A stretch of 64,000 nucleotides of DNA from Candidatus Multivoradales bacterium (GTDB taxonomy: Bacteria; Acidobacteriota; Thermoanaerobaculia; Multivoradales; JAHEKO01): the NCBI GenBank assembly GCA_965223155.1, contig CBDCVR010000014.1:736001-800000 (forward strand), given 5' to 3'. Positions within the stretch are counted from its first letter, which is position 1; each line of letters begins with the position of its first letter. A model generated the notes under the pieces. It was not told the origin of the DNA. It searched no databases and was given only the letters and a program-made list of their open reading frames with translations. The position numbers and the translations under genes are program-made. Positions 1 to 64,000 of the stretch are shown here, one piece after another.

Positions 1-217
1 CCAGCACGGTGTCCGGGTTGGGCGCCGTACTTTCGACCACGTGGATGCGCAGCTGGTACTCGAATCCCACCAGCCGCAGTACCAGCTCGACCGCGGCAAG
101 CGTGAGCGCGACCGCGGCGAGGGCGGCCAGGGCTTTGGTCCAGGGCGAGCGCTTCCGTTTCGCGGTCCTCTTGCGGGCCTTGCTCTTGCGCTGTTTCGCC
201 ACGGAACGACTCGACAT
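1..217 (-). CDS. 5' part of a membrane-anchored protein (possibly SGNH/GDSL hydrolase type), runs off the window edge
   Basis: Manual translation from ATG at 217: MSSRSVAKQRKSKARKRTAKRKRSPWTKALAALAAVALTLAAVELVLRLVGFEYQ..., i.e. basic N-terminus, TM helix and ExxLRL motif. Not in the ORF track. Confidence 0.6.
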   Translation of the reverse strand, partial: MSSRSVAKQRKSKARKRTAKRKRSPWTKALAALAAVALTLAAVELVLRLVGFEYQLRIHVVESTAPNPDTVL

Positions 218-266
218 CCTGCTTTCGAAAGCTCTCGAACGGAGCAAAGAGTATCAGTGCCTGCGG

Positions 267-272
267 TACTAT
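267..272 (+). promoter_or_regulatory. putative -10 element TACTAT, 6 nt before ATG 279 (possible leaderless transcript)
   Basis: cggTACTATttttcgATG; AT-rich patch in GC-rich DNA; no Shine-Dalgarno. Confidence 0.35.
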
Positions 273-278
273 TTTTCG

Positions 279-2009
279 ATGCTGGGCCGGCCGGTCAGGA
301 CTCATACGCAGCTGGCCTCCGCCTTCGTCGCAGCTTGCTGCTGGCTTTGCCCGGCTGGAGCCCAGACACCGGACGCGGCCGCCTCCGGCGGCACCGACCA
401 TGCCGCGCCGATTCGATTCCGGGAGGTCTCGGAGACCTGGGGACTCGACTTCCGCCACCACCACGGCGGCTCGGGTCGCCGATACATGGTCGAGACCATG
501 ATCGGTGGCCTCGTCGCCTTTGACTACGACGGCGACGGCGACCACGATCTCTTCTTCGTGGACGGCGCCGCCCTACCCGGCTACGACGGCGAGACTCCGA
601 TCTCGAAGCTCTTTCGCAACGACGGAGCCGCGGGCTTCGTCGACGTCACCGCCTCGGCCGGCCTCTCGACCGACGCCTACGGCAGCGGCGCGGTTACGGC
701 CGACGTTGACGGCGATCGCGATCTCGATCTCTATCTGACGGTTTTCGGCACGAATCTGTTCTTCGAGAATCTGGGAGACGGCACCTTCCGCGAACGCGGC
801 CGCGAGCTAGGCCTCGACGAAGCCAGCTTTGCCGCGGCCGGCGCGTTCGCGGACGCCGATCTGGACGGCGATCTGGATCTCTACCTGGCCAACTACGTTC
901 GGTTCACGATCGACGCTCACCGGCCCTGCACTAACGACATCGGCGTCGAGGGCTATTGCCGCGGCACCAACTATCCTTCGGCCCGCGACGTCTTCTTCCG
1001 CAATCACGAGGGCCGCTTTCAGGATGAGACCGCTGCGGCCGGCTTCACCACCGCCTACGCCCCCGGCCTCGGCGTGCTCTTCGCCGACTTCGACTTCGAC
1101 GGCGCTCCCGACGTCTACGTCGCCAACGACGGCGCCCCCAATTTTCTGTTCCGAAACATGGGAGACGGCACCTTTCTGGATGACTCCCTGCTTTCGGGCA
1201 CCGCGTTCAGCGGCACTGGGGCGCCCGAGGGTGGCATGGGCGTGGCCCTCGGCGACGTTGACGAAAACGGCCTCTTCGACATCCTGGTGACCAACTTCGA
1301 GCTCGAGACCAACGCCCTCTACACCACCGAGGGCGAGGCCCTCTACTCTGACCGGCGTTTCCGGCATGGCATTGCCGAGCCGTCCCTCCCCTACGTCGGG
1401 TTCGGGGTGGACTTCGGCGATCTCGACAACGACGGCGACCTGGATCTTCTGGTCGCCAACGGTCACGTCCTGGACAACCCTCAGGAGCTCCAGGGTCTCG
1501 GCGCGTTCGAGCAGCCCAACCAGGTCTACGCCAATCTGGGCAGCGGCCGCTTCCGGGCGGTGCCAGAGGCTGGCCTGGACGTCACGCGTGCCAGCCGCGG
1601 CCTGGTCACCGCCGATCTGGATGGCGACGGCGACCTGGACTTCGCCGTCAACAACTCCAACGATCGCGCCGAGGTCTACGAGAACCTGACCGAGGGCGGA
1701 AGCTGGCTGGCGGTGGATCTGGACAGCCTCCAGGGCCGGCATCTGGGTGTCGGCTCCCGGCTCGTCGCCAAACGCTCCGGCACCAGCTTCTTGCGCGTTG
1801 CTCTGGCTGGGAACTCGTACCTGTCCCAGAGCGCCGACACCGTCCACTTCGGACTGCCCCCGGAACCCGCCGCAAGCCCGGCGGCCGGGCCACCATCAGT
1901 CGATCTCGAGATCTCGTGGCCGACGGCTCCCCGCCAGTTGTTCCGCGAGCTGCCGGCCGACCGAAGGGTCCGGGTCTTCGCTTCGGTCCCGACGCGACCG
2001 GCCGGCTAG
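279..2009 (+). CDS. CRTAC1-family / ASPIC-UnbV FG-GAP repeat protein, secreted
   Basis: Repeated D-x-D-G-D-G-D-x-D-L Ca-binding FG-GAP motifs; GMGVALGD; C-terminal SYLSQS..VHFGL ASPIC/UnbV motif. Signal peptide follows ATG 279; the ORF-track start at 9 overlaps the divergent gene. Confidence 0.88.
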   Translation: MLGRPVRTHTQLASAFVAACCWLCPAGAQTPDAAASGGTDHAAPIRFREVSETWGLDFRHHHGGSGRRYMVETMIGGLVAFDYDGDGDHDLFFVDGAALPGYDGETPISKLFRNDGAAGFVDVTASAGLSTDAYGSGAVTADVDGDRDLDLYLTVFGTNLFFENLGDGTFRERGRELGLDEASFAAAGAFADADLDGDLDLYLANYVRFTIDAHRPCTNDIGVEGYCRGTNYPSARDVFFRNHEGRFQDETAAAGFTTAYAPGLGVLFADFDFDGAPDVYVANDGAPNFLFRNMGDGTFLDDSLLSGTAFSGTGAPEGGMGVALGDVDENGLFDILVTNFELETNALYTTEGEALYSDRRFRHGIAEPSLPYVGFGVDFGDLDNDGDLDLLVANGHVLDNPQELQGLGAFEQPNQVYANLGSGRFRAVPEAGLDVTRASRGLVTADLDGDGDLDFAVNNSNDRAEVYENLTEGGSWLAVDLDSLQGRHLGVGSRLVAKRSGTSFLRVALAGNSYLSQSADTVHFGLPPEPAASPAAGPPSVDLEISWPTAPRQLFRELPADRRVRVFASVPTRPAG

Positions 2010-3835
2010 CGGACCAGGACCACCGTCCTGCCCACCGGCAGGTCCAAGTAGCGCGCCACGCTCCGCCCCCGGTAGACCAGCTCGACGACGTCCACCTTGC
2101 GAGCAGCGCCCAGCCCGAAATGGGCCCGGAGAGCGCTCTGAGACAGATATCCCTCGCCACTCTGGACTTCGCGGATCTGCCGTTCCGGTACGCGGTCGCC
2201 GCCAACCGCCCGTCCCGGCGAGGTCGTCACCCGGAAGCGAACGCCGATGCCATGGTGTAGGTCGGCGCCGCGCACCGCCAGCTGGATCCAGGTCCCACGG
2301 CCGACCGACTCACTCGACTCCACCGGATCATTGCGGTAGAGCGACGGCCGATCGTTGATGTTGTTGACCACGACATCCACGTCGCCGTCCTCGTCGAAGT
2401 CCCCGAAAGCGGCTCCCCGGCTGGAGAAATCATTCTGGTCCGCCTCGAAGACGCTGTCGGTAACGTCCTCGAAACGGCCGCCCGCGGCCAGGTCCCGGTT
2501 CCAGAAGACCTGGTTCGGCTGCCGGTAGGTGGAGCCGATCGAGAACTCCTCGACATCCTCGTAGATGTGGCCGTTGGCCACGAAAAGATCCTCCCTGCCG
2601 TCATTGTCGAAATCCTGGAAGCCGGTGCTCCATGCCAGGTGCGGCAAGGACGGCCCGGCCAGGCCGACCGGATAGCTGGCGTCCTGGAACAACCCCGACC
2701 CGAAGTTCCGGTAGAAGGTGTTGTGATCCTGGGAGAAGTTCGTCACCAGCAGATCCAGGTCGCCGTCGTTGTCGGGATCTCCGGAGGTCACTCCCATTCC
2801 CGCCTGGGCCTCGGCCCGCCCGTTGACCGCGACTCCCGACAAGAGCGCGCTATCCACGAGTCCAGAGCCGCCCGTGCCCATTGCGCTCGTCGCGTCCGTG
2901 CCGCCAAGAAAGAGGACGTTCGACTCCGAATCGTTGGCGACGTAGACGTCTGGAATCCCGTCGTCATCGAGATCGTTGACCACCAGGGCCAGGCCGTAGC
3001 GCACCATCGGTGTCACGTCCGCAACCGGAACCTCGCCGAAGCTCCCCCGGGGCGCATCCAGGTTGCGGTACAGGCGGTCGCGCTCGGCGGTCAGGCCGAG
3101 TGGGCCGCAGAAAACGGTCTTGCCCAGATAGTTGCAGCCCGGCGGATCAGCTCGATGGGGCACTTCGGACTCCTCGAAGTCAACATAGTTGGCAACGTAG
3201 AGATCGAGCGCGCCGTCGCCGTCGAAGTCGGCAAAGGCGCAACTGGCGCTCCACTCCTCCGGCGCCTCCCCGGCCTCCTCACCCAGCGCCGTCCGTTCGA
3301 AGACCCCGGAGCCTGTGCCGCGGAAGAGGTAGTTGGGACCCAGAGCGGTCAGCAGGAAGTCTCCGAGGCCGTCCCCATCGAAGTCGCCGGCGCAGAGCCC
3401 CATGCCCCAGCCAAACGCTTCCAGCCCCGACTCCCGGGTGACGTCGACAAAGGTACCGCCGTCGTTCCGGTAGAGATGGAGCATCGGGTCGCCACCGGTC
3501 CCGAGCCGCTCCAGGGTCGAACCGTTGGTCAGCAGAACGTCCAGATCGCCATCCCCGTCGTAGTCGAGAAACGCGGCGCCGCTCCCGGTGGAGTCGACAA
3601 TGTAGTCCTTGGCGAGCTCGCCGGCGGTGTTGAGAGCGCCGACCCCCGCCTCGCCAGCTACCTCCACCAGCCGGAAGCCCGGTTTCGGGCCCGGTCCTTC
3701 GCCCGCGCGCACCGATCCGGCAACCGTGGCAAGCACCACGAGGCCCAAGAACCACCAGAGGCCCTGGCCCGCAAGGTCCGGCAAACCTGGACTGCGCTCC
3801 GGACGCCGGGCTGGCGGCGCCGTCGAACTCTGCAC
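2006..3835 (-). CDS. CRTAC1-family / ASPIC-UnbV FG-GAP repeat protein, secreted
   Basis: FG-GAP repeats, AGMGV, GYLSQSALRAHFGLG. Start uncertain (GTG 3835, ahead of hydrophobic LWWFLGLVVLATVAG). The ORF-track extension to 4420 is antisense to the TPR gene. Confidence 0.85.
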   Translation of the reverse strand: MQSSTAPPARRPERSPGLPDLAGQGLWWFLGLVVLATVAGSVRAGEGPGPKPGFRLVEVAGEAGVGALNTAGELAKDYIVDSTGSGAAFLDYDGDGDLDVLLTNGSTLERLGTGGDPMLHLYRNDGGTFVDVTRESGLEAFGWGMGLCAGDFDGDGLGDFLLTALGPNYLFRGTGSGVFERTALGEEAGEAPEEWSASCAFADFDGDGALDLYVANYVDFEESEVPHRADPPGCNYLGKTVFCGPLGLTAERDRLYRNLDAPRGSFGEVPVADVTPMVRYGLALVVNDLDDDGIPDVYVANDSESNVLFLGGTDATSAMGTGGSGLVDSALLSGVAVNGRAEAQAGMGVTSGDPDNDGDLDLLVTNFSQDHNTFYRNFGSGLFQDASYPVGLAGPSLPHLAWSTGFQDFDNDGREDLFVANGHIYEDVEEFSIGSTYRQPNQVFWNRDLAAGGRFEDVTDSVFEADQNDFSSRGAAFGDFDEDGDVDVVVNNINDRPSLYRNDPVESSESVGRGTWIQLAVRGADLHHGIGVRFRVTTSPGRAVGGDRVPERQIREVQSGEGYLSQSALRAHFGLGAARKVDVVELVYRGRSVARYLDLPVGRTVVLVR

Positions 3836-3928
3836 GGCCGGGATTGTGCCACAGCAGATTCCTGGCTTGCCTCTTGCAGCCGATTCCCTTCGGCCGGCCG
3901 GCCCGCGAGTCCGGCTGCCGCAGGAAGC

Positions 3929-3934
3929 TACAAT
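3929..3934 (+). promoter_or_regulatory. putative -10 element TACAAT for the TPR gene
   Basis: Near-consensus -10 in the divergent intergenic region, ~42 nt upstream of ATG 3977. Confidence 0.35.
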
Positions 3935-3976
3935 GCGCGGGCGGCATCCGCCACTCGCCCGCCGAGGAACCCTCCA

Positions 3977-5671
3977 ATGCATCGAAGTCACCGCACCGTC
4001 TCGACGACTGGCCTGGCCCTGATGGCCCTGATGGCTCTGATGGCTCTGATGGCTCTGATCACCCCGCTCGCATGGTTCGCCCAGCCCGCGGCCGCCCAGC
4101 CGCTCGCCGAGCCGATGAGTGATGAGCGGGCGCGCAAGGTCGAGCGCGCCGTCGAGTTGGCGCAGCAGGGTCAGATCGACGCGGCCCGCGAGATCCTGAA
4201 CGGCATCGACACAAACTCCCTCGACGCGCCGGGGCAAGCCCTCATCGGCGCGATCTACGCCCAGATCGGTCCCCCGGCCCGAGCTCTCGAGCTCCTGGCG
4301 CCTCTCGCCGACGCCGCCGACGCCAACCCGGCGGTTCTCTACAACGCCGGGCGCGCGGCCTTCACCATGGGCCAGTTCGCCAGAGCGGAACGGTACTGGC
4401 AGCGGAGCGTAGACGTTCAACCCAACACTCCGGCTTCCCGGGAACTGGCCTTGCTCCGCGCACGGGACGGACGCTGCGATGCGGCCTATCCGGATCTGGT
4501 CTCCTGGCTGCGCGGCGGCGGCGACGAGCCGGAGGTCAAGCTAGTGTCCGCCCTGTGCGCCGTCCAGATGGAACGGCCTCCCGATGCCGAGGAGTTTCTA
4601 GCCGATCTTCCTCAGGAAGATCCTCGCGTCCAGTTGCTCCAGGGCAAGCTCCGCCTGCTGCGCTCCGATCCCGACGGCGCCATCGAGATCCTGGAAAAGG
4701 TCTTCCAGAACCATCCGCCGGCCATGGACTTGGACGTCCGACGCACCCTGGCCGACGTCTACTCGGCCACCGGCCGAGCCTCCCAGGCCGTCGACCTCCT
4801 GCTGGGCCAGGTCGAAGGGCGCCCGGACGCCGTCCTGCAGCTCGGGCTCGCTCAGTATCAGAGCGGCGACCTGGACGGGGCGCTGGCTACCCTCGAGCCC
4901 GCCGCGGCGGCGCTGCTGGCTCGCCTCCAGGCCGGTCAGCCCGCCGGCGAGTACCCCACGGCTCTCCTCATCGAATACGGCCGGTTCTTGGTGCTGGGCG
5001 GCCGCCATGCCGAAGCGCTTCCCTATCTCGAAACCGCTACCCAGGTGGTCCCGGACAGGAAGCAGGGCTGGCAGCAGCTAGGTCAAGCCCTGGCCGCGGT
5101 CGGTCGCCGGGACGAGGCGCGCGCCGCGCTCGACCAGTTCCAGAACATCGTCCAAAACGAGGTCCCTGGCTCGCTGCGCAACATCCGACTCAAGGGCGGC
5201 TTCGAGGATCCGGTCGATCGCGAGCTCCGCCGCGCGTACCTGCTGATGCTCCAGGATCAAGGCACCGAGGCACTCGAGATCGTGCAACGGGAAGCGCGGC
5301 TGGCCCCGAACGATCCCAGGCCCCGCTTGCTCGAGGCCCGCATCTACCTGGCGCTGGAGGACTTCGACGCCGCCGCGGCCACCGCCGACGCTCTCGTCTC
5401 CGGGCTTCCGGGCAACGCCGACGCCCTGTATATCCGCGGCACCACACGCATGGCGCGCCAAGACGTCGAGGGCGCCGAGAGCGACTTGCGTGGCGCTCTG
5501 GAGCTCCATCCGGAGCACACCGCCGCCCTCAATGATCTGGCCGTCCTGCTCATGGACACCGAGCGCGGCGAGGAAGCCCGCGGCCTCCTCGAACGAGCAC
5601 TCGAGATCCGTCCCGACGACGCTCTCGCGCGCGAAAACCTGGCCAAGCTCGACGCCGGCGGCTCGGGCTAG
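3977..5671 (+). CDS. secreted tetratricopeptide repeat (TPR) protein, full-length copy
   Basis: Signal peptide (…LMALITPLAWFAQPAAA) then many TPR-like helix pairs (ALELHPEHTAALNDLAVLL, ALEIRPDDALARENL). Confidence 0.85.
   Translation: MHRSHRTVSTTGLALMALMALMALMALITPLAWFAQPAAAQPLAEPMSDERARKVERAVELAQQGQIDAAREILNGIDTNSLDAPGQALIGAIYAQIGPPARALELLAPLADAADANPAVLYNAGRAAFTMGQFARAERYWQRSVDVQPNTPASRELALLRARDGRCDAAYPDLVSWLRGGGDEPEVKLVSALCAVQMERPPDAEEFLADLPQEDPRVQLLQGKLRLLRSDPDGAIEILEKVFQNHPPAMDLDVRRTLADVYSATGRASQAVDLLLGQVEGRPDAVLQLGLAQYQSGDLDGALATLEPAAAALLARLQAGQPAGEYPTALLIEYGRFLVLGGRHAEALPYLETATQVVPDRKQGWQQLGQALAAVGRRDEARAALDQFQNIVQNEVPGSLRNIRLKGGFEDPVDRELRRAYLLMLQDQGTEALEIVQREARLAPNDPRPRLLEARIYLALEDFDAAAATADALVSGLPGNADALYIRGTTRMARQDVEGAESDLRGALELHPEHTAALNDLAVLLMDTERGEEARGLLERALEIRPDDALARENLAKLDAGGSG
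4016..4060 (+). repeat. in-frame 9-bp tandem repeat (GCYCTGATG)x5 encoding ALM repeats in the signal peptide
   Basis: gccctgatg gccctgatg gctctgatg gctctgatg gctctgatc. Confidence 0.9.
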
Positions 5672-8600
5672 GGCAGCGGGGCTTCGAGTTCGATCCAGTT
5701 GATCTCGGCGCGCCGGTTGTTCTCGTTCCAGAGCTCATTGAACTTAACGATCCGAACGCGCACGTCCGAGTAGTCAGTCAAGCCCGAGGCCACCGAGGCC
5801 GGGATCGCAACCCGCATCGTCGATTCCTGGAAGTAGAGATCGCGGCCCCAGTACTTGAGGGTCGTGCCGCCCTGGAGCAGCACGATCCGAATCCGGACCG
5901 GCTCGTTATCGAGCGCCCGGCCGCGGACCCGAAGGACATGGCCTTCGTCGGTCCCGGGATCCGTCATCGAGGCCATCGCAAGGGTGAATGAGTCCGAGGT
6001 GCCGGCCGAGACCGAGGAGGTGACGACGTTCGTCAGATCATCGACCTGCTCGTGAACGGGTGTCGGCGAGAAGGAGTTGGTCGCGGTCGTACCGACAGCG
6101 GCCACCCGCTGGACGGGAGCGGAAACCTCGGGGACTCGAAACTCGACCTCAAACAGCTCGGCCCGACGATCCGAGTTGTTGCCCGTGATCTCATGGAACT
6201 TGACCACCTTAATCTGAACGTCGCCGTAGTCTTCGAGATTCGTGGCGGCTTCGGGAGGTATGGCGACTACCGCGACCGACTCCTCGAAGCCGAACTCGAG
6301 GTTTTGGTAGGTCAGCGAGGTGCTTCCCCGCATCAGGTGCACGCGCAAGGTCACCGGGGCGTTGTCGAGTGCCCGGGCCCGGACGTGGATCTCGTGCCCG
6401 AGATCGGTGTCAGGATCGCCCATCGGAGCCATCCGAACCGTCAGAGCATCGCTCATACTGGTACCAGCCGTCATGCGGGAGGTCACGAAGTTGGTGGGAT
6501 CGTCGAGCTGATCATGGACCGGCTCCGAAGAAGTCCAGTTCGAGCTCACCGTGGCGACCGGATAGGCGCGCCAGGCCTCGAACGTGAGGGCCGCCGGATC
6601 CGACAGGGCTTGTCCGTAGTCGCTCGAGGCCAGGCACCGGTAGGTGCCCGCGCTCGAGGCGTCGACGTTCCGAATCGTAAGCTGGGTAGTCGCGGCGCCT
6701 TCGATGCTGGCATCATCGGCCAGATCCGCGCCGTCTTTCTGCCAAAGATACGAGAGGGTGCCATCGCCCGTCGCCGCGCACGAGAAGCTCGCCTCTCCGC
6801 CGGCGATCGCCGTCGCCGGGGCCGGCTGGCTCGTCACCTGCGGCGGGTTTCCGATAACGAGACTCGCCGAGGCCGACACGGCCTCGCCAAAGCCGTTCGC
6901 CACCCGGCAGGCATACCCGCCGGCATCGGACGCGACCAGACTCGAAACCGTCACGCTTGGAGTCGCTGAGCCCGTCACTCGGGCTCCATCCACGAGCTCG
7001 ACACCGTTTCGGAGCCACTCGTAGCTGAGTGGCTCCGTGCCCGAGGCCGAGCAAGAAAAGGTGGCGCTCGTGCCGACAAGGGTCGAGACGCTTGCGGGAC
7101 TTGTGGTGACTATTGGCGCTGACCCGACCGAGACCAAGGCCTGAGCCGAGATCGCCTCGCCCCAGTCGTTGGCGACGCGGCAGCTGTACTGTCCGGAATC
7201 GCTCCCAACTGCGTTGGAGATCGTCAAGGCTTGAGTCGAAGCGCCCGTGACACGGCCGCCGTCCACAATCGCCTGCCCGTCTTTGTGCCAGGAGTAGGCC
7301 AAAGGCTTCGTCCCGGCTGCGAGGCAGGACAACGAAACGGAGGAACCTTCGGACACGGCCTGAGGTGCCGGCCCTTCGGTCAGATGCGGCCGAACGGCGA
7401 CGGTAAGCTCTGCGGGAGCCGAGATAGCTTCGCCAAACTCGTTCGAGACCTTGCACGAATACACCCCGGCGTCGCCGCTGGAAACCGAGTCGATTGTCAG
7501 CACAGGGGTCTCGGCTCCCGGAATGCCCTCGTCGCACAGCGACACGCTGTCCCGCCACCAGCAGACGTAGGCGGGATGGTCGCTGTAGTAGTCACAGGTC
7601 AGCGAAACCGATTGCCCGGCCAGAACCGTTTGATCCACCGGCTGGTAGGTCAGCACCGGGGCATGCTCGTTGTCCGCCGGAGGTGCCGCGCCGTTGCACA
7701 GGACGGTGCGCTCGGTGCCTTCCGTGCCCATATTGGAGTTGAAGCCGGCAGACGAGTCGGCGTTGACACGGACTCGCGTGGGCTCGGCGGGGATTGCATA
7801 GGGAATGTCGACCGTTACGGTGCCGCCAGGAGGAACGGGACCGACGGCGCCGAGATCCGCCTCCACGAAAATGGGATCGTGGGTCGCGTTCCACACGCTG
7901 GCCCGAAGCTTGTAGCCCTCCTCGAGCGTCCATATGGACGTACCGTCGTTGAGGAAGGAAACCGTGAACGTGTAGTCGGTGCCGCATTCGAGTACCGGCG
8001 GCACCGGCCCAATTGAAATCTGCGCGGAATCCCTGCTAGCGACCTCCTGCGATTCGAGGAGCAGCGCCTCCCCGGAGTGCAAACTCAGGATGGCATTCGT
8101 GGCCAAGACAACGGTCCCGTCGCCGGCCCAGAAGAGAAACGCCGGCACCATAACCGCCCGATCGGCCGCGAGATCGATGACGTAGGTTGTATCTCGGTAG
8201 GCTTTGACACTTCCCCGGACCGCTATCTTGGAGTCGTCAACCCACCACCAGCCCCCCTCGTCCCAGAGCGGATAGAGGCGGCCGTCCTCGAAAACGGCCA
8301 GCGTCTCGACTAGATTCTCCCCCGTGGCCGCAGAAAAGACCCCACCGAAGCCCTCGAAAAGACCTGTCTCGAGGTAGTAGGTACCGTCCGGCGAAAGCCC
8401 GTCGAGATGAGGAGACAGATCCGTGGACGGACTCCAGACGCCGCCGCTGTCTCGTTCGAGACGCACATCAGACTCATAGAGGGGCCGGACCACCAGCGTC
8501 CCCCCAGACTCCCAGAGCACCTCATCGCCGCCATCCAGCATTGCTTCGACCACCCACCCATCGATCGTCACCACAGCGGTCTGGCGGTTGATGAATCCCT

Positions 8601-9018
8601 CTTCGGTGTAATCCCCCAGGACGAGCGCAAGGTGTCTCGAATCGGGCGCCCAGCTGTACTTGTAGACGCCGGTCATCGCAAACTGCTGGGTGCCTGTCTC
8701 CGAATCGAGGACTCTAAGATGGTCCAGACCCTCGACAAACGAAACGAACTGGCCGTCCGGTGAAATACCAGGACGCTTGATGCCGTCCTCGGTGCACCGC
8801 CAGAACACTTCGGGCGGCTCCCCTGGTCGTTGCTGATAAAGCACACTGCGCTCGAAGGCCGCATCTTCGGGGACGAGCTGTTGGGATACCTCGGTCGGAA
8901 TTGCGACTCCGAAGCCAACCACTGGGCTCCATTCTGAGGGCCAGGCCGACGCGCAACTGCCCAGGGCAATGAGGAAATAGGCGGCGTAACCTTGCCTTTG
9001 TCGGGAATTCTGCATCAT
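5668..9018 (-). CDS. gene B1: secreted protein, TolB/WD40-like beta-propeller + NBR1-Ig-like + 4 Ig (I-set-like) + duplicated C-terminal domain; putative cognate immunity/partner
   Basis: Signal peptide; ISPDGQFVSFV, WAPDSRHLAL and LSPDGTYY propeller motifs; four C..W..DxGxYxC Ig repeats; ATGA overlap with A1 stop. Confidence 0.8.
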   Translation of the reverse strand: MMQNSRQRQGYAAYFLIALGSCASAWPSEWSPVVGFGVAIPTEVSQQLVPEDAAFERSVLYQQRPGEPPEVFWRCTEDGIKRPGISPDGQFVSFVEGLDHLRVLDSETGTQQFAMTGVYKYSWAPDSRHLALVLGDYTEEGFINRQTAVVTIDGWVVEAMLDGGDEVLWESGGTLVVRPLYESDVRLERDSGGVWSPSTDLSPHLDGLSPDGTYYLETGLFEGFGGVFSAATGENLVETLAVFEDGRLYPLWDEGGWWWVDDSKIAVRGSVKAYRDTTYVIDLAADRAVMVPAFLFWAGDGTVVLATNAILSLHSGEALLLESQEVASRDSAQISIGPVPPVLECGTDYTFTVSFLNDGTSIWTLEEGYKLRASVWNATHDPIFVEADLGAVGPVPPGGTVTVDIPYAIPAEPTRVRVNADSSAGFNSNMGTEGTERTVLCNGAAPPADNEHAPVLTYQPVDQTVLAGQSVSLTCDYYSDHPAYVCWWRDSVSLCDEGIPGAETPVLTIDSVSSGDAGVYSCKVSNEFGEAISAPAELTVAVRPHLTEGPAPQAVSEGSSVSLSCLAAGTKPLAYSWHKDGQAIVDGGRVTGASTQALTISNAVGSDSGQYSCRVANDWGEAISAQALVSVGSAPIVTTSPASVSTLVGTSATFSCSASGTEPLSYEWLRNGVELVDGARVTGSATPSVTVSSLVASDAGGYACRVANGFGEAVSASASLVIGNPPQVTSQPAPATAIAGGEASFSCAATGDGTLSYLWQKDGADLADDASIEGAATTQLTIRNVDASSAGTYRCLASSDYGQALSDPAALTFEAWRAYPVATVSSNWTSSEPVHDQLDDPTNFVTSRMTAGTSMSDALTVRMAPMGDPDTDLGHEIHVRARALDNAPVTLRVHLMRGSTSLTYQNLEFGFEESVAVVAIPPEAATNLEDYGDVQIKVVKFHEITGNNSDRRAELFEVEFRVPEVSAPVQRVAAVGTTATNSFSPTPVHEQVDDLTNVVTSSVSAGTSDSFTLAMASMTDPGTDEGHVLRVRGRALDNEPVRIRIVLLQGGTTLKYWGRDLYFQESTMRVAIPASVASGLTDYSDVRVRIVKFNELWNENNRRAEINWIELEAPLP

Positions 9019-12000
9019 GGGTCACATTTCAGCTCAAGAGCTGTCTGCGGTTGCCGGAAACCGATATGTAAGTGATGGTGGTGCTGGTCGTTCTCGTATT
9101 TGTAGACGCCGTCTGGAAAGATTGGACAGATGTCTTTGAGTCTGCTGCGGTCGTCGACGATGACCTTTCTTATCAAGCCGCCTGGTGAGTTCTTCTGGAG
9201 GAGGGTCAGGAATAGGCAGGTTGCCTCCGGGTCGAACACCTGATCAGCGTATCGCCAGTCGAACGAAAAACTCTTCTCGTTCGTGTTCTTGAAGTACCTC
9301 ATGTCAATGTCCAGTCCATTCTGGTGGTCGAAGTGGGGGGGGGCCGAACCTCCACGTATCTTGCTAAGGTCGTTGAACATCGGCCGAATCTCACCGACGA
9401 AGTCCGTATCAGTGGGGACCGTTGGGTTGTCGAAGCCCTCGGCGGTGGCCGTGATCCATTTGATAACTGACCACGCACAGCTGTAGTCCTCTTCTTCCCA
9501 GCCGCCGTAGCGACCCCAGTGCTCGCTGGTGCCGAGTGCTGAGGAATTCACCAGGCATCCATTGCTACGGGTGCCGATGTGGTGGCAGGCGGTGCAGGAG
9601 CCGCTGACATGGGGACCGAGGTCCACTCCCGTGTCGAAGGGCGAGAACCCCGTGCCGGAGGCGCTGGCGAAAAGCCGCGTTTCGGTACTTCCGCCGGCAC
9701 AGCCACATCTTTGGGGCAACTGCACCTGGACCGTGCGGCGTCCGGTACGCGGGGGCCACTCGGGATCGCCCTCGATGATGGTCACGTCGACGACTCGGAC
9801 GCATTCGTCTTCGGTCCCAACCGACAAGGCATTCAGCTCGCCACTGGGCTCGGTTTCGTTTTCAAACGTTGGCCCTTCGAAGCCATAGCACCAGAGACCC
9901 GAAATCGACCAGCCTCTTACTAGCGGTATCGTTCCCCGGGTTTCGTAGTTGGCGCAGATCTCGAGATCGATCGCAAACTCGAAGACATTGTCACTGTTGA
10001 ACGGATCGATTAGAACGCAGCCTACGAGAGACCCTTCGATCTCGAGTCGTGCAATGACGTGAAGTACATTGAGTTCGAGGAACTTCTCGGCCCCGGGTAG
10101 CAGACTGACGACTTCCGACGGCGCCATGTCCGCAAGCGACTCCAGGTCCTTCCATAGAGTCTGGGACTCGTCAAAGTCCAAGATGTTGTATCGGTAGTTC
10201 TTGGAGTAGCAGCCACTCAAGATACTTCCGGTAGGGAGCGTGACGTCCGGCTGGAGCAATGTCTCCGTAGGTCTTGGGGCCTGAAGCCGAACGCCTGTGC
10301 CGCCGATGAGCGTCTCGGCGACCGATGCCGTTGCCGTACTGCCACCTACCGTCAGCGGCAGCCGAACGCTGCCTTCGGAAGTGGTCACAACCAGTTCGGA
10401 GGCTCCCAAAGATGCTCCGTGGGTAACAGCAAGCGTTGCAAGGACCCCGTTCGGAGCGGTTCTGACGCTGTGAAACCGAAGGCCGCTCCCGCTCACCGAA
10501 AGCGTTGCACCCGAGAGATTCGCGCCGGCGATCTGAAGGAGGTACTGTCGGCCGCGCGCCACTTCACTGGGCGTGTACGAGTCAACCACAGGTCCCTTTG
10601 GAAGGATTCTCACGAGAGCGAAGTCGATACCTCCGTCGGTTGCGACAGCGAGGGCCTTGAAGCCGACGTCTGCGGACCGTGCGTCGATATCTAAGGTCAG
10701 CTGACTCGCAGAAGAAGAAACCGACGCCACCGAGGGCAGCCCTTTGTTGGCACCACCCGGGAGCCCGAACGAGACATCGGCACCTTGGAGATTTCCACCG
10801 GACAGGGTCGTCCGGGTAACCGCACCTTGGGGCACGACGATCAAAGCATCTGTCAGAGTTGGTGATCCGGCAGTCGGATTCGTGACTTGGATTGCGGAAG
10901 CGTCGAGCTCGCCAAAGCGGGTCCCGCTCGTAGTTTCCATTTGCCAACGGACAGAGTAGTAGCCAGGGACCGCTGAGCCGGGGATCGTGACCTCGAAGAC
11001 GAACGAGTGCGAGCCAGATTCGTCGATCTGTGCACCTGCCGGCAGCTCCACGCTCGCCGGAAAAAAGTCGAGGTCGGTGTCGACGGCCAGCCGATGGGTG
11101 CCGGCCTGCCAAGTCGAGGTACCGTTGTTGGCAACACTTACTGAGATCGTATGGGTCGAACCGAGTGCCATCGGAGACGGAACGTTGGCCGAGACGATGT
11201 CGGCGTCGTTGGCTCCCGTCTGGCAGGTCACCTCGATGGGATGAGAGACGACGCCGCCGAACCAGGCGACGCCCTCGTTGACCATCTGCCACTCCGTCCC
11301 ATAGCTTCCGGGCTGCGACGGCGCGGTCAAGGCGACCGAGAACGAATGCTGGGATTGCGGGGCGATCGAGGCGCTTGTGGGCAGCTGAACCCGAGTCGCA
11401 TCGGCCCGGAACGGGTCGCTTCCTCCCGTCGGGCCTAGTTTGTAGCCGTCCGCCCGTGTCCAGACCGTGTCGCCCGTGTTCTTCATCGTGACGGCATAGG
11501 TCCCCACTTCGCCACAGGCCATCTGCGACGGCAAGTTGTGACCAACAGCCTGGGCAGCGTCTTGACAGGTCACGGTGATGGTCTTCGAGACCTTCTCGCC
11601 GAACCACTGCCCGTTCTCGACCATCTGCCACTCAGTGGTGAGAGTCGTTGCCGTCTCGGGCGCTACCAGCGAGACGTCGAAGGTGTGGGAGTCGTTCTCT
11701 TCGATCGCGAGGCTCGCCGGCAGGTGGACCCGGGCGCCGCTCGGGTTGAAGGGATCGGTATCCCCGGGAACCCCCAGTTGATGACCGCCGGCAGCGGTCC
11801 AGGGCTTCGAGCCGCCGTTGCGAAGCGTTATCTCACGAACCAGGGTCGAGCCGCAGGTCATGGAATCGGGCAGGGTGTCCGAGACCCGGGTGGCAGCGTT
11901 GACGCAATCAACGTCGATCCTGGCAGTCACGAGCGGGCCAAAAGGCTCGCCGTTGTGCTCCATCTGCCAGAGGGTCATGACGTCGTTCTGGTGGGTGTCG

Positions 12001-12752
12001 CTCGGGGCCTGGAGGGGAACCTTGAAAGGGTACTGGCCTCCGCCGCGACCGACCGTGACATTGCTCGGCAAGCGCACCGGAGCGCCGGACGGGTTGAACG
12101 CGTCGCTCGTGCCCACGTTGGCGAGATAGAACCCAGCCGCGTCGGTCCAGTCGGTCGAGCCCATGTTCTGGAGCGTCACCGTGGCTTCGTCTTCCGAAGA
12201 GCAGTTCATCGCCGCCGGGAACACCTCGGCGGCGAGGACCGCGTGATCCCCACAGACGACGTTGATGTCCTTGAAGACGATCGAACCGAACCATTCGACC
12301 CCCTGCTCGGCCATCTGCCACTCCGTGCGCACGACGCCGTGGACGTCCGGGGCGGTCAACTCGACGGTGAACGTGTGCCGCTGTCCCGGAGCGATGGTCG
12401 TGCCTACGGGGAGCCGGACCTTGTTGCCGTTCGGCCGAAACGGATCGTCGTTGTCCGTGACCCCGAGCCGGTGCCCGTTCGTACCGTCCTCGGTCCAGTC
12501 GCCCGTACCGACGTTCTCGAGCCGAATCGTGAACGACTCGGTGTCGCCGCAGTACATCGCGTCCGGCAGGTTCTGCGAGACGACAAGAGCATCATTGACG
12601 TCGGCGCCGACCGGCGGATCCTCTGGCCCCGGGTCGGGCTCCTGGGCGGTGGCGACCGCGGCTGCCGCGAGCACGGCTGCGCAGGCTCGCCCGATTCTTC
12701 GGTATCGGCGGGAGGGGCTAGCCTTCTGTCGTCCCATCCCAACCCACTCCAT
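9015..12752 (-). CDS. gene A1: secreted protein, 5 NBR1-Ig-like repeats + 2 IPT/TIG-like + C-terminal MepA-like (M74/LAS) murein endopeptidase; putative polymorphic toxin
   Basis: Repeats NxGxxxWT...F...LxAP...WQM...FG; C-terminal IGTRSNGCL, NDLSKIRGG, HFDHQNGLDID, HHHHLHIGF. True start may be ATG 12737. Confidence 0.8.
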   Translation of the reverse strand: MEWVGMGRQKASPSRRYRRIGRACAAVLAAAAVATAQEPDPGPEDPPVGADVNDALVVSQNLPDAMYCGDTESFTIRLENVGTGDWTEDGTNGHRLGVTDNDDPFRPNGNKVRLPVGTTIAPGQRHTFTVELTAPDVHGVVRTEWQMAEQGVEWFGSIVFKDINVVCGDHAVLAAEVFPAAMNCSSEDEATVTLQNMGSTDWTDAAGFYLANVGTSDAFNPSGAPVRLPSNVTVGRGGGQYPFKVPLQAPSDTHQNDVMTLWQMEHNGEPFGPLVTARIDVDCVNAATRVSDTLPDSMTCGSTLVREITLRNGGSKPWTAAGGHQLGVPGDTDPFNPSGARVHLPASLAIEENDSHTFDVSLVAPETATTLTTEWQMVENGQWFGEKVSKTITVTCQDAAQAVGHNLPSQMACGEVGTYAVTMKNTGDTVWTRADGYKLGPTGGSDPFRADATRVQLPTSASIAPQSQHSFSVALTAPSQPGSYGTEWQMVNEGVAWFGGVVSHPIEVTCQTGANDADIVSANVPSPMALGSTHTISVSVANNGTSTWQAGTHRLAVDTDLDFFPASVELPAGAQIDESGSHSFVFEVTIPGSAVPGYYSVRWQMETTSGTRFGELDASAIQVTNPTAGSPTLTDALIVVPQGAVTRTTLSGGNLQGADVSFGLPGGANKGLPSVASVSSSASQLTLDIDARSADVGFKALAVATDGGIDFALVRILPKGPVVDSYTPSEVARGRQYLLQIAGANLSGATLSVSGSGLRFHSVRTAPNGVLATLAVTHGASLGASELVVTTSEGSVRLPLTVGGSTATASVAETLIGGTGVRLQAPRPTETLLQPDVTLPTGSILSGCYSKNYRYNILDFDESQTLWKDLESLADMAPSEVVSLLPGAEKFLELNVLHVIARLEIEGSLVGCVLIDPFNSDNVFEFAIDLEICANYETRGTIPLVRGWSISGLWCYGFEGPTFENETEPSGELNALSVGTEDECVRVVDVTIIEGDPEWPPRTGRRTVQVQLPQRCGCAGGSTETRLFASASGTGFSPFDTGVDLGPHVSGSCTACHHIGTRSNGCLVNSSALGTSEHWGRYGGWEEEDYSCAWSVIKWITATAEGFDNPTVPTDTDFVGEIRPMFNDLSKIRGGSAPPHFDHQNGLDIDMRYFKNTNEKSFSFDWRYADQVFDPEATCLFLTLLQKNSPGGLIRKVIVDDRSRLKDICPIFPDGVYKYENDQHHHHLHIGFRQPQTALELKCDP

Positions 12753-12868
12753 CGTTGGTCACGGGCTGGAATGCGTTGGCGGACGACGACTCGCGGCTCA
12801 GAAAGCCCTGAGAGCGACGGGCTCGCGCCGCCGGAGAACCGACACAACCATTACCAACCACGGAACAC

Positions 12869-12897
12869 AGGGTAGTGGCAACCGTTGTGATTCGCAA
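12869..12897 (-). promoter_or_regulatory. putative sigma70-type promoter of A1-B1 operon (TTGCGA-N17-TACCCT)
   Basis: Minus strand TTGCGA atcacaacggttgccac TACCCT. Boxes and 17-nt spacing are kept in all three copies while the spacer sequence differs in copy 3. Confidence 0.55.
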
Positions 12898-13040
12898 GTC
12901 AATTTCAAGGCGAAGCCCCAAACGGCCCGACATCCTGAAGCCGAATCGGATGGGGTGAAGACAGGTCGAGCCCGAAACGGCGGCCCTTCCTAGCGCCGTA
13001 TTCGACCGGCGGCGGCCGGGCCGCCCGAGCATCGCAAGCG

Positions 13041-13922
13041 GTGGACCTCTTGCTGGGCCGCGTCGAAAGCCGACCGGACGCCGTTTTGCAGCTCGGGCTC
13101 GCCCAGTATCAGAGCGGCGACCTGGACGGGGCGCTGGCTACCCTCGAGCCGGCCGCGGCGGCGCTGCTGGCTCGCCTCCAAGCCGGTCAGCCCGCCGGCG
13201 AATACCCCACGGCTCTCCTCATCGAGTACGGCCGCTTCCTGGTTCTGGGCGGCCGCCATGCCGAAGCGCTCCCCTATCTCGAGACCGCTACCAAGGTGGT
13301 CCCGGACAGGAAGCAGGGCTGGCAGCAGCTAGGTCAAGCCCTGGCCGCGGTCGGCCGCCGGGACGAGGCGCGAGCCGCCCTCGACCAGTTCCAGAGCATC
13401 GTCCAGAACGAGGTTCCCGGATCGCTACGCAACATCCGGCTCAAGGGCGGCTTTGAAGATCCCGTCGATCGCGAGCTCCGCCGCGCGTACCTGCTCATGC
13501 TCCAGGATCAAGGCGCCGAAGCGCTCGAGATCGTGCAACGGGAGGCTCGCCTGGCGCCCGAGGATCCCCGACCCCGCTTGCTCGAAGCCCGCATCTATCT
13601 CGCCCAAGAGGACTTCGACGCCGCGGCGGCCGCCGCCGAGGCTCTCGTCGCTGGACTTCCGGGTAACGCAGACGCCCTCTACATCCGCGGCACCACGCGC
13701 ATGGCGCGGCAGGACATGGAGGGCGCCGAGAGCGACCTGCGCAACGCCCTCGAGCTCCATCCCGAGCACACCGCCGCCCTCAACGACCTGGCCGTCCTGC
13801 TCATGGACACCGACCGGGGCCAGGAAGCTCGCGGCCTCCTGGAACGAGCGCTCGAGATCCGTCCCGACGACACCCTCGCGCGCGAGAACCTGAACAAGCT
13901 CGACGCCGGCGGCTCGGGCTAG
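13041..13922 (+). pseudogene. 5'-truncated duplicate of the TPR gene (C-terminal 293 aa); frame intact, no signal peptide
   Basis: Matches the C-terminal half of 3977..5671 with scattered substitutions (TQV>TKV, QNI>QSI, NDP>EDP) and many synonymous changes. The GTG start is an internal Val codon of the parent gene. Confidence 0.7.
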
Positions 13923-16831
13923 GGCAGCGGGGCTTCGAGTTCGATCCAGTTGATCTCGGCGCGCCGGTTGCTCTCGTTCCAGAGCTCATTGAACTTGACG
14001 ATCCGAACGCGCACGTCCGAGTAGTCAGTCAAGCCCGAGGCCACCGAGGCCGGGATCGCAACCCGCACCGTCGACTCCTCGAAGTCGAGATCGCGGCCCC
14101 AGTACTTGAGGGTCGTACCGCCCTGGAGCAGCATGATCCGAATCCGGACCGGCTCGTTATCGAGCGCCCGGCCGCGGACCCGAAGGACATGGCCTTCGTC
14201 GGTCCCGGGATCCGTCATCGAGGCCATCGCAAGGGTGAATGAGTCCGAGGTGCCGGCCGAGACCGAGGAGGTGACGACGTTCGTCAGATCATCGACCTGC
14301 TCGTGAACGGGTGTCGGCGAGAAGGAGTTGGTCGCGGTCGTACCGACAGCGGCCACCCGCTGGACCGGAGCGGAAACCTCGGGAACCCGAAACTCGACCT
14401 CTACGAGCTCGGCCCGGCGGTCCGAGTTGTTGCCCGAGATCTCATGGAACTTGACCACCTTGATCTGGACGTCGCCGTAGTCTTCGAGATTCGTGGCGGC
14501 TTCGGGAGGTATGGCGACTACCGCGACCGACTCCTCGAAGCCGAACTCCAGGTTCTGGTAGGTCAGCGAGGTGCTTCCCCGCATCAGGTGCACGCGCAAG
14601 GTCACCGGGGCGTTGTCGAGCGCCCGGGCCCGGACGTGGATCTCGTGCCCGAGATCGGTATCCGGGTCGCTCATCGGGGCCATGCGGACCGTCAGAGCGT
14701 CGCTCAGGCTGGTGCCGGCGGTCATGCGGGAGGTCACCACGGTGGTGGGATCGTCGAGCTGGTCATGGACCGGCTCCGAGGAGATCCAGTTCGAGCTCAG
14801 GGTCTCGACCGGATAAGCGCGCCAAGACTCGAAGTCGAGGGCCGCCGGATCCGACAGGGCTTGTCCGTAGTCGCTCGAAGCCAGGCACCGGTAGGTGCCC
14901 GCGCTCGAGGCGTCGACGTTCCGAATCGTAACCTGGGCAGTCGCGGCGCCTTCGATGCTGGCATCATCGGCCAGATCCGCGCCGTCTTTCTGCCACTGAT
15001 ACGAGAGGGTGCCATCGCCCGTTGCCGCGCACGAGAAGCTCGCCTCTCCGCCGGCGATCGCCGTCGCCGGGGCCGGCTGGCTCGTCACCTGCGGCGGGTT
15101 TCCGATAACGAGACTCGCCGAGGCCGACACGGCCTCGCCAAAGCCGTTCGCCACCCGGCAGGCATACCCGCCGGCATCGGACGCGACCAGACTCGAAACC
15201 GTCACGCTCGGAGTCGCTGAGCCCGTCACCCGGGCTCCATCCACGAGCTCGACACCGTTCCGCAGCCATTGGTAGGCGAGTGGCTCTGTCCCCGAGGCCG
15301 AGCAGGAAAACGTGGCGTTGGCGCCGATCGCGGACTCCACCGACGCCGGTTCGCCGGCGATCGCCGGAGGGTCGCCGACGGTCAGTTGCGCTGGGACCGA
15401 CTCCGCGGAGCCCCAGTCGTTGCTTACGTGGCACCGATAGCTGCCCGAGTGATCCGCGGCGACGGCCGCGAACTGAAGAGACGGAGAGGCGGTGCCCGAC
15501 AGAGTCGCGGTGTCCGAAAGCGCGGCATCGTCTTTCGTCCAGGTGAAGGCTAGCGGTCCGGTGCCCGTGGCGGTGCAAGCGAGAGTGAAGCTGGAACCGG
15601 TGGCGACTGAAGCTGCGGCCGGGCCGGCCGTAATCGACGGCGCACTACCCACCCGAACGAGTGCCGGATTCGAGGTGATGATCCCCCACTCGTTGGACAC
15701 GCCACACACGTACTCTCCGGCGTCTTCGCTCTGGACGGACTGGATGGTCAAGGTCGCCGTCGCGGTGCCCTGGAGCGTTGCTCCCGTGCCAGACGGGCCG
15801 TCCTCGAGGGCGACGCCGTCCTTGACCCAGTGATAGGTCAACGGCTCGCCGCCGGAAGCCGAGCAGGACAGGAGCCCCGTGGACCCTACGACCGCGTTGA
15901 TGGACGCCGGGTGGGTGACGATCTCGGGGTGCTTCTCGAAGCGCTCGATGCGTCCCAAGGCGGAGGAGGCTTGGGCGCGGACCTCTCCGATAGAGCTGCT
16001 TGCGATCAGGTCTCGCAGAGCCGCCTTGGTCTCCTCGTCGGCGATGCCGATGTCTCCAAGGGCTTGCGCCGCCCTGATCCGATGGCTGCTCTCAGGGTCG
16101 CTGAGCTCGGCGCGGAGAGCGTCGAGGACCTCCTGCGGTGGTTCGGGTACCGGGCCTTCGAGCGACGGCCTCCGGAACATCTGGCCCAGGGCGGTAACCG
16201 CCGCGTAGTCGGTCCGATCGTCGGCGCAGCGCAGGACGAGCTCGCCGACGACCAGTGCGTCCCGAGGCCGGATCGCCGCCAGGGCGAGGGCGGCCGGCTT
16301 CAAGACGGATTCGTCCGTCTCGATTTCGAGAACGGCCGCGATCGGCGCAAACGCGTCGACGGAAAGACCCGGCCAGTTCGCGAGGGCATAGAACAGGGTC
16401 TCTCTAACGCCAGCATCCGGGTCCGACAGGTAAGCGGTTACGTCCTCAAGATGCGAGTCAAGCTTCACCAGATTGGAAGGAGCATGCGTTGCCTGCATCT
16501 CACTGGCGCCGTAGAACACCGGACCCTTGTTCAGCATGATGGCCTTGTAGAAACCATGGGCGGCGGCGCCTCTGACGGCCGGATCCGGATCCTCCATCAG
16601 AGACGCGACGAGCGTCCAGGTTTCTTCATAGTGGTCCAGCCAGTAGGCGAAGATCTCCTCGTCCATGGCAGCCAGGCCGGCTAGGCGCGTCTCAGGATCG
16701 TCGGAAGCAAACGCGATCGCGATCGTCTCAACGAGATCGGTGGCCGAGCCCCAAACTGGGTTGCACGTCAGGCTAGCCACAATGATGGATCCGACCGCGA
16801 GGACTCGAGTCACCGAAAGGCGGACGGTCAT
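13919..16831 (-). CDS. gene B2: secreted protein, HEAT-repeat N-terminus + 4 Ig domains + duplicated C-terminal domain; putative cognate immunity/partner
   Basis: Start ATG 16831 (ATGA overlap with A2 stop) or 16840; signal peptide; HEAT motifs DPDPAVRGAAA, DPDAGVRETL, DPESSHRIRAAQALG, EVRAQASSALG; C-terminal part shared with B1/B3. Confidence 0.8.
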   Translation of the reverse strand: MTVRLSVTRVLAVGSIIVASLTCNPVWGSATDLVETIAIAFASDDPETRLAGLAAMDEEIFAYWLDHYEETWTLVASLMEDPDPAVRGAAAHGFYKAIMLNKGPVFYGASEMQATHAPSNLVKLDSHLEDVTAYLSDPDAGVRETLFYALANWPGLSVDAFAPIAAVLEIETDESVLKPAALALAAIRPRDALVVGELVLRCADDRTDYAAVTALGQMFRRPSLEGPVPEPPQEVLDALRAELSDPESSHRIRAAQALGDIGIADEETKAALRDLIASSSIGEVRAQASSALGRIERFEKHPEIVTHPASINAVVGSTGLLSCSASGGEPLTYHWVKDGVALEDGPSGTGATLQGTATATLTIQSVQSEDAGEYVCGVSNEWGIITSNPALVRVGSAPSITAGPAAASVATGSSFTLACTATGTGPLAFTWTKDDAALSDTATLSGTASPSLQFAAVAADHSGSYRCHVSNDWGSAESVPAQLTVGDPPAIAGEPASVESAIGANATFSCSASGTEPLAYQWLRNGVELVDGARVTGSATPSVTVSSLVASDAGGYACRVANGFGEAVSASASLVIGNPPQVTSQPAPATAIAGGEASFSCAATGDGTLSYQWQKDGADLADDASIEGAATAQVTIRNVDASSAGTYRCLASSDYGQALSDPAALDFESWRAYPVETLSSNWISSEPVHDQLDDPTTVVTSRMTAGTSLSDALTVRMAPMSDPDTDLGHEIHVRARALDNAPVTLRVHLMRGSTSLTYQNLEFGFEESVAVVAIPPEAATNLEDYGDVQIKVVKFHEISGNNSDRRAELVEVEFRVPEVSAPVQRVAAVGTTATNSFSPTPVHEQVDDLTNVVTSSVSAGTSDSFTLAMASMTDPGTDEGHVLRVRGRALDNEPVRIRIMLLQGGTTLKYWGRDLDFEESTVRVAIPASVASGLTDYSDVRVRIVKFNELWNESNRRAEINWIELEAPLP

Positions 16832-19800
16832 TCGGAACATGGGATCGTCCCTTCTATGCGGCCGGTGACTACTTCCCGGGTGCGGTTTGCTAGGCACCTG
16901 AAGAACTCAAGGGGTGGGATCGTCGCCGGACGGGTCGCGGGATAGTGATGGACAAGTTCGTCTGCTACGTAGACCTCGTGTGCCGGGACACAGTCATGCT
17001 GACCCTCGAGGGCCCAGGTCAGAGAGCCGTCTGCATTGCGGCGCAGGGTCATATCGTAGTAGTAGCGGATCGGCGGAGCGAAGAACAACAAGGGATCGCT
17101 GGCTTCTCCGCTGATTCTCAGCGCTAGCAATCCCCCGGCCGACACCTCAGATTTCACCTGCATCTGTCCGATGTCAGCGCGGCCGTGGCGGTTGAAAAGG
17201 TAGCAGTCCCTCTCCTTGTTATCGTAGTCGCCTCCGTTCTCGGGCAGCCGAAAATCGACGCGTCCGTCGCCCTCCAGAGTCGAATCCTTGTGAAACTCCA
17301 TTGTCGGGCCGGCGGAAGGGAAGTTCGCGACGTGAAAGTCGGAAGAGTCAAGATCGACTCGAATGATCTGCTGGGTTCGGTACTTTTCCTTTCGGGTCGG
17401 ATGATTCGTCCCCGGGTGCTCCGGAAGCCCAACCGTTACCGGATCGCTTTCCAGCCATCGGTCATCTCCAGTGTGGATCGTGGTCTGAGGGACAGGCAGG
17501 ATAGGTGGCGTACACAGACCGACTCCGACCGGCAGATCCACATAGTTCGTCGGGATGAAGGTCCTGATCTCGATCTCCACCTCTTCGCCGGTACAGGACG
17601 TGGCACAGGTGACGTGGGTGTCCGCGACGTCCTCGTCCCCGGTGTCGAAGTCCGTAAAGCCGCTGCCGATGGCGCGGGCGCTGAGGACGCCGTCTCGGGG
17701 AGCGCTCTGCTGGCAGCCGCACTCCCTGGGAATGGCGACTTCCACCCGCTTGACGCCGGTGGGCGGACGGTTGGGATCTTCAGGTTCTCCATCCACGATC
17801 GAGATCTCGACAACCTTGACACAGGCATCGCTGTGGCGCACGGAGAAGGACTCCATGTCTCCGGTGGGCTCGGTCTCGGTCGGAGGCTCTTCGCGCTGGA
17901 CTCCGAAACACCATTCCTTGGTGAACATGTAGCCCCGCACCAGCGGGATCGTGATGCGGGCTTCCGCCCGGATGCAGAGATCGATGTTGTAGCCCCACTC
18001 GAAGGTCCCGGTGAGCGGTTCAAAGAAGACGCAGACGACGACGGCCCCCTCGACCTCGATCCGGGCATGGGTCTGCAGAACGGTCGCGTCAAGAACCCGT
18101 CCGATCTCGGGAACAAGATTGACCACATCGCCGGGCAGAACCGCGGCCGCCGTCTGCAGGTCCTCGAGAATCAGTTGCGTCGAAGTGTGATTGATGACGT
18201 TGTAGCGGAAGTTCTTGTCGTAGCAACCCGCGAAGAAGGCGTTTTCCGGAATCGTCGATTTGGGATTCGTAAAGTCCCCGTAGGTCGCGGGCGTCTGGAA
18301 GCGTGCGCCTCCGAGGGTCCGAGTCGCCGGAGAGCCACCGGACAAAGATGCAAGCACGCGGAGCGGAAGGCTGACGGAGCCGGCCGACGTCATGACCGAC
18401 AGTTCGCGCTCGCCGGTCGACGCGTCATCCTCCACGGACAGGACAGCCGATATCCCATTGGTTTCGGCGTGGACCGAGTGGAGCTGAATGCCAGAGCTGG
18501 AAGTGGAAATCGAGCCGCCACCTAGATTCGCACCAACGATGTGAAGCACGTAGGTCTCACCTCGGGCGACCTCGCTCGGTGTGTAGGTGTCCACCACCGG
18601 TCCGGGAGCAAGGACGCGGACGAGTGCCGACTCAACGCCACCGGCGGTCTCGATCGTCAGGACATGAAAGCCGGTCTCGGTCGCCCCTCGAGTATCGACG
18701 TCGAAGGCCAGCTGCTGGCCGGACGAAGTCACGGCGCTGGCGAGGGGAGTGCTCGCCGGATCGCCGGTCGCCGGCCGGGCAAAGGAGACCTCGGCGCCCG
18801 AGAGGCCCGATCCCGTGAGACTGGCGCGCGTCACCGCTCCCAGGGGCACGACGATGAGCTCGGAGTCAACCATCGGCAGGGCAGTGGACGGATCGACGAC
18901 CTTGACCACAGTGCTCTCGGTCTCGCCGAACGCGTCTCCGCTCACCGTCTCCATCTGCCACTGGATGACTTGGTTGCCTAGCGTTGCCGTCGTCGGGATC
19001 GTGACCTCGAAGACGAACGAGTGCGAACCAGATTCGTCGATCTGTGCACCTGCCGGCAGCTCCACGCTCGCCGGGAAGAAGTCGAGGTCGGCGTCGACGG
19101 CCAGCCGATGGGTGCCGGCCTGCCAAGTCGAGGTGCCGTTGTTGGCAACACTTACTGAGATCGTATGGGTCGAGCCGAGTGCCATCGGAGACGGAACGTT
19201 GGCCGAGACGATGTCGGCGTCGTTGGCCCCCGTCTGGCAGGTCACCTCGATGGGATGAGAGACGACGACGCCGAACCAGCCGACGCCCTCGTTGACCATC
19301 TGCCATTCCGTCACATAGCTTCCGGGCTGCGACGGCGCGGTCAAGGCGACCGAGAACGAATGCTGGGATTGCGGGGCGATCGAGGCGCTTGTGGGCAGCT
19401 GAACCCGAGTCGCATCGGCCCGGAACGGGTCGCTTCCTCCCGTCGGGCCTAGTTTGTAGCCGTCCGCCCGTGTCCAGACCGTGTCGCCCGTGTTCTTCAT
19501 CGTGACGGCATAGGTCCCCACTTCGCCACAGGCCATCTGCGACGGCAAGTTGTGGGCCAAGGCCTCTGCACCGTCCTGACAGGTCACGGTGATGGTCTTT
19601 GAGACCTTCTCGCCGAACCACTGCCCGTTCTCGACCATCTGCCACTCGGTGGTGAGAGTCGTTGCCGTCTCGGGCGCAACCAGCGAGACGTCAAAGGTGT
19701 GGGAGCCGTTCTCTTCGATCGCGAGGCTCGCCGGCAGGTGGACCCGGGCGCCGCTCGGGTTGAAGGGATCGCTGTCTCCGGTGACGCCCAATTGATGACC

Positions 19801-20766
19801 GCCGGCAGCGGTCCAGGGTTTCGAGCCGCCGTTGCGAAGCGTCACCTCGCGCACCAGGGTCGAGCCGCAGGTCATCACATCCGGCAGAGTGTCCGAGACC
19901 CGGGTCGCGCCGTTGACGCAATCGACGTCGATCCTGGCAGTCACCAGCGGGCCGAAGGGTTCGCCGTTGTGCTCCATCTGCCAGAGGGTCATGACGTCGT
20001 TCTGGTGGGTGTCGCTCGGGGCCTGGAGGGGAACCTTGAAAGGGTACTGGCCTCCGCCGCGACCGACCGTGACATTGCTCGGCAAGCGCACCGGAGCGCC
20101 GGACGGATTGAAGGCGTCGCTCGTGCCCACGTTGGCGAGATAGAACCCAGCCGCGTCGGTCCAGTCGGTCGAGCCCATGTTCTGGAGCGTCACCGTGGCT
20201 TCGTCTTCCGAAGAGCAGTTCATCGCCGCCGGGAACGCCTCGGCGGCGAGGACCGCGTGATCCCCACAGACGACGTTGATGTCCTTGAAGACGATCGAAC
20301 CGAACCATTCGACCCCCTGCTCGGCCATCTGCCACTCCGTGCGCACGACGCCGTGGACGTCCGGGGCGGTCAACTCGACGGTGAACGTGTGCCGCTGTCC
20401 CGGAGCGATGGTCGTGCCTACGGGGAGCCGGACCTTGTTGCCGTTCGGCCGAAACGGATCGTCGTTGTCCGTGACCCCGAGCCGGTGCCCGTTCGTACCG
20501 TCCTCGGTCCAGTCGCCCGTACCGACGTTCTCGAGCCGAATCGTGAACGACTCGGTGTCGCCGCAGTACATCGCGTCCGGCAGGTTCTGCGAGACGACAA
20601 GAGCATCATTGACGTCGGCGCCGACCGGCGGATCCTCTGGCCCCGGGTCGGGCTCCTGGGCGGTGGCGACCGCGGCTGCCGCGAGCACGGCTGCGCAGGC
20701 TCGCCCGATTCTTCGGTATCGGCGGGAGGGGCTAGCCTTCTGTCGTCCCATCCCAACCCACTCCAT
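16828..20766 (-). CDS. gene A2: same N-terminal scaffold as A1/A3 with a DUF3238-like C-terminal domain; putative polymorphic toxin
   Basis: First ~590 aa near-identical to A1/A3; C-terminal IRTFIP..GDDR..YRTQQ..ASDPLLFFAPPIRY..QHDCVPAHEVY resembles DUF3238. Confidence 0.78.
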   Translation of the reverse strand: MEWVGMGRQKASPSRRYRRIGRACAAVLAAAAVATAQEPDPGPEDPPVGADVNDALVVSQNLPDAMYCGDTESFTIRLENVGTGDWTEDGTNGHRLGVTDNDDPFRPNGNKVRLPVGTTIAPGQRHTFTVELTAPDVHGVVRTEWQMAEQGVEWFGSIVFKDINVVCGDHAVLAAEAFPAAMNCSSEDEATVTLQNMGSTDWTDAAGFYLANVGTSDAFNPSGAPVRLPSNVTVGRGGGQYPFKVPLQAPSDTHQNDVMTLWQMEHNGEPFGPLVTARIDVDCVNGATRVSDTLPDVMTCGSTLVREVTLRNGGSKPWTAAGGHQLGVTGDSDPFNPSGARVHLPASLAIEENGSHTFDVSLVAPETATTLTTEWQMVENGQWFGEKVSKTITVTCQDGAEALAHNLPSQMACGEVGTYAVTMKNTGDTVWTRADGYKLGPTGGSDPFRADATRVQLPTSASIAPQSQHSFSVALTAPSQPGSYVTEWQMVNEGVGWFGVVVSHPIEVTCQTGANDADIVSANVPSPMALGSTHTISVSVANNGTSTWQAGTHRLAVDADLDFFPASVELPAGAQIDESGSHSFVFEVTIPTTATLGNQVIQWQMETVSGDAFGETESTVVKVVDPSTALPMVDSELIVVPLGAVTRASLTGSGLSGAEVSFARPATGDPASTPLASAVTSSGQQLAFDVDTRGATETGFHVLTIETAGGVESALVRVLAPGPVVDTYTPSEVARGETYVLHIVGANLGGGSISTSSSGIQLHSVHAETNGISAVLSVEDDASTGERELSVMTSAGSVSLPLRVLASLSGGSPATRTLGGARFQTPATYGDFTNPKSTIPENAFFAGCYDKNFRYNVINHTSTQLILEDLQTAAAVLPGDVVNLVPEIGRVLDATVLQTHARIEVEGAVVVCVFFEPLTGTFEWGYNIDLCIRAEARITIPLVRGYMFTKEWCFGVQREEPPTETEPTGDMESFSVRHSDACVKVVEISIVDGEPEDPNRPPTGVKRVEVAIPRECGCQQSAPRDGVLSARAIGSGFTDFDTGDEDVADTHVTCATSCTGEEVEIEIRTFIPTNYVDLPVGVGLCTPPILPVPQTTIHTGDDRWLESDPVTVGLPEHPGTNHPTRKEKYRTQQIIRVDLDSSDFHVANFPSAGPTMEFHKDSTLEGDGRVDFRLPENGGDYDNKERDCYLFNRHGRADIGQMQVKSEVSAGGLLALRISGEASDPLLFFAPPIRYYYDMTLRRNADGSLTWALEGQHDCVPAHEVYVADELVHHYPATRPATIPPLEFFRCLANRTREVVTGRIEGTIPCSE

Positions 20767-20882
20767 CGTTGGTCACGGGCTGGAATGCGTTGGCGGACGA
20801 CGACTCGCGGCTCAGAAAGCCCTGAGAGCGACGGGCTCGCGCCGCCGGAGAACCGACACAACCATTACCAACCACGGAACAC

Positions 20883-20911
20883 AGGGTAGTGGCAACCGTT
20901 GTGATTCGCAA
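20883..20911 (-). promoter_or_regulatory. putative promoter of A2-B2 operon (TTGCGA-N17-TACCCT)
   Basis: Identical to 12869-12897. Confidence 0.55.
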
Positions 20912-21054
20912 GTCAATTTCAAGGCGAAGCCCCAAACGGCCCGACATCCTGAAGCCGAATCGGATGGGGTGAAGACAGGTCGAGCCCGAAACGGCGGCCC
21001 TTCCTAGCGCCGTATTCGACCGGCGGCGGCCGGGCCGCCCGAGCATCGCAAGCG

Positions 21055-21936
21055 GTGGACCTCTTGCTGGGCCGCGTCGAAAGCCGACCGGACGCCGTTT
21101 TGCAGCTCGGGCTCGCCCAGTATCAGAGCGGCGACCTGGACGGGGCGCTGGCTACCCTCGAGCCGGCCGCGGCGGCGCTGCTGGCTCGCCTCCAAGCCGG
21201 TCAGCCCGCCGGCGAATACCCCACGGCTCTCCTCATCGAGTACGGCCGCTTCCTGGTTCTGGGCGGCCGCCATGCCGAAGCGCTCCCCTATCTCGAGACC
21301 GCTACCAAGGTGGTCCCGGACAGGAAGCAGGGCTGGCAGCAGCTAGGTCAAGCCCTGGCCGCGGTCGGCCGCCGGGACGAGGCGCGAGCCGCCCTCGACC
21401 AGTTCCAGAGCATCGTCCAGAACGAGGTTCCCGGATCGCTACGCAACATCCGGCTCAAGGGCGGCTTTGAAGATCCCGTCGATCGCGAGCTCCGCCGCGC
21501 GTACCTGCTCATGCTCCAGGATCAAGGCGCCGAAGCGCTCGAGATCGTGCAACGGGAGGCTCGCCTGGCGCCCGAGGATCCCCGACCCCGCTTGCTCGAA
21601 GCCCGCATCTATCTCGCCCAAGAGGACTTCGACGCCGCGGCGGCCGCCGCCGAGGCTCTCGTCGCTGGACTTCCGGGTAACGCAGACGCCCTCTACATCC
21701 GCGGCACCACGCGCATGGCGCGGCAGGACATGGAGGGCGCCGAGAGCGACCTGCGCAACGCCCTCGAGCTCCATCCCGAGCACACCGCCGCCCTCAACGA
21801 CCTGGCCGTCCTGCTCATGGACACCGACCGGGGCCAGGAAGCTCGCGGCCTCCTGGAACGAGCGCTCGAGATCCGTCCCGACGACACCCTCGCGCGCGAG
21901 AACCTGAACAAGCTCGACGCCGGCGGCTCGGGCTAG
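21055..21936 (+). pseudogene. second 5'-truncated TPR duplicate, same protein sequence as 13041..13922
   Basis: Same 293-aa translation, offset 8014. Confidence 0.7.
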
Positions 21937-24900
21937 GGCAGCGGGGCTTCGAGTTCGATCCAGTTGATCTCGGCGCGCCGGTTGCTCTCGTTCCAGAGCT
22001 CATTGAACTTGACGATCCGAACGCGCACGTCCGAGTAGTCAGTCAAGCCCGAGGCCACCGAGGCCGGGATCGCAACCCGCACCGTCGACTCCTCGAAGTC
22101 GAGATCGCGGCCCCAGTACTTGAGGGTCGTACCGCCCTGGAGCAGCATGATCCGAATCCGGACCGGCTCGTTATCGAGCGCCCGGCCGCGGACCCGAAGG
22201 ACATGGCCTTCGTCGGTCCCGGGATCCGTCATCGAGGCCATCGCAAGGGTGAATGAGTCCGAGGTGCCGGCCGAGACCGAGGAGGTGACGACGTTCGTCA
22301 GATCATCGACCTGCTCGTGAACGGGTGTCGGCGAGAAGGAGTTGGTCGCGGTCGTACCGACAGCGGCCACCCGCTGGACCGGAGCGGAAACCTCGGGAAC
22401 CCGAAACTCGACCTCTACGAGCTCGGCCCGGCGGTCCGAGTTGTTGCCCGAGATCTCATGGAACTTGACCACCTTGATCTGGACGTCGCCGTAGTCTTCG
22501 AGATTCGTGGCGGCTTCGGGAGGTATGGCGACTACCGCGACCGACTCCTCGAAGCCGAACTCGAGGTTCTGGTAGGTCAGCGAGGTGCTTCCCCGCATCA
22601 GGTGCACGCGCAAGGTCACCGGGGCGTTGTCGAGCGCCCGGGCCCGGACGTGGATCTCGTGCCCGAGATCGGTATCCGGGTCGCTCATCGGGGCCATGCG
22701 GACCGTCAGAGCGTCGCTCAGGCTGGTGCCGGCGGTCATGCGGGAGGTCACCACGGTGGTGGGATCGTCGAGCTGGTCATGGACCGGCTCCGAGGAGATC
22801 CAGTTCGAGCTCAGGGTCTCGACCGGATAAGCGCGCCAAGACTCGAAGTCGAGGGCCGCCGGATCCGACAGGGCTTGTCCGTAGTCGCTCGAAGCCAGGC
22901 ACCGGTAGGTGCCCGCGCTCGAGGCGTCGACGTTCCGAATCGTAACCTGGGCAGTCGCGGCGCCTTCGATGCTGGCATCATCGGCCAGATCCGCGCCGTC
23001 TTTCTGCCACTGATACGAGAGGGTGCCATCGCCCGTTGCCGCGCACGAGAAGCTCGCCTCTCCGCCGGCGATCGCCGTCGCCGGGGCCGGCTGGCTCGTC
23101 ACCTGCGGCGGGTTTCCAATGACGAGACTCGCGGAAACGGACGTCACCTCGCCAAAGCCGTTCGCCACCCGGCAGGAATACCCGCCCGCATCGGACGCGA
23201 CCAGACTCGACACCGTCACGCTCGGAGTCGCTGAGCCCGTCACTCGGGCGCCATCCACGAGCTCGACGCCATTCCGCAACCATTGGTAGGCGAGCGGCTC
23301 CGAGCCCGAGGCCGAGCAGGAAAACGTGGCGCTCGTGCCGACAAGGGTCGAGACGCTTGCGGGACTTGTGGTGACAATTGGCGCTGACCCGACCGAGACC
23401 AAGGCCTGGGCCGAGATCGCCTCGCCCCAGTCGTTGGCGACGCGGCAGCTGTACTGTCCGGAATCGCTCCCAACTGCGTTGGAGATCGTCAAGGCTTGAG
23501 TCGAAGCGCCCGTGACACGGCCGCCGTCCACAATCGCCTGCCCGTCTTTGTGCCAGGAGTAGGCCAAAGGCTCCGTCCCGGCTGCGAGGCAGGACAACGA
23601 AACGGAGGAACCTTCGGACACAGCCTGAGGTGCCGGCCCTTCGGTCAGATGCGGCCGAACGGCGACGGTAAGCTCTGCGGGAGCCGAGATAGCTTCGCCA
23701 AACTCGTTCGAGACCTTGCACGAATACGCCCCGGCATCGCCGCTGGAAACCGAGTCGATTGTCAGCACAGGGGTCTCGGCTCCCGGAATGCCCTCGTCGC
23801 ACAGCGACACGCTGTCCCGCCACCAGCAGACGTAGGCGGGATGGTCGCTGTAGTAGTCACAGGTCAGCGAAACCGATTGCCCGGCCAGAACCGTCTGATC
23901 CACCGGCTGGTAGGTCAGCACCGGGGCATGCTCGTTGTCCGCCGGAGGCGCGGCGCCATTGCACAGGACGGTGCGCTCAATTCCCTCCAACTCGGCAAAA
24001 AGGTTCTGGCCGAACACGGCATCAGCTCGTATTGCGACTTTGGCTGGGGCGGCCGGAGTGGTATAGGAGACACTTAAGTTCAAAGTCTCGCCCGGGGAAA
24101 CTGGCCCGAGGGTCGAAAGATCGGCTTCGAGCAAGATAGGGTCGTGCATCGCGCCGTGCACAACCGCGCGAAGCTCATACCCGTCCTCGACTGTCCAAGT
24201 TGACGTGCCGTCGTTCAGGAAAGAAGCAACAAAGTCGTACGTCGTACTGCACTCGAGAACAGCGGGGATCGGCCCGGCTGAAAGTCGCGCGGAATCTCTA
24301 TCCCCGGTTTCCTGGGACGCCGAGAGCAGTGCTTCTGCCGAGTGCGAGTTCAGGATGGCGTTCGTTGCGAGGATGACGTCACCTTCGCCGGCCCAAAACA
24401 GAAAGGCCCGTTCCAGGACGGCGCGGTCAGCCGCGAGATCGATGATGTAGGTCACGTCTCGGTAGGCACTGAGGCTTCCCCGAACCGCGATCTTGGAGTC
24501 GTCAATCCACCACCAGGACTCGTCGCTCCATTCCGGGTAGAGTCGTCCTTCATCGAAGACGGACAGCGTCTCGACGAGATTTTCCCCTGTGGCCCTTTCG
24601 AAGATCCCGTAGAGGCCCGAAGCCCCGCCTTGAACATAGTGAGTCCCTCCTGGTGAGAGTCGGTCAAGGTAAGGGGATTGGTCGGCAGACGGGCTCCAGA
24701 CTGCGTTCGCCTCCCGCTCTAGCCGCATCTCGTCCTCGAACTGGGGATCGTCATAGCGCACAACCAAGGATCCCTCGGGTTCCCAGTGGACTTCAATTCC
24801 GCCCTCGAGAACCGATTCGACGACCCAGCCGTCCGTGGCGACGACTGCCGTTTGGCGGTTCATGAAGCGGTCGCTCTCAGCGTCTTCCCCCAATAAGATC

Positions 24901-25301
24901 GCCAGATACTTCGAGTCCGGAGACCATTGGAATCTGTAGCCTCCAGGCATTTCAAACAGCTGCATCCCGGAATCAGAATCCAGCACGCGGAGAAAAACGT
25001 AGCCCTCGACAAATGCGATGAACCGACCGTTAGGAGAGATTGAGGAATCTGCGATCCAGTTCCCTGCACCTTGCCAAAAGACCTCTGGCGGTTGCCCGAG
25101 CTGTTGGATGTAGAGGACATTCTCGCCGAAGGTCGTACCTTCAACAACGAGTTGGTGAAGTAGCTCAGCCGAGGTAACAACCCCGAAGCCGGCCAGCGAA
25201 CTCCAGTCCGAAGGCCTGGCGGCCATCGGAGTTCCGAAAACAAGGATAAGAACTGCTACAACCCGGATGCCCTGATCACGCAGTGACTTCACTGGTCGCA
25301 T
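21933..25301 (-). CDS. gene B3: secreted beta-propeller + NBR1-Ig-like + 4 Ig + duplicated C-terminal domain; putative cognate immunity/partner
   Basis: ATG 25301 with GGAG upstream (or GTG 25292, GTGA overlap); signal peptide; ISPNGRFIAFV, WSPDSKYLAIL; N-terminal part homologous to but clearly diverged from B1. Confidence 0.8.
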   Translation of the reverse strand: MRPVKSLRDQGIRVVAVLILVFGTPMAARPSDWSSLAGFGVVTSAELLHQLVVEGTTFGENVLYIQQLGQPPEVFWQGAGNWIADSSISPNGRFIAFVEGYVFLRVLDSDSGMQLFEMPGGYRFQWSPDSKYLAILLGEDAESDRFMNRQTAVVATDGWVVESVLEGGIEVHWEPEGSLVVRYDDPQFEDEMRLEREANAVWSPSADQSPYLDRLSPGGTHYVQGGASGLYGIFERATGENLVETLSVFDEGRLYPEWSDESWWWIDDSKIAVRGSLSAYRDVTYIIDLAADRAVLERAFLFWAGEGDVILATNAILNSHSAEALLSASQETGDRDSARLSAGPIPAVLECSTTYDFVASFLNDGTSTWTVEDGYELRAVVHGAMHDPILLEADLSTLGPVSPGETLNLSVSYTTPAAPAKVAIRADAVFGQNLFAELEGIERTVLCNGAAPPADNEHAPVLTYQPVDQTVLAGQSVSLTCDYYSDHPAYVCWWRDSVSLCDEGIPGAETPVLTIDSVSSGDAGAYSCKVSNEFGEAISAPAELTVAVRPHLTEGPAPQAVSEGSSVSLSCLAAGTEPLAYSWHKDGQAIVDGGRVTGASTQALTISNAVGSDSGQYSCRVANDWGEAISAQALVSVGSAPIVTTSPASVSTLVGTSATFSCSASGSEPLAYQWLRNGVELVDGARVTGSATPSVTVSSLVASDAGGYSCRVANGFGEVTSVSASLVIGNPPQVTSQPAPATAIAGGEASFSCAATGDGTLSYQWQKDGADLADDASIEGAATAQVTIRNVDASSAGTYRCLASSDYGQALSDPAALDFESWRAYPVETLSSNWISSEPVHDQLDDPTTVVTSRMTAGTSLSDALTVRMAPMSDPDTDLGHEIHVRARALDNAPVTLRVHLMRGSTSLTYQNLEFGFEESVAVVAIPPEAATNLEDYGDVQIKVVKFHEISGNNSDRRAELVEVEFRVPEVSAPVQRVAAVGTTATNSFSPTPVHEQVDDLTNVVTSSVSAGTSDSFTLAMASMTDPGTDEGHVLRVRGRALDNEPVRIRIMLLQGGTTLKYWGRDLDFEESTVRVAIPASVASGLTDYSDVRVRIVKFNELWNESNRRAEINWIELEAPLP

Positions 25302-28300
25302 CTCAGCTCCAGTGCGGTTTGAGGTTGTTTGAAACGGATGTGCAGATGGTTGTGGTGGTCGCCGACGTAGCTGAACTTGCTTGCCAGGTCCTTGCATCTC
25401 TTTTTGAGCTTGCTTCGCTCGTCACTGAGTATCGTCAAGATGCGGTCGCCGGTTCCGCTCGAACTGCCGTTCAGCAGCTTCAAGAAGTTGCAGGTCACTG
25501 CAGGTTCAAAAGTCGCATCGTCGTTACTGGTGCCTCGGAACTCAAACGGGCCATCATCCCAGTTGTGAAAGTAGCGCATATCTAGATCAAGTCCGTTTTC
25601 GTGGGTGGCGTGGTCCGGGGTATCTCCGCCCCGTTGCAAACTGAGGTCGTTGAACATGGGTTGGATCTCCTCGCCTTGCCAATTGGGGTTTCTTCCAACC
25701 GTGGGATTGTGGAATTGCTGCGCCGCAGCCCTGAGCCACGAGATGACGGACCAGTCGCAGCTGTAGTCGTGTGCTTGCCATCCGCCATAGCGACCAAAGT
25801 GCTCACTGGTGCCTAGTGCCGAAGAATTCACAAGGCATCCTGGCTCGCGTTTGCCGCCGATCGTGCCGTAGCCTCCAATGTGATGGCATGCCGTGCACGA
25901 GCCGCTCACGTGGGGGCCGGGGTCCACTCCTGTATCGAAGGGTGAGAATCCGGTGCCGGAGGCGCTGGCGAAAAGCCGCGTTTCGGTACTTCCGCCGGCA
26001 CAGCCACATCTTTGGGGCAACTGCACCTGGACCGTGCGGCGTCCGGTACGCGGGGGCCACTCGGGATCGCCCTCGATGACGGTTACGTCGACAACCCGGA
26101 CGCATTCGTCCTCGGTCCCAACCGACAAGGCATTCAGCTCGCCACTGGGCTCGGTTTCGTTTTCAAACGTTGGCCCTTCGAAGCCATAGCACCAGAGACC
26201 CGAAATCGACCAGCCTCTTACTAGCGGTATCGTTCCCCGGGTTTCGTAGTTGGCGCAGATCTCGAGATCGATCGCAAACTCGAAGACATTGTCACTGTTG
26301 AACGGATCGATTAGAACGCAGCCTACGAGAGACCCTTCGATCTCGAGTCGTGCAATGACGTGAAGTACATTGAGTTCGAGGAACTTCTCGGCCCCGGGTA
26401 GCAGACTGACGACTTCCGACGGCGCCATGTCCGCAAGCGACTCCAGGTCCTTCCATAGAGTCTGGGACTCGTCAAAGTCCAAGATGTTGTATCGGTAGTT
26501 CTTGGAGTAGCAGCCACTCAAGATACTTCCGGTAGGGAGCGTGACGTCCGGCTGGAGCAATGTCTCCGTAGGTCTTGGGGCCTGAAGCCGAACGCCTGTG
26601 CCGCCGATGAGCGTCTCGGCGACCGATGCCGTTGCCGTACTGCCACCTACCGTCAGCGGCAGCCGAACGCTGCCTTCGGAAGTGGTCACAACCAGTTCGG
26701 AGGCTCCCAAAGATGCTCCGTGGGTAACAGCAAGCGTTGCAAGGACCCCGTTCGGAGCGGTTCTGACGCTGTGAAACCGAAGGCCGCTCCCGCTCACCGA
26801 AAGCGTTGCACCCGAGAGATTCGCGCCGGCGATCTGAAGGAGGTACTGTCGGCCGCGCGCCACTTCACTGGGCGTGTACGAGTCAACCACAGGTCCCTTT
26901 GGAAGGATTCTCACGAGAGCGAAGTCGATACCTCCGTCGGTTGCGATAGCGAGGGCCTTGAAGCCGACGTCTGCGGACCGTGCGTCGATATCTAAGGTCA
27001 GCTGACTCGCAGAAGAAGAAACCGACGCCACCGAGGGCAGCCCTTTGTTGGCACCACCCGGGAGCCCGAACGAGACATCGGCACCTTGGAGATTTCCACC
27101 GGACAGGGTCGTCCGGGTAACCGCACCTTGGGGCACGACGATCAAAGCATCTGTCAGAGTTGGTGATCCGGCAGTCGGATTCGTGACTTGGATTGCGGAA
27201 GCGTCGAGCTCGCCAAAGCGGGTCCCGCTCGTAGTTTCCATTTGCCAACGGACAGAGTAGTAGCCAGGGACCGCTGAGCCGGGGATCGTGACCTCGAAGA
27301 CGAACGAGTGCGAGCCAGATTCGTCGATCTGTGCACCTGCCGGCAGCTCCACGCTCGCCGGAAAAAAGTCGAGGTCGGTGTCGACGGCCAGCCGATGGGT
27401 GCCGGCCTGCCAAGTCGAGGTACCGTTGTTGGCAACACTTACCGAGATCGTGTGGGTCGAACCGAGTGCCATCGGAGACGGAACGTTGGCCGAGACGATG
27501 TCGGCGTCGTTGGCCCCCGTCTGGCAGGCCACCTCGATGGGATGAGAGACGACGCCACCAAACCAGCCAACCCCCTCGTTGACCATCTGCCATTCCGTTA
27601 CATAGCTGCCAGGCTGCGCCGGTGCGGTCAGGGACACCGAGAACGAATGCTGGGATTGCGGGGCGATCGAGGCGCTTGTGGGCAGCTGAACCCGAGTCGC
27701 ATCGGCCCGGAACGGGTCGCTTCCTCCCGTCGGGCCTAGTTTGTAGCCGTCCGCCCGTGTCCAGACCGTGTCGCCCGTGTTCTTCATCGTGACGGCATAG
27801 GTCCCCACTTCGCCACAGGCCATCTGCGACGGCAAGTTGTGACCAACAGCCTGGGCAGCGTCTTGACAGGTCACGGTGATGGTCTTCGAGACCTTCTCGC
27901 CGAACCACTGCCCGTTCTCGACCATCTGCCACTCAGTGGTGAGAGTCGTTGCCGTCTCGGGCGCTACCAGCGAGACGTCGAAGGTGTGGGAGTCGTTCTC
28001 TTCGATCGCGAGGCTCGCCGGCAGGTGGACCCGGGCGCCGCTCGGGTTGAAGGGATCGGTATCCCCGGGAACCCCCAGTTGATGACCGCCGGCAGCGGTC
28101 CAGGGCTTCGAGCCGCCGTTGCGAAGCGTTATCTCACGAACCAGGGTCGAGCCGCAGGTCATGGAATCGGGCAGGGTGTCCGAGACCCGGGTGGCAGCGT
28201 TGACGCAATCAACGTCGATCCTGGCAGTCACGAGCGGGCCAAAAGGCTCGCCGTTGTGCTCCATCTGCCAGAGGGTCATGACGTCGTTCTGGTGGGTGTC

Positions 28301-29053
28301 GCTCGGGGCCTGGAGGGGAACCTTGAAAGGGTACTGGCCTCCGCCGCGACCGACCGTGACATTGCTCGGCAAGCGCACCGGAGCGCCGGACGGGTTGAAC
28401 GCGTCGCTCGTGCCCACGTTGGCGAGATAGAACCCAGCCGCGTCGGTCCAGTCGGTCGAGCCCATGTTCTGGAGCGTCACCGTGGCTTCGTCTTCCGAAG
28501 AGCAGTTCATCGCCGCCGGGAACACCTCGGCGGCGAGGACCGCGTGATCCCCACAGACGACGTTGATGTCCTTGAAGACGATCGAACCGAACCATTCGAC
28601 CCCCTGCTCGGCCATCTGCCACTCCGTGCGCACGACGCCGTGGACGTCCGGGGCGGTCAACTCGACGGTGAACGTGTGCCGCTGTCCCGGAGCGATGGTC
28701 GTGCCTACGGGGAGCCGGACCTTGTTGCCGTTCGGCCGAAACGGATCGTCGTTGTCCGTGACCCCGAGCCGGTGCCCGTTCGTACCGTCCTCGGTCCAGT
28801 CGCCCGTACCGACGTTCTCGAGCCGAATCGTGAACGACTCGGTGTCGCCGCAGTACATCGCGTCCGGCAGGTTCTGCGAGACGACAAGAGCATCATTGAC
28901 GTCGGCGCCGACCGGCGGATCCTCTGGCCCCGGGTCGGGCTCCTGGGCGGTGGCGACCGCGGCTGCCGCGAGCACGGCTGCGCAGGCTCGCCCGATTCTT
29001 CGGTATCGGCGGGAGGGGCTAGCCTTCTGTCGTCCCATCCCAACCCACTCCAT
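25289..29053 (-). CDS. gene A3: NBR1-Ig/IPT scaffold + diverged MepA-like murein endopeptidase tip; putative polymorphic toxin
   Basis: PGCLVNS, NDLSLQRGG, HATHENGLDLD, HHNHLHIRF motifs. Confidence 0.8.
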   Translation of the reverse strand: MEWVGMGRQKASPSRRYRRIGRACAAVLAAAAVATAQEPDPGPEDPPVGADVNDALVVSQNLPDAMYCGDTESFTIRLENVGTGDWTEDGTNGHRLGVTDNDDPFRPNGNKVRLPVGTTIAPGQRHTFTVELTAPDVHGVVRTEWQMAEQGVEWFGSIVFKDINVVCGDHAVLAAEVFPAAMNCSSEDEATVTLQNMGSTDWTDAAGFYLANVGTSDAFNPSGAPVRLPSNVTVGRGGGQYPFKVPLQAPSDTHQNDVMTLWQMEHNGEPFGPLVTARIDVDCVNAATRVSDTLPDSMTCGSTLVREITLRNGGSKPWTAAGGHQLGVPGDTDPFNPSGARVHLPASLAIEENDSHTFDVSLVAPETATTLTTEWQMVENGQWFGEKVSKTITVTCQDAAQAVGHNLPSQMACGEVGTYAVTMKNTGDTVWTRADGYKLGPTGGSDPFRADATRVQLPTSASIAPQSQHSFSVSLTAPAQPGSYVTEWQMVNEGVGWFGGVVSHPIEVACQTGANDADIVSANVPSPMALGSTHTISVSVANNGTSTWQAGTHRLAVDTDLDFFPASVELPAGAQIDESGSHSFVFEVTIPGSAVPGYYSVRWQMETTSGTRFGELDASAIQVTNPTAGSPTLTDALIVVPQGAVTRTTLSGGNLQGADVSFGLPGGANKGLPSVASVSSSASQLTLDIDARSADVGFKALAIATDGGIDFALVRILPKGPVVDSYTPSEVARGRQYLLQIAGANLSGATLSVSGSGLRFHSVRTAPNGVLATLAVTHGASLGASELVVTTSEGSVRLPLTVGGSTATASVAETLIGGTGVRLQAPRPTETLLQPDVTLPTGSILSGCYSKNYRYNILDFDESQTLWKDLESLADMAPSEVVSLLPGAEKFLELNVLHVIARLEIEGSLVGCVLIDPFNSDNVFEFAIDLEICANYETRGTIPLVRGWSISGLWCYGFEGPTFENETEPSGELNALSVGTEDECVRVVDVTVIEGDPEWPPRTGRRTVQVQLPQRCGCAGGSTETRLFASASGTGFSPFDTGVDPGPHVSGSCTACHHIGGYGTIGGKREPGCLVNSSALGTSEHFGRYGGWQAHDYSCDWSVISWLRAAAQQFHNPTVGRNPNWQGEEIQPMFNDLSLQRGGDTPDHATHENGLDLDMRYFHNWDDGPFEFRGTSNDDATFEPAVTCNFLKLLNGSSSGTGDRILTILSDERSKLKKRCKDLASKFSYVGDHHNHLHIRFKQPQTALELRCDQ

Positions 29054-29168
29054 CGTTGGTCACGGGCTGGAATGCGTTGGCGGACGACGACTCGCGGCTC
29101 AGAAAGCCCTGAGAGCGACGGGCTCGCGCCGCCGGAGAACCGACACAACCATTACCAACCACGCGGTC

Positions 29169-29197
29169 AGGGTAGTGGAAAACGTTGCGACTTGCAA
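29169..29197 (-). promoter_or_regulatory. putative promoter of A3-B3 operon (TTGCAA-N17-TACCCT); -35 lies inside palindrome GACTTGCAAGTC (29189-29200)
   Basis: Minus strand TTGCAA gtcgcaacgttttccac TACCCT. Confidence 0.55.
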
Positions 29198-29267
29198 GTC
29201 AATCGATAATCTGGGTCTAGACTCGAGCCTCGTCTTCCTGGCGATCCGTGCCTGCTCTTCTCACCGG

Positions 29268-30968
29268 CTAGCTACCCGGCTCTAGAGCCACCGCCGCCGC
29301 CACGGCCAAGGACGTGACGATCCGGAGCCGGCGATCGAGCGGCGGCGCCACCAGCGTGAGCCGCTCGCCGCCGGGCCAGATCACGGTCAGCCGATCGGCC
29401 GAGTCGCGCTCGGCTGGTCCGACCCCGAAGATCGTGGTGGCGGGATTCTGGGAATGGAACGAGGAGGCCGTGCGCATCTCGCGGAGCTGGCGCCGGCCGG
29501 CCGCTTCGAGCTCCAAGCGCGCGCCGATCCCTAGCGGGTTGCCGCCAGGCGCCGCTAGACCGACCTGGAGCCACCGGTGGCCAGACGAGGTGACGTTCTC
29601 GTAGACCTCGGCCAGGTCGTTGGAGTTCGAGATCACGAGATCGGCGTCGCCGTCGCCGTCCAGATCGCCGCTCGCCAAGCCGCGGCTGACTCGCACCTCC
29701 GACAGGCCCGCCTCCGGCTCGACCCGGAAGCGGCCGCTTCCTTGGTTGACGTAGATCTGGTTGGCCTGCCGGTAGCTGCTATGCGCTTGGTGGACCTCGG
29801 CGTTGTCCAGGATGTGGCCGTTGGCGATGGCGAGATCCAGATCACCGTCCAGGTCGAAGTCCTCCAGATCGGCCCCGAAGGCCAGCTTCATGAGCGAGGC
29901 CTCGGCCACGTTCGACGCGTACCGGTTGTCCAGGAACAAGTCGCCGCCGGCGTTCTTGTACAGGGCGTTGGTCTCGAGCTCGTAGTTCGTGACCGCGATG
30001 TCGAGCCAACCGTCGCCGTCCACGTCGCCCAGATCGACGCCCATCCCGGCCTCGGGCCGTCCGCTATCGCCATAGGCCGTTCCGGACAGCAGCGAGACGT
30101 CCTCGAAGGTGCCGTCCCCCCGGTTCAGAAAGAGGTAGTTCGAGACCGAGTCGTTGGCAACGTAGAGATCCGGCCAGCCATCGTTGGTGACGTCGCCGAA
30201 GACGACGCCCAGCCCGGCGCGCGGCTTGTCGGTCACGAGACCGGCGGTTTCGAGCGCGCGCTCGAAGCGGCCGTCGCCCAGGTTGCGGAAAAAGACGTCG
30301 GTCTGGCCATCGAAGCTCGCCGGCGCACAGTAGCCGGGAATGCCGTTGGTGTTGCACTCCTTGTGGCCCGCGATCGTGAACTCGACGTAGTTGGCGACGT
30401 AGAGATCCAGATCGCCGTCGCGGTCGGTGTCGGCAAACCCTGCCGAGGTACCCCAGCCGGCATCGGCGGTCCCGGTCTCGGCGGTCGCTTTGATGAAGGT
30501 GCCATCGCCCTGGTTGCGCCACATGACGTTCTCACCCCAGGCGGTCAGGTAGAGATCGGTGTCGCCGTCTCCGTCGATGTCCGCGGCCGATCCGCCCGTG
30601 CCGTAGGCGGGCGTCTCAAGACCCGCCCGCTCGGTCACGTCCACGAAGCGGCCGCCGCCGTCGTTGCGGTAGAGCGCCGTTCGGGCCGGCTCGCCTTCGT
30701 AGCCGGGCAGCGCGCCGGCGTCGGTGAAGAGCACATCCGGATCGCCATCGCCGTCGTAGTCGAAAAGCAGCACGCCCCCGCCCAGGGTCTCGAGGAAGTA
30801 GCGCCGGCCGGAGCCGCCGTGATGGTGGCGAAAGACCAAGCCCCAGGCTTCGGACGTCTCACGGAACCGCGGGCCGGCCGGAGCGCCGTCGGCGCGAGCA
30901 GCACCGGCGCCGGGAGCGCTCGCAAGCGCGAACGCGGCCGCCAAGGTCCAGATCCGGAAGCGTCTCAT
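29268..30968 (-). CDS. CRTAC1-family / ASPIC-UnbV protein, secreted
   Basis: Signal peptide; FRHHHGGSGRRY; FG-GAP repeats; SFHSQN..IFGVG; close paralogue of 279..2009. Confidence 0.88.
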   Translation of the reverse strand: MRRFRIWTLAAAFALASAPGAGAARADGAPAGPRFRETSEAWGLVFRHHHGGSGRRYFLETLGGGVLLFDYDGDGDPDVLFTDAGALPGYEGEPARTALYRNDGGGRFVDVTERAGLETPAYGTGGSAADIDGDGDTDLYLTAWGENVMWRNQGDGTFIKATAETGTADAGWGTSAGFADTDRDGDLDLYVANYVEFTIAGHKECNTNGIPGYCAPASFDGQTDVFFRNLGDGRFERALETAGLVTDKPRAGLGVVFGDVTNDGWPDLYVANDSVSNYLFLNRGDGTFEDVSLLSGTAYGDSGRPEAGMGVDLGDVDGDGWLDIAVTNYELETNALYKNAGGDLFLDNRYASNVAEASLMKLAFGADLEDFDLDGDLDLAIANGHILDNAEVHQAHSSYRQANQIYVNQGSGRFRVEPEAGLSEVRVSRGLASGDLDGDGDADLVISNSNDLAEVYENVTSSGHRWLQVGLAAPGGNPLGIGARLELEAAGRRQLREMRTASSFHSQNPATTIFGVGPAERDSADRLTVIWPGGERLTLVAPPLDRRLRIVTSLAVAAAVALEPGS

Positions 30969-32671
30969 TCGTAGATGGTAATCCGTCGCTCGCCGGGCAG
31001 GTCGAGCAGCTCTTGCCGGCGGCCCGACGGCCAGGAAACGCGAACGCGTTCGGTTCGTTGGTGCTCGCCCAGGCCCAGGTGGGCGGTGAGCTCGTCCTGG
31101 GACAGGTACGAGCCGGAGGTTCGGACCTCGCGTACCAGGCGGCCGGAGCCGGTCCAGGCCTCGACGCGGGCGCCGACTCCGAAGCGGTCGGACGAGCGCC
31201 CGCGCAGCTCGATCCGCAGCTCCCGGCCGAGCCCGGTCGAGACGTTCTCGTAGACCTCGGCCGGCTCGTCGGAATTGGAGACCACCAGATCCAGATCGCC
31301 GTCGCCGTCCAGATCCCCCAGCGCCTGCCCGCGGCTCGAGCGCACGACGTCGAGCCCGGCCCTATCGGCCTCGATCATCTTGCCGGAACCGTCGTTTTCA
31401 AACACCTGGTTCGCCTGCCGGAAGGTCGTACCGCGATCCCAGGCGTCGATGTTGTGAATGATGTGGCCGTTGGCTACCGCCAGATCCAGGTCGCCATCGT
31501 GGTCCAGGTCGGCCAAGGTGACGCCGAACCCGACCTTGGCGAAGGAGGGGGTCTCGACGCCGGTCATCCGTCGCCGGTCTACGTAGAACCCGCCTTCGCG
31601 GCGCGAATAGACGGCATTGCTCTGCCGATCCAGATGGGTGACGACCAGCTCCGGTCCGCCATCCCCATCCATGTCGCCGATAGCGATCCCCATCCCGGCT
31701 TCGGGCTGGCCCCGATCGCCGTAGGCCACTCCCGCCGCCAGTCCCTCCTCGGCTGGCCCGTCGGCCAGGCTGCCTCCCGGAGCCGGCGCCCGCAGCAGGT
31801 GGTTGGGCGTCATGTCATTGGCGACGTAGATTTCGGGCCGGCCGTCGCCCTCCTCGTCCAGAAAGGCCACGCCGAGACCCTTGCCCGGAGCACGGATCAC
31901 CTCGTCCGGCAGGGCGATGGGCACAAAGCGGCCGTCGACATTCTCGAAGAGCGCGTCCGCGACGCCGTCGTAGGCGTCCGGATGGCAGTACGAGCGCAAC
32001 GACCGGCTGAGATCGCCGCACGGCTTATTGGTGGCCACCGTGAAATCGACGTAGTTGGCAACGTAGAGATCCAGGTCCCCATCGCCCTCTAGATCCCCAA
32101 AGGCGGCCGAAGTGGACCAGCGCTCGTCGGCCGCTCCGGCGGCACCGATCACCGGCCGGAAGCTACCGTGGCCGGTGTTCTCGAAGAGATCATTCGTGCC
32201 GAAGGCGGTCAAGTAGAGATCCAGGTCTCCGTCCCGGTCGAAATCGCCCGCGCTGCCTCCCATGCCGTATCCCGAAGGCTCGAGACCGGCGTGCTCGGAG
32301 ACGTCCACAAAGCGGCCGCCCTCATTCCGGAAAAGCCGCGGCCGCGCCGCCGGGCCGCTCCCGGGCGGCAAGGTGCCGCTATCCAGAAACAGGACGTCCG
32401 GATCCCCGTCTCCGTCGTAGTCGAACAGGACCACCCCCGAGCCCATGGTCTCGGGCATGAAAAAGCTGCCGGAGCCACCGTGGCGATGCTCGAAGGCAAG
32501 ACCCATCGCGGCCGAGGATTCCCGGAATCGGAGCTCGGCGCCCTCGGCCGGAAGCGCAAGAGCCAAGAGACCGAGGGCGGCAATCCCAGCGCGGACCAGA
32601 ACTCGGCCGGATCCCCATGGGAGGCTCCTGAACGGCGGACGCAAGCGCGGCAATCGCAAAGGACGGGTCAC
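30965..32671 (-). CDS. CRTAC1-family / ASPIC-UnbV protein, secreted
   Basis: FG-GAP repeats, AGMGIAIGD, SYLSQDELTAHLGLG; stop overlaps the next start. Confidence 0.88.
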   Translation of the reverse strand: MTRPLRLPRLRPPFRSLPWGSGRVLVRAGIAALGLLALALPAEGAELRFRESSAAMGLAFEHRHGGSGSFFMPETMGSGVVLFDYDGDGDPDVLFLDSGTLPPGSGPAARPRLFRNEGGRFVDVSEHAGLEPSGYGMGGSAGDFDRDGDLDLYLTAFGTNDLFENTGHGSFRPVIGAAGAADERWSTSAAFGDLEGDGDLDLYVANYVDFTVATNKPCGDLSRSLRSYCHPDAYDGVADALFENVDGRFVPIALPDEVIRAPGKGLGVAFLDEEGDGRPEIYVANDMTPNHLLRAPAPGGSLADGPAEEGLAAGVAYGDRGQPEAGMGIAIGDMDGDGGPELVVTHLDRQSNAVYSRREGGFYVDRRRMTGVETPSFAKVGFGVTLADLDHDGDLDLAVANGHIIHNIDAWDRGTTFRQANQVFENDGSGKMIEADRAGLDVVRSSRGQALGDLDGDGDLDLVVSNSDEPAEVYENVSTGLGRELRIELRGRSSDRFGVGARVEAWTGSGRLVREVRTSGSYLSQDELTAHLGLGEHQRTERVRVSWPSGRRQELLDLPGERRITIYE

Positions 32672-32802
32672 CAGTCAGAAGGAATGAGTGAGACGCCGAA
32701 ATCGGTGTCGGGTTGCCGTGGCGGCTCGACGCTCGCCCGGCTCAGGAGCGATCTTTGCACGAAATCTGCCAGTGGCCCGGGGCCGGGCCGGTACGAACCC
32801 CT

Positions 32803-35403
32803 ATGCTACGCTCGCTTTCCCAAGGCGCCCGCTTCGAGCGCTTCCTCCCGCCTCGATCGTCCCGTCCGACCGCTATCGTGCCCGCTCCGGAGACACCCTC
32901 GGCCTTGGCGGCATCGGCGCTCACGAGACCGGCCCGACAGCGCCTCGCCCGCCGCCTCACGGCCCCGGTGTTGGCTGGCCTCATGCTGATAGTCCTGGCC
33001 GCCGTCGGGCCGGCCCAGGAAGCTCCCATCGCCCCTCCGGCGCTCGCCACCCCGACCGCCACCGCCCTTGCCGAAGCAGGGCGACAGGAACTGGATCGCC
33101 TGGCGCGCCACGACGGCACCATCCGCTCCCGCCAGCAGATGCTGTTGCGCAACCTGTCGCGCTACTACGTCCGCTACCTGGTGCCGTCCTCGCCCGAGGA
33201 GCTCTCCCGAGTGCTGGGTACCCTCGAGCGCATGGTTCGGAGTGCCGGCTTCGCCATCCTGAGCGCCACCGCCCAGGCGGCCAACGGCGAAGCTGTCAGC
33301 GAACCGGGAGAGGAACCGGCGTCCGAGATCACGTCCGAACACGTCCGGGCCGTCGCCGAGCGCATTCTGCCCAGCCGGGTCGATCGAGACTCGAGGGTCT
33401 TTTTCCCCACCGGCTTTCCCTCCGACTTTCCCTCCGGCGGGGGCGGCTTCCCCACCGACGGGGGCGCGCCCGGACAGCCGGTGGCGATCGAGCTCGTCGA
33501 TCTCGAGGCGCTCCGGGATTCGGGCCTCGCCGCCGAGACCCTCCTGGCCCTCGCCCAGGCGGCCCAGCAGAGCGGGCTCGCCAACCCGTTGGAGCCGGGC
33601 GCGGTCGAGGCCCTGGCCGAGGCCATCAACGCCTACGCGCTTCTGGTCCTCCGGCTGGGAGGGCTCCATGCCCGCCTGGAGCTGGCCGAGGCCCTGGGAA
33701 GCCGCCACTTTCGCGAGGCCGGCAAGTCGATCGCCGGGCGCGCCGTTCCCGCCGACCCGCTGGCACCCCCTGGCGGCGACGACGCTCCGGCTCACCCCGG
33801 CAGACTCTTCGAAGACGCGACCAGCGAGGCCGGGCTCGCCTTCGACCACCGCAGCAGCCCCTGGCTGGCCCGGTTCCGGCGCTACGGCCGGACCGCGCCC
33901 ACCTTCAGCGGCGGCGGTGTCAGCGCCGGCGACCTCGACGGCAACTCCTTCCTAGACCTGGTGATCTGCGGCGGCAGCGGCTGCCGCTTCTTTGCCGGCG
34001 GTCCGGAAGGCCGTTTCGAAGACCGCACCGCGGCCTCCGGTCTCGGGATCGAGGGCGAGGCCCGGATGGCGCTTCTTGCCGACTTCGACAGCGACGGCAC
34101 GACCGACGTCTTCGTGACCTACGCCCGCGACACGAACCGGCTCTTCCGCGGTCTCGGCGGCGGCCGCTTCGAGGACGTAACGGCGGCCTCGGGCCTCGAG
34201 CGCGAGGGCGACGTCAGCGGCCCGGCGGCGGCGGTCGACGTCGACAACGACGGTCTCCTCGACCTCTACGTCGGCAACTTTGGCGATTATCTGGCCGGGG
34301 AGAACCCCTGGGCCCCCAACAACTCACGCAATGCTCAGTCCAACCGGCTGTACCGGAACCTGGGCGGGCTCCGCTTCGAAGACGCCACCGAAGCGGCCGG
34401 CGTCGGCGACACCGGCTGGACCCAGGCGCTGTCCCACGCCGACCTGGATCGGGACGGGGACCAGGACCTCTACGTCGCCAACGACTTCGGCCCCAACGAG
34501 CTCTTCGTAAACCGTGGCGACGGCACCTTCGCCGCCGCCGGCACCGCCAGCGGAAGCGACGACCGCTTTCACGGCATGAATGCCTCGTTCACGGACTTGA
34601 ACGGCGATCGCTATCCGGACGTCTTCATCACCAACATCTGGTTTCGAAACGCGGTGAGCGGCGCCGTCACCGAGACCAACACCCTGCTGCTGTCGGAGCC
34701 GAAATCGGACGGCAGCCTCGGGTATCGCCGGCACGAAGACGAGGCCTTCCTGGCGCACGACACCGGCTGGTCGTGGGCCGCGGTCTTTCTGGATCTCGAA
34801 AACGACGGCGACCAGGACCTTTTTGTCGCCAACGGATTCACCGACTACCTGACCTTCATCCAGTACCGGCCGCACCCCGAGATTCCGAGCCGCATGTACC
34901 CGATCAACAACGGGCGCGAGCCCAACCGGATGTTCCGCAATGATTCCGGCATCCCCTCGGTACCGATCGAGGGCGAGCCCACGGATCTCGCCGGCCGCAA
35001 CACCCGCTCGGCCCTGGCCTTCGACTACGACGGCGATCACGACTTGGATCTGGTGGCGACGACGTTCCACGGCCCGGCGGTCCTGTTCCGCAACCTGGCG
35101 GCCGAACAGGGCCGCAGTGGCAACTGGCTCGAGGTGGATCTTGTCGGCTCGCCCGAGGACGGCGTCAACCGAGCGGGCATCGGAGCGCAGATCTCGGCCG
35201 AGGCCGGAGCCTGGCAAGGCTGGCGCGCGATCACCGGCGGCGAAGGCTACCTGGGCATGGGTCCGGCGCGAGCCTACTTCGGTCTGGGTTCGGTCGAGCG
35301 CGTCGATCTCGAGATCCTGTGGCCGAACGGCGCCCGGCAGACCGTCCCCGGCGTCGCCGCCAACCAGCGCCTGCGCATCGCCTACGCCCCCGACGCCGGC
35401 TAG
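32803..35403 (+). CDS. CRTAC1-family / ASPIC-UnbV protein with an extra N-terminal helical domain
   Basis: FG-GAP repeats from ~aa 340; GEGYLGMG..AYFGLG; start uncertain (32803 ATG or 32878 GTG). Confidence 0.82.
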   Translation: MLRSLSQGARFERFLPPRSSRPTAIVPAPETPSALAASALTRPARQRLARRLTAPVLAGLMLIVLAAVGPAQEAPIAPPALATPTATALAEAGRQELDRLARHDGTIRSRQQMLLRNLSRYYVRYLVPSSPEELSRVLGTLERMVRSAGFAILSATAQAANGEAVSEPGEEPASEITSEHVRAVAERILPSRVDRDSRVFFPTGFPSDFPSGGGGFPTDGGAPGQPVAIELVDLEALRDSGLAAETLLALAQAAQQSGLANPLEPGAVEALAEAINAYALLVLRLGGLHARLELAEALGSRHFREAGKSIAGRAVPADPLAPPGGDDAPAHPGRLFEDATSEAGLAFDHRSSPWLARFRRYGRTAPTFSGGGVSAGDLDGNSFLDLVICGGSGCRFFAGGPEGRFEDRTAASGLGIEGEARMALLADFDSDGTTDVFVTYARDTNRLFRGLGGGRFEDVTAASGLEREGDVSGPAAAVDVDNDGLLDLYVGNFGDYLAGENPWAPNNSRNAQSNRLYRNLGGLRFEDATEAAGVGDTGWTQALSHADLDRDGDQDLYVANDFGPNELFVNRGDGTFAAAGTASGSDDRFHGMNASFTDLNGDRYPDVFITNIWFRNAVSGAVTETNTLLLSEPKSDGSLGYRRHEDEAFLAHDTGWSWAAVFLDLENDGDQDLFVANGFTDYLTFIQYRPHPEIPSRMYPINNGREPNRMFRNDSGIPSVPIEGEPTDLAGRNTRSALAFDYDGDHDLDLVATTFHGPAVLFRNLAAEQGRSGNWLEVDLVGSPEDGVNRAGIGAQISAEAGAWQGWRAITGGEGYLGMGPARAYFGLGSVERVDLEILWPNGARQTVPGVAANQRLRIAYAPDAG

Positions 35404-35528
35404 GCACGCTCGCATCCTCCGGGGGAGCGCGCGCGAAGCTCCAACCCGGAGGGCCGCCAGCTCATGCTCGCTTTCGAGCGGCCTCGACGCGAATTCCCCG
35501 TCCCGTTCGGAGGATAATGGAGCCACCC

Positions 35529-38500
35529 ATGCGGCTCGCGATCCTTGGCCTCGTTGTCACCGTCCTGGCCTGCGCCGGCGCCGGTGCCGGCACCGGTGGC
35601 GGCGCCTCTTCTGATCCCTCTGGCGATCCCTCTGGCGATCCCTCCGGCGCTACCGCCGAGATGACCGACGAGCTGCGCTGGCGGCGAGCCGCCGAGCTGC
35701 GCAGCCTGGGCCTCGCCGATCTCGAGGAAGGCGATTTCGAGCGAGCCGCCGAGGCGTTCTCGGAGCTCGCTCGGCTCCTTCCGGACAACGTGCTGCCGCC
35801 CATCAATCTCGCCATCTGCCACGCCCGGCTGAATCGAACGGCGGAGGCTCAGGCCGAGATCGACCGGGCGAGCCGGCTGCGTCCGGACAATCCGCAGCTC
35901 CTCTTCGCTTTGGCCTCTCTGCTCTCGGAGCCAGCCTCCGAGCCGTCCCCGCCAAGTACCGCACTCGCGGCCCGCCTGAATGAAGCTCTGACCCGCTTCA
36001 GCCGAGCCCATCCGGGCGATCCCCGACCGGCCTACCTGCGGGCCCTCGCCGCCGAGGCACGCGACGACTGGGTGGAAGCGGTCGACGCCTACGCTGACGC
36101 TCTCGACCGCGACCCCGACAACCTGGTCCTGATGGCCGAACGATTGGCGGCGGCCGGCAACGCCGGCGATCTGGAGGCGGCCTCCGATGCCGTGGATGCC
36201 CTGGAGGATCGGCTGAACGGCTTCGGACCGGCCGAGGCCGAGTTCGCGGAGCGCATCCGGCAAGCGGCCTTCGCTGGAGAGACCGCGGCCCTCCGGCCCG
36301 CCGGCCAGGTCCTGCGCAACGTCCTGCGGCCGACCGAGCTTTACCAGGTCGGCTTGCGCGGTCTCGCCGGTCGAGCCATCGGCGCCGGCCGCTTGGGCCT
36401 CTTTCCGCAACTCGACTTCGATCCGCCCCTGCCCAAGAGCGTCCAGGGGGGTCAGGACATCGAAATCACCTTCCGCGCACTCGGCAAGTCAGTCTCTTTT
36501 GGCGCGGGAAGCGGCGGACACGCGCTCCTGCAGCCGGTGGCCGCGAGCTTCCTGGGCAGCGAGTCCGAGTCGGACGACAAGGAACGGCTGCTGGCCAGCG
36601 CCGGCGGCGAGCTGATACTTCTCCGCTCGGCCGACGTCACTGCGGCCGGGGCAAGCGAGACGGCTTCCGGCCCGGGCGCCGGCTCCAAGCTGGACCTCGA
36701 GCTGGATCCGAGCGCGGGCGACGGATGGCCGCTGGCCGCGGCCGATCTCGACGGAGATGGCACTCTGGATCTCGTCCTGGCTGGCGAAGACGGAGGCCTC
36801 TCGGTGGCCACCGGACCGGGGACGCCCGCCGCCGTTCTCGTCGGAACTTCCGGCCGCCCTCCCCGATTTGTCGAGCCGGTGGACCTCGACCATGACGGCG
36901 ATCTGGATCTCGTCGTCGCAAGCGCGGCTGGCGCCGTGTTGCTGCAAAACGACGGCACCGGCCGCTTTGCGGACCGGAGCGACCTTCTGCCCGCCCCGGA
37001 CTCCGCTGGTTCGCCCTTGCGAGCCGTTGCCGCTCTCGACTCCGACGGCGATCTGGACCTCGATCTCATAGGAGTCTTCGCCGACCGCGTCGTCCTCTGG
37101 AGCAACCCGCGCTCGGGACCCTTCCAGCCGGCGGTGGACGGCGCCGGACTGGGCGAGCTGCCCGGCGCGACCGGGCTCCTGGCCGAAGACTTCGACGGCG
37201 ACGGCGACTTCGACCTCTTGCTATGGGGAGACTCCCCGGCCTTGCTCGAGAACTCCGGCGGTTCGTTCACGCCAGCGGCTCTTCCGGAGGCCGCGCAAAC
37301 GACCTGGCGCTTGGCGCTGGCCGCGGACTTCGACAACGACGGCGACCGCGACGTGCTGTACCAGGCCGGCGACGGCACGACCCGGCTGCTTCGGAACCGG
37401 CGCCAGCATTGGACGGTCGAGACCACCGGGCTCGACCCGGAGCGGCCGGACGAGCTCGCCGCCTGGGACTTCGACGGCGACGGCGATCTGGATATCGCTA
37501 CGATCGAGGCCGGCCCGGAGGGCGCCGGCATCCGCCTGTGGGAGAACCGAGGCGGCAACCGCAACGCCTGGCTGCGCCTGCGCCTGGAAGGGCTGACCGA
37601 CAACAACGGCAAGAACAACAGCCAGGGGCTCGACGCCCGGATCGAGGTGCGCTCGGGCGACCACGTACAGACCGCCGCCGGCAATGGCCGCTTCAACCAC
37701 TTCGGCCTGGGTGCGAGCCGTCAGGCCGAAGTCGTGCGCGTGGTCTGGACCAACGGTCTGCCCCAGATATGGCAGCTCGTGGCCGCCAATCGCAGCCTGG
37801 TGGAACGGCAGGTGCTCAAGGGCTCATGCCCGTTTCTCTACACCTGGAACGGCACCGAGTTCGAGTTCGTCACCGATCTCATGTGGAAATCCACCCTGGG
37901 CATGGTCTTCGCCGACGGCAGGAAGGCACCGCACCAATCGGCCCGGGACTGGGTACTGGTGTCGTCGGATGCGCTCGCGAGCGTCAACGGAGAGGCCTGG
38001 TTGCAGGTCACCGAGGAGCTCTGGGAGACCGTCTACCTGGACCGCCTGTTCCTGGTGGCCCTGGACCGTCCGGAAGGCGTCGAAGTGCTTGTGGACGAAC
38101 GCTACCTGCCACCGCCCAACCGGGAAGAGCTCCCGGTACATGCCTTTCGGCGCAGGATGGCCCCGGCCGCCGCGTCCGACCATGCCGGCCGCGACGTTCT
38201 GGACCGGATCGGAACCCGGGACGGCCGCTACGTGGATCGGCTGCCGCTCACCCGCTATCAGGGCGTGACCGAGGGCCAGGAGCTGATCCTCGAGTTTCGG
38301 GACGTGCCCGCCGAGGGCCGGTTGCGTCTGGTCTTGCAAGGCTGGACCTTTCCCACCGACACTTCGATCAACGTCGCCCTTGGCCAGAATCCCGGCCTCG
38401 ACCCGGTACCGCCCCGCCTCGACGTCCGCCAGCCGGATGGAAGCTGGCGCGAGGCCGTTTCCTTTCTGGGCTTTCCCAAGGGCAAGCGCAAGACCCTGAT

Positions 38501-39170
38501 CGCCGACCTGACCTCGCTCGTCCCGGACAGGAATTCGGAGCGCGCCGCCGTGCGCATCCGGACCGCCATGCAGATCTACTGGGACGCCGCCTTCCTGGCC
38601 GTCGGGGACGACGGCTCGAGCGTCCGGACCCATGCGCTTGGCGCGAGCGCGGCCAACCTCCACTACCGGGGCTTCTCGAGCATGGTCCGGTCCTCTCCCA
38701 GCGGTCCGCATCTCTTCGACTACTCCACCACCAGCACCGAGCCGAGGTTCGCCCACATGAACGGCCGCCTCACCCGTTTCGGCGAGGTCGGCGAGTTGCT
38801 CGACTCCAGCGACGACCGCTACGTCATCATGGGCCCCGGTGATGAGCTAACAGTTCGGCTGCCGTTGACAGATCTGCCGCCGCTGCCGCCGGGATGGACC
38901 CGGGACTTCGCTCTCTACACCGACGGCTGGGTCAAAGACGCCGATCTCAATACCCACGCTTCGGCCACCGTCGAGCCGCTTCCGTACCATGGCATGACCG
39001 CCTATCCGGACCGGCCCGAGCACCGATACCCCGAGACCGAGGACGCCCGCCGCTGGCAGACACGAACGGCGTCACCGGCCTGCCTGGGGCGCTGGCTGCG
39101 CCGCGATTCGCCAACCAGCTCTGTGCTAGAGTGCTTTCCAGCGAATGGACGCTTCGAGCCGAGCCGTTAG
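35529..39170 (+). CDS. putative lipoprotein: TPR + FG-GAP repeats + ASPIC/UnbV + conserved GSCP-initiated C-terminal domain
   Basis: MRLAILGLVVTVLAC lipobox-like signal with GGAG RBS; TPR helices; DxDGDGDxD repeats; NHFGLG; LKGSCPFLYTWNG; DGWVKDAD. Confidence 0.82.
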   Translation: MRLAILGLVVTVLACAGAGAGTGGGASSDPSGDPSGDPSGATAEMTDELRWRRAAELRSLGLADLEEGDFERAAEAFSELARLLPDNVLPPINLAICHARLNRTAEAQAEIDRASRLRPDNPQLLFALASLLSEPASEPSPPSTALAARLNEALTRFSRAHPGDPRPAYLRALAAEARDDWVEAVDAYADALDRDPDNLVLMAERLAAAGNAGDLEAASDAVDALEDRLNGFGPAEAEFAERIRQAAFAGETAALRPAGQVLRNVLRPTELYQVGLRGLAGRAIGAGRLGLFPQLDFDPPLPKSVQGGQDIEITFRALGKSVSFGAGSGGHALLQPVAASFLGSESESDDKERLLASAGGELILLRSADVTAAGASETASGPGAGSKLDLELDPSAGDGWPLAAADLDGDGTLDLVLAGEDGGLSVATGPGTPAAVLVGTSGRPPRFVEPVDLDHDGDLDLVVASAAGAVLLQNDGTGRFADRSDLLPAPDSAGSPLRAVAALDSDGDLDLDLIGVFADRVVLWSNPRSGPFQPAVDGAGLGELPGATGLLAEDFDGDGDFDLLLWGDSPALLENSGGSFTPAALPEAAQTTWRLALAADFDNDGDRDVLYQAGDGTTRLLRNRRQHWTVETTGLDPERPDELAAWDFDGDGDLDIATIEAGPEGAGIRLWENRGGNRNAWLRLRLEGLTDNNGKNNSQGLDARIEVRSGDHVQTAAGNGRFNHFGLGASRQAEVVRVVWTNGLPQIWQLVAANRSLVERQVLKGSCPFLYTWNGTEFEFVTDLMWKSTLGMVFADGRKAPHQSARDWVLVSSDALASVNGEAWLQVTEELWETVYLDRLFLVALDRPEGVEVLVDERYLPPPNREELPVHAFRRRMAPAAASDHAGRDVLDRIGTRDGRYVDRLPLTRYQGVTEGQELILEFRDVPAEGRLRLVLQGWTFPTDTSINVALGQNPGLDPVPPRLDVRQPDGSWREAVSFLGFPKGKRKTLIADLTSLVPDRNSERAAVRIRTAMQIYWDAAFLAVGDDGSSVRTHALGASAANLHYRGFSSMVRSSPSGPHLFDYSTTSTEPRFAHMNGRLTRFGEVGELLDSSDDRYVIMGPGDELTVRLPLTDLPPLPPGWTRDFALYTDGWVKDADLNTHASATVEPLPYHGMTAYPDRPEHRYPETEDARRWQTRTASPACLGRWLRRDSPTSSVLECFPANGRFEPSR
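35613..35648 (+). repeat. in-frame 12-bp tandem repeat x3 (DPSG linker)
   Basis: gatccctctggc gatccctctggc gatccctccggc. Confidence 0.85.
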
Positions 39171-39359
39171 CCTGGCCCCGCGAGCCGCCAGGGCCGCAAC
39201 TTCGCTTCCGGCCATCGGTAGCACCGGCTCCGACGTCCTCTCCGCCGAGTCCGGCGGCACCGAACCCGCTCAAGACGATCCCGCCATAGGACGCTCCGCC
39301 GGCAGCCCGCGCGGCGGGCGACCGAGCAAAGCCGTCCCAACCCTCCCCGCGCCGGTCTC

Positions 39360-40694
39360 GTGAGCGGCGCGTTCTGGCCCATCGCCTCGGCTCCCGGAGG
39401 CGGCCTCGCACTGGATCCGGCTCTCGGCCTCGGCCTGGGTCTCTTCCTTGTCTTCCTGAACGGATTTTTCGTCGCCGCCGAGTTCGCGCTCGTCAAGGTC
39501 CGACCGACCCAGATCGATCCCCATGCCAAGGCCGGCGACCGCCGCGCCAAAGTCGCGCGGCACATGCTCACCCACCTCGACGCCTACCTGTCCGCGACCC
39601 AGCTCGGCATCACCCTGGCCAGCCTGGCGCTGGGCTGGATCGGCGAGCCCGCGTTCGCCTGGGTGCTGGAGCCTCTGGTGCTCAAGCTTCCGGGGGCGAC
39701 GCCGGCCCTGGTGCACTCGATCAGCCTGACGGTCGCGTTCCTGGTCATCACCATCCTGCACATCGTCTTGGGCGAGCTGGCTCCCAAGTCGCTCGCCATT
39801 CGCAAGCCCGAACCCACCAGCCTCTGGGTCGCCATGCCCCTGTATCTCTTCTACAAGCTCACCTTCCCGGCTATCTGGGTCCTGAATCATGCCGCCAACG
39901 CCATCCTGCGTCCCTTCGGCATCGAACCGGTCGGCGAAGAGGAGTTGAGCCACGACGAGGAAGAGCTCCGCCTGATCCTGGCCTCGGCTCCCAGCGACCG
40001 CCTGTCCCGCCAGAAGCAGCGCATCCTGGACAACGTCTTCGCCTTTTCGCACATGCCGGCACGCAAGATCATGGTGCCCCGGGCCGACGTCGTCTATCTG
40101 TCCACGGAAGAGTCGATGGAGGACAGCATCGATCGGGCCCGCGAGAGCGGCCACACCCGGTTCCCGCTGTGCGAAGGCGATCTCGACCACATCATCGGCA
40201 TCGTCCACATCAAGGATCTCTTCCGCCGCCGGCCACTGCCCTCCTCGCTGAGCGAGGTCAAGCGCGACATCGCCTTCGTGCCCCAAACCCTGAAGCTGGA
40301 CCGGCTGCTGCGCAGGATGCGAACCGAGAAGGTCCACATCGCCGCCGTCCTGGACGAGTACGGGGGCGTCAGCGGAATCGTCACCCTCGAGAATGTGCTC
40401 GAAGAGCTGGTGGGCGAGATCCAGGACGAGTTCGATCTCGAAGCTCCCGAGATCACCGAGGTGGGTGACGGCGAGTTCCGGGTCGTGGGCTCGACCCTGG
40501 TCGAAGACCTGGAAAGCGCCCTCGAAGTCGAATTCAGCGACCGGGACGAGGATACGGTCGCCGGCGTCGTGCTCTCCGAGCTGGGCCGCAAGCCTCAGGC
40601 CGGAGACACGATCCGCCTCGGCCCGCTCTCGATCCGGGTCACCGAAGTGCGTGGCAACCGCATTCACGTCCTGCGCGTGCGGCGCGAGAGCTGA
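39360..40694 (+). CDS. hemolysin-family / CNNM (DUF21-CBS-CorC) transporter
   Basis: LNGFFVAAEFALV, QLGITLASLALG, GELAPKS, GHTRFP, VLDEYGGVSGIVTLENVLEELVGEIQDEFD. Confidence 0.93.
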   Translation: MSGAFWPIASAPGGGLALDPALGLGLGLFLVFLNGFFVAAEFALVKVRPTQIDPHAKAGDRRAKVARHMLTHLDAYLSATQLGITLASLALGWIGEPAFAWVLEPLVLKLPGATPALVHSISLTVAFLVITILHIVLGELAPKSLAIRKPEPTSLWVAMPLYLFYKLTFPAIWVLNHAANAILRPFGIEPVGEEELSHDEEELRLILASAPSDRLSRQKQRILDNVFAFSHMPARKIMVPRADVVYLSTEESMEDSIDRARESGHTRFPLCEGDLDHIIGIVHIKDLFRRRPLPSSLSEVKRDIAFVPQTLKLDRLLRRMRTEKVHIAAVLDEYGGVSGIVTLENVLEELVGEIQDEFDLEAPEITEVGDGEFRVVGSTLVEDLESALEVEFSDRDEDTVAGVVLSELGRKPQAGDTIRLGPLSIRVTEVRGNRIHVLRVRRES

Positions 40695-40769
40695 GCACCG
40701 AGCCGGCCTCTTCGCGAACATCCGGCGGAAGGTCCCACCGCGTCCCCGAACCCTGGTGATAGCCGCGGG

Positions 40770-42485
40770 CTAGCTGGGGGTCTCTTCCAGAAGCAGGTCC
40801 AAGACCTTCGTCACGGCCTCGCGCACCGGTACGTCGAGCCGTTCTCGATCCCGGCGCAGCGAGACCTCGACCTTGCCATCGGCCAGGGACTTCGAGCCCA
40901 CGACCACGCGTAGCGGAAATCCGACCAGGTCGGCATCCTTGAACTTCACCCCCGGGCGCTCGTCGCGGTCGTCCAGCAAAGTATCGACACCCTTGGCGAC
41001 GAGCTCCTCGTAGATACGTTCGGCGGCCGTGACCACCTCGTCATCCTTGCCGCCCAGGGGCACGACCACGACCTCGAAAGGCGCCAGCGGCACCGGCCAG
41101 ATGACGCCATCGTCGTCGTGGTTCTGTTCGATCGCCGCGGCCACGGTCCGGCCGATGCCGAGCCCGTAGCAGCCCATGATCATGGGATGGCTGGTGCCTT
41201 GATTGTCCAGGAAGTCGCAACCCATCGCCGCCGAGTACTTGTCCCCAAGCTTGAAGATATGCCCGACCTCGATGCCCCGTGACAGGACCAGGGGCTTGGC
41301 GCAGTTCGGACAGCCGTCGCCTTCTTCGACCAGGAGGACGTCCTCGAAGCGGGCCAGGTCGAGATCGCGTTCCAGCGCCCCGCCCACCAGGTGAGCGTCC
41401 GCCTTGTTCGCTCCGCACACGAAATTGGCCAGGCCCTCGATCGAGCGGTCCGCCACCATCCGCACCGAGGAATCCAGGCCGATGGGTCCGGCGAAGCCCA
41501 CCGGGGCTCCGGTCAGCGACTCCACCATGGCGTCCCCGGCCAGCTCCAGCTCCTGGACGTCGAGGACGTTCTTCAACTTGACCTCGTTGACCTCTCGATC
41601 GCCCCGCACCAGGGCCGCGACAGGTCCTTCCTCGGTCGTGTAGAGCAGGGTCTTGACCACGCGCTCGGGGGCGATGCCGAGATGGGCCGCGACCTCGGCG
41701 ACGCTCGTCATCCCCGGAGTGGCGACCTCTTCGAGCGCGGCCGGGGCAATCTCCTCCGGAGGCTTGAGAGACGTCTCGGCCCGCTCCTGATTGGCTCCGT
41801 AACCGCAGGACTCGCAGCGCAACACCGCGCTCTCGCCGGTATCGGCCACCACCATGAACTCGTGCGAAGCCGAGCCGCCGATGGCTCCGCTGTCCGCCTC
41901 GACCCTGGTGAAGTCGAGCGCGCAAGCCGTGAAGATGCGCTCGTAGGCCGTGCCCATGGCTTCGTAGGCCTCCTCGAGGCTGGCATCGTCCACGTGGAAG
42001 GAGTAGGCGTCCTTCATCAGGAACTCGCGTCCCCGCATCAGGCCGAAGCGCGGCCGGATCTCGTCGCGAAACTTGGTCTGGATCTGGTACAGGTTGAGCG
42101 GCAGTTGCCGGTAGCTGGTGACGTCCTTGCGCACGATGTCCGTGACGATCTCCTCGTGCGTGGGCCCGAAGCAGAAGTCCCTGTCGTGCCGGTCCTGCAT
42201 GCGCAGGAGCTCCTTGCCGTACTGCTTCCAGCGGCCCGATTCCTGCCACAGAGCGGCCGGCTGAATTGCCGGCATCCCCAGCTCGACGCTGCCGGCCGCG
42301 TCCAGCTCGCGCCGCACGATGGCCATGAGCTTGCGCAAGCTGCGCCAGCCCAGGGGCAGGTAGCTGTAGATGCCGGCGGCGGCCTTACGGATCATTCCAG
42401 CCCGCACCATGAGTTGGTGGCTCACAACCTCGGCATCGCTCGGTACTTCACGGGTGGTGTAGAGGTAATAGTTGCTCCAACGCAT
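40770..42485 (-). CDS. proS: proline--tRNA ligase (with INS editing domain)
   Basis: SHQLMVRAGMIR, GPTHEE, QTKFRDEIRPRFGLMRGREFLMKDAYSF, GIEVGHIFKLG, MGCYGLG. Confidence 0.98.
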   Translation of the reverse strand: MRWSNYYLYTTREVPSDAEVVSHQLMVRAGMIRKAAAGIYSYLPLGWRSLRKLMAIVRRELDAAGSVELGMPAIQPAALWQESGRWKQYGKELLRMQDRHDRDFCFGPTHEEIVTDIVRKDVTSYRQLPLNLYQIQTKFRDEIRPRFGLMRGREFLMKDAYSFHVDDASLEEAYEAMGTAYERIFTACALDFTRVEADSGAIGGSASHEFMVVADTGESAVLRCESCGYGANQERAETSLKPPEEIAPAALEEVATPGMTSVAEVAAHLGIAPERVVKTLLYTTEEGPVAALVRGDREVNEVKLKNVLDVQELELAGDAMVESLTGAPVGFAGPIGLDSSVRMVADRSIEGLANFVCGANKADAHLVGGALERDLDLARFEDVLLVEEGDGCPNCAKPLVLSRGIEVGHIFKLGDKYSAAMGCDFLDNQGTSHPMIMGCYGLGIGRTVAAAIEQNHDDDGVIWPVPLAPFEVVVVPLGGKDDEVVTAAERIYEELVAKGVDTLLDDRDERPGVKFKDADLVGFPLRVVVGSKSLADGKVEVSLRRDRERLDVPVREAVTKVLDLLLEETPS

Positions 42486-42488
42486 CGG

Positions 42489-44330
42489 CTAGTCGCTCTC
42501 CCTCTCGTGCACGCGGCGGAACGTCCGGTTCGCCTCCTTCATGCACTCCATCATGGTCCGCTGCACGGACACTTCGCTGCCCTCGGCAACCCGGGCCCGC
42601 TCCAGAACGTCCCGAGCCTCCTCGCTCGCGCCTGCCGCCAGGAGCGCCATGCCCAGATGGGTCAGGGTCGGAGCCGAAGGCGCCAGCTCGCTCGAGCGGG
42701 TCAGAAACTCCACCGCCTGAGGGTACTCCTCACGCTTGTAGTGGACCCAACCCAGGGCCGCCAGTGGGAACTGACGAAGCTCCTCGGGCGCGGTCTCGAG
42801 CGAGCTTTGAGCCAGCTCCAGCGCGCGATCCAGGTCCTCGTCCATCTCCGCCAGGCTGAAGGCCATCTCGTAGTACGCGATGGTCCGGGCGAAGTTGGAG
42901 GACCCCTCCTCGAGCAGCCGCCGTCCCACCCGGTAGCCCTCTCGGAAGCGGCCCTCCGAGCGCAAGCTCTCGATCAGTGTCGCGCAGGCCGTGGCTCGCA
43001 GCATCTCGTCGGTGTCCAGCTCAAGCAGCCGTCGGGTGGCATGCTGGCTGTCTTGGGAGCGCCGTCCTTCGAGGCAGGCCAGCGCGAACGTGATCAGCAA
43101 CGTCGGGTTGTCCGGATCGGAGTCGAGAGCCTTGCGGTAGTACTGAAGCGCCCGGTCCTGGTTGTCGCCGGCCTCCTCGGCCTTGTCCAGGAGCAGGCGC
43201 GCCGGCTGGGCCACCTCGGGCAGCGGAAAGTCCGTGTGCCCCGACAGATAGCGCACCAGATCCTCGTAGCGAAGCTTCTTGGGATTCAGCCTCTGCGCGG
43301 CTCGAAAGGCCCCCAGGGCCTTCTTGCGCCAGCCGCGATCCAGATAGGCCAGACCCAGAAGGTGATAGGCCTCCTCGTGGGCCGGATCTCGCCGCACGGT
43401 CTCTTCCAAAGTGTTGACCGCCTTGGCCGGGCGGCCCATCTCGTAGTAGCAGTTCGAGAGCAGGAACAGAGCCTCGGGCACGGCGTCCAGGGCCACGGCC
43501 TTCTCCAGCAGCACCACCGCTCGCGACAGCTTGCCGCGGGCGGCGTAGACCGCCCCCAAGCTGAAGGACGGCAAAAACGCATCCGGATGTTGCGCCAGCG
43601 CGCGCTGCAGCAACTCCTCGGCGCCGGCCGCATCGCCCCGCTCGTGCAAGATCACGCCTGTGTAGACCAGGCCCTCGTAGTGCTCGGGCGCGGCCCGCAG
43701 CACGTCCTGGAAGAACTCGAGCGCCCGGTCGATGTCGCTGTCGTTGAAGTAGGTCTCGCCCAGAAAATAGGCCAGCTCGTAGTTGTCCCGGTCCAGCCGG
43801 TAGGCGGTCTCCAGCGCCTGGAGAGCCCGCTCGACGTCGAAACCCGCCAGCGCGTACTCCGCGTCCTCCAGAAGCTCCACGAACACCGAGCGGCGCTCGC
43901 CGTTGTAGAGGGCGGCGATCCGGTCCTTCAGCTCGACGAACCGCTGCCGCTTCTCGAGCGCCAGGAGCTGGTAGTCCATGCGCACCTGCCAAAGCTCGTT
44001 CCACTCGTCGTCGCCGACGATCTGCTTCTCGCCCAGGATCTCCCGTAACGCCGCGACGCCGGTCTGGTTGACCAGGATGCTGCGCTCCTGCTTGTGCAGA
44101 GCGGACATCAACTGCCGGATGGTCTCGGCCGAGTGCTTGACGGCTTCCTCGAGAATCGAGATTCGCTCGAGCAGGTGCTCGTCGAAGGAAAAGTCCTCGT
44201 GGGCTCCCTGGGCCTCGAACTCGGCCGACGCCTCGGCGGGCTGACCCGACAGTACGAGCAGCTTGTTATGGCAGCGAGCGCAGTACTCGGCGTCTTCGCT
44301 GTTCCAAGCCCGGCAGACCTGGCAGAACAT
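42489..44330 (-). CDS. zinc-ribbon + coiled-coil + TPR protein
   Basis: MFCQVC..N..YCARC zinc ribbon, heptad region, many TPR repeats. Confidence 0.85.
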   Translation of the reverse strand: MFCQVCRAWNSEDAEYCARCHNKLLVLSGQPAEASAEFEAQGAHEDFSFDEHLLERISILEEAVKHSAETIRQLMSALHKQERSILVNQTGVAALREILGEKQIVGDDEWNELWQVRMDYQLLALEKRQRFVELKDRIAALYNGERRSVFVELLEDAEYALAGFDVERALQALETAYRLDRDNYELAYFLGETYFNDSDIDRALEFFQDVLRAAPEHYEGLVYTGVILHERGDAAGAEELLQRALAQHPDAFLPSFSLGAVYAARGKLSRAVVLLEKAVALDAVPEALFLLSNCYYEMGRPAKAVNTLEETVRRDPAHEEAYHLLGLAYLDRGWRKKALGAFRAAQRLNPKKLRYEDLVRYLSGHTDFPLPEVAQPARLLLDKAEEAGDNQDRALQYYRKALDSDPDNPTLLITFALACLEGRRSQDSQHATRRLLELDTDEMLRATACATLIESLRSEGRFREGYRVGRRLLEEGSSNFARTIAYYEMAFSLAEMDEDLDRALELAQSSLETAPEELRQFPLAALGWVHYKREEYPQAVEFLTRSSELAPSAPTLTHLGMALLAAGASEEARDVLERARVAEGSEVSVQRTMMECMKEANRTFRRVHERESD

Positions 44331-44582
44331 CAGTCGGGCGCGCCCGGCGGCTTGGCCGAGCCGTGGACGAAGCCGACTCTCTCGACTCTCTCAAAAGGGC
44401 GCATCGTGGGACGTTCCGGAGGGAAGGGCCGCCGCGCGCCTCCGGAGCACACACCCGGCGACATCGCTCGACCGGCAGCGAGCGTACGAGATCGCCCCAA
44501 GGGGGTCAAGCGGGCCAAGTCGGGCCAAGCGCAGCAGGTCCGGCAGGCGGAACGGGCGCCGGATCCAGCGGATGGGCGAGAG

Positions 44583-45620
44583 TCACAGGGCGCCCGGAAC
44601 CCTGGTCTCAACCCAGCCGTTCGAGCGGCCCAGGCGCGTCTCCAGAGCGGTCCCCACTCCGAGAAGCGTCACCACGGTCCAGATCCACACCCCGGCCACC
44701 GGCACGAACTTGGCGAGTCCCAACACCAGCAGGCCGACCACGAGGGCGTTGAGCGGACTCCAGCGTCTACCGAAACGTTGGCCCAGGCGTCGAGTAATCC
44801 AATTGCCCGCGGCATGGAACACCGCCACGCTGCCCCAGAGCTTCAGGAACAGCAGGATCAGAACGACCAGGAACAAGAGCGGGGCGCCCACCACCGAAGC
44901 CGCCCACGAGCTCAAGAACAGGGCGGTCAGAAACAGACTCAAGACACCGCCCAGCCCCAGCAGGAACATGCGCATGGGATTGGCGCCGAGTCGCTCCGAG
45001 GCGGTCAAGACCTCCCGCCCGGTAATCGCCATCGCCAGGGTCGACCACAGCAACCACGCGGCGACGAGCGCCAGCTTGGCGCCCACCACCACGCCGGAAA
45101 ACGCCGGCAGTCCAAGGGTCGGTCCTTCCAGCAACACCAACCAAGCCGAGCTCACGGTCGGATAGGAAACCGATCGACCGCCGATGACCGAGCCTCTCTT
45201 GGCGGCGATCTTCCCACCCAGGACGAAGACATCGCCGCCGACGCGGGCACGCTCGGCCAGAACCGCATCGCCGCCCAGCACGATGAGATCGCCACCAATC
45301 GAGCCCGAAACCCGAACCGAGCCGTTGACCGCGACCGCGTCCGAGCGCGCCTCACCCCGAACCTCGAGGTCCCTGCCCAGGGCGATAACCTGCCGCCGGG
45401 CAACGCTGCCCTCGGCCACGGTCAGGGCCGGCGCTTCGGAGGCGGATGCCGGCGCGGCCGGCCAGCCCGCTAGCGCTAGCACAACCGCTATCGCGGCTCC
45501 GCCGACGCCGAAGCACTGGGGCCAAGGGCTCCACGGCCTCCGGAGACCTTGGCACCTGCCGGACCACACCCAAGCGGATCCGAGTGGCGGGCGGCGGCAG
45601 GCTAGCGGTTGCAAGTCCAT
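44583..45620 (-). CDS. membrane protein with bactofilin-like (polymer-forming) beta-helix and 4-5 TM helices
   Basis: V.G.V.GD...GG.V repeats followed by hydrophobic helices; start uncertain. Confidence 0.75.
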   Translation of the reverse strand: MDLQPLACRRPPLGSAWVWSGRCQGLRRPWSPWPQCFGVGGAAIAVVLALAGWPAAPASASEAPALTVAEGSVARRQVIALGRDLEVRGEARSDAVAVNGSVRVSGSIGGDLIVLGGDAVLAERARVGGDVFVLGGKIAAKRGSVIGGRSVSYPTVSSAWLVLLEGPTLGLPAFSGVVVGAKLALVAAWLLWSTLAMAITGREVLTASERLGANPMRMFLLGLGGVLSLFLTALFLSSWAASVVGAPLLFLVVLILLFLKLWGSVAVFHAAGNWITRRLGQRFGRRWSPLNALVVGLLVLGLAKFVPVAGVWIWTVVTLLGVGTALETRLGRSNGWVETRVPGAL

Positions 45621-45785
45621 CTCAAGAAACGCGGGCCGTCCTTTGACCTTGATCGGCCTAGTCGATCCGACTTGTCGGCGGAACAACTCCTGACACACCG
45701 AGTCTATCCGGCGACGGCGGCCGCCGCGCTTCGATCCAACTTCTCGGGCCAGAGTCTCGGGCCATTCTGGGCCCGCTCTCGGACG

Positions 45786-46421
45786 CTAACCCGAAGGAGC
45801 GTCGCCGCCGGGGGTCGAGCTCCGGCCCTCCCGGCCGGAGCGGCCAGAACGAGCGCCGGCGGCCGCCGTGCTCCGCGCTCGCAGGTAGCGCAGGAACAGA
45901 AAGTCGACTCCCAGCACGAAGATCCCAAAGACCAGAAAGCCGATACGGGACAGGGACGAGAGCTCGGCGAGCGCCAATCCCATGCCCGCCCATGACGCCG
46001 ACAGCAAGCCGGCTCCGGCCAGAGCCGCGGAACGGAAGAACTCCAGCACCGCCCCCGCCGTCGCCAGCCAAGGCCGGGCCATCTCGAGACCGGTGCCCTC
46101 GACCGCGAGCCAGGAGCCGACGCCAGCAAGCAGCAACACCAGCGCGGCCGGCAACCTCCACGCCGCCGGCCGGCGCATCTCCCACGCCGCCGCCGGCAGC
46201 TCGGACATCACCTGAGCGGCGAAGTCCGGATCCGGCTGAATCGCCGCCGACTCGAGCACCTCGGCCAGCCGCCGCCCCTCGGTGCGCAGGGCTCGGCAGC
46301 TCGCGCACCGCAGAGCGTGCTCGTCAAGACGGCGCCGTTCGACAGACGTCAGCTCGCCATCGGCCTCGAGAAAGGCAAGCTCTTCGAACAGAGCGTGATC
46401 GGTGGGGGGGTTGGTGGTCAT
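45786..46421 (-). CDS. zinc-binding anti-sigma factor (zf-HC2/ZAS), membrane-bound
   Basis: DGEL...EHALRCASC (HxxxCxxC) followed by TM helices; directly downstream of the ECF sigma. Confidence 0.88.
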   Translation of the reverse strand: MTTNPPTDHALFEELAFLEADGELTSVERRRLDEHALRCASCRALRTEGRRLAEVLESAAIQPDPDFAAQVMSELPAAAWEMRRPAAWRLPAALVLLLAGVGSWLAVEGTGLEMARPWLATAGAVLEFFRSAALAGAGLLSASWAGMGLALAELSSLSRIGFLVFGIFVLGVDFLFLRYLRARSTAAAGARSGRSGREGRSSTPGGDAPSG

Positions 46422-46469
46422 CGGTGCGGTGGGGTTCGAGAATCGATTGAGCTTGGCGAGCGGCGGGCC

Positions 46470-47057
46470 TCAGTCCACGAGAAAGTCGGCCAGCTTCTCC
46501 TTGAGCATCTGGCGCGCTCGAAACAGCTTGTTCTTTACGGTGCCCAGGGGCATGTCCTTGGTCTTGGCGATCTCGTCATAGGAAAGCTCTCCAAAGTGGC
46601 GCATGACGATCAGTTCCCGGTACTCCCAAGGCAGCTCTCGAATCGCCTGGGTGATGGCCTCACCGCGCTCGACGTTGCGGAGCTCGCCGTAAGGACCGCG
46701 GTCGTCGCCGGCAAACTCCCACTGGCCATCGCTATCCGGATCGCGACTCGGCCGGTCCATGGAGACCAGCTGGAGGCGCCGTTTCCGGAGACGATCGATT
46801 GCCGCATTCTGGCCGACCCGAAAGAGCCACGTCGAAAACTTGTAGCGAGGATCATACCGATCGAGAGCTTGATAGGTCTTGAAGAAAACCTCTTGCGCCA
46901 GGTCGTGGGCCTCCCCCACATCCCGGAGCAGCCGATAGAGGAAATTCACCAGCCGCCCCTGGTACCTGATTACGAGATCGCCGTATCGCTCTTTGTCTCC
47001 TTTCAGGACTTCCGCCACGATCTCCTGGTCGGTCGCTTGCGGAGCGTCACTCGTCAT
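46470..47057 (-). CDS. ECF RNA polymerase sigma factor (SigW/RpoE-like)
   Basis: AHDLAQEVF, FSTWLFRVGQNAAIDRLRK, LSYDEIA..PLGTVKNKLFRAR. Confidence 0.95.
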   Translation of the reverse strand: MTSDAPQATDQEIVAEVLKGDKERYGDLVIRYQGRLVNFLYRLLRDVGEAHDLAQEVFFKTYQALDRYDPRYKFSTWLFRVGQNAAIDRLRKRRLQLVSMDRPSRDPDSDGQWEFAGDDRGPYGELRNVERGEAITQAIRELPWEYRELIVMRHFGELSYDEIAKTKDMPLGTVKNKLFRARQMLKEKLADFLVD

Positions 47058-47093
47058 AGTGGTACGGCGGCTTCGAGGAAAGGTTGCAGGGGC

Positions 47094-47261
47094 TCAGGAG
47101 CGGCCCTGCTCGAGCTTGCGGCCCACCAGAAAGAGCAGGCCGCCAACCGCCAGCAGGCCCACCTCCAGGCGCAGCGCGTCGTAGGCCAGCCCGACCAGTA
47201 GCGCCGTTCCAACGACGACCAGAGCCAGAAACTGGAGCAACCAGGAAAGCGTGCCGAGCAT
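47094..47261 (-). CDS. small two-TM membrane protein (55 aa), below the ORF-track cutoff
   Basis: MLGTLSWLLQFLALVVVGTALLVGLAYDALRLEVGLLAVGGLLFLVGRKLEQGRS; GC3-rich codons; TAGACT 8 nt upstream of ATG; fills the gap upstream of the sigma gene. Confidence 0.7.
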   Translation of the reverse strand: MLGTLSWLLQFLALVVVGTALLVGLAYDALRLEVGLLAVGGLLFLVGRKLEQGRS

Positions 47262-47357
47262 CGCGGCCGAGTCTACCCGAGGCGCGCACGGCCTCCGTCG
47301 AGCCGGCCGACTGCGAAATGGATCGTTGGCGCGATGAGCCGCCCTCGAGCCGGGCCG

Positions 47358-49598
47358 CTAAGGCACGGTCCGGAGCGTCCGGATCCGGTCCCCCTGCTGG
47401 ATCCGATCCAGGAGCTCCAAGCCCCGGGTGACGCGTCCGAAGGCGGTGTAGCTGCCGTCTAGGTGCGGCTGACGGTTGGCGGTCAGGAAAAACTGACTGC
47501 CGGCGGTGTGCGGGTCCGAGCGGGCCATGCCCACCACTCCCCGCTCGTAGGCAATCGTGCCGTTCTCGTCCCGGAGCGAGAACCCGGGACCGCCCCAGCC
47601 CGCGCCCTCGGGGTCGCCGGTCTGAGCAACGAAGTCGGGAACCACCCGGTGGAAGACGAGGCCGTCGAAGTATCGGTTCTGCGCCAGCTTGAGAAAGCTC
47701 ACACAGGTCAGCGGCGCCGTCTCACAGTCGAGCTCGAACCGGATCTCGCCGGCCTCGGTGGTCAGGGCAAGCTCGTGAGACTGGCGGGCCAGAAGAGCCA
47801 CGTCCCGGTAGGCGCGCAGCGACCGGTCGGTCTGAACCGACCCGGGCGCCGGAGCTTCGCGCTCGAGAGACGCCAGCGCCGAAGAGGCCGCCCGGCGCAC
47901 CAACCACTCGACGTCCTTGGCGAACTCCTCGAGCGCCGCCACGATAGCACCGCGCTCGAGCGCCTCGACCCGCGCGCGGCCTGCCAGGGCCCGCACGCAT
48001 GCCACCTCGAGGTCGGGCAGACGCCGGCCTGCGTCTTCGGCTACGGCCAGCAAGAGCTCGTCGATCGGAGCCGCCGGATGCTCGGCGAGCCACTCGAGGG
48101 CTTGGGCGCGCAGGGCCGGTTCCGGATCCAGAAGCGCCTCCCGAGCGCGCGTCTCCGCGTCTCCTCCACCGGCCTCCAGAATCCCGGCCAGAACCGCCGC
48201 GCGCACCGCCGGATCGGCATCTCCAAACAGTCGGTCCGACACTCGTTCGAGACCCAGGATCGAGGCGGCTTCGGCCGCCGCCCGGCGGCGTCCGGCGTCG
48301 GCACTCCGGGCAGCCTCGAGCGCCGCCTCCTCGGCACGAACCCCAGCTCGCCGCGCCAGCGCCACGACGGCGACTTCGCCTGCCCAACCCGCCTGACTCG
48401 CGATCGAGCTCAGCTCGGCACCCAGGTCCGCCCCCCCTTCCGGGCCCAGGTCCGACCAGTATCCGGCGGTTTGAATCGCGGTGATCCGGACACCGGCATC
48501 GGCCGAGGCCAGAAGGTCCGCGAGTGGCGCCACCCAGGCCGGAGCGGGAGCCGCGCGGCCCTCGGCGACCAGGGCCCTGCCGGCGCGCAGGGTCTGGATG
48601 CGGATCGACCTGTCCGGCAGGGCCAGGAGAGGCCTCAGCCGGTCGAGGTCCGAACCGTCCCCCAACCTGCCCAGGCCCCGAGCCAGCCAGCCCAGAACCC
48701 AGGATCTGAGATCGTCGGAGCCGGAGTCCGCGGACGTTCCAGCTACGGCATGAGGCTCCGGCCCGCTCTCCGAGCCCGAGCCTGAATCGCTACTCCGGCC
48801 GCGATCGCTGATGCCGTCCGTCGGTCCAGCCGCCTCGGCCGGTGCCGGCGCGTACGGTTCCGGCGAAGGCTCGAGCTCGAGCCTCCGCGCCAGCGCGGCA
48901 CGCAACAGCCGAGCCGAAGTTCCGTCCGCGGCGGTGCCGCGCCGCGCCAGGGCGTACAGGACCCAAGCCTCGAGCTCCGGGCTGCCGCGCAGACGTCCGG
49001 AGGCCAAGACCTCGCCGGCGGTCCGGTCGACCTCGGCCGGCTCGAACCGGAAGAGCGCCGGGGCGAGGCGACGCCAGCGCTCGGCTTCCGGAAGACCGCC
49101 CAGCGCCGCCTCCACCCGCGCCAGAGCCACTCCCAGCCGGGCCAGCGAGTCGGCCGCCTGCGTGGCCACCTCGGGGGTCCTGTCCACGAGAGCTCCGAGC
49201 AGGTCGGGAAACGCGTCCCGGTCTCCGAGCTGACCGAGCGCGAAGGCCGCCCTCGTCCGGACACGAGCGTCGGGATCGGCCAGCATCGAAGTGAGATACG
49301 GCCGCGAGCGGACGTCGCCGGTCCGGCCCAGGGCGAGCGCCAGCCGTCCGTGATGCTCCGGATAATCCCGGTAGATTCGGCGCACGGCGAACGGCTCGAA
49401 AAGCAACCGGTCGGCCATCAGGAGCAGCAAGGCCTCGGCGTCGAGGGCGTCGGCCACGACCCCGTCCGAAGCCGGCGCCGCGGCCGAGTCCGGCATGGGC
49501 GGCGCCGCGCTCCGGCAACCGGCGCTCGCCAAGGCCGCGGCCAGGACGACGGCGGCCGCCGGCCGGAGCCGCGAACCGGACGGGAGCGGGCCGATCAC
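47358..49598 (-). CDS. lipoprotein with HEAT repeats and C-terminal cyclophilin-type peptidyl-prolyl isomerase
   Basis: LASAGC lipobox; HEAT repeats; FHRVVPDFVAQTGDP, GMARS..TAGSQFF, HLDGSYTAFGRV; GTG 49598 overlaps the upstream stop. Confidence 0.9.
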   Translation of the reverse strand: MIGPLPSGSRLRPAAAVVLAAALASAGCRSAAPPMPDSAAAPASDGVVADALDAEALLLLMADRLLFEPFAVRRIYRDYPEHHGRLALALGRTGDVRSRPYLTSMLADPDARVRTRAAFALGQLGDRDAFPDLLGALVDRTPEVATQAADSLARLGVALARVEAALGGLPEAERWRRLAPALFRFEPAEVDRTAGEVLASGRLRGSPELEAWVLYALARRGTAADGTSARLLRAALARRLELEPSPEPYAPAPAEAAGPTDGISDRGRSSDSGSGSESGPEPHAVAGTSADSGSDDLRSWVLGWLARGLGRLGDGSDLDRLRPLLALPDRSIRIQTLRAGRALVAEGRAAPAPAWVAPLADLLASADAGVRITAIQTAGYWSDLGPEGGADLGAELSSIASQAGWAGEVAVVALARRAGVRAEEAALEAARSADAGRRRAAAEAASILGLERVSDRLFGDADPAVRAAVLAGILEAGGGDAETRAREALLDPEPALRAQALEWLAEHPAAPIDELLLAVAEDAGRRLPDLEVACVRALAGRARVEALERGAIVAALEEFAKDVEWLVRRAASSALASLEREAPAPGSVQTDRSLRAYRDVALLARQSHELALTTEAGEIRFELDCETAPLTCVSFLKLAQNRYFDGLVFHRVVPDFVAQTGDPEGAGWGGPGFSLRDENGTIAYERGVVGMARSDPHTAGSQFFLTANRQPHLDGSYTAFGRVTRGLELLDRIQQGDRIRTLRTVP

Positions 49599-50335
49599 AG
49601 CCCCGCGGCCAGGCGATGAGCGAGCACCACCGGCAAGCCGGCCTCCAGGATGCGTCCCTGCGCCTCCTCGACCGGGTACTCGCAACGCCGCCACAGGACC
49701 CGGCCGCGCTCTGGTTCGTAGACGAAGTACGCGGCCCGGGGATCGCGGTCGCGAGGCTGCCCCACCGCGCCCGGGTTGAGCAGGTAGCGACGCTCCGGAT
49801 CCAGCAGGATCTCCTGCTCGTCCCCTTCCGGAACCGTCATCGAGATTCCGCTCGGCCCGGACTCGATCGACATCGGCAGGTGGGTATGGCCAAAGAAGAA
49901 CACCCGGCCGACATGCTGCGAGAAGACCTCGGCCGCGCTCTCCAGCGACAGGATGTATTCGTCTTCCTGAAGCGGCGAGCCGTGGCAGATGAAGACACTC
50001 GCCCGGATCTCGGTGGGGCCCTGGCGCATCTGGCGCAGATACTCCAGATTCTCGGCACGCAACACGGACGCGGTCCAGCGGGCGGCCGCGCGGGCGACGG
50101 AATTGAACTGGTCGTCTGGCTCCAGCCCGGAGCAGACCTTGTCGTGGTTGCCCCGCACCACCCATTCGGGCCGGCTCAGGGCTCGGACGCGCTCGACGAC
50201 CTCGTTGGGACTGGCGCCGTAGCCGACCAGGTCCCCCAGGACCAGAACCGCGTCAAAGTCGTCTCCGGCGTCCTCGAGCACGCTTCGAAGCGCGTCGGCG
50301 TTGCCGTGGATGTCGCTCAGGATCAGATAGCGCAC
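49595..50335 (-). CDS. metallophosphoesterase (calcineurin-like)
   Basis: SDIHGN, GDLVGYG, RGNHD, HGSP, FGHTH, NPGAVGQPRD. Confidence 0.93.
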   Translation of the reverse strand: MRYLILSDIHGNADALRSVLEDAGDDFDAVLVLGDLVGYGASPNEVVERVRALSRPEWVVRGNHDKVCSGLEPDDQFNSVARAAARWTASVLRAENLEYLRQMRQGPTEIRASVFICHGSPLQEDEYILSLESAAEVFSQHVGRVFFFGHTHLPMSIESGPSGISMTVPEGDEQEILLDPERRYLLNPGAVGQPRDRDPRAAYFVYEPERGRVLWRRCEYPVEEAQGRILEAGLPVVLAHRLAAGL

Positions 50336-50835
50336 CGCTCGACTCCCAGCGCGTCCAAGATCCGGGCCGCGACCTCGGCCGGAGAACCGGACGCGGCGTC
50401 GATCCGGAGATCCGCGGCCCGCCGGTAGACCGGCTCCCGCGCGGCATGAAGCCGCGCCGCGGACTCAGGATCTCGATAGAGCGGGCGGCTGCGGTCGGCT
50501 CGGCCCAAACGGGCCACGATCTGGTCGGCGGGCACGTCGAGCCAGAGCACGGTTCCCGACTTCCGCATCAGATCGCGGTTCGCGGCGGCCAACGGCACGC
50601 CGCCGCCGGTGGCGACGACCGCGTCGCCGGCGTCCAGGCATCCCGCCAGCGCTCCGCTCTCCAGATCCCGAAACCCCGACTCACCCAGGCGCTCGAAGAG
50701 CTCAATCACCGAAGCTCCGTTTCGCGCTTCGATCTCCGCGTCGAGATCCACGAACCCCACGCCCAGCGCCTCGGCCAGCAGGACGCCGACCGTCGTCTTG
50801 CCGGCACCCATGAAGCCGACCAAAAAAAGCGTCAA
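50323..50835 (-). CDS. aroK: shikimate kinase
   Basis: LVGFMGAGKTTVG, DLD, GESGFRDLE, VATGGG, RPL; TTG 50835 overlapping the upstream stop. Confidence 0.93.
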   Translation of the reverse strand: MTLFLVGFMGAGKTTVGVLLAEALGVGFVDLDAEIEARNGASVIELFERLGESGFRDLESGALAGCLDAGDAVVATGGGVPLAAANRDLMRKSGTVLWLDVPADQIVARLGRADRSRPLYRDPESAARLHAAREPVYRRAADLRIDAASGSPAEVAARILDALGVERCAI

Positions 50836-50939
50836 CGCTTGCCTGACTCCCGCCGCACCGCCCGAGCCAGAAGCGTCACGAAACCACCCCAGACGATGCC
50901 GCAAACCAGCACCATGAAGACCACCGCCGAGCTACTCAT
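50832..50939 (-). CDS. MetS-family small subunit of NSS amino-acid transporter (35 aa)
   Basis: MSSSAVVFMVLVCGIVWGGFVTLLARAVRRESGKR with WGG motif and GGAGG RBS, directly after the NSS gene. Confidence 0.8.
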   Translation of the reverse strand: MSSSAVVFMVLVCGIVWGGFVTLLARAVRRESGKR

Positions 50940-52392
50940 CGTCTCCTCCCGGTACCGCCGACGACGGCCGTCGTCGGCTCTGGAGCCATCGATCGAAGAA
51001 CCACAATCCGGCAAGCGCTACCGCGAACTGCAACAGCACCGTGCCCACGGTCGAGGACGCGAACGGATTGAGCCAGCCTTCGGGATCCCAGCCGCGAGCC
51101 TCCCACAGCCACCAAACCAAGAGCACCGCGGCTTCCACCGGCACCACCACGCGAATCAGGAAGCTCCACCACTTGCCGATGCGGAGATCCGAGCCGTCGG
51201 CATTGATGACCTCGGTGCGCAGCCTCTCGACGCCGTAGCGGCGCGCGGCCAGGGCGAAGAACAGCCCCGAAAGCATCAAGCCCACGCCCCAAACCCAGTC
51301 CTGGTTCTGCAGGAAGGCGAGCGACAGAGCCGAGGGCGCGCCGAACCAGAGTCCGCCCAGGCCGACCCAGGCCAGCGCCTTCTTGCGGCTGAGGCCGGCG
51401 TCGATCAGAACCCGCGCGGCCAGCTCGATCATCGAGATCAGGCTGGTCAGCGCAGCGAACGAGAGCGCCAGAAAAAAGATCGCCATGAACAGCCCGCCGG
51501 CCGGCATCTGGTCGAAGAGCTGCGGCATCCAGACGAAGGTCAGCCCCTCGTTGCCAGCGCCCACGATCTCGTCGCGGGCCCCGGGGTTGATCGCGAACAC
51601 CGTACACAGGACCATGATGCCGGCCAGGAGCGACATCGAGTTGTTGCCGAAACCGATCATGAAGGCGTTGAGCGGCACGTCCTCGCGGGCGCGCATGTAA
51701 ATCGCGTAGGTCAGGATCAGGCCCCAGCCCGCGCCGGTGTCCCAAGCGTTCTGAGTGAGCGCTTGAAGCCAGATCTCGACGTCCCCCAGCGCGGACCAGT
51801 CCGGCCGGAACAAGAACTCGAGCCCGGCGGCCGCTCCCGGTAGCGTGACCGCCCGCACCGCCAGAACCACCACCATGAGCACCAGGGTCGGGATCAGGAT
51901 CTTGGCCACCCGCTCGATACCCCGAACGCCGTACCAGACGACGCCCAGAGCCAAGCACAGGGCCAAAGCGTGCGTGGCGAACGAGATCTTGCTGCCCGCG
52001 AACGACTCCCAGAAGGCCGCCGAGTCGGCTCCGGCCAGCTCGCCGGTCGCCGCCGCGAAGAAGTAGCGCAGGCACCAACCGGCGACCACCGAGTAGTAGA
52101 ACATGATGGCGGTCGCGCACAGCGCCACCCAGCCGCCCATCCAGCCCGAGCGCTCGCCCGCGAAGAACCGGAACGCGCCGACCGTGCCCAACCGAGAGCG
52201 CTTGCCGAAGGAGAACTCGACCATCATCAGCGGCACCGACCAAAGAATCAGAAACGCCATCCACGCCACCAGGAAGCTGCCGCCACCGTTGGTGGCGACG
52301 ATGCGCGGAAAGCGCCAGATATTGCCGGTGCCGACGGCCATTCCCAGCGTCGCCAACACCAGTCCCCAGCGCGACGAGAATCTCTCGCTCAT
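50932..52392 (-). CDS. sodium-dependent transporter, NSS/SNF family
   Basis: ERFSSRWG..GMAVGTGNIWRFP..NGGGSF; GLTFVWMPQLF; FAALTSLISMIE. Confidence 0.95.
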   Translation of the reverse strand: MSERFSSRWGLVLATLGMAVGTGNIWRFPRIVATNGGGSFLVAWMAFLILWSVPLMMVEFSFGKRSRLGTVGAFRFFAGERSGWMGGWVALCATAIMFYYSVVAGWCLRYFFAAATGELAGADSAAFWESFAGSKISFATHALALCLALGVVWYGVRGIERVAKILIPTLVLMVVVLAVRAVTLPGAAAGLEFLFRPDWSALGDVEIWLQALTQNAWDTGAGWGLILTYAIYMRAREDVPLNAFMIGFGNNSMSLLAGIMVLCTVFAINPGARDEIVGAGNEGLTFVWMPQLFDQMPAGGLFMAIFFLALSFAALTSLISMIELAARVLIDAGLSRKKALAWVGLGGLWFGAPSALSLAFLQNQDWVWGVGLMLSGLFFALAARRYGVERLRTEVINADGSDLRIGKWWSFLIRVVVPVEAAVLLVWWLWEARGWDPEGWLNPFASSTVGTVLLQFAVALAGLWFFDRWLQSRRRPSSAVPGGDDE

Positions 52393-53153
52393 ACGGCTAC
52401 CTCCACGGATCGGCCGGAAAGACCTCGGGCCGGCTGTGCTTCAGAAGAAGAAGAACCGCCGGCAGCGGCGCTCGCGATCGCCACCAGCCGCCGGCCCCGG
52501 CGAGCGACCCCTTGGGCGCCCACGGCGCCTCCGTCCTCGGCCCGGCACAGGGCGCCCAGCACGGCCGCCGAGTCGGCTCCCGCCTCGAAAACTGCCTCCA
52601 GGTTCGACTCGTCGATGCCACCGATCGCGACCAGCGGCTTGTCGGTCAGCTCGCGCGCCCACCGCACGCCCTCGAGACCAACGACCGGATCGGCGTTCTT
52701 CTTGCCGGTGGTGGCAAACACAGGTCCGATCGCGACCACGTCCACTTCGGGATCGTCCTGGGCACGCTCGACCTGCTCTGGATTATGAGTCGACTGGCCG
52801 ATCAAGCAGCTGCCGCGCCAGGCGCCCAAGGCGCTCGTGGCCGCGGCCGGCGGCAGGTCCTCCTGGCCGAGGTGAACGCCGCCGCACTCGAACATCCGTG
52901 CCAGGTCGGGGCGGTCATTGACCCAGAGGGTCGCATCGGGAAGTCCCGCGGATCCCACCACCGCGGAGGCCGCGGCCACTTCGGCCGCGAGCTCTCGATC
53001 GCCCAGCTTCTTGGCCCGCACCTGGATCCACCGGATGCCGGCCTCCAGCATTGCGGCAACCGCGGTCGCCAGCGGCAGGCTGCCCAGAGCGTCCCGGTCG
53101 GCGAGGGCGTACAGCGGCGGCACGTCACCCCGGATGGACCGATCCGCTGCCAT
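52389..53153 (-). CDS. thiE: thiamine phosphate synthase
   Basis: IQVRAK, VNDRPDLA, GVHLGQEDL, IGQSTHN, GPVFATTGK, VAIGGI. Confidence 0.92.
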   Translation of the reverse strand: MAADRSIRGDVPPLYALADRDALGSLPLATAVAAMLEAGIRWIQVRAKKLGDRELAAEVAAASAVVGSAGLPDATLWVNDRPDLARMFECGGVHLGQEDLPPAAATSALGAWRGSCLIGQSTHNPEQVERAQDDPEVDVVAIGPVFATTGKKNADPVVGLEGVRWARELTDKPLVAIGGIDESNLEAVFEAGADSAAVLGALCRAEDGGAVGAQGVARRGRRLVAIASAAAGGSSSSEAQPARGLSGRSVEVAV

Positions 53154-53161
53154 GCCCGGAA

Positions 53162-54526
53162 TCAGGCGTTGACCGCGGCCTTGGCCGGCCGGGTCGCGCG
53201 CAAGTGCTCCATGAACCGCGTCGAGAGGTTTCCGGAACGGAAGCGAGCGTCACGGAGGATCTCGCGCTGGAGAGGAATGGTGGTGTGAATGCCCTCGATC
53301 ACGAAGAAGTCGAGCGCCCGCTCCATGCGCCTGATGGCGTCTTCGCGAGTACCGGCCTGAACCACCAGCTTGGCCACCAGCGAGTCGTAAAAAGGCGGGA
53401 TCACGTAGTCTTCATAGGCGTGGGTGTCGACGCGCACTCCGGGGCCACCCGGAGGATGAAAGGTCGTGATTCGGCCGGGTGACGGCACGAAGGTCTCGGG
53501 GTGCTCGGCGTTGATCCGGCATTCGATGGCGTGGCCGCGCGCCTTGAGGTCCGACTCGATCGTAAGCGGCTCGCCAGCCGCGATGTGCAGTTGCTCTTGG
53601 ACCAGGTCCACCCCGGTGACCATCTCGGTCACCGGATGCTCGACCTGAATGCGGGTGTTCATCTCCATGAAATAGAACTTGCCGTCCCGGTCGAGAAGAA
53701 ACTCGACCGTGCCGGCGTTGACGTACCCCACATGCCGAGCCAGCCGGATCGCGGCCTCGCCCATCTCGCTTCGCAAGGCCTCGTCCAGAGCCGGCGAGGG
53801 CGACTCCTCCAGCAATTTCTGGTGTCGCCTCTGGATCGAGCACTCGCGCTCTCCCAGATGGATGACCTTGCCGTGGGTGTCGGCCAGGACTTGGAACTCG
53901 ATGTGGCGAGGCTCGACCAGATACTTCTCAAGGTAGATCGAGCCGTCCCCGAACGCTTTCTCGGCTTCTTCCGAGGCGGTCCGGAGCTGGTTTTCGAGAT
54001 CTTCCTCCCGTGTGACGATCCGCATGCCGCGGCCGCCGCCGCCCGCCGACGCCTTGAGGATCACCGGAAACCCGACCTCCCGAGCCAGGGCGCGCGCTTC
54101 GTCCGCGCCCGACAGCGCGTCTTCACTCCCCGGTAACACCGGCACGCCCGCCTCGATGGCGGTCTGGCGCGCCCGTGACTTGTCGCCCATCAGCCGGATG
54201 CTGGCCGGGTCGGGACCGATCCAATCGATCTTGCACTCGGCCAGAGCCTCGGCGAAGGCGGCATTCTCGGCCAGGAATCCGTACCCCGGATGGATGGCGT
54301 CGGCACCGCTGATCTCGGCCGCCGAGATGATGGCAGAGACGTTGAGGTAACTCTGAGCCGAGGGGCCCGGTCCAATGCAGACCTCTTCATCGGCGTAGGT
54401 CACGTGCAGACTGTCCTGATCGGCCGTGCTGTGCACAGCCACAGTGGACACGCCCGCCTCACGGCAGGCCTGGATCACGCGTAGCGCGATCTCGCCACGG
54501 TTCGCGATCAAGATCTTCTTGAACAT
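53162..54526 (-). CDS. accC: acetyl-CoA carboxylase biotin carboxylase
   Basis: [57 protein letters not shown]. Confidence 0.97.
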
Positions 54527-54562
54527 CTCGGATCTGGTCCTCGGGTCCCGGTCCGCCGCGGT

Positions 54563-55018
54563 CTAGCCTTCCGGGCGGATGCCGAATAGAGGCTCGCCGA
54601 ACTCGACCGGCTGCGCGTTGGCCGGAAAGATCTCCACCACCTCTCCGTCGACGTCGGACTCGATCTCGTTCATCAACTTCATGGCCTCGACGATACACAG
54701 CACCTGGCCGCGGCGTACTCGGTCACCGACCTTGACGTAGGCGTCGGCCTCTGGACTCGGCGCCGTGTAGAACGTCCCGACGATGGGCGAAGTGACGGTG
54801 TGCCCGGCGCCACTTTCAGCCTCGGCCACGACCTCCACCGGGCCTGCCGGCGCCGGCCCAGCGGGTGCGACCGGCGCCGCGATCGGTGCCGCCACCGCCG
54901 CCGGAGCCGCCTGATAGCCGACGATCTTGACCCGGAAATCCGAGCGCTCGACCTCCAGCTCGTGCAACCCCTTCTTGCACACGATGTCGATCAGTTCCTT
55001 GATCTGTTCAAACGTCAC
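54563..55018 (-). CDS. accB: biotin carboxyl carrier protein
   Basis: SPIVGTFY, EAMKLMNEI biotinylation motif. Confidence 0.97.
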   Translation of the reverse strand: MTFEQIKELIDIVCKKGLHELEVERSDFRVKIVGYQAAPAAVAAPIAAPVAPAGPAPAGPVEVVAEAESGAGHTVTSPIVGTFYTAPSPEADAYVKVGDRVRRGQVLCIVEAMKLMNEIESDVDGEVVEIFPANAQPVEFGEPLFGIRPEG

Positions 55019-55039
55019 GATGTCTCTCCCTCACCGTCG

Positions 55040-55402
55040 TCACACGAGATCGGATTCGAAGTCGAGCGGCGCCCGACGCAGCTCGTACCGGGCCCGGCCG
55101 GTACCGGCTCCGGCATCGAGCACCAGCAGCAGATAGTAGCCGGGCGCGACGCCGCTTAGCAGAATTGAAAACGTTACGGTCTCCAGAGCCAGGCCACTAA
55201 CCTCGCCCAGCTCCAGATCGCCGTGGTTCTGGGACATGGCCTTGAGCTGGGTCAGAAGCTCGACGGCCAGGGTCTCGGTGTGGAGATCGGGGGCCGCTCC
55301 GGAGCCAGCCGAGACTTCGACGGGAATCCCGTCGGCCGCCACCAGCGCGGCCAGCCGGCATCCCGCCCGATCCGCCATCGCGCCCAGCCGCCTCTCGAAC
55401 AT
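55040..55402 (-). CDS. roadblock/LC7 domain protein (MglB/MglC-like)
   Basis: LVAADGIPVE, YYLLLVLD...GRARYELRRA; 120 aa. Confidence 0.75.
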   Translation of the reverse strand: MFERRLGAMADRAGCRLAALVAADGIPVEVSAGSGAAPDLHTETLAVELLTQLKAMSQNHGDLELGEVSGLALETVTFSILLSGVAPGYYLLLVLDAGAGTGRARYELRRAPLDFESDLV

Positions 55403-56712
55403 CAGATGCCCGCCTCGACGGCGCGCCGAATCTGCGCCCGGTAGGCGACCAGGACGCGCCGGAAACGATCCGCGCCGCCGGCCGACTCCCCAGATTCAGC
55501 TTCGCTGGCTGCCAGCCAGCCGCGACGGGCCTTCCGATTCCCCGGCTCCCGCGTCAAAACGTCCTCGAAAATCTCGGCGGCATCGGTCCTGTGCCCTTGG
55601 TCGAGATACAAGCCCCCGAGCGTCACGGTGCCCGGAACGGAGGGGTCGTCCCCAGTCCCGGCCGGAGTCCCAGTTGGAGTTCCGGCCGTCGCCGCCGGAT
55701 CGGGCGCCGTAGCCGAGTCGCCAACCGACTCGGCGGCCGTCCGGGGAATCAGATCGTCGGCCGTAATCGCGCCGGCGCCGGGCCTCGGTGTCTCGGAGCC
55801 GAAGGGCAGCTCCGAGATCGACGGTTCCGCTCCGGCAGGCGGAGCCGAGCCCTGGCCGGCGCCCGCCGGAGTCTCGAGCTGGAACTCAGGGACCGGATCG
55901 GGCGCGAACACCGGCGTCTCGATCCCGACTCCGTTCTCGACCTCCGTTTCGGCGGCCCAGCCGGACTCGAAAACGTTGCCGAAGGGCTCGTCCGCCGCAG
56001 CTTCCACAGGCGCTTCGAGCGCTGCCTCCGGTGGAGCTTCCGACGCGGGGGCGGGCGCTGCGGTGGGCTCGAGCTCGAAGGCGAAGGGCGCGGCGGCCTC
56101 CTCGTCGGCGGCCGCGGTCGCGAAGAATCCGTCGATCCCGTCGTCCCCCGAGCTCTCGGCTGCGGATTCGGCCAGATCGCCCAGGACCTGGGCTATGGGC
56201 ACGATGTCGGACTCGGCGGACGGAGTCACGGACTCGAGCGCCGGATCTTCCGGTGCGGCCGGCGCTTCCAAAGGGCTTGCATCGTCCGCGGCGGCCACTT
56301 CCTGTTGCCCTGCGATCGCCGCACGCAGCTCCTCGACGTCCTCGTCCCCGAGGCTCAGCATCTCGTAGATATCGAGCTTCTCCCGAGCCTCGGCCAGGCG
56401 CCCGAGGCCGGCGTACGTTCGTACCAGAAGCTTGTTGGCCACGAGATGCACCGGATCGGACTTGACGACCTCTTCCAGCACCGCGGCGGCGCCATCGTAC
56501 CGAGCCGCGTCCACCAGAAGCCGGCCCAGAGCGACCCGCGTACCTAGGTGCCTCGGAGCCAGCTCAGAGGCTTCCCCGAGGACGAGAATGGCCTCGTCCA
56601 GGTTGCCCAGACGCTTGTGCTCGTCGGCCAGCTGCTGCGCCAGCTGCGGCGACTTTTCGAACTGCCAGCGCTTTCCGAGCGCTTCGAGCTGAGGAGACGT
56701 TTCGACGGACAA
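55402..56712 (-). CDS. TPR protein with long acidic disordered linker and C-terminal TPR (TVTLGGLYLDQG)
   Basis: N-terminal TPRs, A/E/P-rich middle, TxTLxxLYxxQG motif. Confidence 0.8.
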   Translation of the reverse strand: MSVETSPQLEALGKRWQFEKSPQLAQQLADEHKRLGNLDEAILVLGEASELAPRHLGTRVALGRLLVDAARYDGAAAVLEEVVKSDPVHLVANKLLVRTYAGLGRLAEAREKLDIYEMLSLGDEDVEELRAAIAGQQEVAAADDASPLEAPAAPEDPALESVTPSAESDIVPIAQVLGDLAESAAESSGDDGIDGFFATAAADEEAAAPFAFELEPTAAPAPASEAPPEAALEAPVEAAADEPFGNVFESGWAAETEVENGVGIETPVFAPDPVPEFQLETPAGAGQGSAPPAGAEPSISELPFGSETPRPGAGAITADDLIPRTAAESVGDSATAPDPAATAGTPTGTPAGTGDDPSVPGTVTLGGLYLDQGHRTDAAEIFEDVLTREPGNRKARRGWLAASEAESGESAGGADRFRRVLVAYRAQIRRAVEAGI

Positions 56713-56745
56713 CTAGGCAAACCTTTCCGGTCGGCTAAGCGTCGA

Positions 56746-56754
56746 ACTATATCA
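56746..56754 (-). promoter_or_regulatory. putative extended -10 (TGaTATAGT) upstream of the TPR-roadblock-accBC operon
   Basis: Minus strand cTGaTATAGTtcg, ~33 nt upstream of the TTG start. Confidence 0.4.
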
Positions 56755-56812
56755 GTGGCCTGACCCCGAACATCCGCGAACGGGTGCCGGCTGCACCCAC
56801 TTCCAGCGCTGG

Positions 56813-58174
56813 CTACGGGATCTCGACCGACTTGGTGATCGAGTCGGTGCCGAAGACGTTCGAGACGAAAAGCGTGCACTGCTCGGTCCCCGAGGCGCCG
56901 TAGTCGTGGACCACGACGGCCTGGCCGTTGGGCACCGAGATCGTGTTACTCGCGTCGATGATCCCGTCGCTAGTGAAGTCCCACTCGAGGGTCAGGGGCA
57001 CGTCGCCGGTCACCGCCGAGTTGAAGGTCGCGACCGTGCCGGCGATTCCGAAGGTGAAGTCCGCGAGAGGCACACCCTGGATGGTGATGGTGCGGGTCGC
57101 GCTGATGAGCTCGCCGGGGCCACCCCCGGTCTCGACCGTCACCATGACGGAATTGACCGAGATGAGCTCGGCCGCCTCGAGGGTGAGGACGTCGAACGCC
57201 TCGCCGTTCGCATCGGTCTGCAGGAACGCTCCTCCGCTCGCCAGGGAGCCCGGACCGTCCGTGAAGAAGAAGATTCCGACATCGGGCAGCGGATCGTTCA
57301 AGCTGTCGAAGACCTTCGCGCGGAGACTGACAACCCCACCGGTAGCAGGGATCGAGCTCGGCTGCGCGAACAGCCTCAGGTTCGCCGCGAACCCTCCGGA
57401 GATTTGAACGGACCGTTCGTCCGGCGTCTCGATGCCAGGCGAGGTCGCGCTGATGAGGAAGGTCCCGGCCACCACTCGGGCCAAGTCATCTCTGGTGACG
57501 GTGAGTACTCGCTGAGCGATACCGCTCCCGTCCGCGGTAGCGCTCGATCCCCTTCGAAACTCACCGACCTCGGCGTCAAATTGCACCAGCGCCCCGCCGA
57601 TGGGATTGCCGCTCTCGTCCGTAACCGTCGCCGTCGCGGTGATCTTGTGGCCGCCTCGCGGCACCTCAGCCGAGATGACCGACGGGGAGATGGTCAAGAC
57701 CAAATCTTGCGCACCAATGCCGATATCGACCAATGCCTCGGCCGCCGCGGCGGCGCCCGAGTTGGCGACGATCGTCGCCACCCCGGCGCGGTTGTCGCCA
57801 CGCAAGACGGTCTCGGCGATTCCGCGATCGTCGGTCGGCACCACGGTGTCGTCGAAGGTGCCGATATTCGAGGTGAAGGTGATCTCGGTGCCGGGATTGA
57901 CGGCGGTGCCGTCGGCCTTGCGCGCCAAAACCGTGATCGTCGAATTCCCGTTGACCGCGATCCGGGTCGGGTTGGCGCTGATGGTCAAGGTCGCGGCCGA
58001 TGGCGCCACGGGCGTGGGCCGGTCGCATCCGGGTGAGACAAGTCCCAGCCCGAGCCCCAGAGCCAGGAAAACCCATCCCCAGCGGCGACGGGGCCTGCTG
58101 TTACCGAATCCGCCATTGCCGGGAGAAAGGCGCTCACGGGCCAGCGTGGATCGCTCGATGAAGTTCCCGGCCAT
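56813..58174 (-). CDS. putative lipoprotein with ~3 invasin/Big-1-like Ig domains and a PKD domain
   Basis: Hydrophobic signal ending ...SPGC; TDxxGxA Big-1 motifs; EWDF..DG...HDY PKD motif. Confidence 0.75.
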   Translation of the reverse strand: MAGNFIERSTLARERLSPGNGGFGNSRPRRRWGWVFLALGLGLGLVSPGCDRPTPVAPSAATLTISANPTRIAVNGNSTITVLARKADGTAVNPGTEITFTSNIGTFDDTVVPTDDRGIAETVLRGDNRAGVATIVANSGAAAAAEALVDIGIGAQDLVLTISPSVISAEVPRGGHKITATATVTDESGNPIGGALVQFDAEVGEFRRGSSATADGSGIAQRVLTVTRDDLARVVAGTFLISATSPGIETPDERSVQISGGFAANLRLFAQPSSIPATGGVVSLRAKVFDSLNDPLPDVGIFFFTDGPGSLASGGAFLQTDANGEAFDVLTLEAAELISVNSVMVTVETGGGPGELISATRTITIQGVPLADFTFGIAGTVATFNSAVTGDVPLTLEWDFTSDGIIDASNTISVPNGQAVVVHDYGASGTEQCTLFVSNVFGTDSITKSVEIP

Positions 58175-58196
58175 GAATCCGACTCAGTATACGAAG

Positions 58197-58228
58197 CAGG
58201 GCGGCCACCCGTCTAGGCGGCCGCCCTG
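58197..58228. terminator. GC-rich inverted repeat between lipoprotein genes (possible terminator or mRNA-stabilising hairpin)
   Basis: CAGGGCGGCC...GGCCGCCCTG; no long U-tract. Confidence 0.4.
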
Positions 58229-58260
58229 GAGTACGAAGCGAGACCGTGCTCTGACGGACT

Positions 58261-59337
58261 CTAGACGACCCCCCCGCCACCATCATCACCACCGCCGGCA
58301 GTGGGATCCTCGACACAGGTCGGAGCTGCCGGTTGGACCAGGAAGGCATCAGCGATCGTGTCGGTGCTGACGCCCTTGACTTCGACGGTAAGCGACATAG
58401 CAGTTGGAATCTCAATGACTCCACCTCCGGAACCAGGCTCCTCTCCCGCCAGATCACATGGCTCAGTTTCGAACTCCACGTCTGACGGAACTCGCGCGAC
58501 GATTCGTGTCGAAGTCACCGAAATAACTTCCATCAGAATACCGCCGAGAAAAACCCGAACCGGGATGTCAAAGCCGACCCCGTCGATCGTGATCGTCGTA
58601 CCGATCGGCCCGCTCCTTGGAGAATAGGCGGTAATGAAGATGTCCTCGATGATCCGAATCGCCTGGATCGCCTTGTCGAACTCCTCGCCCCGAAAGACGG
58701 TCAGCTCGACCACGAAGTCTCCGGAGGTGGCGTAGATGTGGAAGGGATGCTTCTCGTTGCTGGTGGCGCCGTCGCCGAAGTCCCACAGGTAGCGGTCCGG
58801 GTTGCCGGTCGAGGTGTTGACGAACTGGACCGAGAAGTTGTCGGTGGTGTTCTCGGTCGAGAAGGCCGCGGCCAGGGGCGGCAGCTCGTCCAGGATCGGC
58901 ACCGAGATCTGGGCCGCCGACTCCTCGAGCTGGGCGGTCAGGATGGCGGTACCCGCGGTAACCCCCGGATAGAGAAGCACCGAAGCCAAACCGTTGACGG
59001 TGCTGAGTGCCGCCGAGGACAGACCGCTACCGAAGCTTCCGAACTCGCCCAGCGAGGTGCTGATGACGATGGTCGTGCCATTGGGCGGCGGTGTCCCGGT
59101 GCCGGCCTGGCGCACGCGGACGGTGACCGTCGCCGGTCCGCCGTTGGCGAAGAGCTCGGGCTCGTCGATCGAGATCGAGATCGACCAGGCCGCGCTGGGA
59201 GCGCCCGAGCCGGGCGGGATCGGCTGCTGCGTAGGCGCGGTCGGCGAATCCGTCGAGCAGCCCAGGCCCACAACCAGCAGCAGGAGCGGCAAGGCCCCGA
59301 GGATCGCCGTATTCTTGAGTCGTTCCGAAACGTTCAT
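58261..59337 (-). CDS. lipoprotein with Big-1-like, PKD and IPT/TIG domains
   Basis: VGLGC lipobox; YLWDFGDG..HIY PKD; SPRSGPIGTTITIDGVGF IPT. Confidence 0.82.
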   Translation of the reverse strand: MNVSERLKNTAILGALPLLLLVVGLGCSTDSPTAPTQQPIPPGSGAPSAAWSISISIDEPELFANGGPATVTVRVRQAGTGTPPPNGTTIVISTSLGEFGSFGSGLSSAALSTVNGLASVLLYPGVTAGTAILTAQLEESAAQISVPILDELPPLAAAFSTENTTDNFSVQFVNTSTGNPDRYLWDFGDGATSNEKHPFHIYATSGDFVVELTVFRGEEFDKAIQAIRIIEDIFITAYSPRSGPIGTTITIDGVGFDIPVRVFLGGILMEVISVTSTRIVARVPSDVEFETEPCDLAGEEPGSGGGVIEIPTAMSLTVEVKGVSTDTIADAFLVQPAAPTCVEDPTAGGGDDGGGGVV

Positions 59338-59347
59338 GATTCCGCTC

Positions 59348-59914
59348 CTACGGGGTGATCGTCAGGGTGAAAGATGCCGGCTCGGTCGCAACCGCGTCAC
59401 CTGACACGGTGCGCCCGAAGAACCTAAGGTGGAAGTTGAGGACGATCGTGGTGTCGCCCGTTTCCTTGTCGAAGCCGCCGTTCTGGAACAGGAGATCGGA
59501 CAGAGGCTTGGCGGTGAACTGTTCGGGCGCCATGATCGGCAGGTTGTTGTAGGTGATGGTGCCGCCCGGCGGTACCTCGCCGAAGATCCCACGCACGAAG
59601 GGAACCGGCACGATAGTGCCGTTGTCGCCCCGGGTGTAGCGCACCTCATAGGAGTCGATCTCGACGTTCATGAGCGAGCTGGGGGTGATGTCCAGATTCT
59701 TGACGATGCTCGTCACCTGCAGCTCTTCGACCTGGACGAAGCCCCCGGCCGAGGTGTTGACCGAGACCGAAATTGGCAGACCGTCGAAATCCGAGATCGA
59801 CAGCAAGATGCCCCCGCCGTCGGTCCGCTCCGTCCGGCTTTCGCAGCCAACGAGGCCGACCGTTCCGACAATCAGAAGGGCCAGAGTGGCTAGTCGTATC
59901 GCTTTCATCTTCAT
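59348..59914 (-). CDS. hypothetical lipoprotein downstream of pilQ
   Basis: MKMKAIRLATLALLIVGTVGLVGC lipobox; beta-rich body. Confidence 0.75.
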   Translation of the reverse strand: MKMKAIRLATLALLIVGTVGLVGCESRTERTDGGGILLSISDFDGLPISVSVNTSAGGFVQVEELQVTSIVKNLDITPSSLMNVEIDSYEVRYTRGDNGTIVPVPFVRGIFGEVPPGGTITYNNLPIMAPEQFTAKPLSDLLFQNGGFDKETGDTTIVLNFHLRFFGRTVSGDAVATEPASFTLTITP

Positions 59915-59944
59915 CGTCGTTCCCTTTTTCCTGCTCGCCACGGC

Positions 59945-62614
59945 CTAGAGCTTGACGACTCGCGGCGTAATGAAAATGAGCAGCTCTTCGTTCTCGTCGT
60001 TCCGGCGCTTGTTCTTGAACAGGTGCTTCAGGATCGGCACGTTGGCCAGACCGGGGACACGGTCCTCGCCCTGGTCACTCGTGACTTCATAGAGGCCGCC
60101 GATAACGGTGGTACCGCCGTCCCGGACGATGACCCGGGTCTTGGCGTCCTTGGTGGCGATGGGCGCGTTCGTGGCCCCGACCACGGCGAAGGCGAGCTGC
60201 GGCTCGCGCTTCTGAATGTCGATGTCCATGAGCACCGTGCCCTCGGCGGTCACATGCGGTGTGACGTCGAGCCGCAGGGTCGCATTGACGAATTGAACGC
60301 TCACGGTGTTGTTGGCGATGGTCTGGACCGGGATCTGGAGACCGCTTTGAATCGACGCCTGCTCGTTGTTGAGGGTCGTGATGCGCGGCGCCGACAGGAT
60401 GTTGATCAGACCCTCGGTCTCGGCGGCCTGGAGGATCACGTCGAGATTGAACGTGTTGAGAACGTTGCCAAGCGTAATGTCCAGAAAGCCACTGCGGCCG
60501 CCGGTCAGAAGCTGAACGCCGCCGTCGGCGGTGCCATTGTTCGGAAAGACCAGCCCCGTCGTGTTGCCGCGCTCGGCGCTCGAGATGCCGCTAAAGCCCC
60601 AGTTGATACCAAGGGTCCGGCTGAAGCGCTTGGTGGTCTCGATGATCCGTGCCTCGATCGTGACCTGAGGCTCCGGAATGTCGAGGTTCTCGATGACCGC
60701 GACCACGGTGTCGATCTGCGAGGGCAGCTCCTTGATGATCAGAGTGTTTGTGCGGTTGTCAACGATGACCGAACCACGCTCGCTCAGAATGCTGGAACCG
60801 ACCCCACCGCCCAAGATGCCCGCGATGTCACCAGCCGTGGCGTAGCTGACCCGGCGCAGGATGGTCTTGAGCGGAATCGCGAGGGCCTTGGCGGCCTCGA
60901 GACGCGCCCGCTCGGCGGCCTCCTGGCTCAGCACCGCGATCGGCGCGATGCGCATGATGTTGCCCTCGAGCTCGTAGTCGAGGCCGTTGATCCTCAAGAT
61001 CTGGTTGAGCGCCTGATCCCAAGGCACGTCAGTGAACTCGACGGTCACGGTGCCGGTAACCCCGGGCTGAACAATGACGTTGAGGCCGCTGATCTGCGCG
61101 AACGAGCGCAGGACATCCTTGATGTCGGCGTCCCGCAAAGTCAGCGTCATGGGCTCGCCGTAGTACTCGGTGACTCCCGAGATGGTGACATCCCGGGCTT
61201 CGAAGGCGGACTCCGGCTCGGTGGGTTCCTGAGAAAGATCGACCGAGACGTCGAAGAGAGACGCCGAGGGCGGCGTCTCGGCCATGGCCGCCTCACCGGC
61301 GTCCACGGAGTACTCCTCGACCGGAGCTGCCTCGGCCGGTTCCGGCTGCATGGGCTCGTTGTAAACCGGTTCGACGCGGGCAACCTCGACCGGCTCGTCG
61401 GGCTGGTCGTGTTCATAGGCCTCGTAGGACGGGGCCGGCTCGTCCACTTCGTCTGCCGCGGCCGGCTGCGGCGGCGCGGGCGGATCGTAGGTGTAGGCGG
61501 GCTCGATGTCGATGGCTTCGGCGACCGGCTCGACCTCGTAGGTCTCGCTCACTTCGGCGGCGTCCTCGACCACTTCTTCGACCGCCTGTTCGAGGGCCTC
61601 GGCTTCGGAGCTGTCTTCAAGCTCGGCACCCGCTTCGGCCAGGGTCACCGCGGCCGGCGCGACCGCAAACGTCAGCTTGAGCCCATCCGGCGTGGCTTCG
61701 ACTTCGGGCGCCACCGGATCCACGAGATCGATCACGACTCGCGAAACCAGCTCGGGCTGGGGCTTGTATTGGGCCACCCGCACACCGTCCACGACCTGTC
61801 CCTGGACGGCGATCGACGACACCGGCGAGGTGTTGACGACGCCAATCAAGTCGACGACAAAGCGATAGGGCTCCGACAGCGGAAACGTCGAGTAGTAGAA
61901 CGCGCCGTCCCCGGCGATCCAGATGACCGTCGAGCCTTCACCGGTGGTGACGTCGACTCCCTGAAGCTGGGTCGCGGGCACGCCTTCCGGGGTCTCGCCG
62001 AAGTCGGGATCGTCCGGCGTTCCGGCGCCCTGGAAGAGGGCTGCCGTGCGGACATGAGCACTTCCCAGTCCGGTGGAAGCCACGGTTGCGGTGCTCACCG
62101 GCGTCCCCACGGGATAGGCCGACTCGAAGGCCGCTCCCACGGGATCCAACTCGACGATCAGACGCTCTCCGCGCGGCACGACCGCATGCTCTACCGGGGC
62201 CGCGGTGTCGATGACCAGCCGGCTCAGCGGACGCTCGCCGGCGGCCGCGACCGTAATGACGGCCGAGCGCACCAGCCTGTCGGACAGGGTCCTCGAAGCG
62301 ATGGCGTCGCTGGGGGCGGCGTTGGGCAGCTCGAGCACGAGGTTGCCGCTGCTATCTCGGAAGCTGGTCCAGATGACCGGACCGCTGCTGGCGATCTCGA
62401 TCCTGCGCACGTCGCCTTCCCGCTCCAGTTCGAAGGACATGATTTCCCGCACCGCGGCGATGTCGAAGGCGTCCGACGCACCGGCGTCCGCTCCCCCTCG
62501 CTTCGCCGCCTCGGCGACGGTAGCGCCGAAAATCGTGGCCGCGAGCAGCGCGGGCACTCCCACATGCCACGCCCTCGACACGGCTGCGTTGTCTCCTTTG
62601 TTCTGACTTAGCAT
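59945..62614 (-). CDS. pilQ: type IV pilus secretin with AMIN domains
   Basis: LRDADIKDVLR, DVPWDQAL, DNRTNTLII, LDIPEPQVTIEARIIE, LSAPRITT, VPGLANVPILKHLFK, ELLIFITPRV. Confidence 0.95.
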   Translation of the reverse strand: MLSQNKGDNAAVSRAWHVGVPALLAATIFGATVAEAAKRGGADAGASDAFDIAAVREIMSFELEREGDVRRIEIASSGPVIWTSFRDSSGNLVLELPNAAPSDAIASRTLSDRLVRSAVITVAAAGERPLSRLVIDTAAPVEHAVVPRGERLIVELDPVGAAFESAYPVGTPVSTATVASTGLGSAHVRTAALFQGAGTPDDPDFGETPEGVPATQLQGVDVTTGEGSTVIWIAGDGAFYYSTFPLSEPYRFVVDLIGVVNTSPVSSIAVQGQVVDGVRVAQYKPQPELVSRVVIDLVDPVAPEVEATPDGLKLTFAVAPAAVTLAEAGAELEDSSEAEALEQAVEEVVEDAAEVSETYEVEPVAEAIDIEPAYTYDPPAPPQPAAADEVDEPAPSYEAYEHDQPDEPVEVARVEPVYNEPMQPEPAEAAPVEEYSVDAGEAAMAETPPSASLFDVSVDLSQEPTEPESAFEARDVTISGVTEYYGEPMTLTLRDADIKDVLRSFAQISGLNVIVQPGVTGTVTVEFTDVPWDQALNQILRINGLDYELEGNIMRIAPIAVLSQEAAERARLEAAKALAIPLKTILRRVSYATAGDIAGILGGGVGSSILSERGSVIVDNRTNTLIIKELPSQIDTVVAVIENLDIPEPQVTIEARIIETTKRFSRTLGINWGFSGISSAERGNTTGLVFPNNGTADGGVQLLTGGRSGFLDITLGNVLNTFNLDVILQAAETEGLINILSAPRITTLNNEQASIQSGLQIPVQTIANNTVSVQFVNATLRLDVTPHVTAEGTVLMDIDIQKREPQLAFAVVGATNAPIATKDAKTRVIVRDGGTTVIGGLYEVTSDQGEDRVPGLANVPILKHLFKNKRRNDENEELLIFITPRVVKL

Positions 62615-62636
62615 GGACTCGCCTCCTGTCGCGAAG

Positions 62637-63200
62637 CTAGGGATCTAGCTCCTTGACCACCTCGCGGAACGGCTTGACCGCCGTTGGATCATCGACAATT
62701 TGTTTGAAGACCACCTCGGACGCGCTGATGCTGATGACGTCGCCGTCGTAGAGCTGGTCTCCCTCACGCAACAGATAGCTGGTCTCGGCCTCGGTCGAGC
62801 GAACCTGAGCCACCGGCCCCTCTCCGGTCACGAAGATTCCGGTCAGGTCGATCTCGTCGATCAACAGCCCTGGGATGCCCTCGGGCCGGGGACCGCGCAG
62901 CGCCGAGCGCTCGCGGACGATCAAGAGGGAGCGGAACGGATCGCGCCGCTCCCCGGGATCGTAGGTGTAGCCGTCACCCAGCAGCATCAGCTCTTCGTCG
63001 GCCAGCAGCGCGTCGGCCGGCATGCCGCCGTCGGCGCTATCTTCCATCCCGGCTTCCATCCCGGGCGCCGGATCATCGAGCGCGGCAATCTCGGCTCCAT
63101 CCGCCTGCTGGGCGGCAAGCGGCCGTTCACCGCCCACGCCCAGGGCGAGCCAGAAGATCGCGCCAGACAGCGAAAGAACCCAAAGCGCTCGACGGCTCAT
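62637..63200 (-). CDS. pilP: type IV pilus assembly protein PilP-like
   Basis: YDPGERRDPF motif; position between pilO and pilQ; ATG 63200 overlaps the pilO stop. Confidence 0.8.
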   Translation of the reverse strand: MSRRALWVLSLSGAIFWLALGVGGERPLAAQQADGAEIAALDDPAPGMEAGMEDSADGGMPADALLADEELMLLGDGYTYDPGERRDPFRSLLIVRERSALRGPRPEGIPGLLIDEIDLTGIFVTGEGPVAQVRSTEAETSYLLREGDQLYDGDVISISASEVVFKQIVDDPTAVKPFREVVKELDP

Positions 63201-63787
63201 GGCGTAGCGGTCTCCACCTCTTCGTCTTCCTTGTAGACGAAGGTCTTGGCCCGGAAGCTCGCGGTAATCGTGTGGTCCGACTCCGGCCCGGTCAGGGCGG
63301 CGACCCGCAAGTCCTCGATATTGATGATTCGGGAAAAGCGGCTCACCCGCTCGAAGAAGGTCGCCAGGTTGTGGTACGTACCCTCGAGCTGAATCGCGAT
63401 CGGCCACTCGCTGTAAAAATCCTGCTCGACGAAGTTGCCGGGCGTGAACTTGAGGAGATTAAAGTCTCCTTGCTCGGTGAGCGTGCGCACGCGGCGCATC
63501 AGCTCCGGAGTGTTCCGGCGCACCGGCAGGATCCGGAGCAGCTTGTCCAGCTCGAGCTCCAACTGCCGCACCTCTTCGCGAAAGCGAGGGAGCTGCTGCT
63601 GGGCGGCGCGGCCTTCCTGAATGCGAGCCTGGAGACTCGTCACCTCGGACCGGATCCGCTCGATCTTTTCCTTCTTGGGCTTCAGCAGAAAGCGGTTCGC
63701 ACCGAAGAGGAGAGCGCCCGCCACCACGAGACCGGCGATGGCACCGTAGTACCAAGGCTTGCCTTCGAGGCCGGTATCGAACGCCAT
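63197..63787 (-). CDS. pilO: type IV pilus assembly protein PilO
   Basis: N-terminal TM, coiled coil, LP....PELM, FYSEWPI..GTYHNLATFF..SRIINI. Confidence 0.92.
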   Translation of the reverse strand: MAFDTGLEGKPWYYGAIAGLVVAGALLFGANRFLLKPKKEKIERIRSEVTSLQARIQEGRAAQQQLPRFREEVRQLELELDKLLRILPVRRNTPELMRRVRTLTEQGDFNLLKFTPGNFVEQDFYSEWPIAIQLEGTYHNLATFFERVSRFSRIINIEDLRVAALTGPESDHTITASFRAKTFVYKEDEEVETATP

Positions 63788-63789
63788 GA

Positions 63790-64000
63790 CTATCCCTCCT
63801 CCACCTCGGAAGGCGTGTGCGTGAAGTTGAACCGCACCCGGAAACGGTACGAAGCGCCACTCGCCTGGGAAGCGTCCATCAGGATCGGCTCGTGGAACTC
63901 GGGCACCCGGTCCAGATTCTCGATGAAGTTCGCCACCGCGTTGGTATTGAAGGCCTGGCCGGTCAGGGTGACGTTGGTGCCGACCACCTCGAGGCGATCC
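63790..64000 (-). CDS. pilN: type IV pilus assembly protein PilN, C-terminal part (truncated by window)
   Basis: LTGQAFNTNAVANFIENL..F PilN-type motif upstream of pilO. Confidence 0.85.
   Translation of the reverse strand, partial: DRLEVVGTNVTLTGQAFNTNAVANFIENLDRVPEFHEPILMDASQASGASYRFRVRFNFTHTPSEVEEG

Follow-up and report, generated by a model that had tools for sequence, protein, structure and literature searches.

A candidate secreted polymorphic toxin/immunity-like system on an immunoglobulin-type scaffold in an acidobacterial genome

Closest described systems

Colicin- and pyocin-type bacteriocins consist of a receptor-binding and translocation body followed by a C-terminal killing domain and are encoded next to an immunity gene; immunity proteins against wall-targeting toxins, such as the wall-degrading effectors of type VI secretion systems (T6SS), are exported and periplasmic. 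The locus described here lies in a 64,000-nucleotide stretch (the window) of the genome of a soil-type bacterium of the Multivoradales and carries pairs of large adjacent genes, termed A and B. In contrast to colicins and T6SS effectors, the A-B loci have no lysis gene and no T6SS genes, and their domains are quite different. Secretion-system genes were not found at the three A-B loci examined (the array in the window and two loci outside it).

Signal peptides and the type II secretion system (T2SS) are given as the most prevalent export route of polymorphic toxins, and HEAT repeats appear among their immunity proteins, in the relevant parts of a survey of these systems (Zhang et al. 2012, Biol Direct 7:18, PMC3482391). 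The A proteins show the traits that this source describes: a signal peptide for secretion, a repeat stalk, a sharply variable C-terminal domain that is also found on other carriers, and a co-varying partner gene directly downstream, which in some A-B pairs encodes HEAT repeats. Because Sec/T2SS-type toxins and HEAT immunity proteins were already described, A-B is not a new kind of system; an earlier sequence-only reading had recognized no described architecture here. The A stalk, an array of NBR1/FW-type Ig domains followed by an IPT-IPT-Cys-rich pre-tip, is absent from the repeats given for the Sec/T2SS route in the parts of the survey concerned with it. Unlike in the toxins of that route, the candidate immunity module of A-B forms the N-terminal head of a secreted protein of ~1000 aa whose Ig tail is constant, and the genome has no orphan or stand-alone tip or immunity cassettes: a whole-genome tblastn search with A1 and B1 returned only five full operons and a 2765-aa protein.

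Rhs/YD toxins with RhsI resemble A-B in their conserved body, their abrupt change to a lower-GC variable tip, and their coupled downstream gene, and both A tip families also occur on RHS-repeat proteins. The A proteins differ in having no RHS/YD repeats, DPxGL core end, or PAAR/VgrG domain, and the variable region of A-B has constant coding sequence on either side. Carrier domains of the Rhs, CDI (TpsA-FHA), T6SS PAAR-VgrG, and LXG types were not detected in A1 to A3 (Pfam, E ≤ 0.01), in agreement with the sequence-only reading. In Bdellovibrio bacteriovorus, Bd3459/Bd3460 likewise pairs a secreted peptidoglycan DD-endopeptidase with an adjacent repeat-protein (ankyrin) inhibitor (PMC4686830). 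As far as that pair is described in the cited text, its enzyme is of the PBP4 type, whereas that of A-B is of the LAS/M74 type, and it has no Ig scaffold, polymorphic cassettes, or inhibitor tail.

Layout of the array and anatomy of the A and B proteins

Positions 4770-29203 of the window consist of an ~8.1-kb segment present three times in tandem (self-blastn), with unit flanks that are 93-98% identical and unit centres that have diverged. Each segment encodes A and B, both secreted, together with a TPR open reading frame (ORF) on the plus strand, and the three A-B pairs all lie on the minus strand.

4770..12903, tandem unit 1: 3' part of C1 (TPR), B1, A1, and the A promoter region (self-blastn)
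13021..20917, tandem unit 2: truncated C2, B2, and A2 (self-blastn)
21035..29203, tandem unit 3: truncated C3, B3, and A3 (self-blastn)
End at 5671, plus strand: C1, the longer TPR gene
13041..13922, plus strand: C2, 5'-truncated copy of C1, a bystander marking the duplication boundary
21055-21936, plus strand: C3, 5'-truncated TPR copy
9015..12752, minus strand: A1, 1245 aa; signal-peptide-like N-terminus, five NBR1-type Ig domains, IPT-IPT-Cys-rich pre-tip, M74-like tip
16828..20766, minus strand: A2, 1312 aa; N-terminal array as in A1, followed by a pre-tip module that has diverged and a DUF3238-like tip
25289..29053, minus strand: A3, 1254 aa; matches A1 at ~100% identity as far as residue ~1050, with 40-56% in the tip
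5668..9018, minus strand: B1, 1116 aa; variable propeller head behind a signal peptide, then an Ig-like domain and the constant tail
13919..16831, minus strand: B2, 970 aa from the ATG in an ATGA overlap; signal peptide and HEAT-repeat head, then the constant Ig tail
21933..25301, minus strand: B3; propeller head 40-72% identical to that of B1, tail ~98%

The ORF coordinates and self-blastn bear out the three tandem copies that had been proposed. The term "triplicated two-gene operon" fits the three A-B copies but not the co-duplicated TPR ORF, nor the genome total of five A-B operons (three in the window and two elsewhere). Since the TPR copies of units 2 and 3 are truncated versions of a longer gene, the event was a segmental duplication, more than the triplication of an operon. 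Both loci outside the window are surrounded by unrelated housekeeping genes, which identifies the A and B gene pair as the unit. Secreted FG-GAP/ASPIC proteins flank the array.

The principal domains of the A and B proteins are as follows.

10893..12605, minus strand: A1 residues ~50-620, constant NBR1/FW-type Ig array (N_BRCA1_IG, 129.6 bits, Pfam; identity windows)
9588..10865, minus strand: A1 residues 630-1055, IPT-IPT-Cys-rich pre-tip module
9018..9599, minus strand: A1 residues 1052-1245, MepA/Peptidase_M74-like LAS metallopeptidase tip with intact H..D and HxH motifs
16831..17586, minus strand: A2 residues ~1061-1312, DUF3238-like all-beta tip (Pfam, PDB 3c5p, Foldseek)
25292..25900, minus strand: A3 M74-like tip
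8014..8937, minus strand: B1 residues ~28-335, variable beta-propeller head (AF2, Foldseek, hhalign to P0031)
5671..7689, minus strand: B1 residues 444-1116, constant tail of four I-set Ig domains and two unknown ~150-aa domains
15947..16831, minus strand: B2 residues 1-295, variable HEAT-repeat head (HEAT_2, 64 bits, Pfam)

At the start of the A proteins, a basic segment, a hydrophobic segment, and an ATA-QE site were judged by eye to be signal-peptide-like. The Ig array that follows is near-identical across all five A genes and gives N_BRCA1_IG matches of 124-130 bits per protein in 4-5 stretches (Pfam); the Cys-rich part of the A1 pre-tip matches no Pfam family. A change restricted to the C-terminus, as first suggested, describes A1 and A3 but not A2, which departs from residue ~590 onward while remaining homologous to A1/A3 in its middle part.

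LAS metallopeptidases carry a zinc/catalytic signature composed of H-x(n)-D and H-x-H. The corresponding residues H92, D97, D99, H176, and H178 (A1-tip numbering) are invariant in 13 of 13 aligned relatives of the M74-like tip, and the tip shares the H-x-D and HxH zinc motifs of MepA, the penicillin-insensitive murein endopeptidase (PF03411; PDB 1tzp), its best PDB sequence match (E 0.28). In contrast to MepA, the domain here is the tip of a 1245-aa protein, and the scores of the A1 and A3 tips fall short of the Pfam gathering cut-off (22.6 and 18.1 bits against Peptidase_M74, cut-off 25), with a match spanning roughly the first 90 profile positions in a tip of ~190 aa. Close relatives of the tip exceed the cut-off (P0009, 32.6 bits; P0010, 45.7; P0014, 42.0). 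The A2 tip taken alone matches DUF3238 (PF11579) at 21.5 bits, borderline with respect to the cut-off of 21.1 (18.0 bits for whole A2), and matches PDB 3c5p by sequence with an E value of 3.3e-4; in a low-confidence model (pLDDT 56.7) it has 3c5p as its sole Foldseek match (E 1.9e-3, TM 0.39-0.49). We know of no enzymatic role for DUF3238.

The A stop and B start overlap in all three window pairs. B had been said to start at the A stop codon, which holds for B1 and B2 (ATGA overlap), whereas the B3 ATG lies 13 nt inside A3. Every B protein of the window has Ig_3/I-set matches in four stretches (Pfam), and we know of no precedent for a ~650-residue tail on an immunity protein. Pfam gives only PD40 (14.9 bits) on the propeller head. 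An AF2 model of the B1 head (pLDDT 72.4, pTM 0.72) has 500 or more Foldseek matches with E ≤ 1e-3, largely propellers among the matches listed (best listed E 4.3e-9; WD40/YVTN propellers, TM ~0.5); the model supports a beta-propeller architecture for the B1, B3, and B5 heads, as had been proposed for the two in the window. HEAT repeats are encoded straight after the toxin-like gene A2.

Variable cassettes and their relatives in other genomes

Constant sequence gives way abruptly to variable sequence in both identity and dS windows. Identity between A1 and A3 is ~100% across residues 1-1050 and falls to 80, 56, 40, and 53% in the successive 50-aa windows that follow; A2 and A4 show a like pattern of constant body and subsequent drop. 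B mirrors this arrangement, its N-terminus changing while the Ig and C-terminal domains are kept, as had been noted: head identity is 40-72% for B1/B3 and 24-66% for B2/B4, after which it rises to ~98% and 92-100%, respectively. Between paralogues, dS is ~0 in the scaffolds, and A1/A3 codons 1-450 contain no difference, while across tip and head dS is saturated and dN is 0.2-1.0, so that positive selection cannot be read from dN/dS. Tips and heads have a GC3 of 0.66-0.77, compared with 0.79-0.84 for the tail and the constant N-terminal array. The tip-and-head cassettes measure ~2-3 kb, and two were recovered in short-read contigs.

7654..9681: unique tip-and-head cassette of unit 1 (short-read contigs ending at the repeated scaffolds; dS windows)
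15922..19024: unique cassette of unit 2 (one short-read contig)

Strict pairing of tip and head, a claim of the sequence-only reading, is kept in 5/5 A-B pairs of the genome (M74 with propeller in three, DUF3238 with HEAT in two); with only two classes, however, co-inheritance of ancient operons would yield the same pairing.

Profile matches place the same tip domains on other carrier types. An RHS_repeat (64 bits) and DUF6531 protein, P0016, ends in an M74-like domain (30.8 bits), and a 1711-aa RHS-repeat protein of genome G040 has a DUF3238-like tip directly behind an NPLLRVDPTGL motif. At locus L029 of an Acidobacteriota metagenome-assembled genome, the gene after that of the 1683-aa A-like protein P0009 encodes P0031, a stand-alone protein of ~360 aa that bears a signal peptide but lacks an Ig tail and is a homologue of the B1/B3/B5 heads (hhalign probability 97.2%, E 2.9e-11, 210 columns). 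In the phylum sample, 17/401 genomes contain M74-like relatives, most of them 215-480-aa proteins that have no partner; the head profile had hits near 0/17 other M74-like loci (16 genomes of that sample, 1.5-kb flanks), so most M74 relatives lack such a partner.

The genes downstream of three DUF3238-tipped proteins elsewhere encode a HEAT protein (214 aa, HEAT_2 32.4 bits, behind an 825-aa protein in G054), a 222-aa protein with hydrophobic ends, and a multi-pass membrane protein. None of the three specifically resembles the B2/B4 heads (hhalign probability <1%), and the HEAT link outside this genome is at the family level only, in 1/3 downstream genes. Further tip diversity on homologous scaffolds, for which the sequence-only reading had advised a search, was found: the IPT/pre-tip module also carries an unknown tip (P0012), an HExxH tip (P0035), and DUF6973 (L030/L031). 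Giant relatives (G147 L041; metagenome L031/L030) carry the effector domain internally, and the same chain runs on into Ig/LamG repeats. These fused proteins have no obvious partner gene (L031 has no co-directional gene downstream), unlike a classical C-terminal toxin with its immunity protein.

Toxin, exoenzyme, or surface fibre

Our preferred reading, with a probability of about 0.6, is that A-B is a Sec-exported system of the polymorphic toxin/immunity-like type whose scaffold is new and whose immunity module is joined to a long Ig tail. The A protein (~130 kDa) would be exported through Sec, and its constant secreted body (signal peptide, five NBR1/FW Ig domains, two IPT domains, and the Cys-rich pre-tip) would present an exchangeable C-terminal effector, either the MepA-like LAS zinc peptidase, with peptidoglycan cross-links as its expected substrate, or the DUF3238 domain. 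B, translated in step with A and bearing its own signal peptide, would bind and neutralize the cognate tip through its variable head in the envelope of the producer, the propeller acting on peptidase tips and the HEAT head on DUF3238 tips. The constant tail, which has a counterpart in a giant surface protein encoded in this genome, may serve as a stalk or anchor. We infer that A is exported beyond the Sec step and is toxic to other bacteria. The polymorphic toxin reading gains from the tips on RHS proteins, the stand-alone head-like partners, and the sharp mosaic; it is tempered by the two classes and the family-level HEAT link.

An unlikely but serious alternative is that the A proteins are secreted lytic or scavenging exoenzymes on long Ig spacers that digest the walls of dead or other bacteria for food or predation, the several cassettes forming an enzyme set for differing substrates and the B head shielding the producer's wall during export. 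Tip-head inhibition is common to both explanations, which differ mainly in ecological purpose. The M74 tip does come from a housekeeping-type wall endopeptidase family with small, mostly partnerless members, the giant fused relatives resemble multidomain exoenzymes or adhesins, the FG-GAP/ASPIC neighbors of the array are secreted, and Bd3460 offers a precedent in shielding Bdellovibrio from its own DD-endopeptidases (PMC4686830, in the text relating to this pair). However, both tip families also cap RHS-repeat proteins, which are classical toxin carriers, the sharp mosaic and lower cassette GC3 are as in toxin/immunity polymorphism, and DUF3238 has no enzymatic role known to us.

Alternatively, A and B could be the halves of a BIG-like giant surface fibre without any inhibition, tip and head being unrelated functional or docking domains, and the mosaic a by-product of gene conversion that homogenizes the Ig-coding flanks and not the diverged middle. 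The 2765-aa protein joins A-type and B-type scaffold domains in one chain (34% identity to the A NBR1-Ig repeats, 45% to the B Ig tail and C-terminal domains), and the breakpoints vary among pairs (near residue 500 in A1/A5, 590 in A1/A2, and 1050 in A1/A3), as repeated conversion tracts would give. We nonetheless regard this explanation as improbable, since it accounts neither for the tail-less propeller homologue after an M74-tipped protein in another genome, nor for the overlapping A/B frames, nor for enzyme tips with intact catalytic residues that are common to Rhs toxins. Mis-joined repeats as the source of the triplication or mosaic are very hard to credit: repeats did disturb the assembly, as the fifth copy at a contig end and the frameshifted B5 indicate, but long unique cassettes distinguish the three units, short-read contigs (four runs and two samples from a single study, which may be the source of the assembly) match 7654-9681 and 15922-19024 without any difference and end at the repeat borders, all six A/B ORFs of the window are intact, and the contig is 1.33 Mb long.

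If the toxin/immunity-like reading is true, A-B would be a new version of the toxin-plus-antidote systems that bacteria use against rivals.

Arrangement and mosaic structure of the A-B gene pairs

The window carries three A->B gene pairs on the minus strand within 5668-29203. In each, an A gene with a variable C-terminus (the tip) is followed by a B gene with a variable N-terminal part (the head) and a constant remainder (the tail).

Gene pairs and surrounding genes of the window
5668-9018, minus strand, B1, B gene of pair 1
9015-12752, minus strand, A1, A gene of pair 1
13919-16831, minus strand, B2, B gene of pair 2
16828-20766, minus strand, A2, A gene of pair 2
21933-25301, minus strand, B3, B gene of pair 3
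25289-29053, minus strand, A3, A gene of pair 3
ending at 5671, plus strand, TPR ORF, copy 1
13041-13922, plus strand, TPR ORF, copy 2
21055-21936, plus strand, TPR ORF, copy 3
9-2009, FG-GAP/ASPIC-UnbV gene
2006-4420, FG-GAP/ASPIC-UnbV gene
29268-30968, FG-GAP/ASPIC-UnbV gene
30965-32671, FG-GAP/ASPIC-UnbV gene
32713-35403, FG-GAP/ASPIC-UnbV gene
35319-39170, FG-GAP/ASPIC-UnbV gene

The start codons of B1 and B2 overlap the stop codon of A as ATGA, and the ATG of B3 is situated 13 nt inside A3. Self-blastn identified the repeated entity as a segment of ~8.1 to 8.3 kb (units 4770-12903, 13021-20917, and 21035-29203), every unit of which also includes a plus-strand TPR ORF convergent with B. 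Copy 1 of this ORF has more TPR-like sequence upstream, and copies 2 and 3 begin at the boundary of the duplication; segmental tandem duplication therefore cut through the TPR gene, which is a bystander. Its candidacy as a third component of the system was rejected, because two of its three copies are truncated and the two A-B loci found elsewhere in the genome lack a TPR neighbor. The six FG-GAP/ASPIC-UnbV genes are CRTAC1-like, in some cases with TPR, and form a cluster surrounding the array. Two of them, at 414-1691 and 29589-30869, lie on opposite strands with 68% DNA identity, so the array sits between inverted paralogues.

Pairwise identity in 50-residue windows divides both proteins into constant and variable parts. 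A1 and A3 are ~100% identical to residue ~1050 and then fall to 80, 56, 40, and 53%; A2 and A4 (the latter from outside the window) are ~100% identical to residue ~1000 and then fall to 64, 36, 52, 42, 46, and 58%. The B proteins show the mirror arrangement, with identities of 40 to 72% between B1 and B3 followed by 86 to 100% (mostly 92 to 100%) past the first ~450 residues, and of 24 to 66% between B2 and B4 followed by 84 to 100% (mostly 90 to 100%) past the first ~300 residues. In Nei-Gojobori windows, scaffold dS is ~0 over much of the length and mostly <0.5, with zero differences across codons 1 to 450 of A1 and A3; for tip and head, dS mostly exceeds 1 or is incalculable, and dN is 0.2 to 1.0. 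GC3 is 0.66 to 0.77 in tips and heads versus 0.79 to 0.84 in the constant N-terminal array and tails. The segment formed by tip and head (the cassette) is ancient, of lower GC3, and embedded in freshly homogenised scaffolds. Breakpoints differ from pair to pair (residue ~500 for A1/A5, ~590 for A1/A2, and ~1050 for A1/A3), a sign that recombination or conversion has occurred repeatedly. Four runs in two samples of one study, possibly the same source as the assembly, gave short-read contigs that cover 7654-9681 and 15922-19024 with zero differences and end where the repeated scaffolds start. One run-X2 contig (depth 2.7) lacks a base at 9335, inside the A1 tip, which may reflect an error in sequencing or a strain whose tip is broken.

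Domain content of A and B

Each A protein has an N-terminus that resembles a signal peptide as judged by eye, 4 or 5 detected NBR1/FW-type Ig repeats (N_BRCA1_IG, 124 to 130 bits) plus a CARDB-like Ig, two IPT-like domains, a Cys-rich region without a Pfam family, and the tip. The IPT-IPT-Cys-rich module (the pre-tip) gave no usable match in an ESM Atlas look-up. The A1 and A3 tips score 22.6 and 18.1 bits against Peptidase_M74, under the cut-off of 25, and all 13 tip relatives in the alignment keep the LAS catalytic residues intact. Against DUF3238, which has a solved structure and is not known to have a function, the A2 tip gives a borderline score of 21.5 bits (cut-off, 21.1); its match to PDB entry 3c5p has an E value of 3.3e-4. 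The model of this tip is all-beta and poor (pLDDT 56.7), with 3c5p as its only match; it was folded minus the first beta-strand (EVEIEIRTFIPTN...), and its quality may have suffered. An FDTG motif at the scaffold/tip junction was considered as an aspartyl-protease-like site and rejected, as the A relatives P0009 and P0012 have other residues there.

Each B protein comprises a signal peptide, the head, four I-set/Ig_3 domains, and two tandem domains of ~150 aa. The B2 head consists of HEAT repeats (64 bits). The model of the B1 head (pLDDT 72.4) matched WD40/YVTN/S9-peptidase propellers in Foldseek (among the matches listed, best E value 4.3e-9 and TM ~0.5). Complex prediction gave a score of 0.00 for the A1 tip (alignment of 13 rows) with residues 28 to 335 of the B1 head (alignment of 4 rows), which speaks neither for nor against binding. 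One Ig-like domain (7690-8013; in B5, G000:C14:1330176-1330613) separates the propeller head from the constant tail; it belongs to the variable region in B1 and B3 and has weak similarity to the NBR1-type repeats of A (30% identity, E value of 4e-7 for B5). The two C-terminal domains have no database match. In the analysis as a whole, NCBIfam gave no match above its cut-offs. The C-terminal 310 aa returned nothing meaningful in a PDB sequence search, and the ESM Atlas returned phage hypothetical proteins with a best score of 0.88, under the 0.9 mark. A homologue search with these domains recovered only four B proteins of the same genome and none outside it.

Further copies and relatives

The genome (4.0 Mb, 15 contigs) contains two more A-B operons outside the window: A4/B4 (DUF3238/HEAT type) on contig C15 and A5/B5 (M74/propeller type) at the end of contig C14 (1325377-1331880, locus L034), the latter running into the contig end. 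B5 changes frame ~760 nt before that end, within the first constant Ig domain; either the frameshift is real or the assembly is faulty in this repeat. Both loci have unrelated housekeeping genes as neighbors (MobA, XdhC, a CAT-like acetyltransferase, and a PPTase; a PLP enzyme and a TonB receptor), and the two genes are therefore the mobile unit. The genome yielded no orphan cassettes. A 2765-aa protein on contig C13 (34187-42484; L032 1188-9482) has, in one chain, NBR1-Ig repeats of the A type (34% identity) and an Ig tail with C-terminal domains of the B type (45% identity), as well as PKD, at least 6 I-set Ig domains, and a weak Laminin_G_3 match. It contains no pre-tip module and looks like an undivided, effector-less counterpart of A plus B.

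The family of the A1 pre-tip and tip is very rare, with 23 matches at an E value of <=1e-3 among 1.84 billion representatives in a full HMMER scan. An orthologous A was found in 0 of 40 relatives of the genome, which gave Ig-repeat matches only. In a profile search, the full pre-tip module was present in 2 of the 401 phylum-sample genomes (the source genome and G147), and a homologue search with the pre-tip profile over longer proteins returned 4 proteins. P0009 (1683 aa, from an Acidobacteriota MAG, L029) carries an M74 tip (32.6 bits) on the IPT/pre-tip module, together with at least 9 NBR1-Ig repeats. The gene downstream (P0031) encodes a product of ~360 aa that has a signal peptide, lacks the Ig tail, and is homologous to the B1, B3, and B5 heads (hhalign 97.2%, E value of 2.9e-11, 210 columns). 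P0012 combines an A-type scaffold with a third tip of no recognised type; P0035 has different N-terminal repeats, the IPT/pre-tip module, and an HExxH motif in its C-terminal region; and P0016, an RHS_repeat/DUF6531 protein, has an M74-like domain at its C-terminal end. The closest stand-alone M74-tip relative in the phylum sample (L045, G391:C1:159368-162892; E value of 3e-46, 256 to 310 aa) is flanked by two transposase-like ORFs, suggesting that the M74-type peptidase module moves on its own.

For the DUF3238 branch, a homologue search with the A2 pre-tip and tip found only A4 (1 match among 7999 scored candidates). PF11579 matches occur in 5 of the 401 genomes. DUF3238 is at the end of a 1711-aa RHS-repeat protein in G040, right after NPLLRVDPTGL; at the end of an 825-aa protein in G054, followed by a gene for a 214-aa HEAT_2 protein; and in a 360-aa protein in G417, followed by a gene for a multi-pass membrane protein. 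In G147 it is internal to a 2107-aa protein, between the IPT/pre-tip module and Big_9/Laminin_G repeats, a fused design that recurs at metagenome loci L030 and L031, where the internal domain is DUF6973. The L031 giant (2707 aa), which carries the pre-tip module and DUF6973, is convergent with a caspase-family gene (16625-17794, minus strand; Peptidase_C14, 79 bits).

A candidate effector/immunity module

Taken together, the evidence best fits a polymorphic effector/immunity-like module. This reading draws on the coupled frames and two exported proteins, the intact LAS catalytic residues in all 13 aligned tip relatives, the presence of A-type tips on Rhs carriers, head-type partners standing alone in other genomes, and the ancient, lower-GC3 cassette within freshly homogenised scaffolds; we infer toxicity, binding, delivery route, and the role of the tail. 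Several results count against a simple version of it: orphan cassettes did not turn up, searches outside the genome did not find the tail C-terminal domains, the fused giants lack an obvious partner gene, the three genes that follow DUF3238 proteins in other genomes have no specific similarity to the B2 and B4 heads, and the head profile had no match around any of 17 other M74-like loci (16 genomes, 1.5-kb flanks).

According to Zhang et al. (2012; PMC3482391), signal-peptide/T2SS export is the most prevalent route for polymorphic toxins, and immunity proteins include HEAT repeats. New in the present case are an FW-type Ig array with a pre-tip module as the carrier, two effector families, a propeller as head, and a candidate immunity module to which a long constant tail is fused. 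A wall peptidase that passes through the periplasm of its producer requires an inhibitor that is exported too, which would make sense of the signal peptide of B; Bd3459/Bd3460 (PMC4686830) offers a precedent for such self-protection. Literature searches found neither M74-type wall peptidases nor DUF3238 described as toxins; such toxin domains might appear under other names in the supplementary alignments and tables of Zhang et al. The searches found nothing on DUF3238 or DUF6973, nothing joining polymorphic toxin, NBR1, and immunity, and nothing relevant by title or abstract joining polymorphic toxin with M74.

The existence of the scaffold-only giant and of the fused giants suggests that the B tail is the detached C-terminal stalk of a giant protein. 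Building on this, A and B might form a split giant surface fibre presenting a tethered, pre-inhibited toxin whose double-flanked cassette is exchangeable as one unit, a proposal that we hold tentatively, at roughly one chance in five. The constant tail of B would anchor the fibre on the producer, the FW-type Ig array of A would reach outwards, and the enzymatic tip of A would be docked and silenced by the head of B, so that the displayed toxin would leave its antidote behind on engaging a target. Because constant coding sequence lies on both sides (the A body upstream and the B tail downstream), the 2- to 3-kb tip and head pair could be swapped as one unit, by simple double crossover, either from one of the five loci to another or for incoming DNA.

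If correct, this would be a two-armed design for cassette exchange that is not known from polymorphic toxins. Should the reading as a polymorphic effector/immunity-like module hold, the toxin repertoire would gain a new carrier scaffold (FW/NBR1-type Ig array plus IPT-IPT-Cys-rich pre-tip, the latter module being very rare in public data), two effector families (the M74-type wall peptidase and DUF3238), a beta-propeller immunity module, and an immunity protein that ends in a long constant tail, and there would be a first clue to the function of bacterial FW/NBR1-type domains. The module is from Acidobacteriota, whose interbacterial weaponry is, to our knowledge, little studied. The double-flanked cassette would provide a simple, testable model for how a toxin and its antidote stay together through recombination.

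Follow-up and report, generated by a model that had tools for sequence, protein, structure and literature searches.

The locus analysed here raises the question of why a domain that resembles an antidote should be fused to a long constant stalk. The window is a 64,000-nucleotide stretch of the genome of Candidatus Multivoradales bacterium (GCA_965223155.1 CBDCVR010000014.1:736001-800000), in which gene B1 directly follows gene A1 (Table 1). A sequence-only reading had proposed that the B1 head is an immunity domain, and that B is either a tethered antidote or the binding subunit of an AB-type complex. We consider it probable (roughly 60%) that B1 is the exported and tethered immunity partner of A1, which would be a Sec-exported polymorphic toxin that cuts peptidoglycan. 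No immunity protein that exceeds 1100 aa and bears an Ig stalk is known to us, and for this reason the stalk may hint at an additional role.

Table 1. Coordinates of the features in the window, counted from its first letter.
Feature	Position	Strand	Remarks
B1	5668..9018	minus	exported 1116-aa protein: signal, propeller, NBR1-like Ig, 4 I-set Ig, 2 CBM-like domains
B1 N-terminal export signal	8944..9018	minus	aa 1-25; from sequence reading and hydrophobicity
B1 variable head, PD40-type beta-propeller	8029..8940	minus	aa 27-330; in the propeller family downstream of M74 tips
B1 NBR1-like Ig	7684..8016	minus	aa ~335-445; within the variable block, ~55-60% identity to B3
B1 stalk, four I-set Ig	6574..7662	minus	aa 453-815
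B1 terminal domain 1, CBM-like beta-sandwich	6109..6564	minus	aa 819-970
B1 terminal domain 2, CBM-like beta-sandwich	5671..6108	minus	aa 971-1116; Z 10-11.5 vs many CBMs
A1	9015..12752	minus	signal, 5 NBR1-Ig repeats, CARDB/IPT-like region, M74-like tip; stop overlaps B1 start
A1 variable tip	9018..9635	minus	aa ~1040-1245; M74/LAS metallopeptidase-like, H-x6-D and H-x-H conserved
Likely promoter region upstream of A	12753..12903	minus	conserved, repeated with the cassettes; predicted
TPR ORF, 293 aa	13041..13922	plus	copy of the 3' end of the TPR gene ending at 5671
B2	13919..16840	minus	HEAT-repeat head, 4 Ig, same 2 terminal domains as B1
A2	16828..20766	minus	N-terminus as A1, diverged middle, DUF3238-like tip
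TPR ORF, second identical 293-aa copy	21055..21936	plus	
B3	21933..25301	minus	propeller-type paralogue of B1
A3	25289..29053	minus	identical to A1 to aa ~1045, then M74-like tip 60% identical

The B1 reading frame is open over its whole length, and its start ATG overlaps the TGA of A1 (ATGA). At the N-terminus, a hydrophobic run (Kyte-Doolittle 12-mer mean of 1.84) comes after basic residues, an arrangement that can be read as a Sec signal; a hydrophobic signal is found at the N-terminus of all five B proteins of the genome (B1-B5). Residues 19-22 of B1 (L-G-S-C) allow an alternative reading as a relaxed lipobox, the Cys of which is absent at this place in B3 and B5. A Pfam search with aa 27-334 returned no family at E<=5, and the head does not reach the cut-off (20.9 bits) of the PD40/WD40-like beta-propeller family (PF07676). 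The profile of the B1, B3 and B5 heads matched an S9 peptidase in its propeller (8wt1, E 8.8e-7) as well as WD40 proteins. An AF2 model of the B1 head, of moderate confidence (pLDDT 66.8), matched 1l0q, a YVTN propeller+PKD structure (E 3.8e-12), and TolB 7mx5 (E 6.2e-8), and according to this model the head is a complete propeller. The ESM Atlas gave PD40 for the head, as a lead only.

The next domain scored 13.2 bits (E 0.14) with N_BRCA1_IG (PF16158) over aa 335-450, which is below the 28-bit cut-off. Its counterpart in B5 matched the NBR1 repeats of A by BLASTP (5.5e-8), and columns 298-416 of the head profile matched nine of nine NBR1 repeats of a carrier from an outside locus, L032 (1.4e-12 to 6e-4). 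The stalk was recognized by Pfam I-set (PF07679) in four stretches with E 1e-54 and 183 bits, against a cut-off of 23.7, and matched titin 3b43 with E 4.6e-53. The canonical Cys-Trp-Cys cores described from sequence alone were found in all four Ig domains (Cys pairs 475/522, 565/613, 656/704 and 747/795). Compared with B3, the stalk is constant from Ig1 onward, and compared with B2, from Ig3 onward. The domain plan proposed earlier for the three B proteins of the window was thus confirmed: a signal, propeller, NBR1-like Ig, four Ig and two terminal domains in B1, the identical plan in B3, and a HEAT head (HEAT_2, E 1.2e-17), four Ig and the same terminal domains in B2.

The two terminal domains of B1 are mutual repeats. 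They belong to no family in Pfam, NCBIfam or PHROGs, and a phmmer search of the pair against PDB sequences gave nothing meaningful. The terminal-domain model, likewise of moderate confidence (pLDDT 71.2), reached Z 11.5 to 8zqf and 11.3 to 4bj0 and 7zvo, with 157 chains at a Z of at least 8. Its matches to carbohydrate-binding modules (CBMs) had Z values of 10-11.5 and an rmsd of 2.8-3.3 A over 113-139 residues (2.8-2.9 A over 120-135 residues for the best of them), and Foldseek found the tandem CBM22 4xup (5.9e-8) and SGBP-B 7kwb (2e-10). In the predicted structure, the terminal domains share the beta-jelly-roll fold of CBMs (such as CBM4, 22, 35 and 36), a fold that alone does not establish sugar binding. 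They also resemble, in fold, modules of phage tail and receptor-binding proteins. The ESM Atlas placed the pair beside phage proteins of ~157 aa (score 0.95), again as a lead only. A modelled CBM-like fold at the end of the stalk is compatible with the earlier suggestion that the stalk anchors or targets the protein. The pair was not found in 300 other genomes of the class, and a word-index search with the pair and the B1 head (613-1953-aa proteins) returned own-genome paralogues and one weak NBR1 match. Since the genome also encodes an unrelated surface protein of 2765 aa that contains CBM-like pairs of the same kind, the pair is a general building block there.

Like B1, A1 carries an N-terminal hydrophobic signal. 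Its tip scored 21.5 bits with Peptidase M74 (PF03411, MepA) and that of A3 17.7 bits, both under the 25-bit cut-off, while nine of nine scanned tip-carrying ORFs from outside loci passed it with 28.1-53.7 bits, and P0012, P0020 and P0104 passed with 30.8-32.6 bits. The tip profile aligned with MepA 1tzp from end to end (E 1.1e-3). Residues H118, D125, H202 and H204 (tip numbering), which we take to be zinc ligands, were invariant in 14 of 14 aligned sequences, and their motifs line up with HQTGLDVD and HMH of MepA. The most plausible reading of the tips of A1 and A3 is that they form a diverged branch of the M74 family. A Pfam scan of A revealed no PAAR, VgrG or Hcp part. The type VI secretion (T6SS) sheath protein VipB/TssC (PF05943) was absent from the 98.66%-complete genome, in a search with a positive control in E. 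coli. With no TssC and with a Sec signal on A, the pair falls outside the effector-immunity systems defined by type VI delivery.

The genome contains five A-B pairs at three separate genomic places. The types of tip and head match in all five, M74-like with propeller in three and DUF3238-like with HEAT in two. The identities of tips and heads were 60/60, 36/35, 38/32 and 53/46%. As had been claimed, the heads of B1 and B3 diverged as much as the tips of A1 and A3 (60% in both cases, 250/420 and 122/204 residues). A1 and A3 are 100% identical to aa ~1045 and 60% identical beyond it, and A2 is ~97% identical to A1 to aa ~590 and divergent further on. The proposed mirror layout, with a constant N-terminus and variable C-terminus in A and the reverse in B, was therefore borne out. 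As in polymorphic toxins, A is an exported multidomain protein with a conserved N-terminal part and a C-terminal domain that varies among paralogues, and the gene directly downstream co-varies with that domain. Adjacent segments inherited as a block co-diverge under any model, so the co-variation within this genome is by itself no proof of interaction.

The constant parts of the cassettes share 91-99% DNA identity, and their relationships cut across cassette type, which is a pattern of recombination: that of A2 is 97.0% identical to A1 vs 94.6% to A4, and that of B2 is 98.6% identical to B3 vs 93.8% to B4. The block of tip and head lies between near-identical arms of A and B stalk, so homologous recombination can swap the toxin and the antidote together. 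The 293-aa TPR ORF is a passenger of a tandem repeat unit of ~8 kb. The likely starts of B2 and B3 are the ATG codons at 16840 and 25301, in reading frames open from 16897 and 25397, respectively. Contigs of two public runs (X1 and X2), which may come from the source sample of the assembled genome, bridge each tip/head junction with no differences (7654-9681, 15922-19024 and 23919-25400, the last continuing into A3); thus, the junctions are not assembly chimeras. The dN/dS ratio was left out because synonymous sites are saturated at 60% protein identity. Complex prediction from alignments of A tips and B heads, run without controls, scored 0.00 and gave no answer.

Outside this genome, 40 public loci with a relative of the A tip were gathered by a tip-profile search of genome contigs, and a propeller HMM was built from B1, B3 and B5 only. 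A homologue of the B head was found directly downstream and on the same strand in 20 of the 40 loci, which gives 22 pairs (E 2e-13 to 2e-5); three further loci matched weakly with the full-head HMM. The paired loci come from at least seven phyla, and the module occurs in Myxococcota, Nitrospirota, Acidobacteriota, Ignavibacteria, Gemmatimonadota, Zixibacteria and Marinimicrobia. The partners are propellers of ~325-470 aa with a signal peptide: an N-terminal hydrophobic signal was present in 18 of 18 standalone partners and in one of 18 internal control segments. Two of 21 standalone partners passed the Pfam PD40 cut-off (22.2 and 24.6 bits). Over 435 kb of these loci, the HMM gave 24 matches, 22 of them downstream of a tip, one behind a tip fragment and one elsewhere; in the own genome of 4.0 Mb it found the three B heads and one weak match only. 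The HMM also catches generic PD40 proteins by single-blade matches, and family membership was therefore judged by a collinear full-length match and by position. In a reverse search of 400 other genomes of the phylum with a profile of 18 propellers, one full-length member was obtained (G626, 193 bits; next best <=53), and an M74 tip gene lies 1.75 kb upstream of it on the same strand. Generic PD40 peptidases matched at E<=1e-6 in 213 of 401 genomes, a tally that includes one unpublished genome with a generic match (G004), but with 33-53 bits they were rejected as members of the family, leaving the G626 protein as the sole true one.

The tip resembles a toxin module in its conserved motifs and its alignment with MepA, and also in its long carriers, its tandem pairs and its sporadic occurrence. 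It was found in six of 300 other genomes of the class and was absent from the one other genome of the genus searched (G015). It ends long carriers with RHS and DUF6531 (P0020), nine NBR1-Ig (P0012/L032) or eight InlB-B repeats (L049), and is C-terminal on Big/propeller proteins (P0038 and P0104). Short lipoproteins (250-430 aa) are also frequent among the outside carriers. Tandem pairs are present at L034 and L057. No propeller was found in 17 of the 40 tip loci, most of them from Actinomycetota with a membrane ORF of 264-268 aa downstream; one of the 17 (L053) stops at a contig edge. In the second type of cassette, only one of three outside loci with a C-terminal DUF3238-like tip had a HEAT partner, and an HMM built from the HEAT heads of B2 and B4 detected nothing related beside outside DUF3238 tips. 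The ORF downstream at L086 contains Pfam HEAT_2 and matched the B2 head by BLASTP with E 0.058. A first metagenome scan for the A2/A4 tip returned nothing, and a match from a second one (L078) was rejected as false, lying over opposite-strand ABC-transporter genes. A head partner fused to an Ig stalk and CBM-like pair was found in no other genome searched, and a literature search returned no description of the M74-propeller pair.

Because homologues of the B head lie directly downstream of tips in half of the outside loci, the head is the conserved partner of the A tip, and most likely a periplasmic immunity (inhibitor) domain. The earlier claim that the head and its cognate tip form a functional unit is supported by the type match in all five pairs, the in-step divergence and the adjacency in other phyla. 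We propose that A1 and B1 are co-transcribed, translationally coupled and both exported to the periplasm. There, the A1 tip, as an M74 (MepA-like, LAS-type) zinc endopeptidase, would cut cross-links of peptidoglycan, and the propeller head, possibly with the adjacent NBR1-like Ig, would bind and block its cognate tip, so that the producer and its sister cells would be spared by their own enzyme. The four I-set domains would serve as a spacer, and the CBM-like sandwiches might tether the head to an envelope glycan (peptidoglycan strands or surface polysaccharide), keeping the antidote at the site of toxin action. As to the choice left open by the sequence-only reading, the evidence leans towards the tethered antidote rather than the binding subunit, as elsewhere the partner is a bare exported propeller without a targeting module.

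An unlikely alternative is a secreted toxin of two proteins in which B acts as the carrier, or targeting subunit: the head would hold, and perhaps silence, the tip, the complex would exit together, and the CBM-like pair on the Ig stalk would bind a glycan of the target cell and deliver A, like the lectin spokes of Streptomyces umbrella particles or colicins released with their immunity protein. In favour of this, A and B each have a Sec signal and are encoded by translationally coupled genes, the folds of the terminal domains resemble those of CBMs and of phage tail or receptor-binding modules (the ESM Atlas lead to phage proteins points the same way), and the long, constant stalk suits a delivery part used in common. 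As the search of the genome (98.7% complete) revealed no T6SS sheath gene, A must reach its target in some other way. Umbrella toxins, according to the accessible parts of two reports, pair one polymorphic toxin with separate lectin subunits (PMC13274773; 10.1101/2025.04.24.650519). However, in 20 of the 40 outside loci, including L032, the partner is a bare exported propeller with neither lectin nor stalk; A-type toxins thus work without the B stalk, and the conserved role of the head is not targeting. Moreover, the repeat stalk of A could bind targets on its own, and the same CBM-like pairs occur in the unrelated 2765-aa surface protein. It is equally doubtful that B is an antidote and a glycan-binding carrier at once, which leaves the cell bound to A, aims the complex at a target glycan by its constant lectin-like end and releases the tip there. 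Only tentatively could A and B be seen as a mirror-image two-gene swap system, the Gram-negative counterpart of umbrella toxins.

It is quite improbable that A and B are not weapons but an endopeptidase that remodels the cell wall and a periplasmic protein that regulates it, similar to the control partners of housekeeping hydrolases, and that they were duplicated in this genome. In favour of this, the periplasmic endopeptidase MepA of E. coli (1tzp) has a housekeeping role, short exported lipoproteins are frequent among the outside carriers, and the signals would make both partners periplasmic. Against this stand the sporadic occurrence of the tip, its position at the end of an RHS protein and other long repeat carriers, the tandem pairs at two outside loci, and the five paralogous pairs with strongly diverged or non-homologous cassettes on near-identical stalks. 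Finally, there is very little probability that B is functionally unconnected with A, as a surface protein or adhesin whose head varies only through its position beside the A tip in one recombination hot spot. Linked segments do co-diverge through descent alone, and Ig and CBM-like modules are typical of adhesins, with a related giant surface protein in the genome. This idea leaves unexplained, however, why the head type tracks the tip type at three genomic places and why a head homologue comes after a tip homologue in 20 of 40 loci, which belong to at least seven phyla and have no Ig/CBM part.

Taken as a tethered antidote, B1 places an antidote-type domain in a modular protein of 1100 aa, together with CBM-like anchors and an I-set stalk that is eukaryote-like. 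One may then ask whether immunity must be positioned in the envelope or also serves delivery. If the combined antidote and carrier were true, immunity and targeting would be joined in a single polypeptide, a two-protein counterpart of the umbrella toxin. The analysis also defines a widespread two-gene module, in which a predicted M74 (MepA-like) peptidoglycan endopeptidase is followed by an exported PD40 propeller, and a variable block between two constant arms is a natural design for exchanging toxin and antidote in one event.

MepA is a stand-alone housekeeping enzyme, and we know of no propeller partner for it. The A1, A3 and A5 tips align with E. coli MepA (PF03411, 1tzp) over the whole core and conserve H-x6-D and H-x-H but, unlike MepA, they are C-terminal modules of 1245-aa carriers, and the A1 tip is below the Pfam cut-off.

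The umbrella particle consists of a UmbC scaffold with ALF repeats and UmbA and UmbB spokes; its lectins vary and choose the target, and its immunity protein is separate. In B, compared with it by architecture only, the lectin-like end is constant and the variable head tracks the tip. The accessible texts on umbrella particles describe a secreted polymorphic toxin with separate diversified glycan-binding subunits, and propellers as part of the assembly, 'beta-propeller' occurring 27 and 24 times (PMC13274773; 10.1101/2025.04.24.650519).

The A-B pairs resemble Sec/T2SS-exported polymorphic toxins, as far as the accessible text on these describes them, in the constant N-terminal carrier, the variable C-terminal toxin domain and the adjoining downstream partner, as well as in the paralogous cassettes in arrays and the use of the same tip on RHS carriers (PMC3482391). 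The difference from the systems covered there is that the partner B is itself long and modular, with a constant C-terminal stalk, and the variable block is therefore flanked by homology on both sides. The 2012 census of Zhang, de Souza, Anantharaman, Iyer and Aravind lists HEAT-repeat immunity proteins; it states that no immunity protein with immunoglobulin or beta-propeller domains was known at the time, and a whole-word search of its accessible text gave neither MepA nor 'murein' (PMC3482391). On an M74 toxin with immunity, the accessible literature offered a single passing remark, about a gene that is related to MepA and lies upstream of another putative T6SS immunity homologue (PMC7400221).

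Another parallel in role is Tse1-Tsi1 of Pseudomonas aeruginosa, in which, by the accessible part of the report, Tsi1 is the periplasmic immunity protein to the peptidoglycan amidase Tse1 and has a partial DPP-IV-like propeller (PMC3391265). Both systems combine a peptidoglycan-cutting effector (in A, a predicted one) with an exported all-beta partner resembling a propeller, a likeness of fold and role. Tsi1 is a small partial propeller, whereas the B head is modelled as complete and continues into Ig and CBM-like modules. The T6SS delivers Tse1, a papain-like amidase, whereas A is an M74/LAS-like metallopeptidase with a Sec signal in a genome with no TssC. The closest natural relative of the A-B pair is L032, from an Acidobacteriota MAG (JBCCXL010000003.1). 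Unlike B1, its partner has 409 aa and is without the NBR1-like Ig, I-set stalk and CBM-like pair. Like A1-B1, it combines a carrier (P0012, 1683 aa) of nine NBR1-Ig repeats and an M74 tip (32.6 bits) with an overlapping downstream ORF that encodes an exported propeller of the B-head family.

The window contains three tandem cassettes on the minus strand, and in each of them the long carrier gene A, with a C-terminal tip, is followed by its partner gene B, with an N-terminal head. The start codon of B1 (ATG) and the stop codon of A1 (TGA) share bases within CC-ATGA-TG, so both genes are translationally coupled. At the DNA level, the array is a tandem repeat with a unit of ~8 kb, which includes the last 900 bp of the adjacent TPR gene as a passenger. 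Two identical TPR ORFs, copied from the 3′ end of this gene, travelled with the tandem duplication. The ORF call of the parent gene is probably too long at the 5′ end: TPR matches begin only at aa 589, and an FG-GAP/UnbV gene (2006-4420) on the opposite strand lies over the first half of the ORF. The array is surrounded by a cluster of FG-GAP/ASPIC-UnbV repeat proteins, some with TPR parts. The window also encodes a PilQ-like secretin with AMIN, STN, and Secretin_N domains, which is one of two secretins in the genome and is followed by Ig/PKD/invasin-like ORFs. All three A-tip/B-head junctions were spanned without differences by contigs of public sequencing runs, which may share their sample with the assembly. 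The loss of one base at position 9335, inside the A1 tip, was seen in one contig of run X2 (depth 2.7) and was absent from runs X1 and X3; it is probably an error of this thin contig.

Positions of the cassettes, neighboring genes, and related loci (window coordinates unless a contig or locus is named)
Feature	Position	Strand	Description
A1	9015-12752	minus	long gene A of cassette 1
B1	5668-9018	minus	long gene B of cassette 1; 1116 aa; protein under study
A2	16828-20766	minus	long gene A of cassette 2
B2	13919-16897	minus	long gene B of cassette 2 (ORF extent)
A3	25289-29053	minus	long gene A of cassette 3
B3	21933-25397	minus	long gene B of cassette 3 (ORF extent)
Parent TPR gene	2567-5671	plus	1034-aa ORF call
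TPR ORF copies	13041-13922; 21055-21936	plus	293 aa each
FG-GAP/ASPIC-UnbV cluster	9-2009; 2006-4420; 29268-32671; 32713-39170
Ig/PKD/invasin-like ORFs	56813-59337
Secretin	59945-62614	minus	889 aa
A4/B4	contig 15		DUF3238-like tip + HEAT head
A5/B5 (L028)	contig 14: 1325332-1331880		M74-like tip + propeller head; frame break near contig end
Stalk-module ORF	contig 13, L026:1188-9482		2765 aa
Tandem pairs	L034:5320-9226		M74-propeller; Ignavibacteriaceae MAG
Tandem pairs	L057:5370-8385		M74-propeller; unclassified MAG
Third propeller of L057	L057:11721-12659	opposite to pairs	unpaired
G626 locus	L119:5476-9180		M74 tip and propeller
G626 intervening ORF	L119:6474-7472		333 aa

Each B protein contains four I-set Ig domains (Pfam, E about 1e-54, four stretches), and the Cys-Trp-Cys core is present in every Ig of the block. 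This block matched titin at 4.6e-53, together with two phage Ig and tail proteins. The B2 head consists of HEAT repeats (Pfam). No Pfam family was found in the B1 head; a profile of the B1, B3, and B5 heads matched the propeller of an S9 peptidase (8wt1, 8.8e-7), acyl-peptide hydrolase, DPP-IV, and WD40 proteins, and the AF2 model of B1 residues 27-450 (pLDDT 66.8) matched the propeller+PKD structure 1l0q (3.8e-12) and TolB (6.2e-8). The domain behind the B1 propeller was recognized by Pfam as an NBR1-like Ig at E 0.14 only. Its B5 copy matched the NBR1 repeats of A at 5.5e-8, and the head profile matched all nine NBR1 repeats of one outside carrier; on these matches, we class the domain as NBR1-like. 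The final 298 residues of B1 form two repeats that share a conserved DP-x-TD-x-GHE motif. The model of this terminal pair (pLDDT 71.2) matched 157 chains at a Z of at least 8, including the alginate-binding CBM 8zqf (Z 11.5), CBM4-2 (4bj0), and BT0996-C (7zvo; both Z 11.3). It also resembled the tandem CBM22 structure 4xup, the surface glycan-binding protein 7kwb, and phage tail and CenC-like proteins. An N-terminal hydrophobic signal was found in each of B1-B5 and in A1. The domain layout that the sequence-only reading gave for B1, B2, and B3 proved correct in every part.

The A1 tip matched the Pfam family M74 (MepA-like peptidoglycan peptidases) at E 1.9e-4, which is under the cut-off. The three-tip profile aligned across the entire MepA core of 1tzp (E 1.1e-3), and the HQNGLD-x-D and H-x-x-H-x-H motifs are invariant across an alignment of 14 sequences. 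When 1.84 billion representative proteins were searched exhaustively with HMMER, 316 tip relatives reached E ≤ 1e-3, and 9 of them also reached E ≤ 1e-10. Of seven long matches scanned with Pfam, six carry the tip domain at or close to the C-terminus; P0013 (3664 aa) carries it internally, as four stretches. Its carriers include a protein with nine NBR1-Ig domains (P0012), one with RHS repeats and DUF6531 (P0020), one with Big_5 and LVIVD (P0038), and a 2513-aa protein (P0104). RHS carriers are the textbook form of a polymorphic toxin. The spread of the tip is sporadic: at E ≤ 1e-5, of 300 other genomes searched in the class, 6 contained it, and it was not found in the other genome of the genus. 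Short M74 carriers of nine loci (L029, L031, L035, L040, L042, L046, L050, L053, and L059) have a lipoprotein-like signal with Cys after the hydrophobic run, then a proline-rich linker, TSP3-like calcium-binding repeats (D-x-D-G-D-G-I-S-N), and the peptidase domain.

With the tip alignment, 40 loci (435 kb in total) were retrieved from named public genomes, and all their six-frame ORFs were searched with a propeller HMM built from B1, B3, and B5 only. In 20 loci, the M74 gene is directly followed by a same-strand head homologue of about 325-470 aa (E 2e-13 to 2e-5), which starts at the M74 stop codon or a few bases away. These loci hold 22 pairs, with two tandem pairs each in L034 and L057. 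Weaker matches were obtained by the full-head HMM in L044, L059, and L045. The propeller hits in the 435 kb numbered 24, of which 22 lie directly behind a tip gene, one after a tip fragment, and one elsewhere; in the 4.0-Mb genome studied here, the same three-head HMM returned only the three B heads and one weak match. According to the record titles, the loci belong to Myxococcota, Nitrospirota, Acidobacteriota, Ignavibacteria, Gemmatimonadota, Zixibacteria, Marinimicrobia, and unclassified bacteria. The ORF sizes of L036 (Acidobacteriota) and L040 recur in two genomes placed in the same order and the same family as the genome studied here, in line with its phylum. Each of the nine M74 genes examined exceeded the Pfam cut-off (28.1-53.7 bits), and the standalone partners showed weak PD40 repeats at most. 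An N-terminal hydrophobic signal was present in 18/18 partners versus 1/18 internal control segments. Judged from sequence, the B head is a conserved partner of the A tip.

No propeller was found in 17 of the 40 loci, which are mostly from Actinomycetota with a 264-268-aa membrane ORF downstream; one is truncated by a contig edge. Nine actinomycetotal loci (L055, L056, and L060-L066) carry a separate M74-like branch of 257-301 aa; the gene behind it is in every case a 262-268-aa ORF containing hydrophobic segments, never a propeller. These ORFs may be a different partner family.

The three-sequence HMM also picks up generic PD40 proteins through repeated single-blade matches, so family membership has to be judged by collinear full-length matches and position. 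For the reverse test, 18 family propellers were combined into a profile (A7), with which 400 other genomes of the phylum were scanned. It matched mostly generic PD40 peptidases (33-53 bits) in 213 of 401 genomes, a tally that counts the own genome and one unpublished genome with a generic match (G004), on which none of the conclusions depends. The sole genome with a full-length match (193 bits) was G626, where an M74 tip ORF (E 7.6e-65) lies 1.75 kb upstream of the propeller on the same strand. The one ORF between them may represent an insertion or an additional partner.

The assembly (4.0 Mb, 15 contigs, 98.66% complete) contains two further pairs beyond the window, A4/B4 and A5/B5. The latter runs into the contig end, and the frame of B5 shifts within its Ig part (1330984-1331492 overlap), perhaps through misassembly of the repeated Ig DNA. 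Up to about residue 1045, A1 and A3 do not differ, and beyond it they are 60% identical; A2 is about 97% identical to them as far as about residue 590 and diverges after. Identity between B1 and B3 is about 60% in the heads and 95-100% elsewhere; B2 has a head unrelated to theirs and is near-identical from the third Ig domain on. The propellers have diverged about as far as their A tips, as proposed earlier, and the mirrored order of constant and variable parts in A and B is borne out by both comparisons. As B lies downstream of A, the A tip and the B head form one continuous variable block. The tip type agrees with the head type in all five pairs, and tip/head identities (%) run in parallel: 60/60 for pairs 1 and 3, 36/35 for 1 and 5, 38/32 for 3 and 5, and 53/46 for 2 and 4. 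Between cassette types, neither tips nor heads could be aligned.

The constant parts share 91-99% DNA identity, and their grouping contradicts the cassette type. The constant part of A2 is 97.0% identical to that of A1 versus 94.6% to that of A4; that of B2 is 98.6% identical to B3 versus 93.8% to B4, and B1 is 97.0% identical to B4. This pattern suggests either that cassettes were exchanged or that the arms were homogenized by recombination. NBR1-Ig, PKD, six I-set Ig domains, two internal B-type terminal-domain pairs (43-44% identical to that of B1), and LamG also occur together in a 2765-aa ORF on contig 13 that has neither tip nor head, so the stalk modules serve this organism as general building blocks.

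Relatives of the A2/A4 tip were detected in 4 of 400 other genomes of the phylum, and these pass the Pfam DUF3238 cut-off (21.2-32.5 bits). In three outside loci, the DUF3238-like tip is C-terminal. It is followed by a 214-aa HEAT_2 protein (32.4 bits) in L086, a multi-pass membrane protein in L088, and a 569-aa ORF in which no family was found in L085. The outside loci lend slight support to the DUF3238-HEAT pairing and do not contradict it. HEAT-repeat immunity proteins have already been listed (PMC3482391).

When the B1 head was used as the query of a word-index protein search, B1 and B3 were the only matches. In the family-profile search of longer proteins (717-2045 aa), B1 and B3 alone gave full-length matches (237-246 bits), and the remaining matches were generic WD40/PD40 proteins at low coverage. 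A scan of 300 other genomes in the class did not detect the terminal pair. In L032, the closest analogue outside this genome, the carrier is A-like, but the partner is a bare 409-aa protein. Within the searches made, a partner fused to an Ig stalk and CBM-like pair is unique to this genome.

The tip-head pair fits a toxin-immunity system, in which the B head would block the A tip, because an exported partner stands behind an exported peptidoglycan hydrolase, the spread is sporadic, the copies are tandem and polymorphic, and the carriers include RHS proteins. The Ig stalk and CBM-like pair are, within the searches made, an addition specific to this genome; they would tether B to an envelope glycan. 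It is also possible that B is a targeting subunit that delivers A. The phage-like and lectin-like end of B gives this some support, as does the T6SS sheath gene not being found in the 98.66%-complete genome; however, the partners in outside loci are bare, including that beside the closest A-like carrier in L032.

In the literature searched, mostly without subscription journals, we provisionally found no paper that describes an M74 toxin paired with a propeller, or an immunity domain joined to an Ig/CBM stalk. Zhang et al. 2012 (PMC3482391) state that immunity proteins had not been found to include Ig or beta-propeller domains. PMC7400221 mentions in passing a MepA-related gene beside a different putative T6SS immunity gene. 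Tse1-Tsi1 offers a structural precedent for the propeller head as an immunity domain: Tsi1, which resembles part of a DPP-IV propeller, inhibits the periplasmic action of the amidase Tse1 (PMC3391265).
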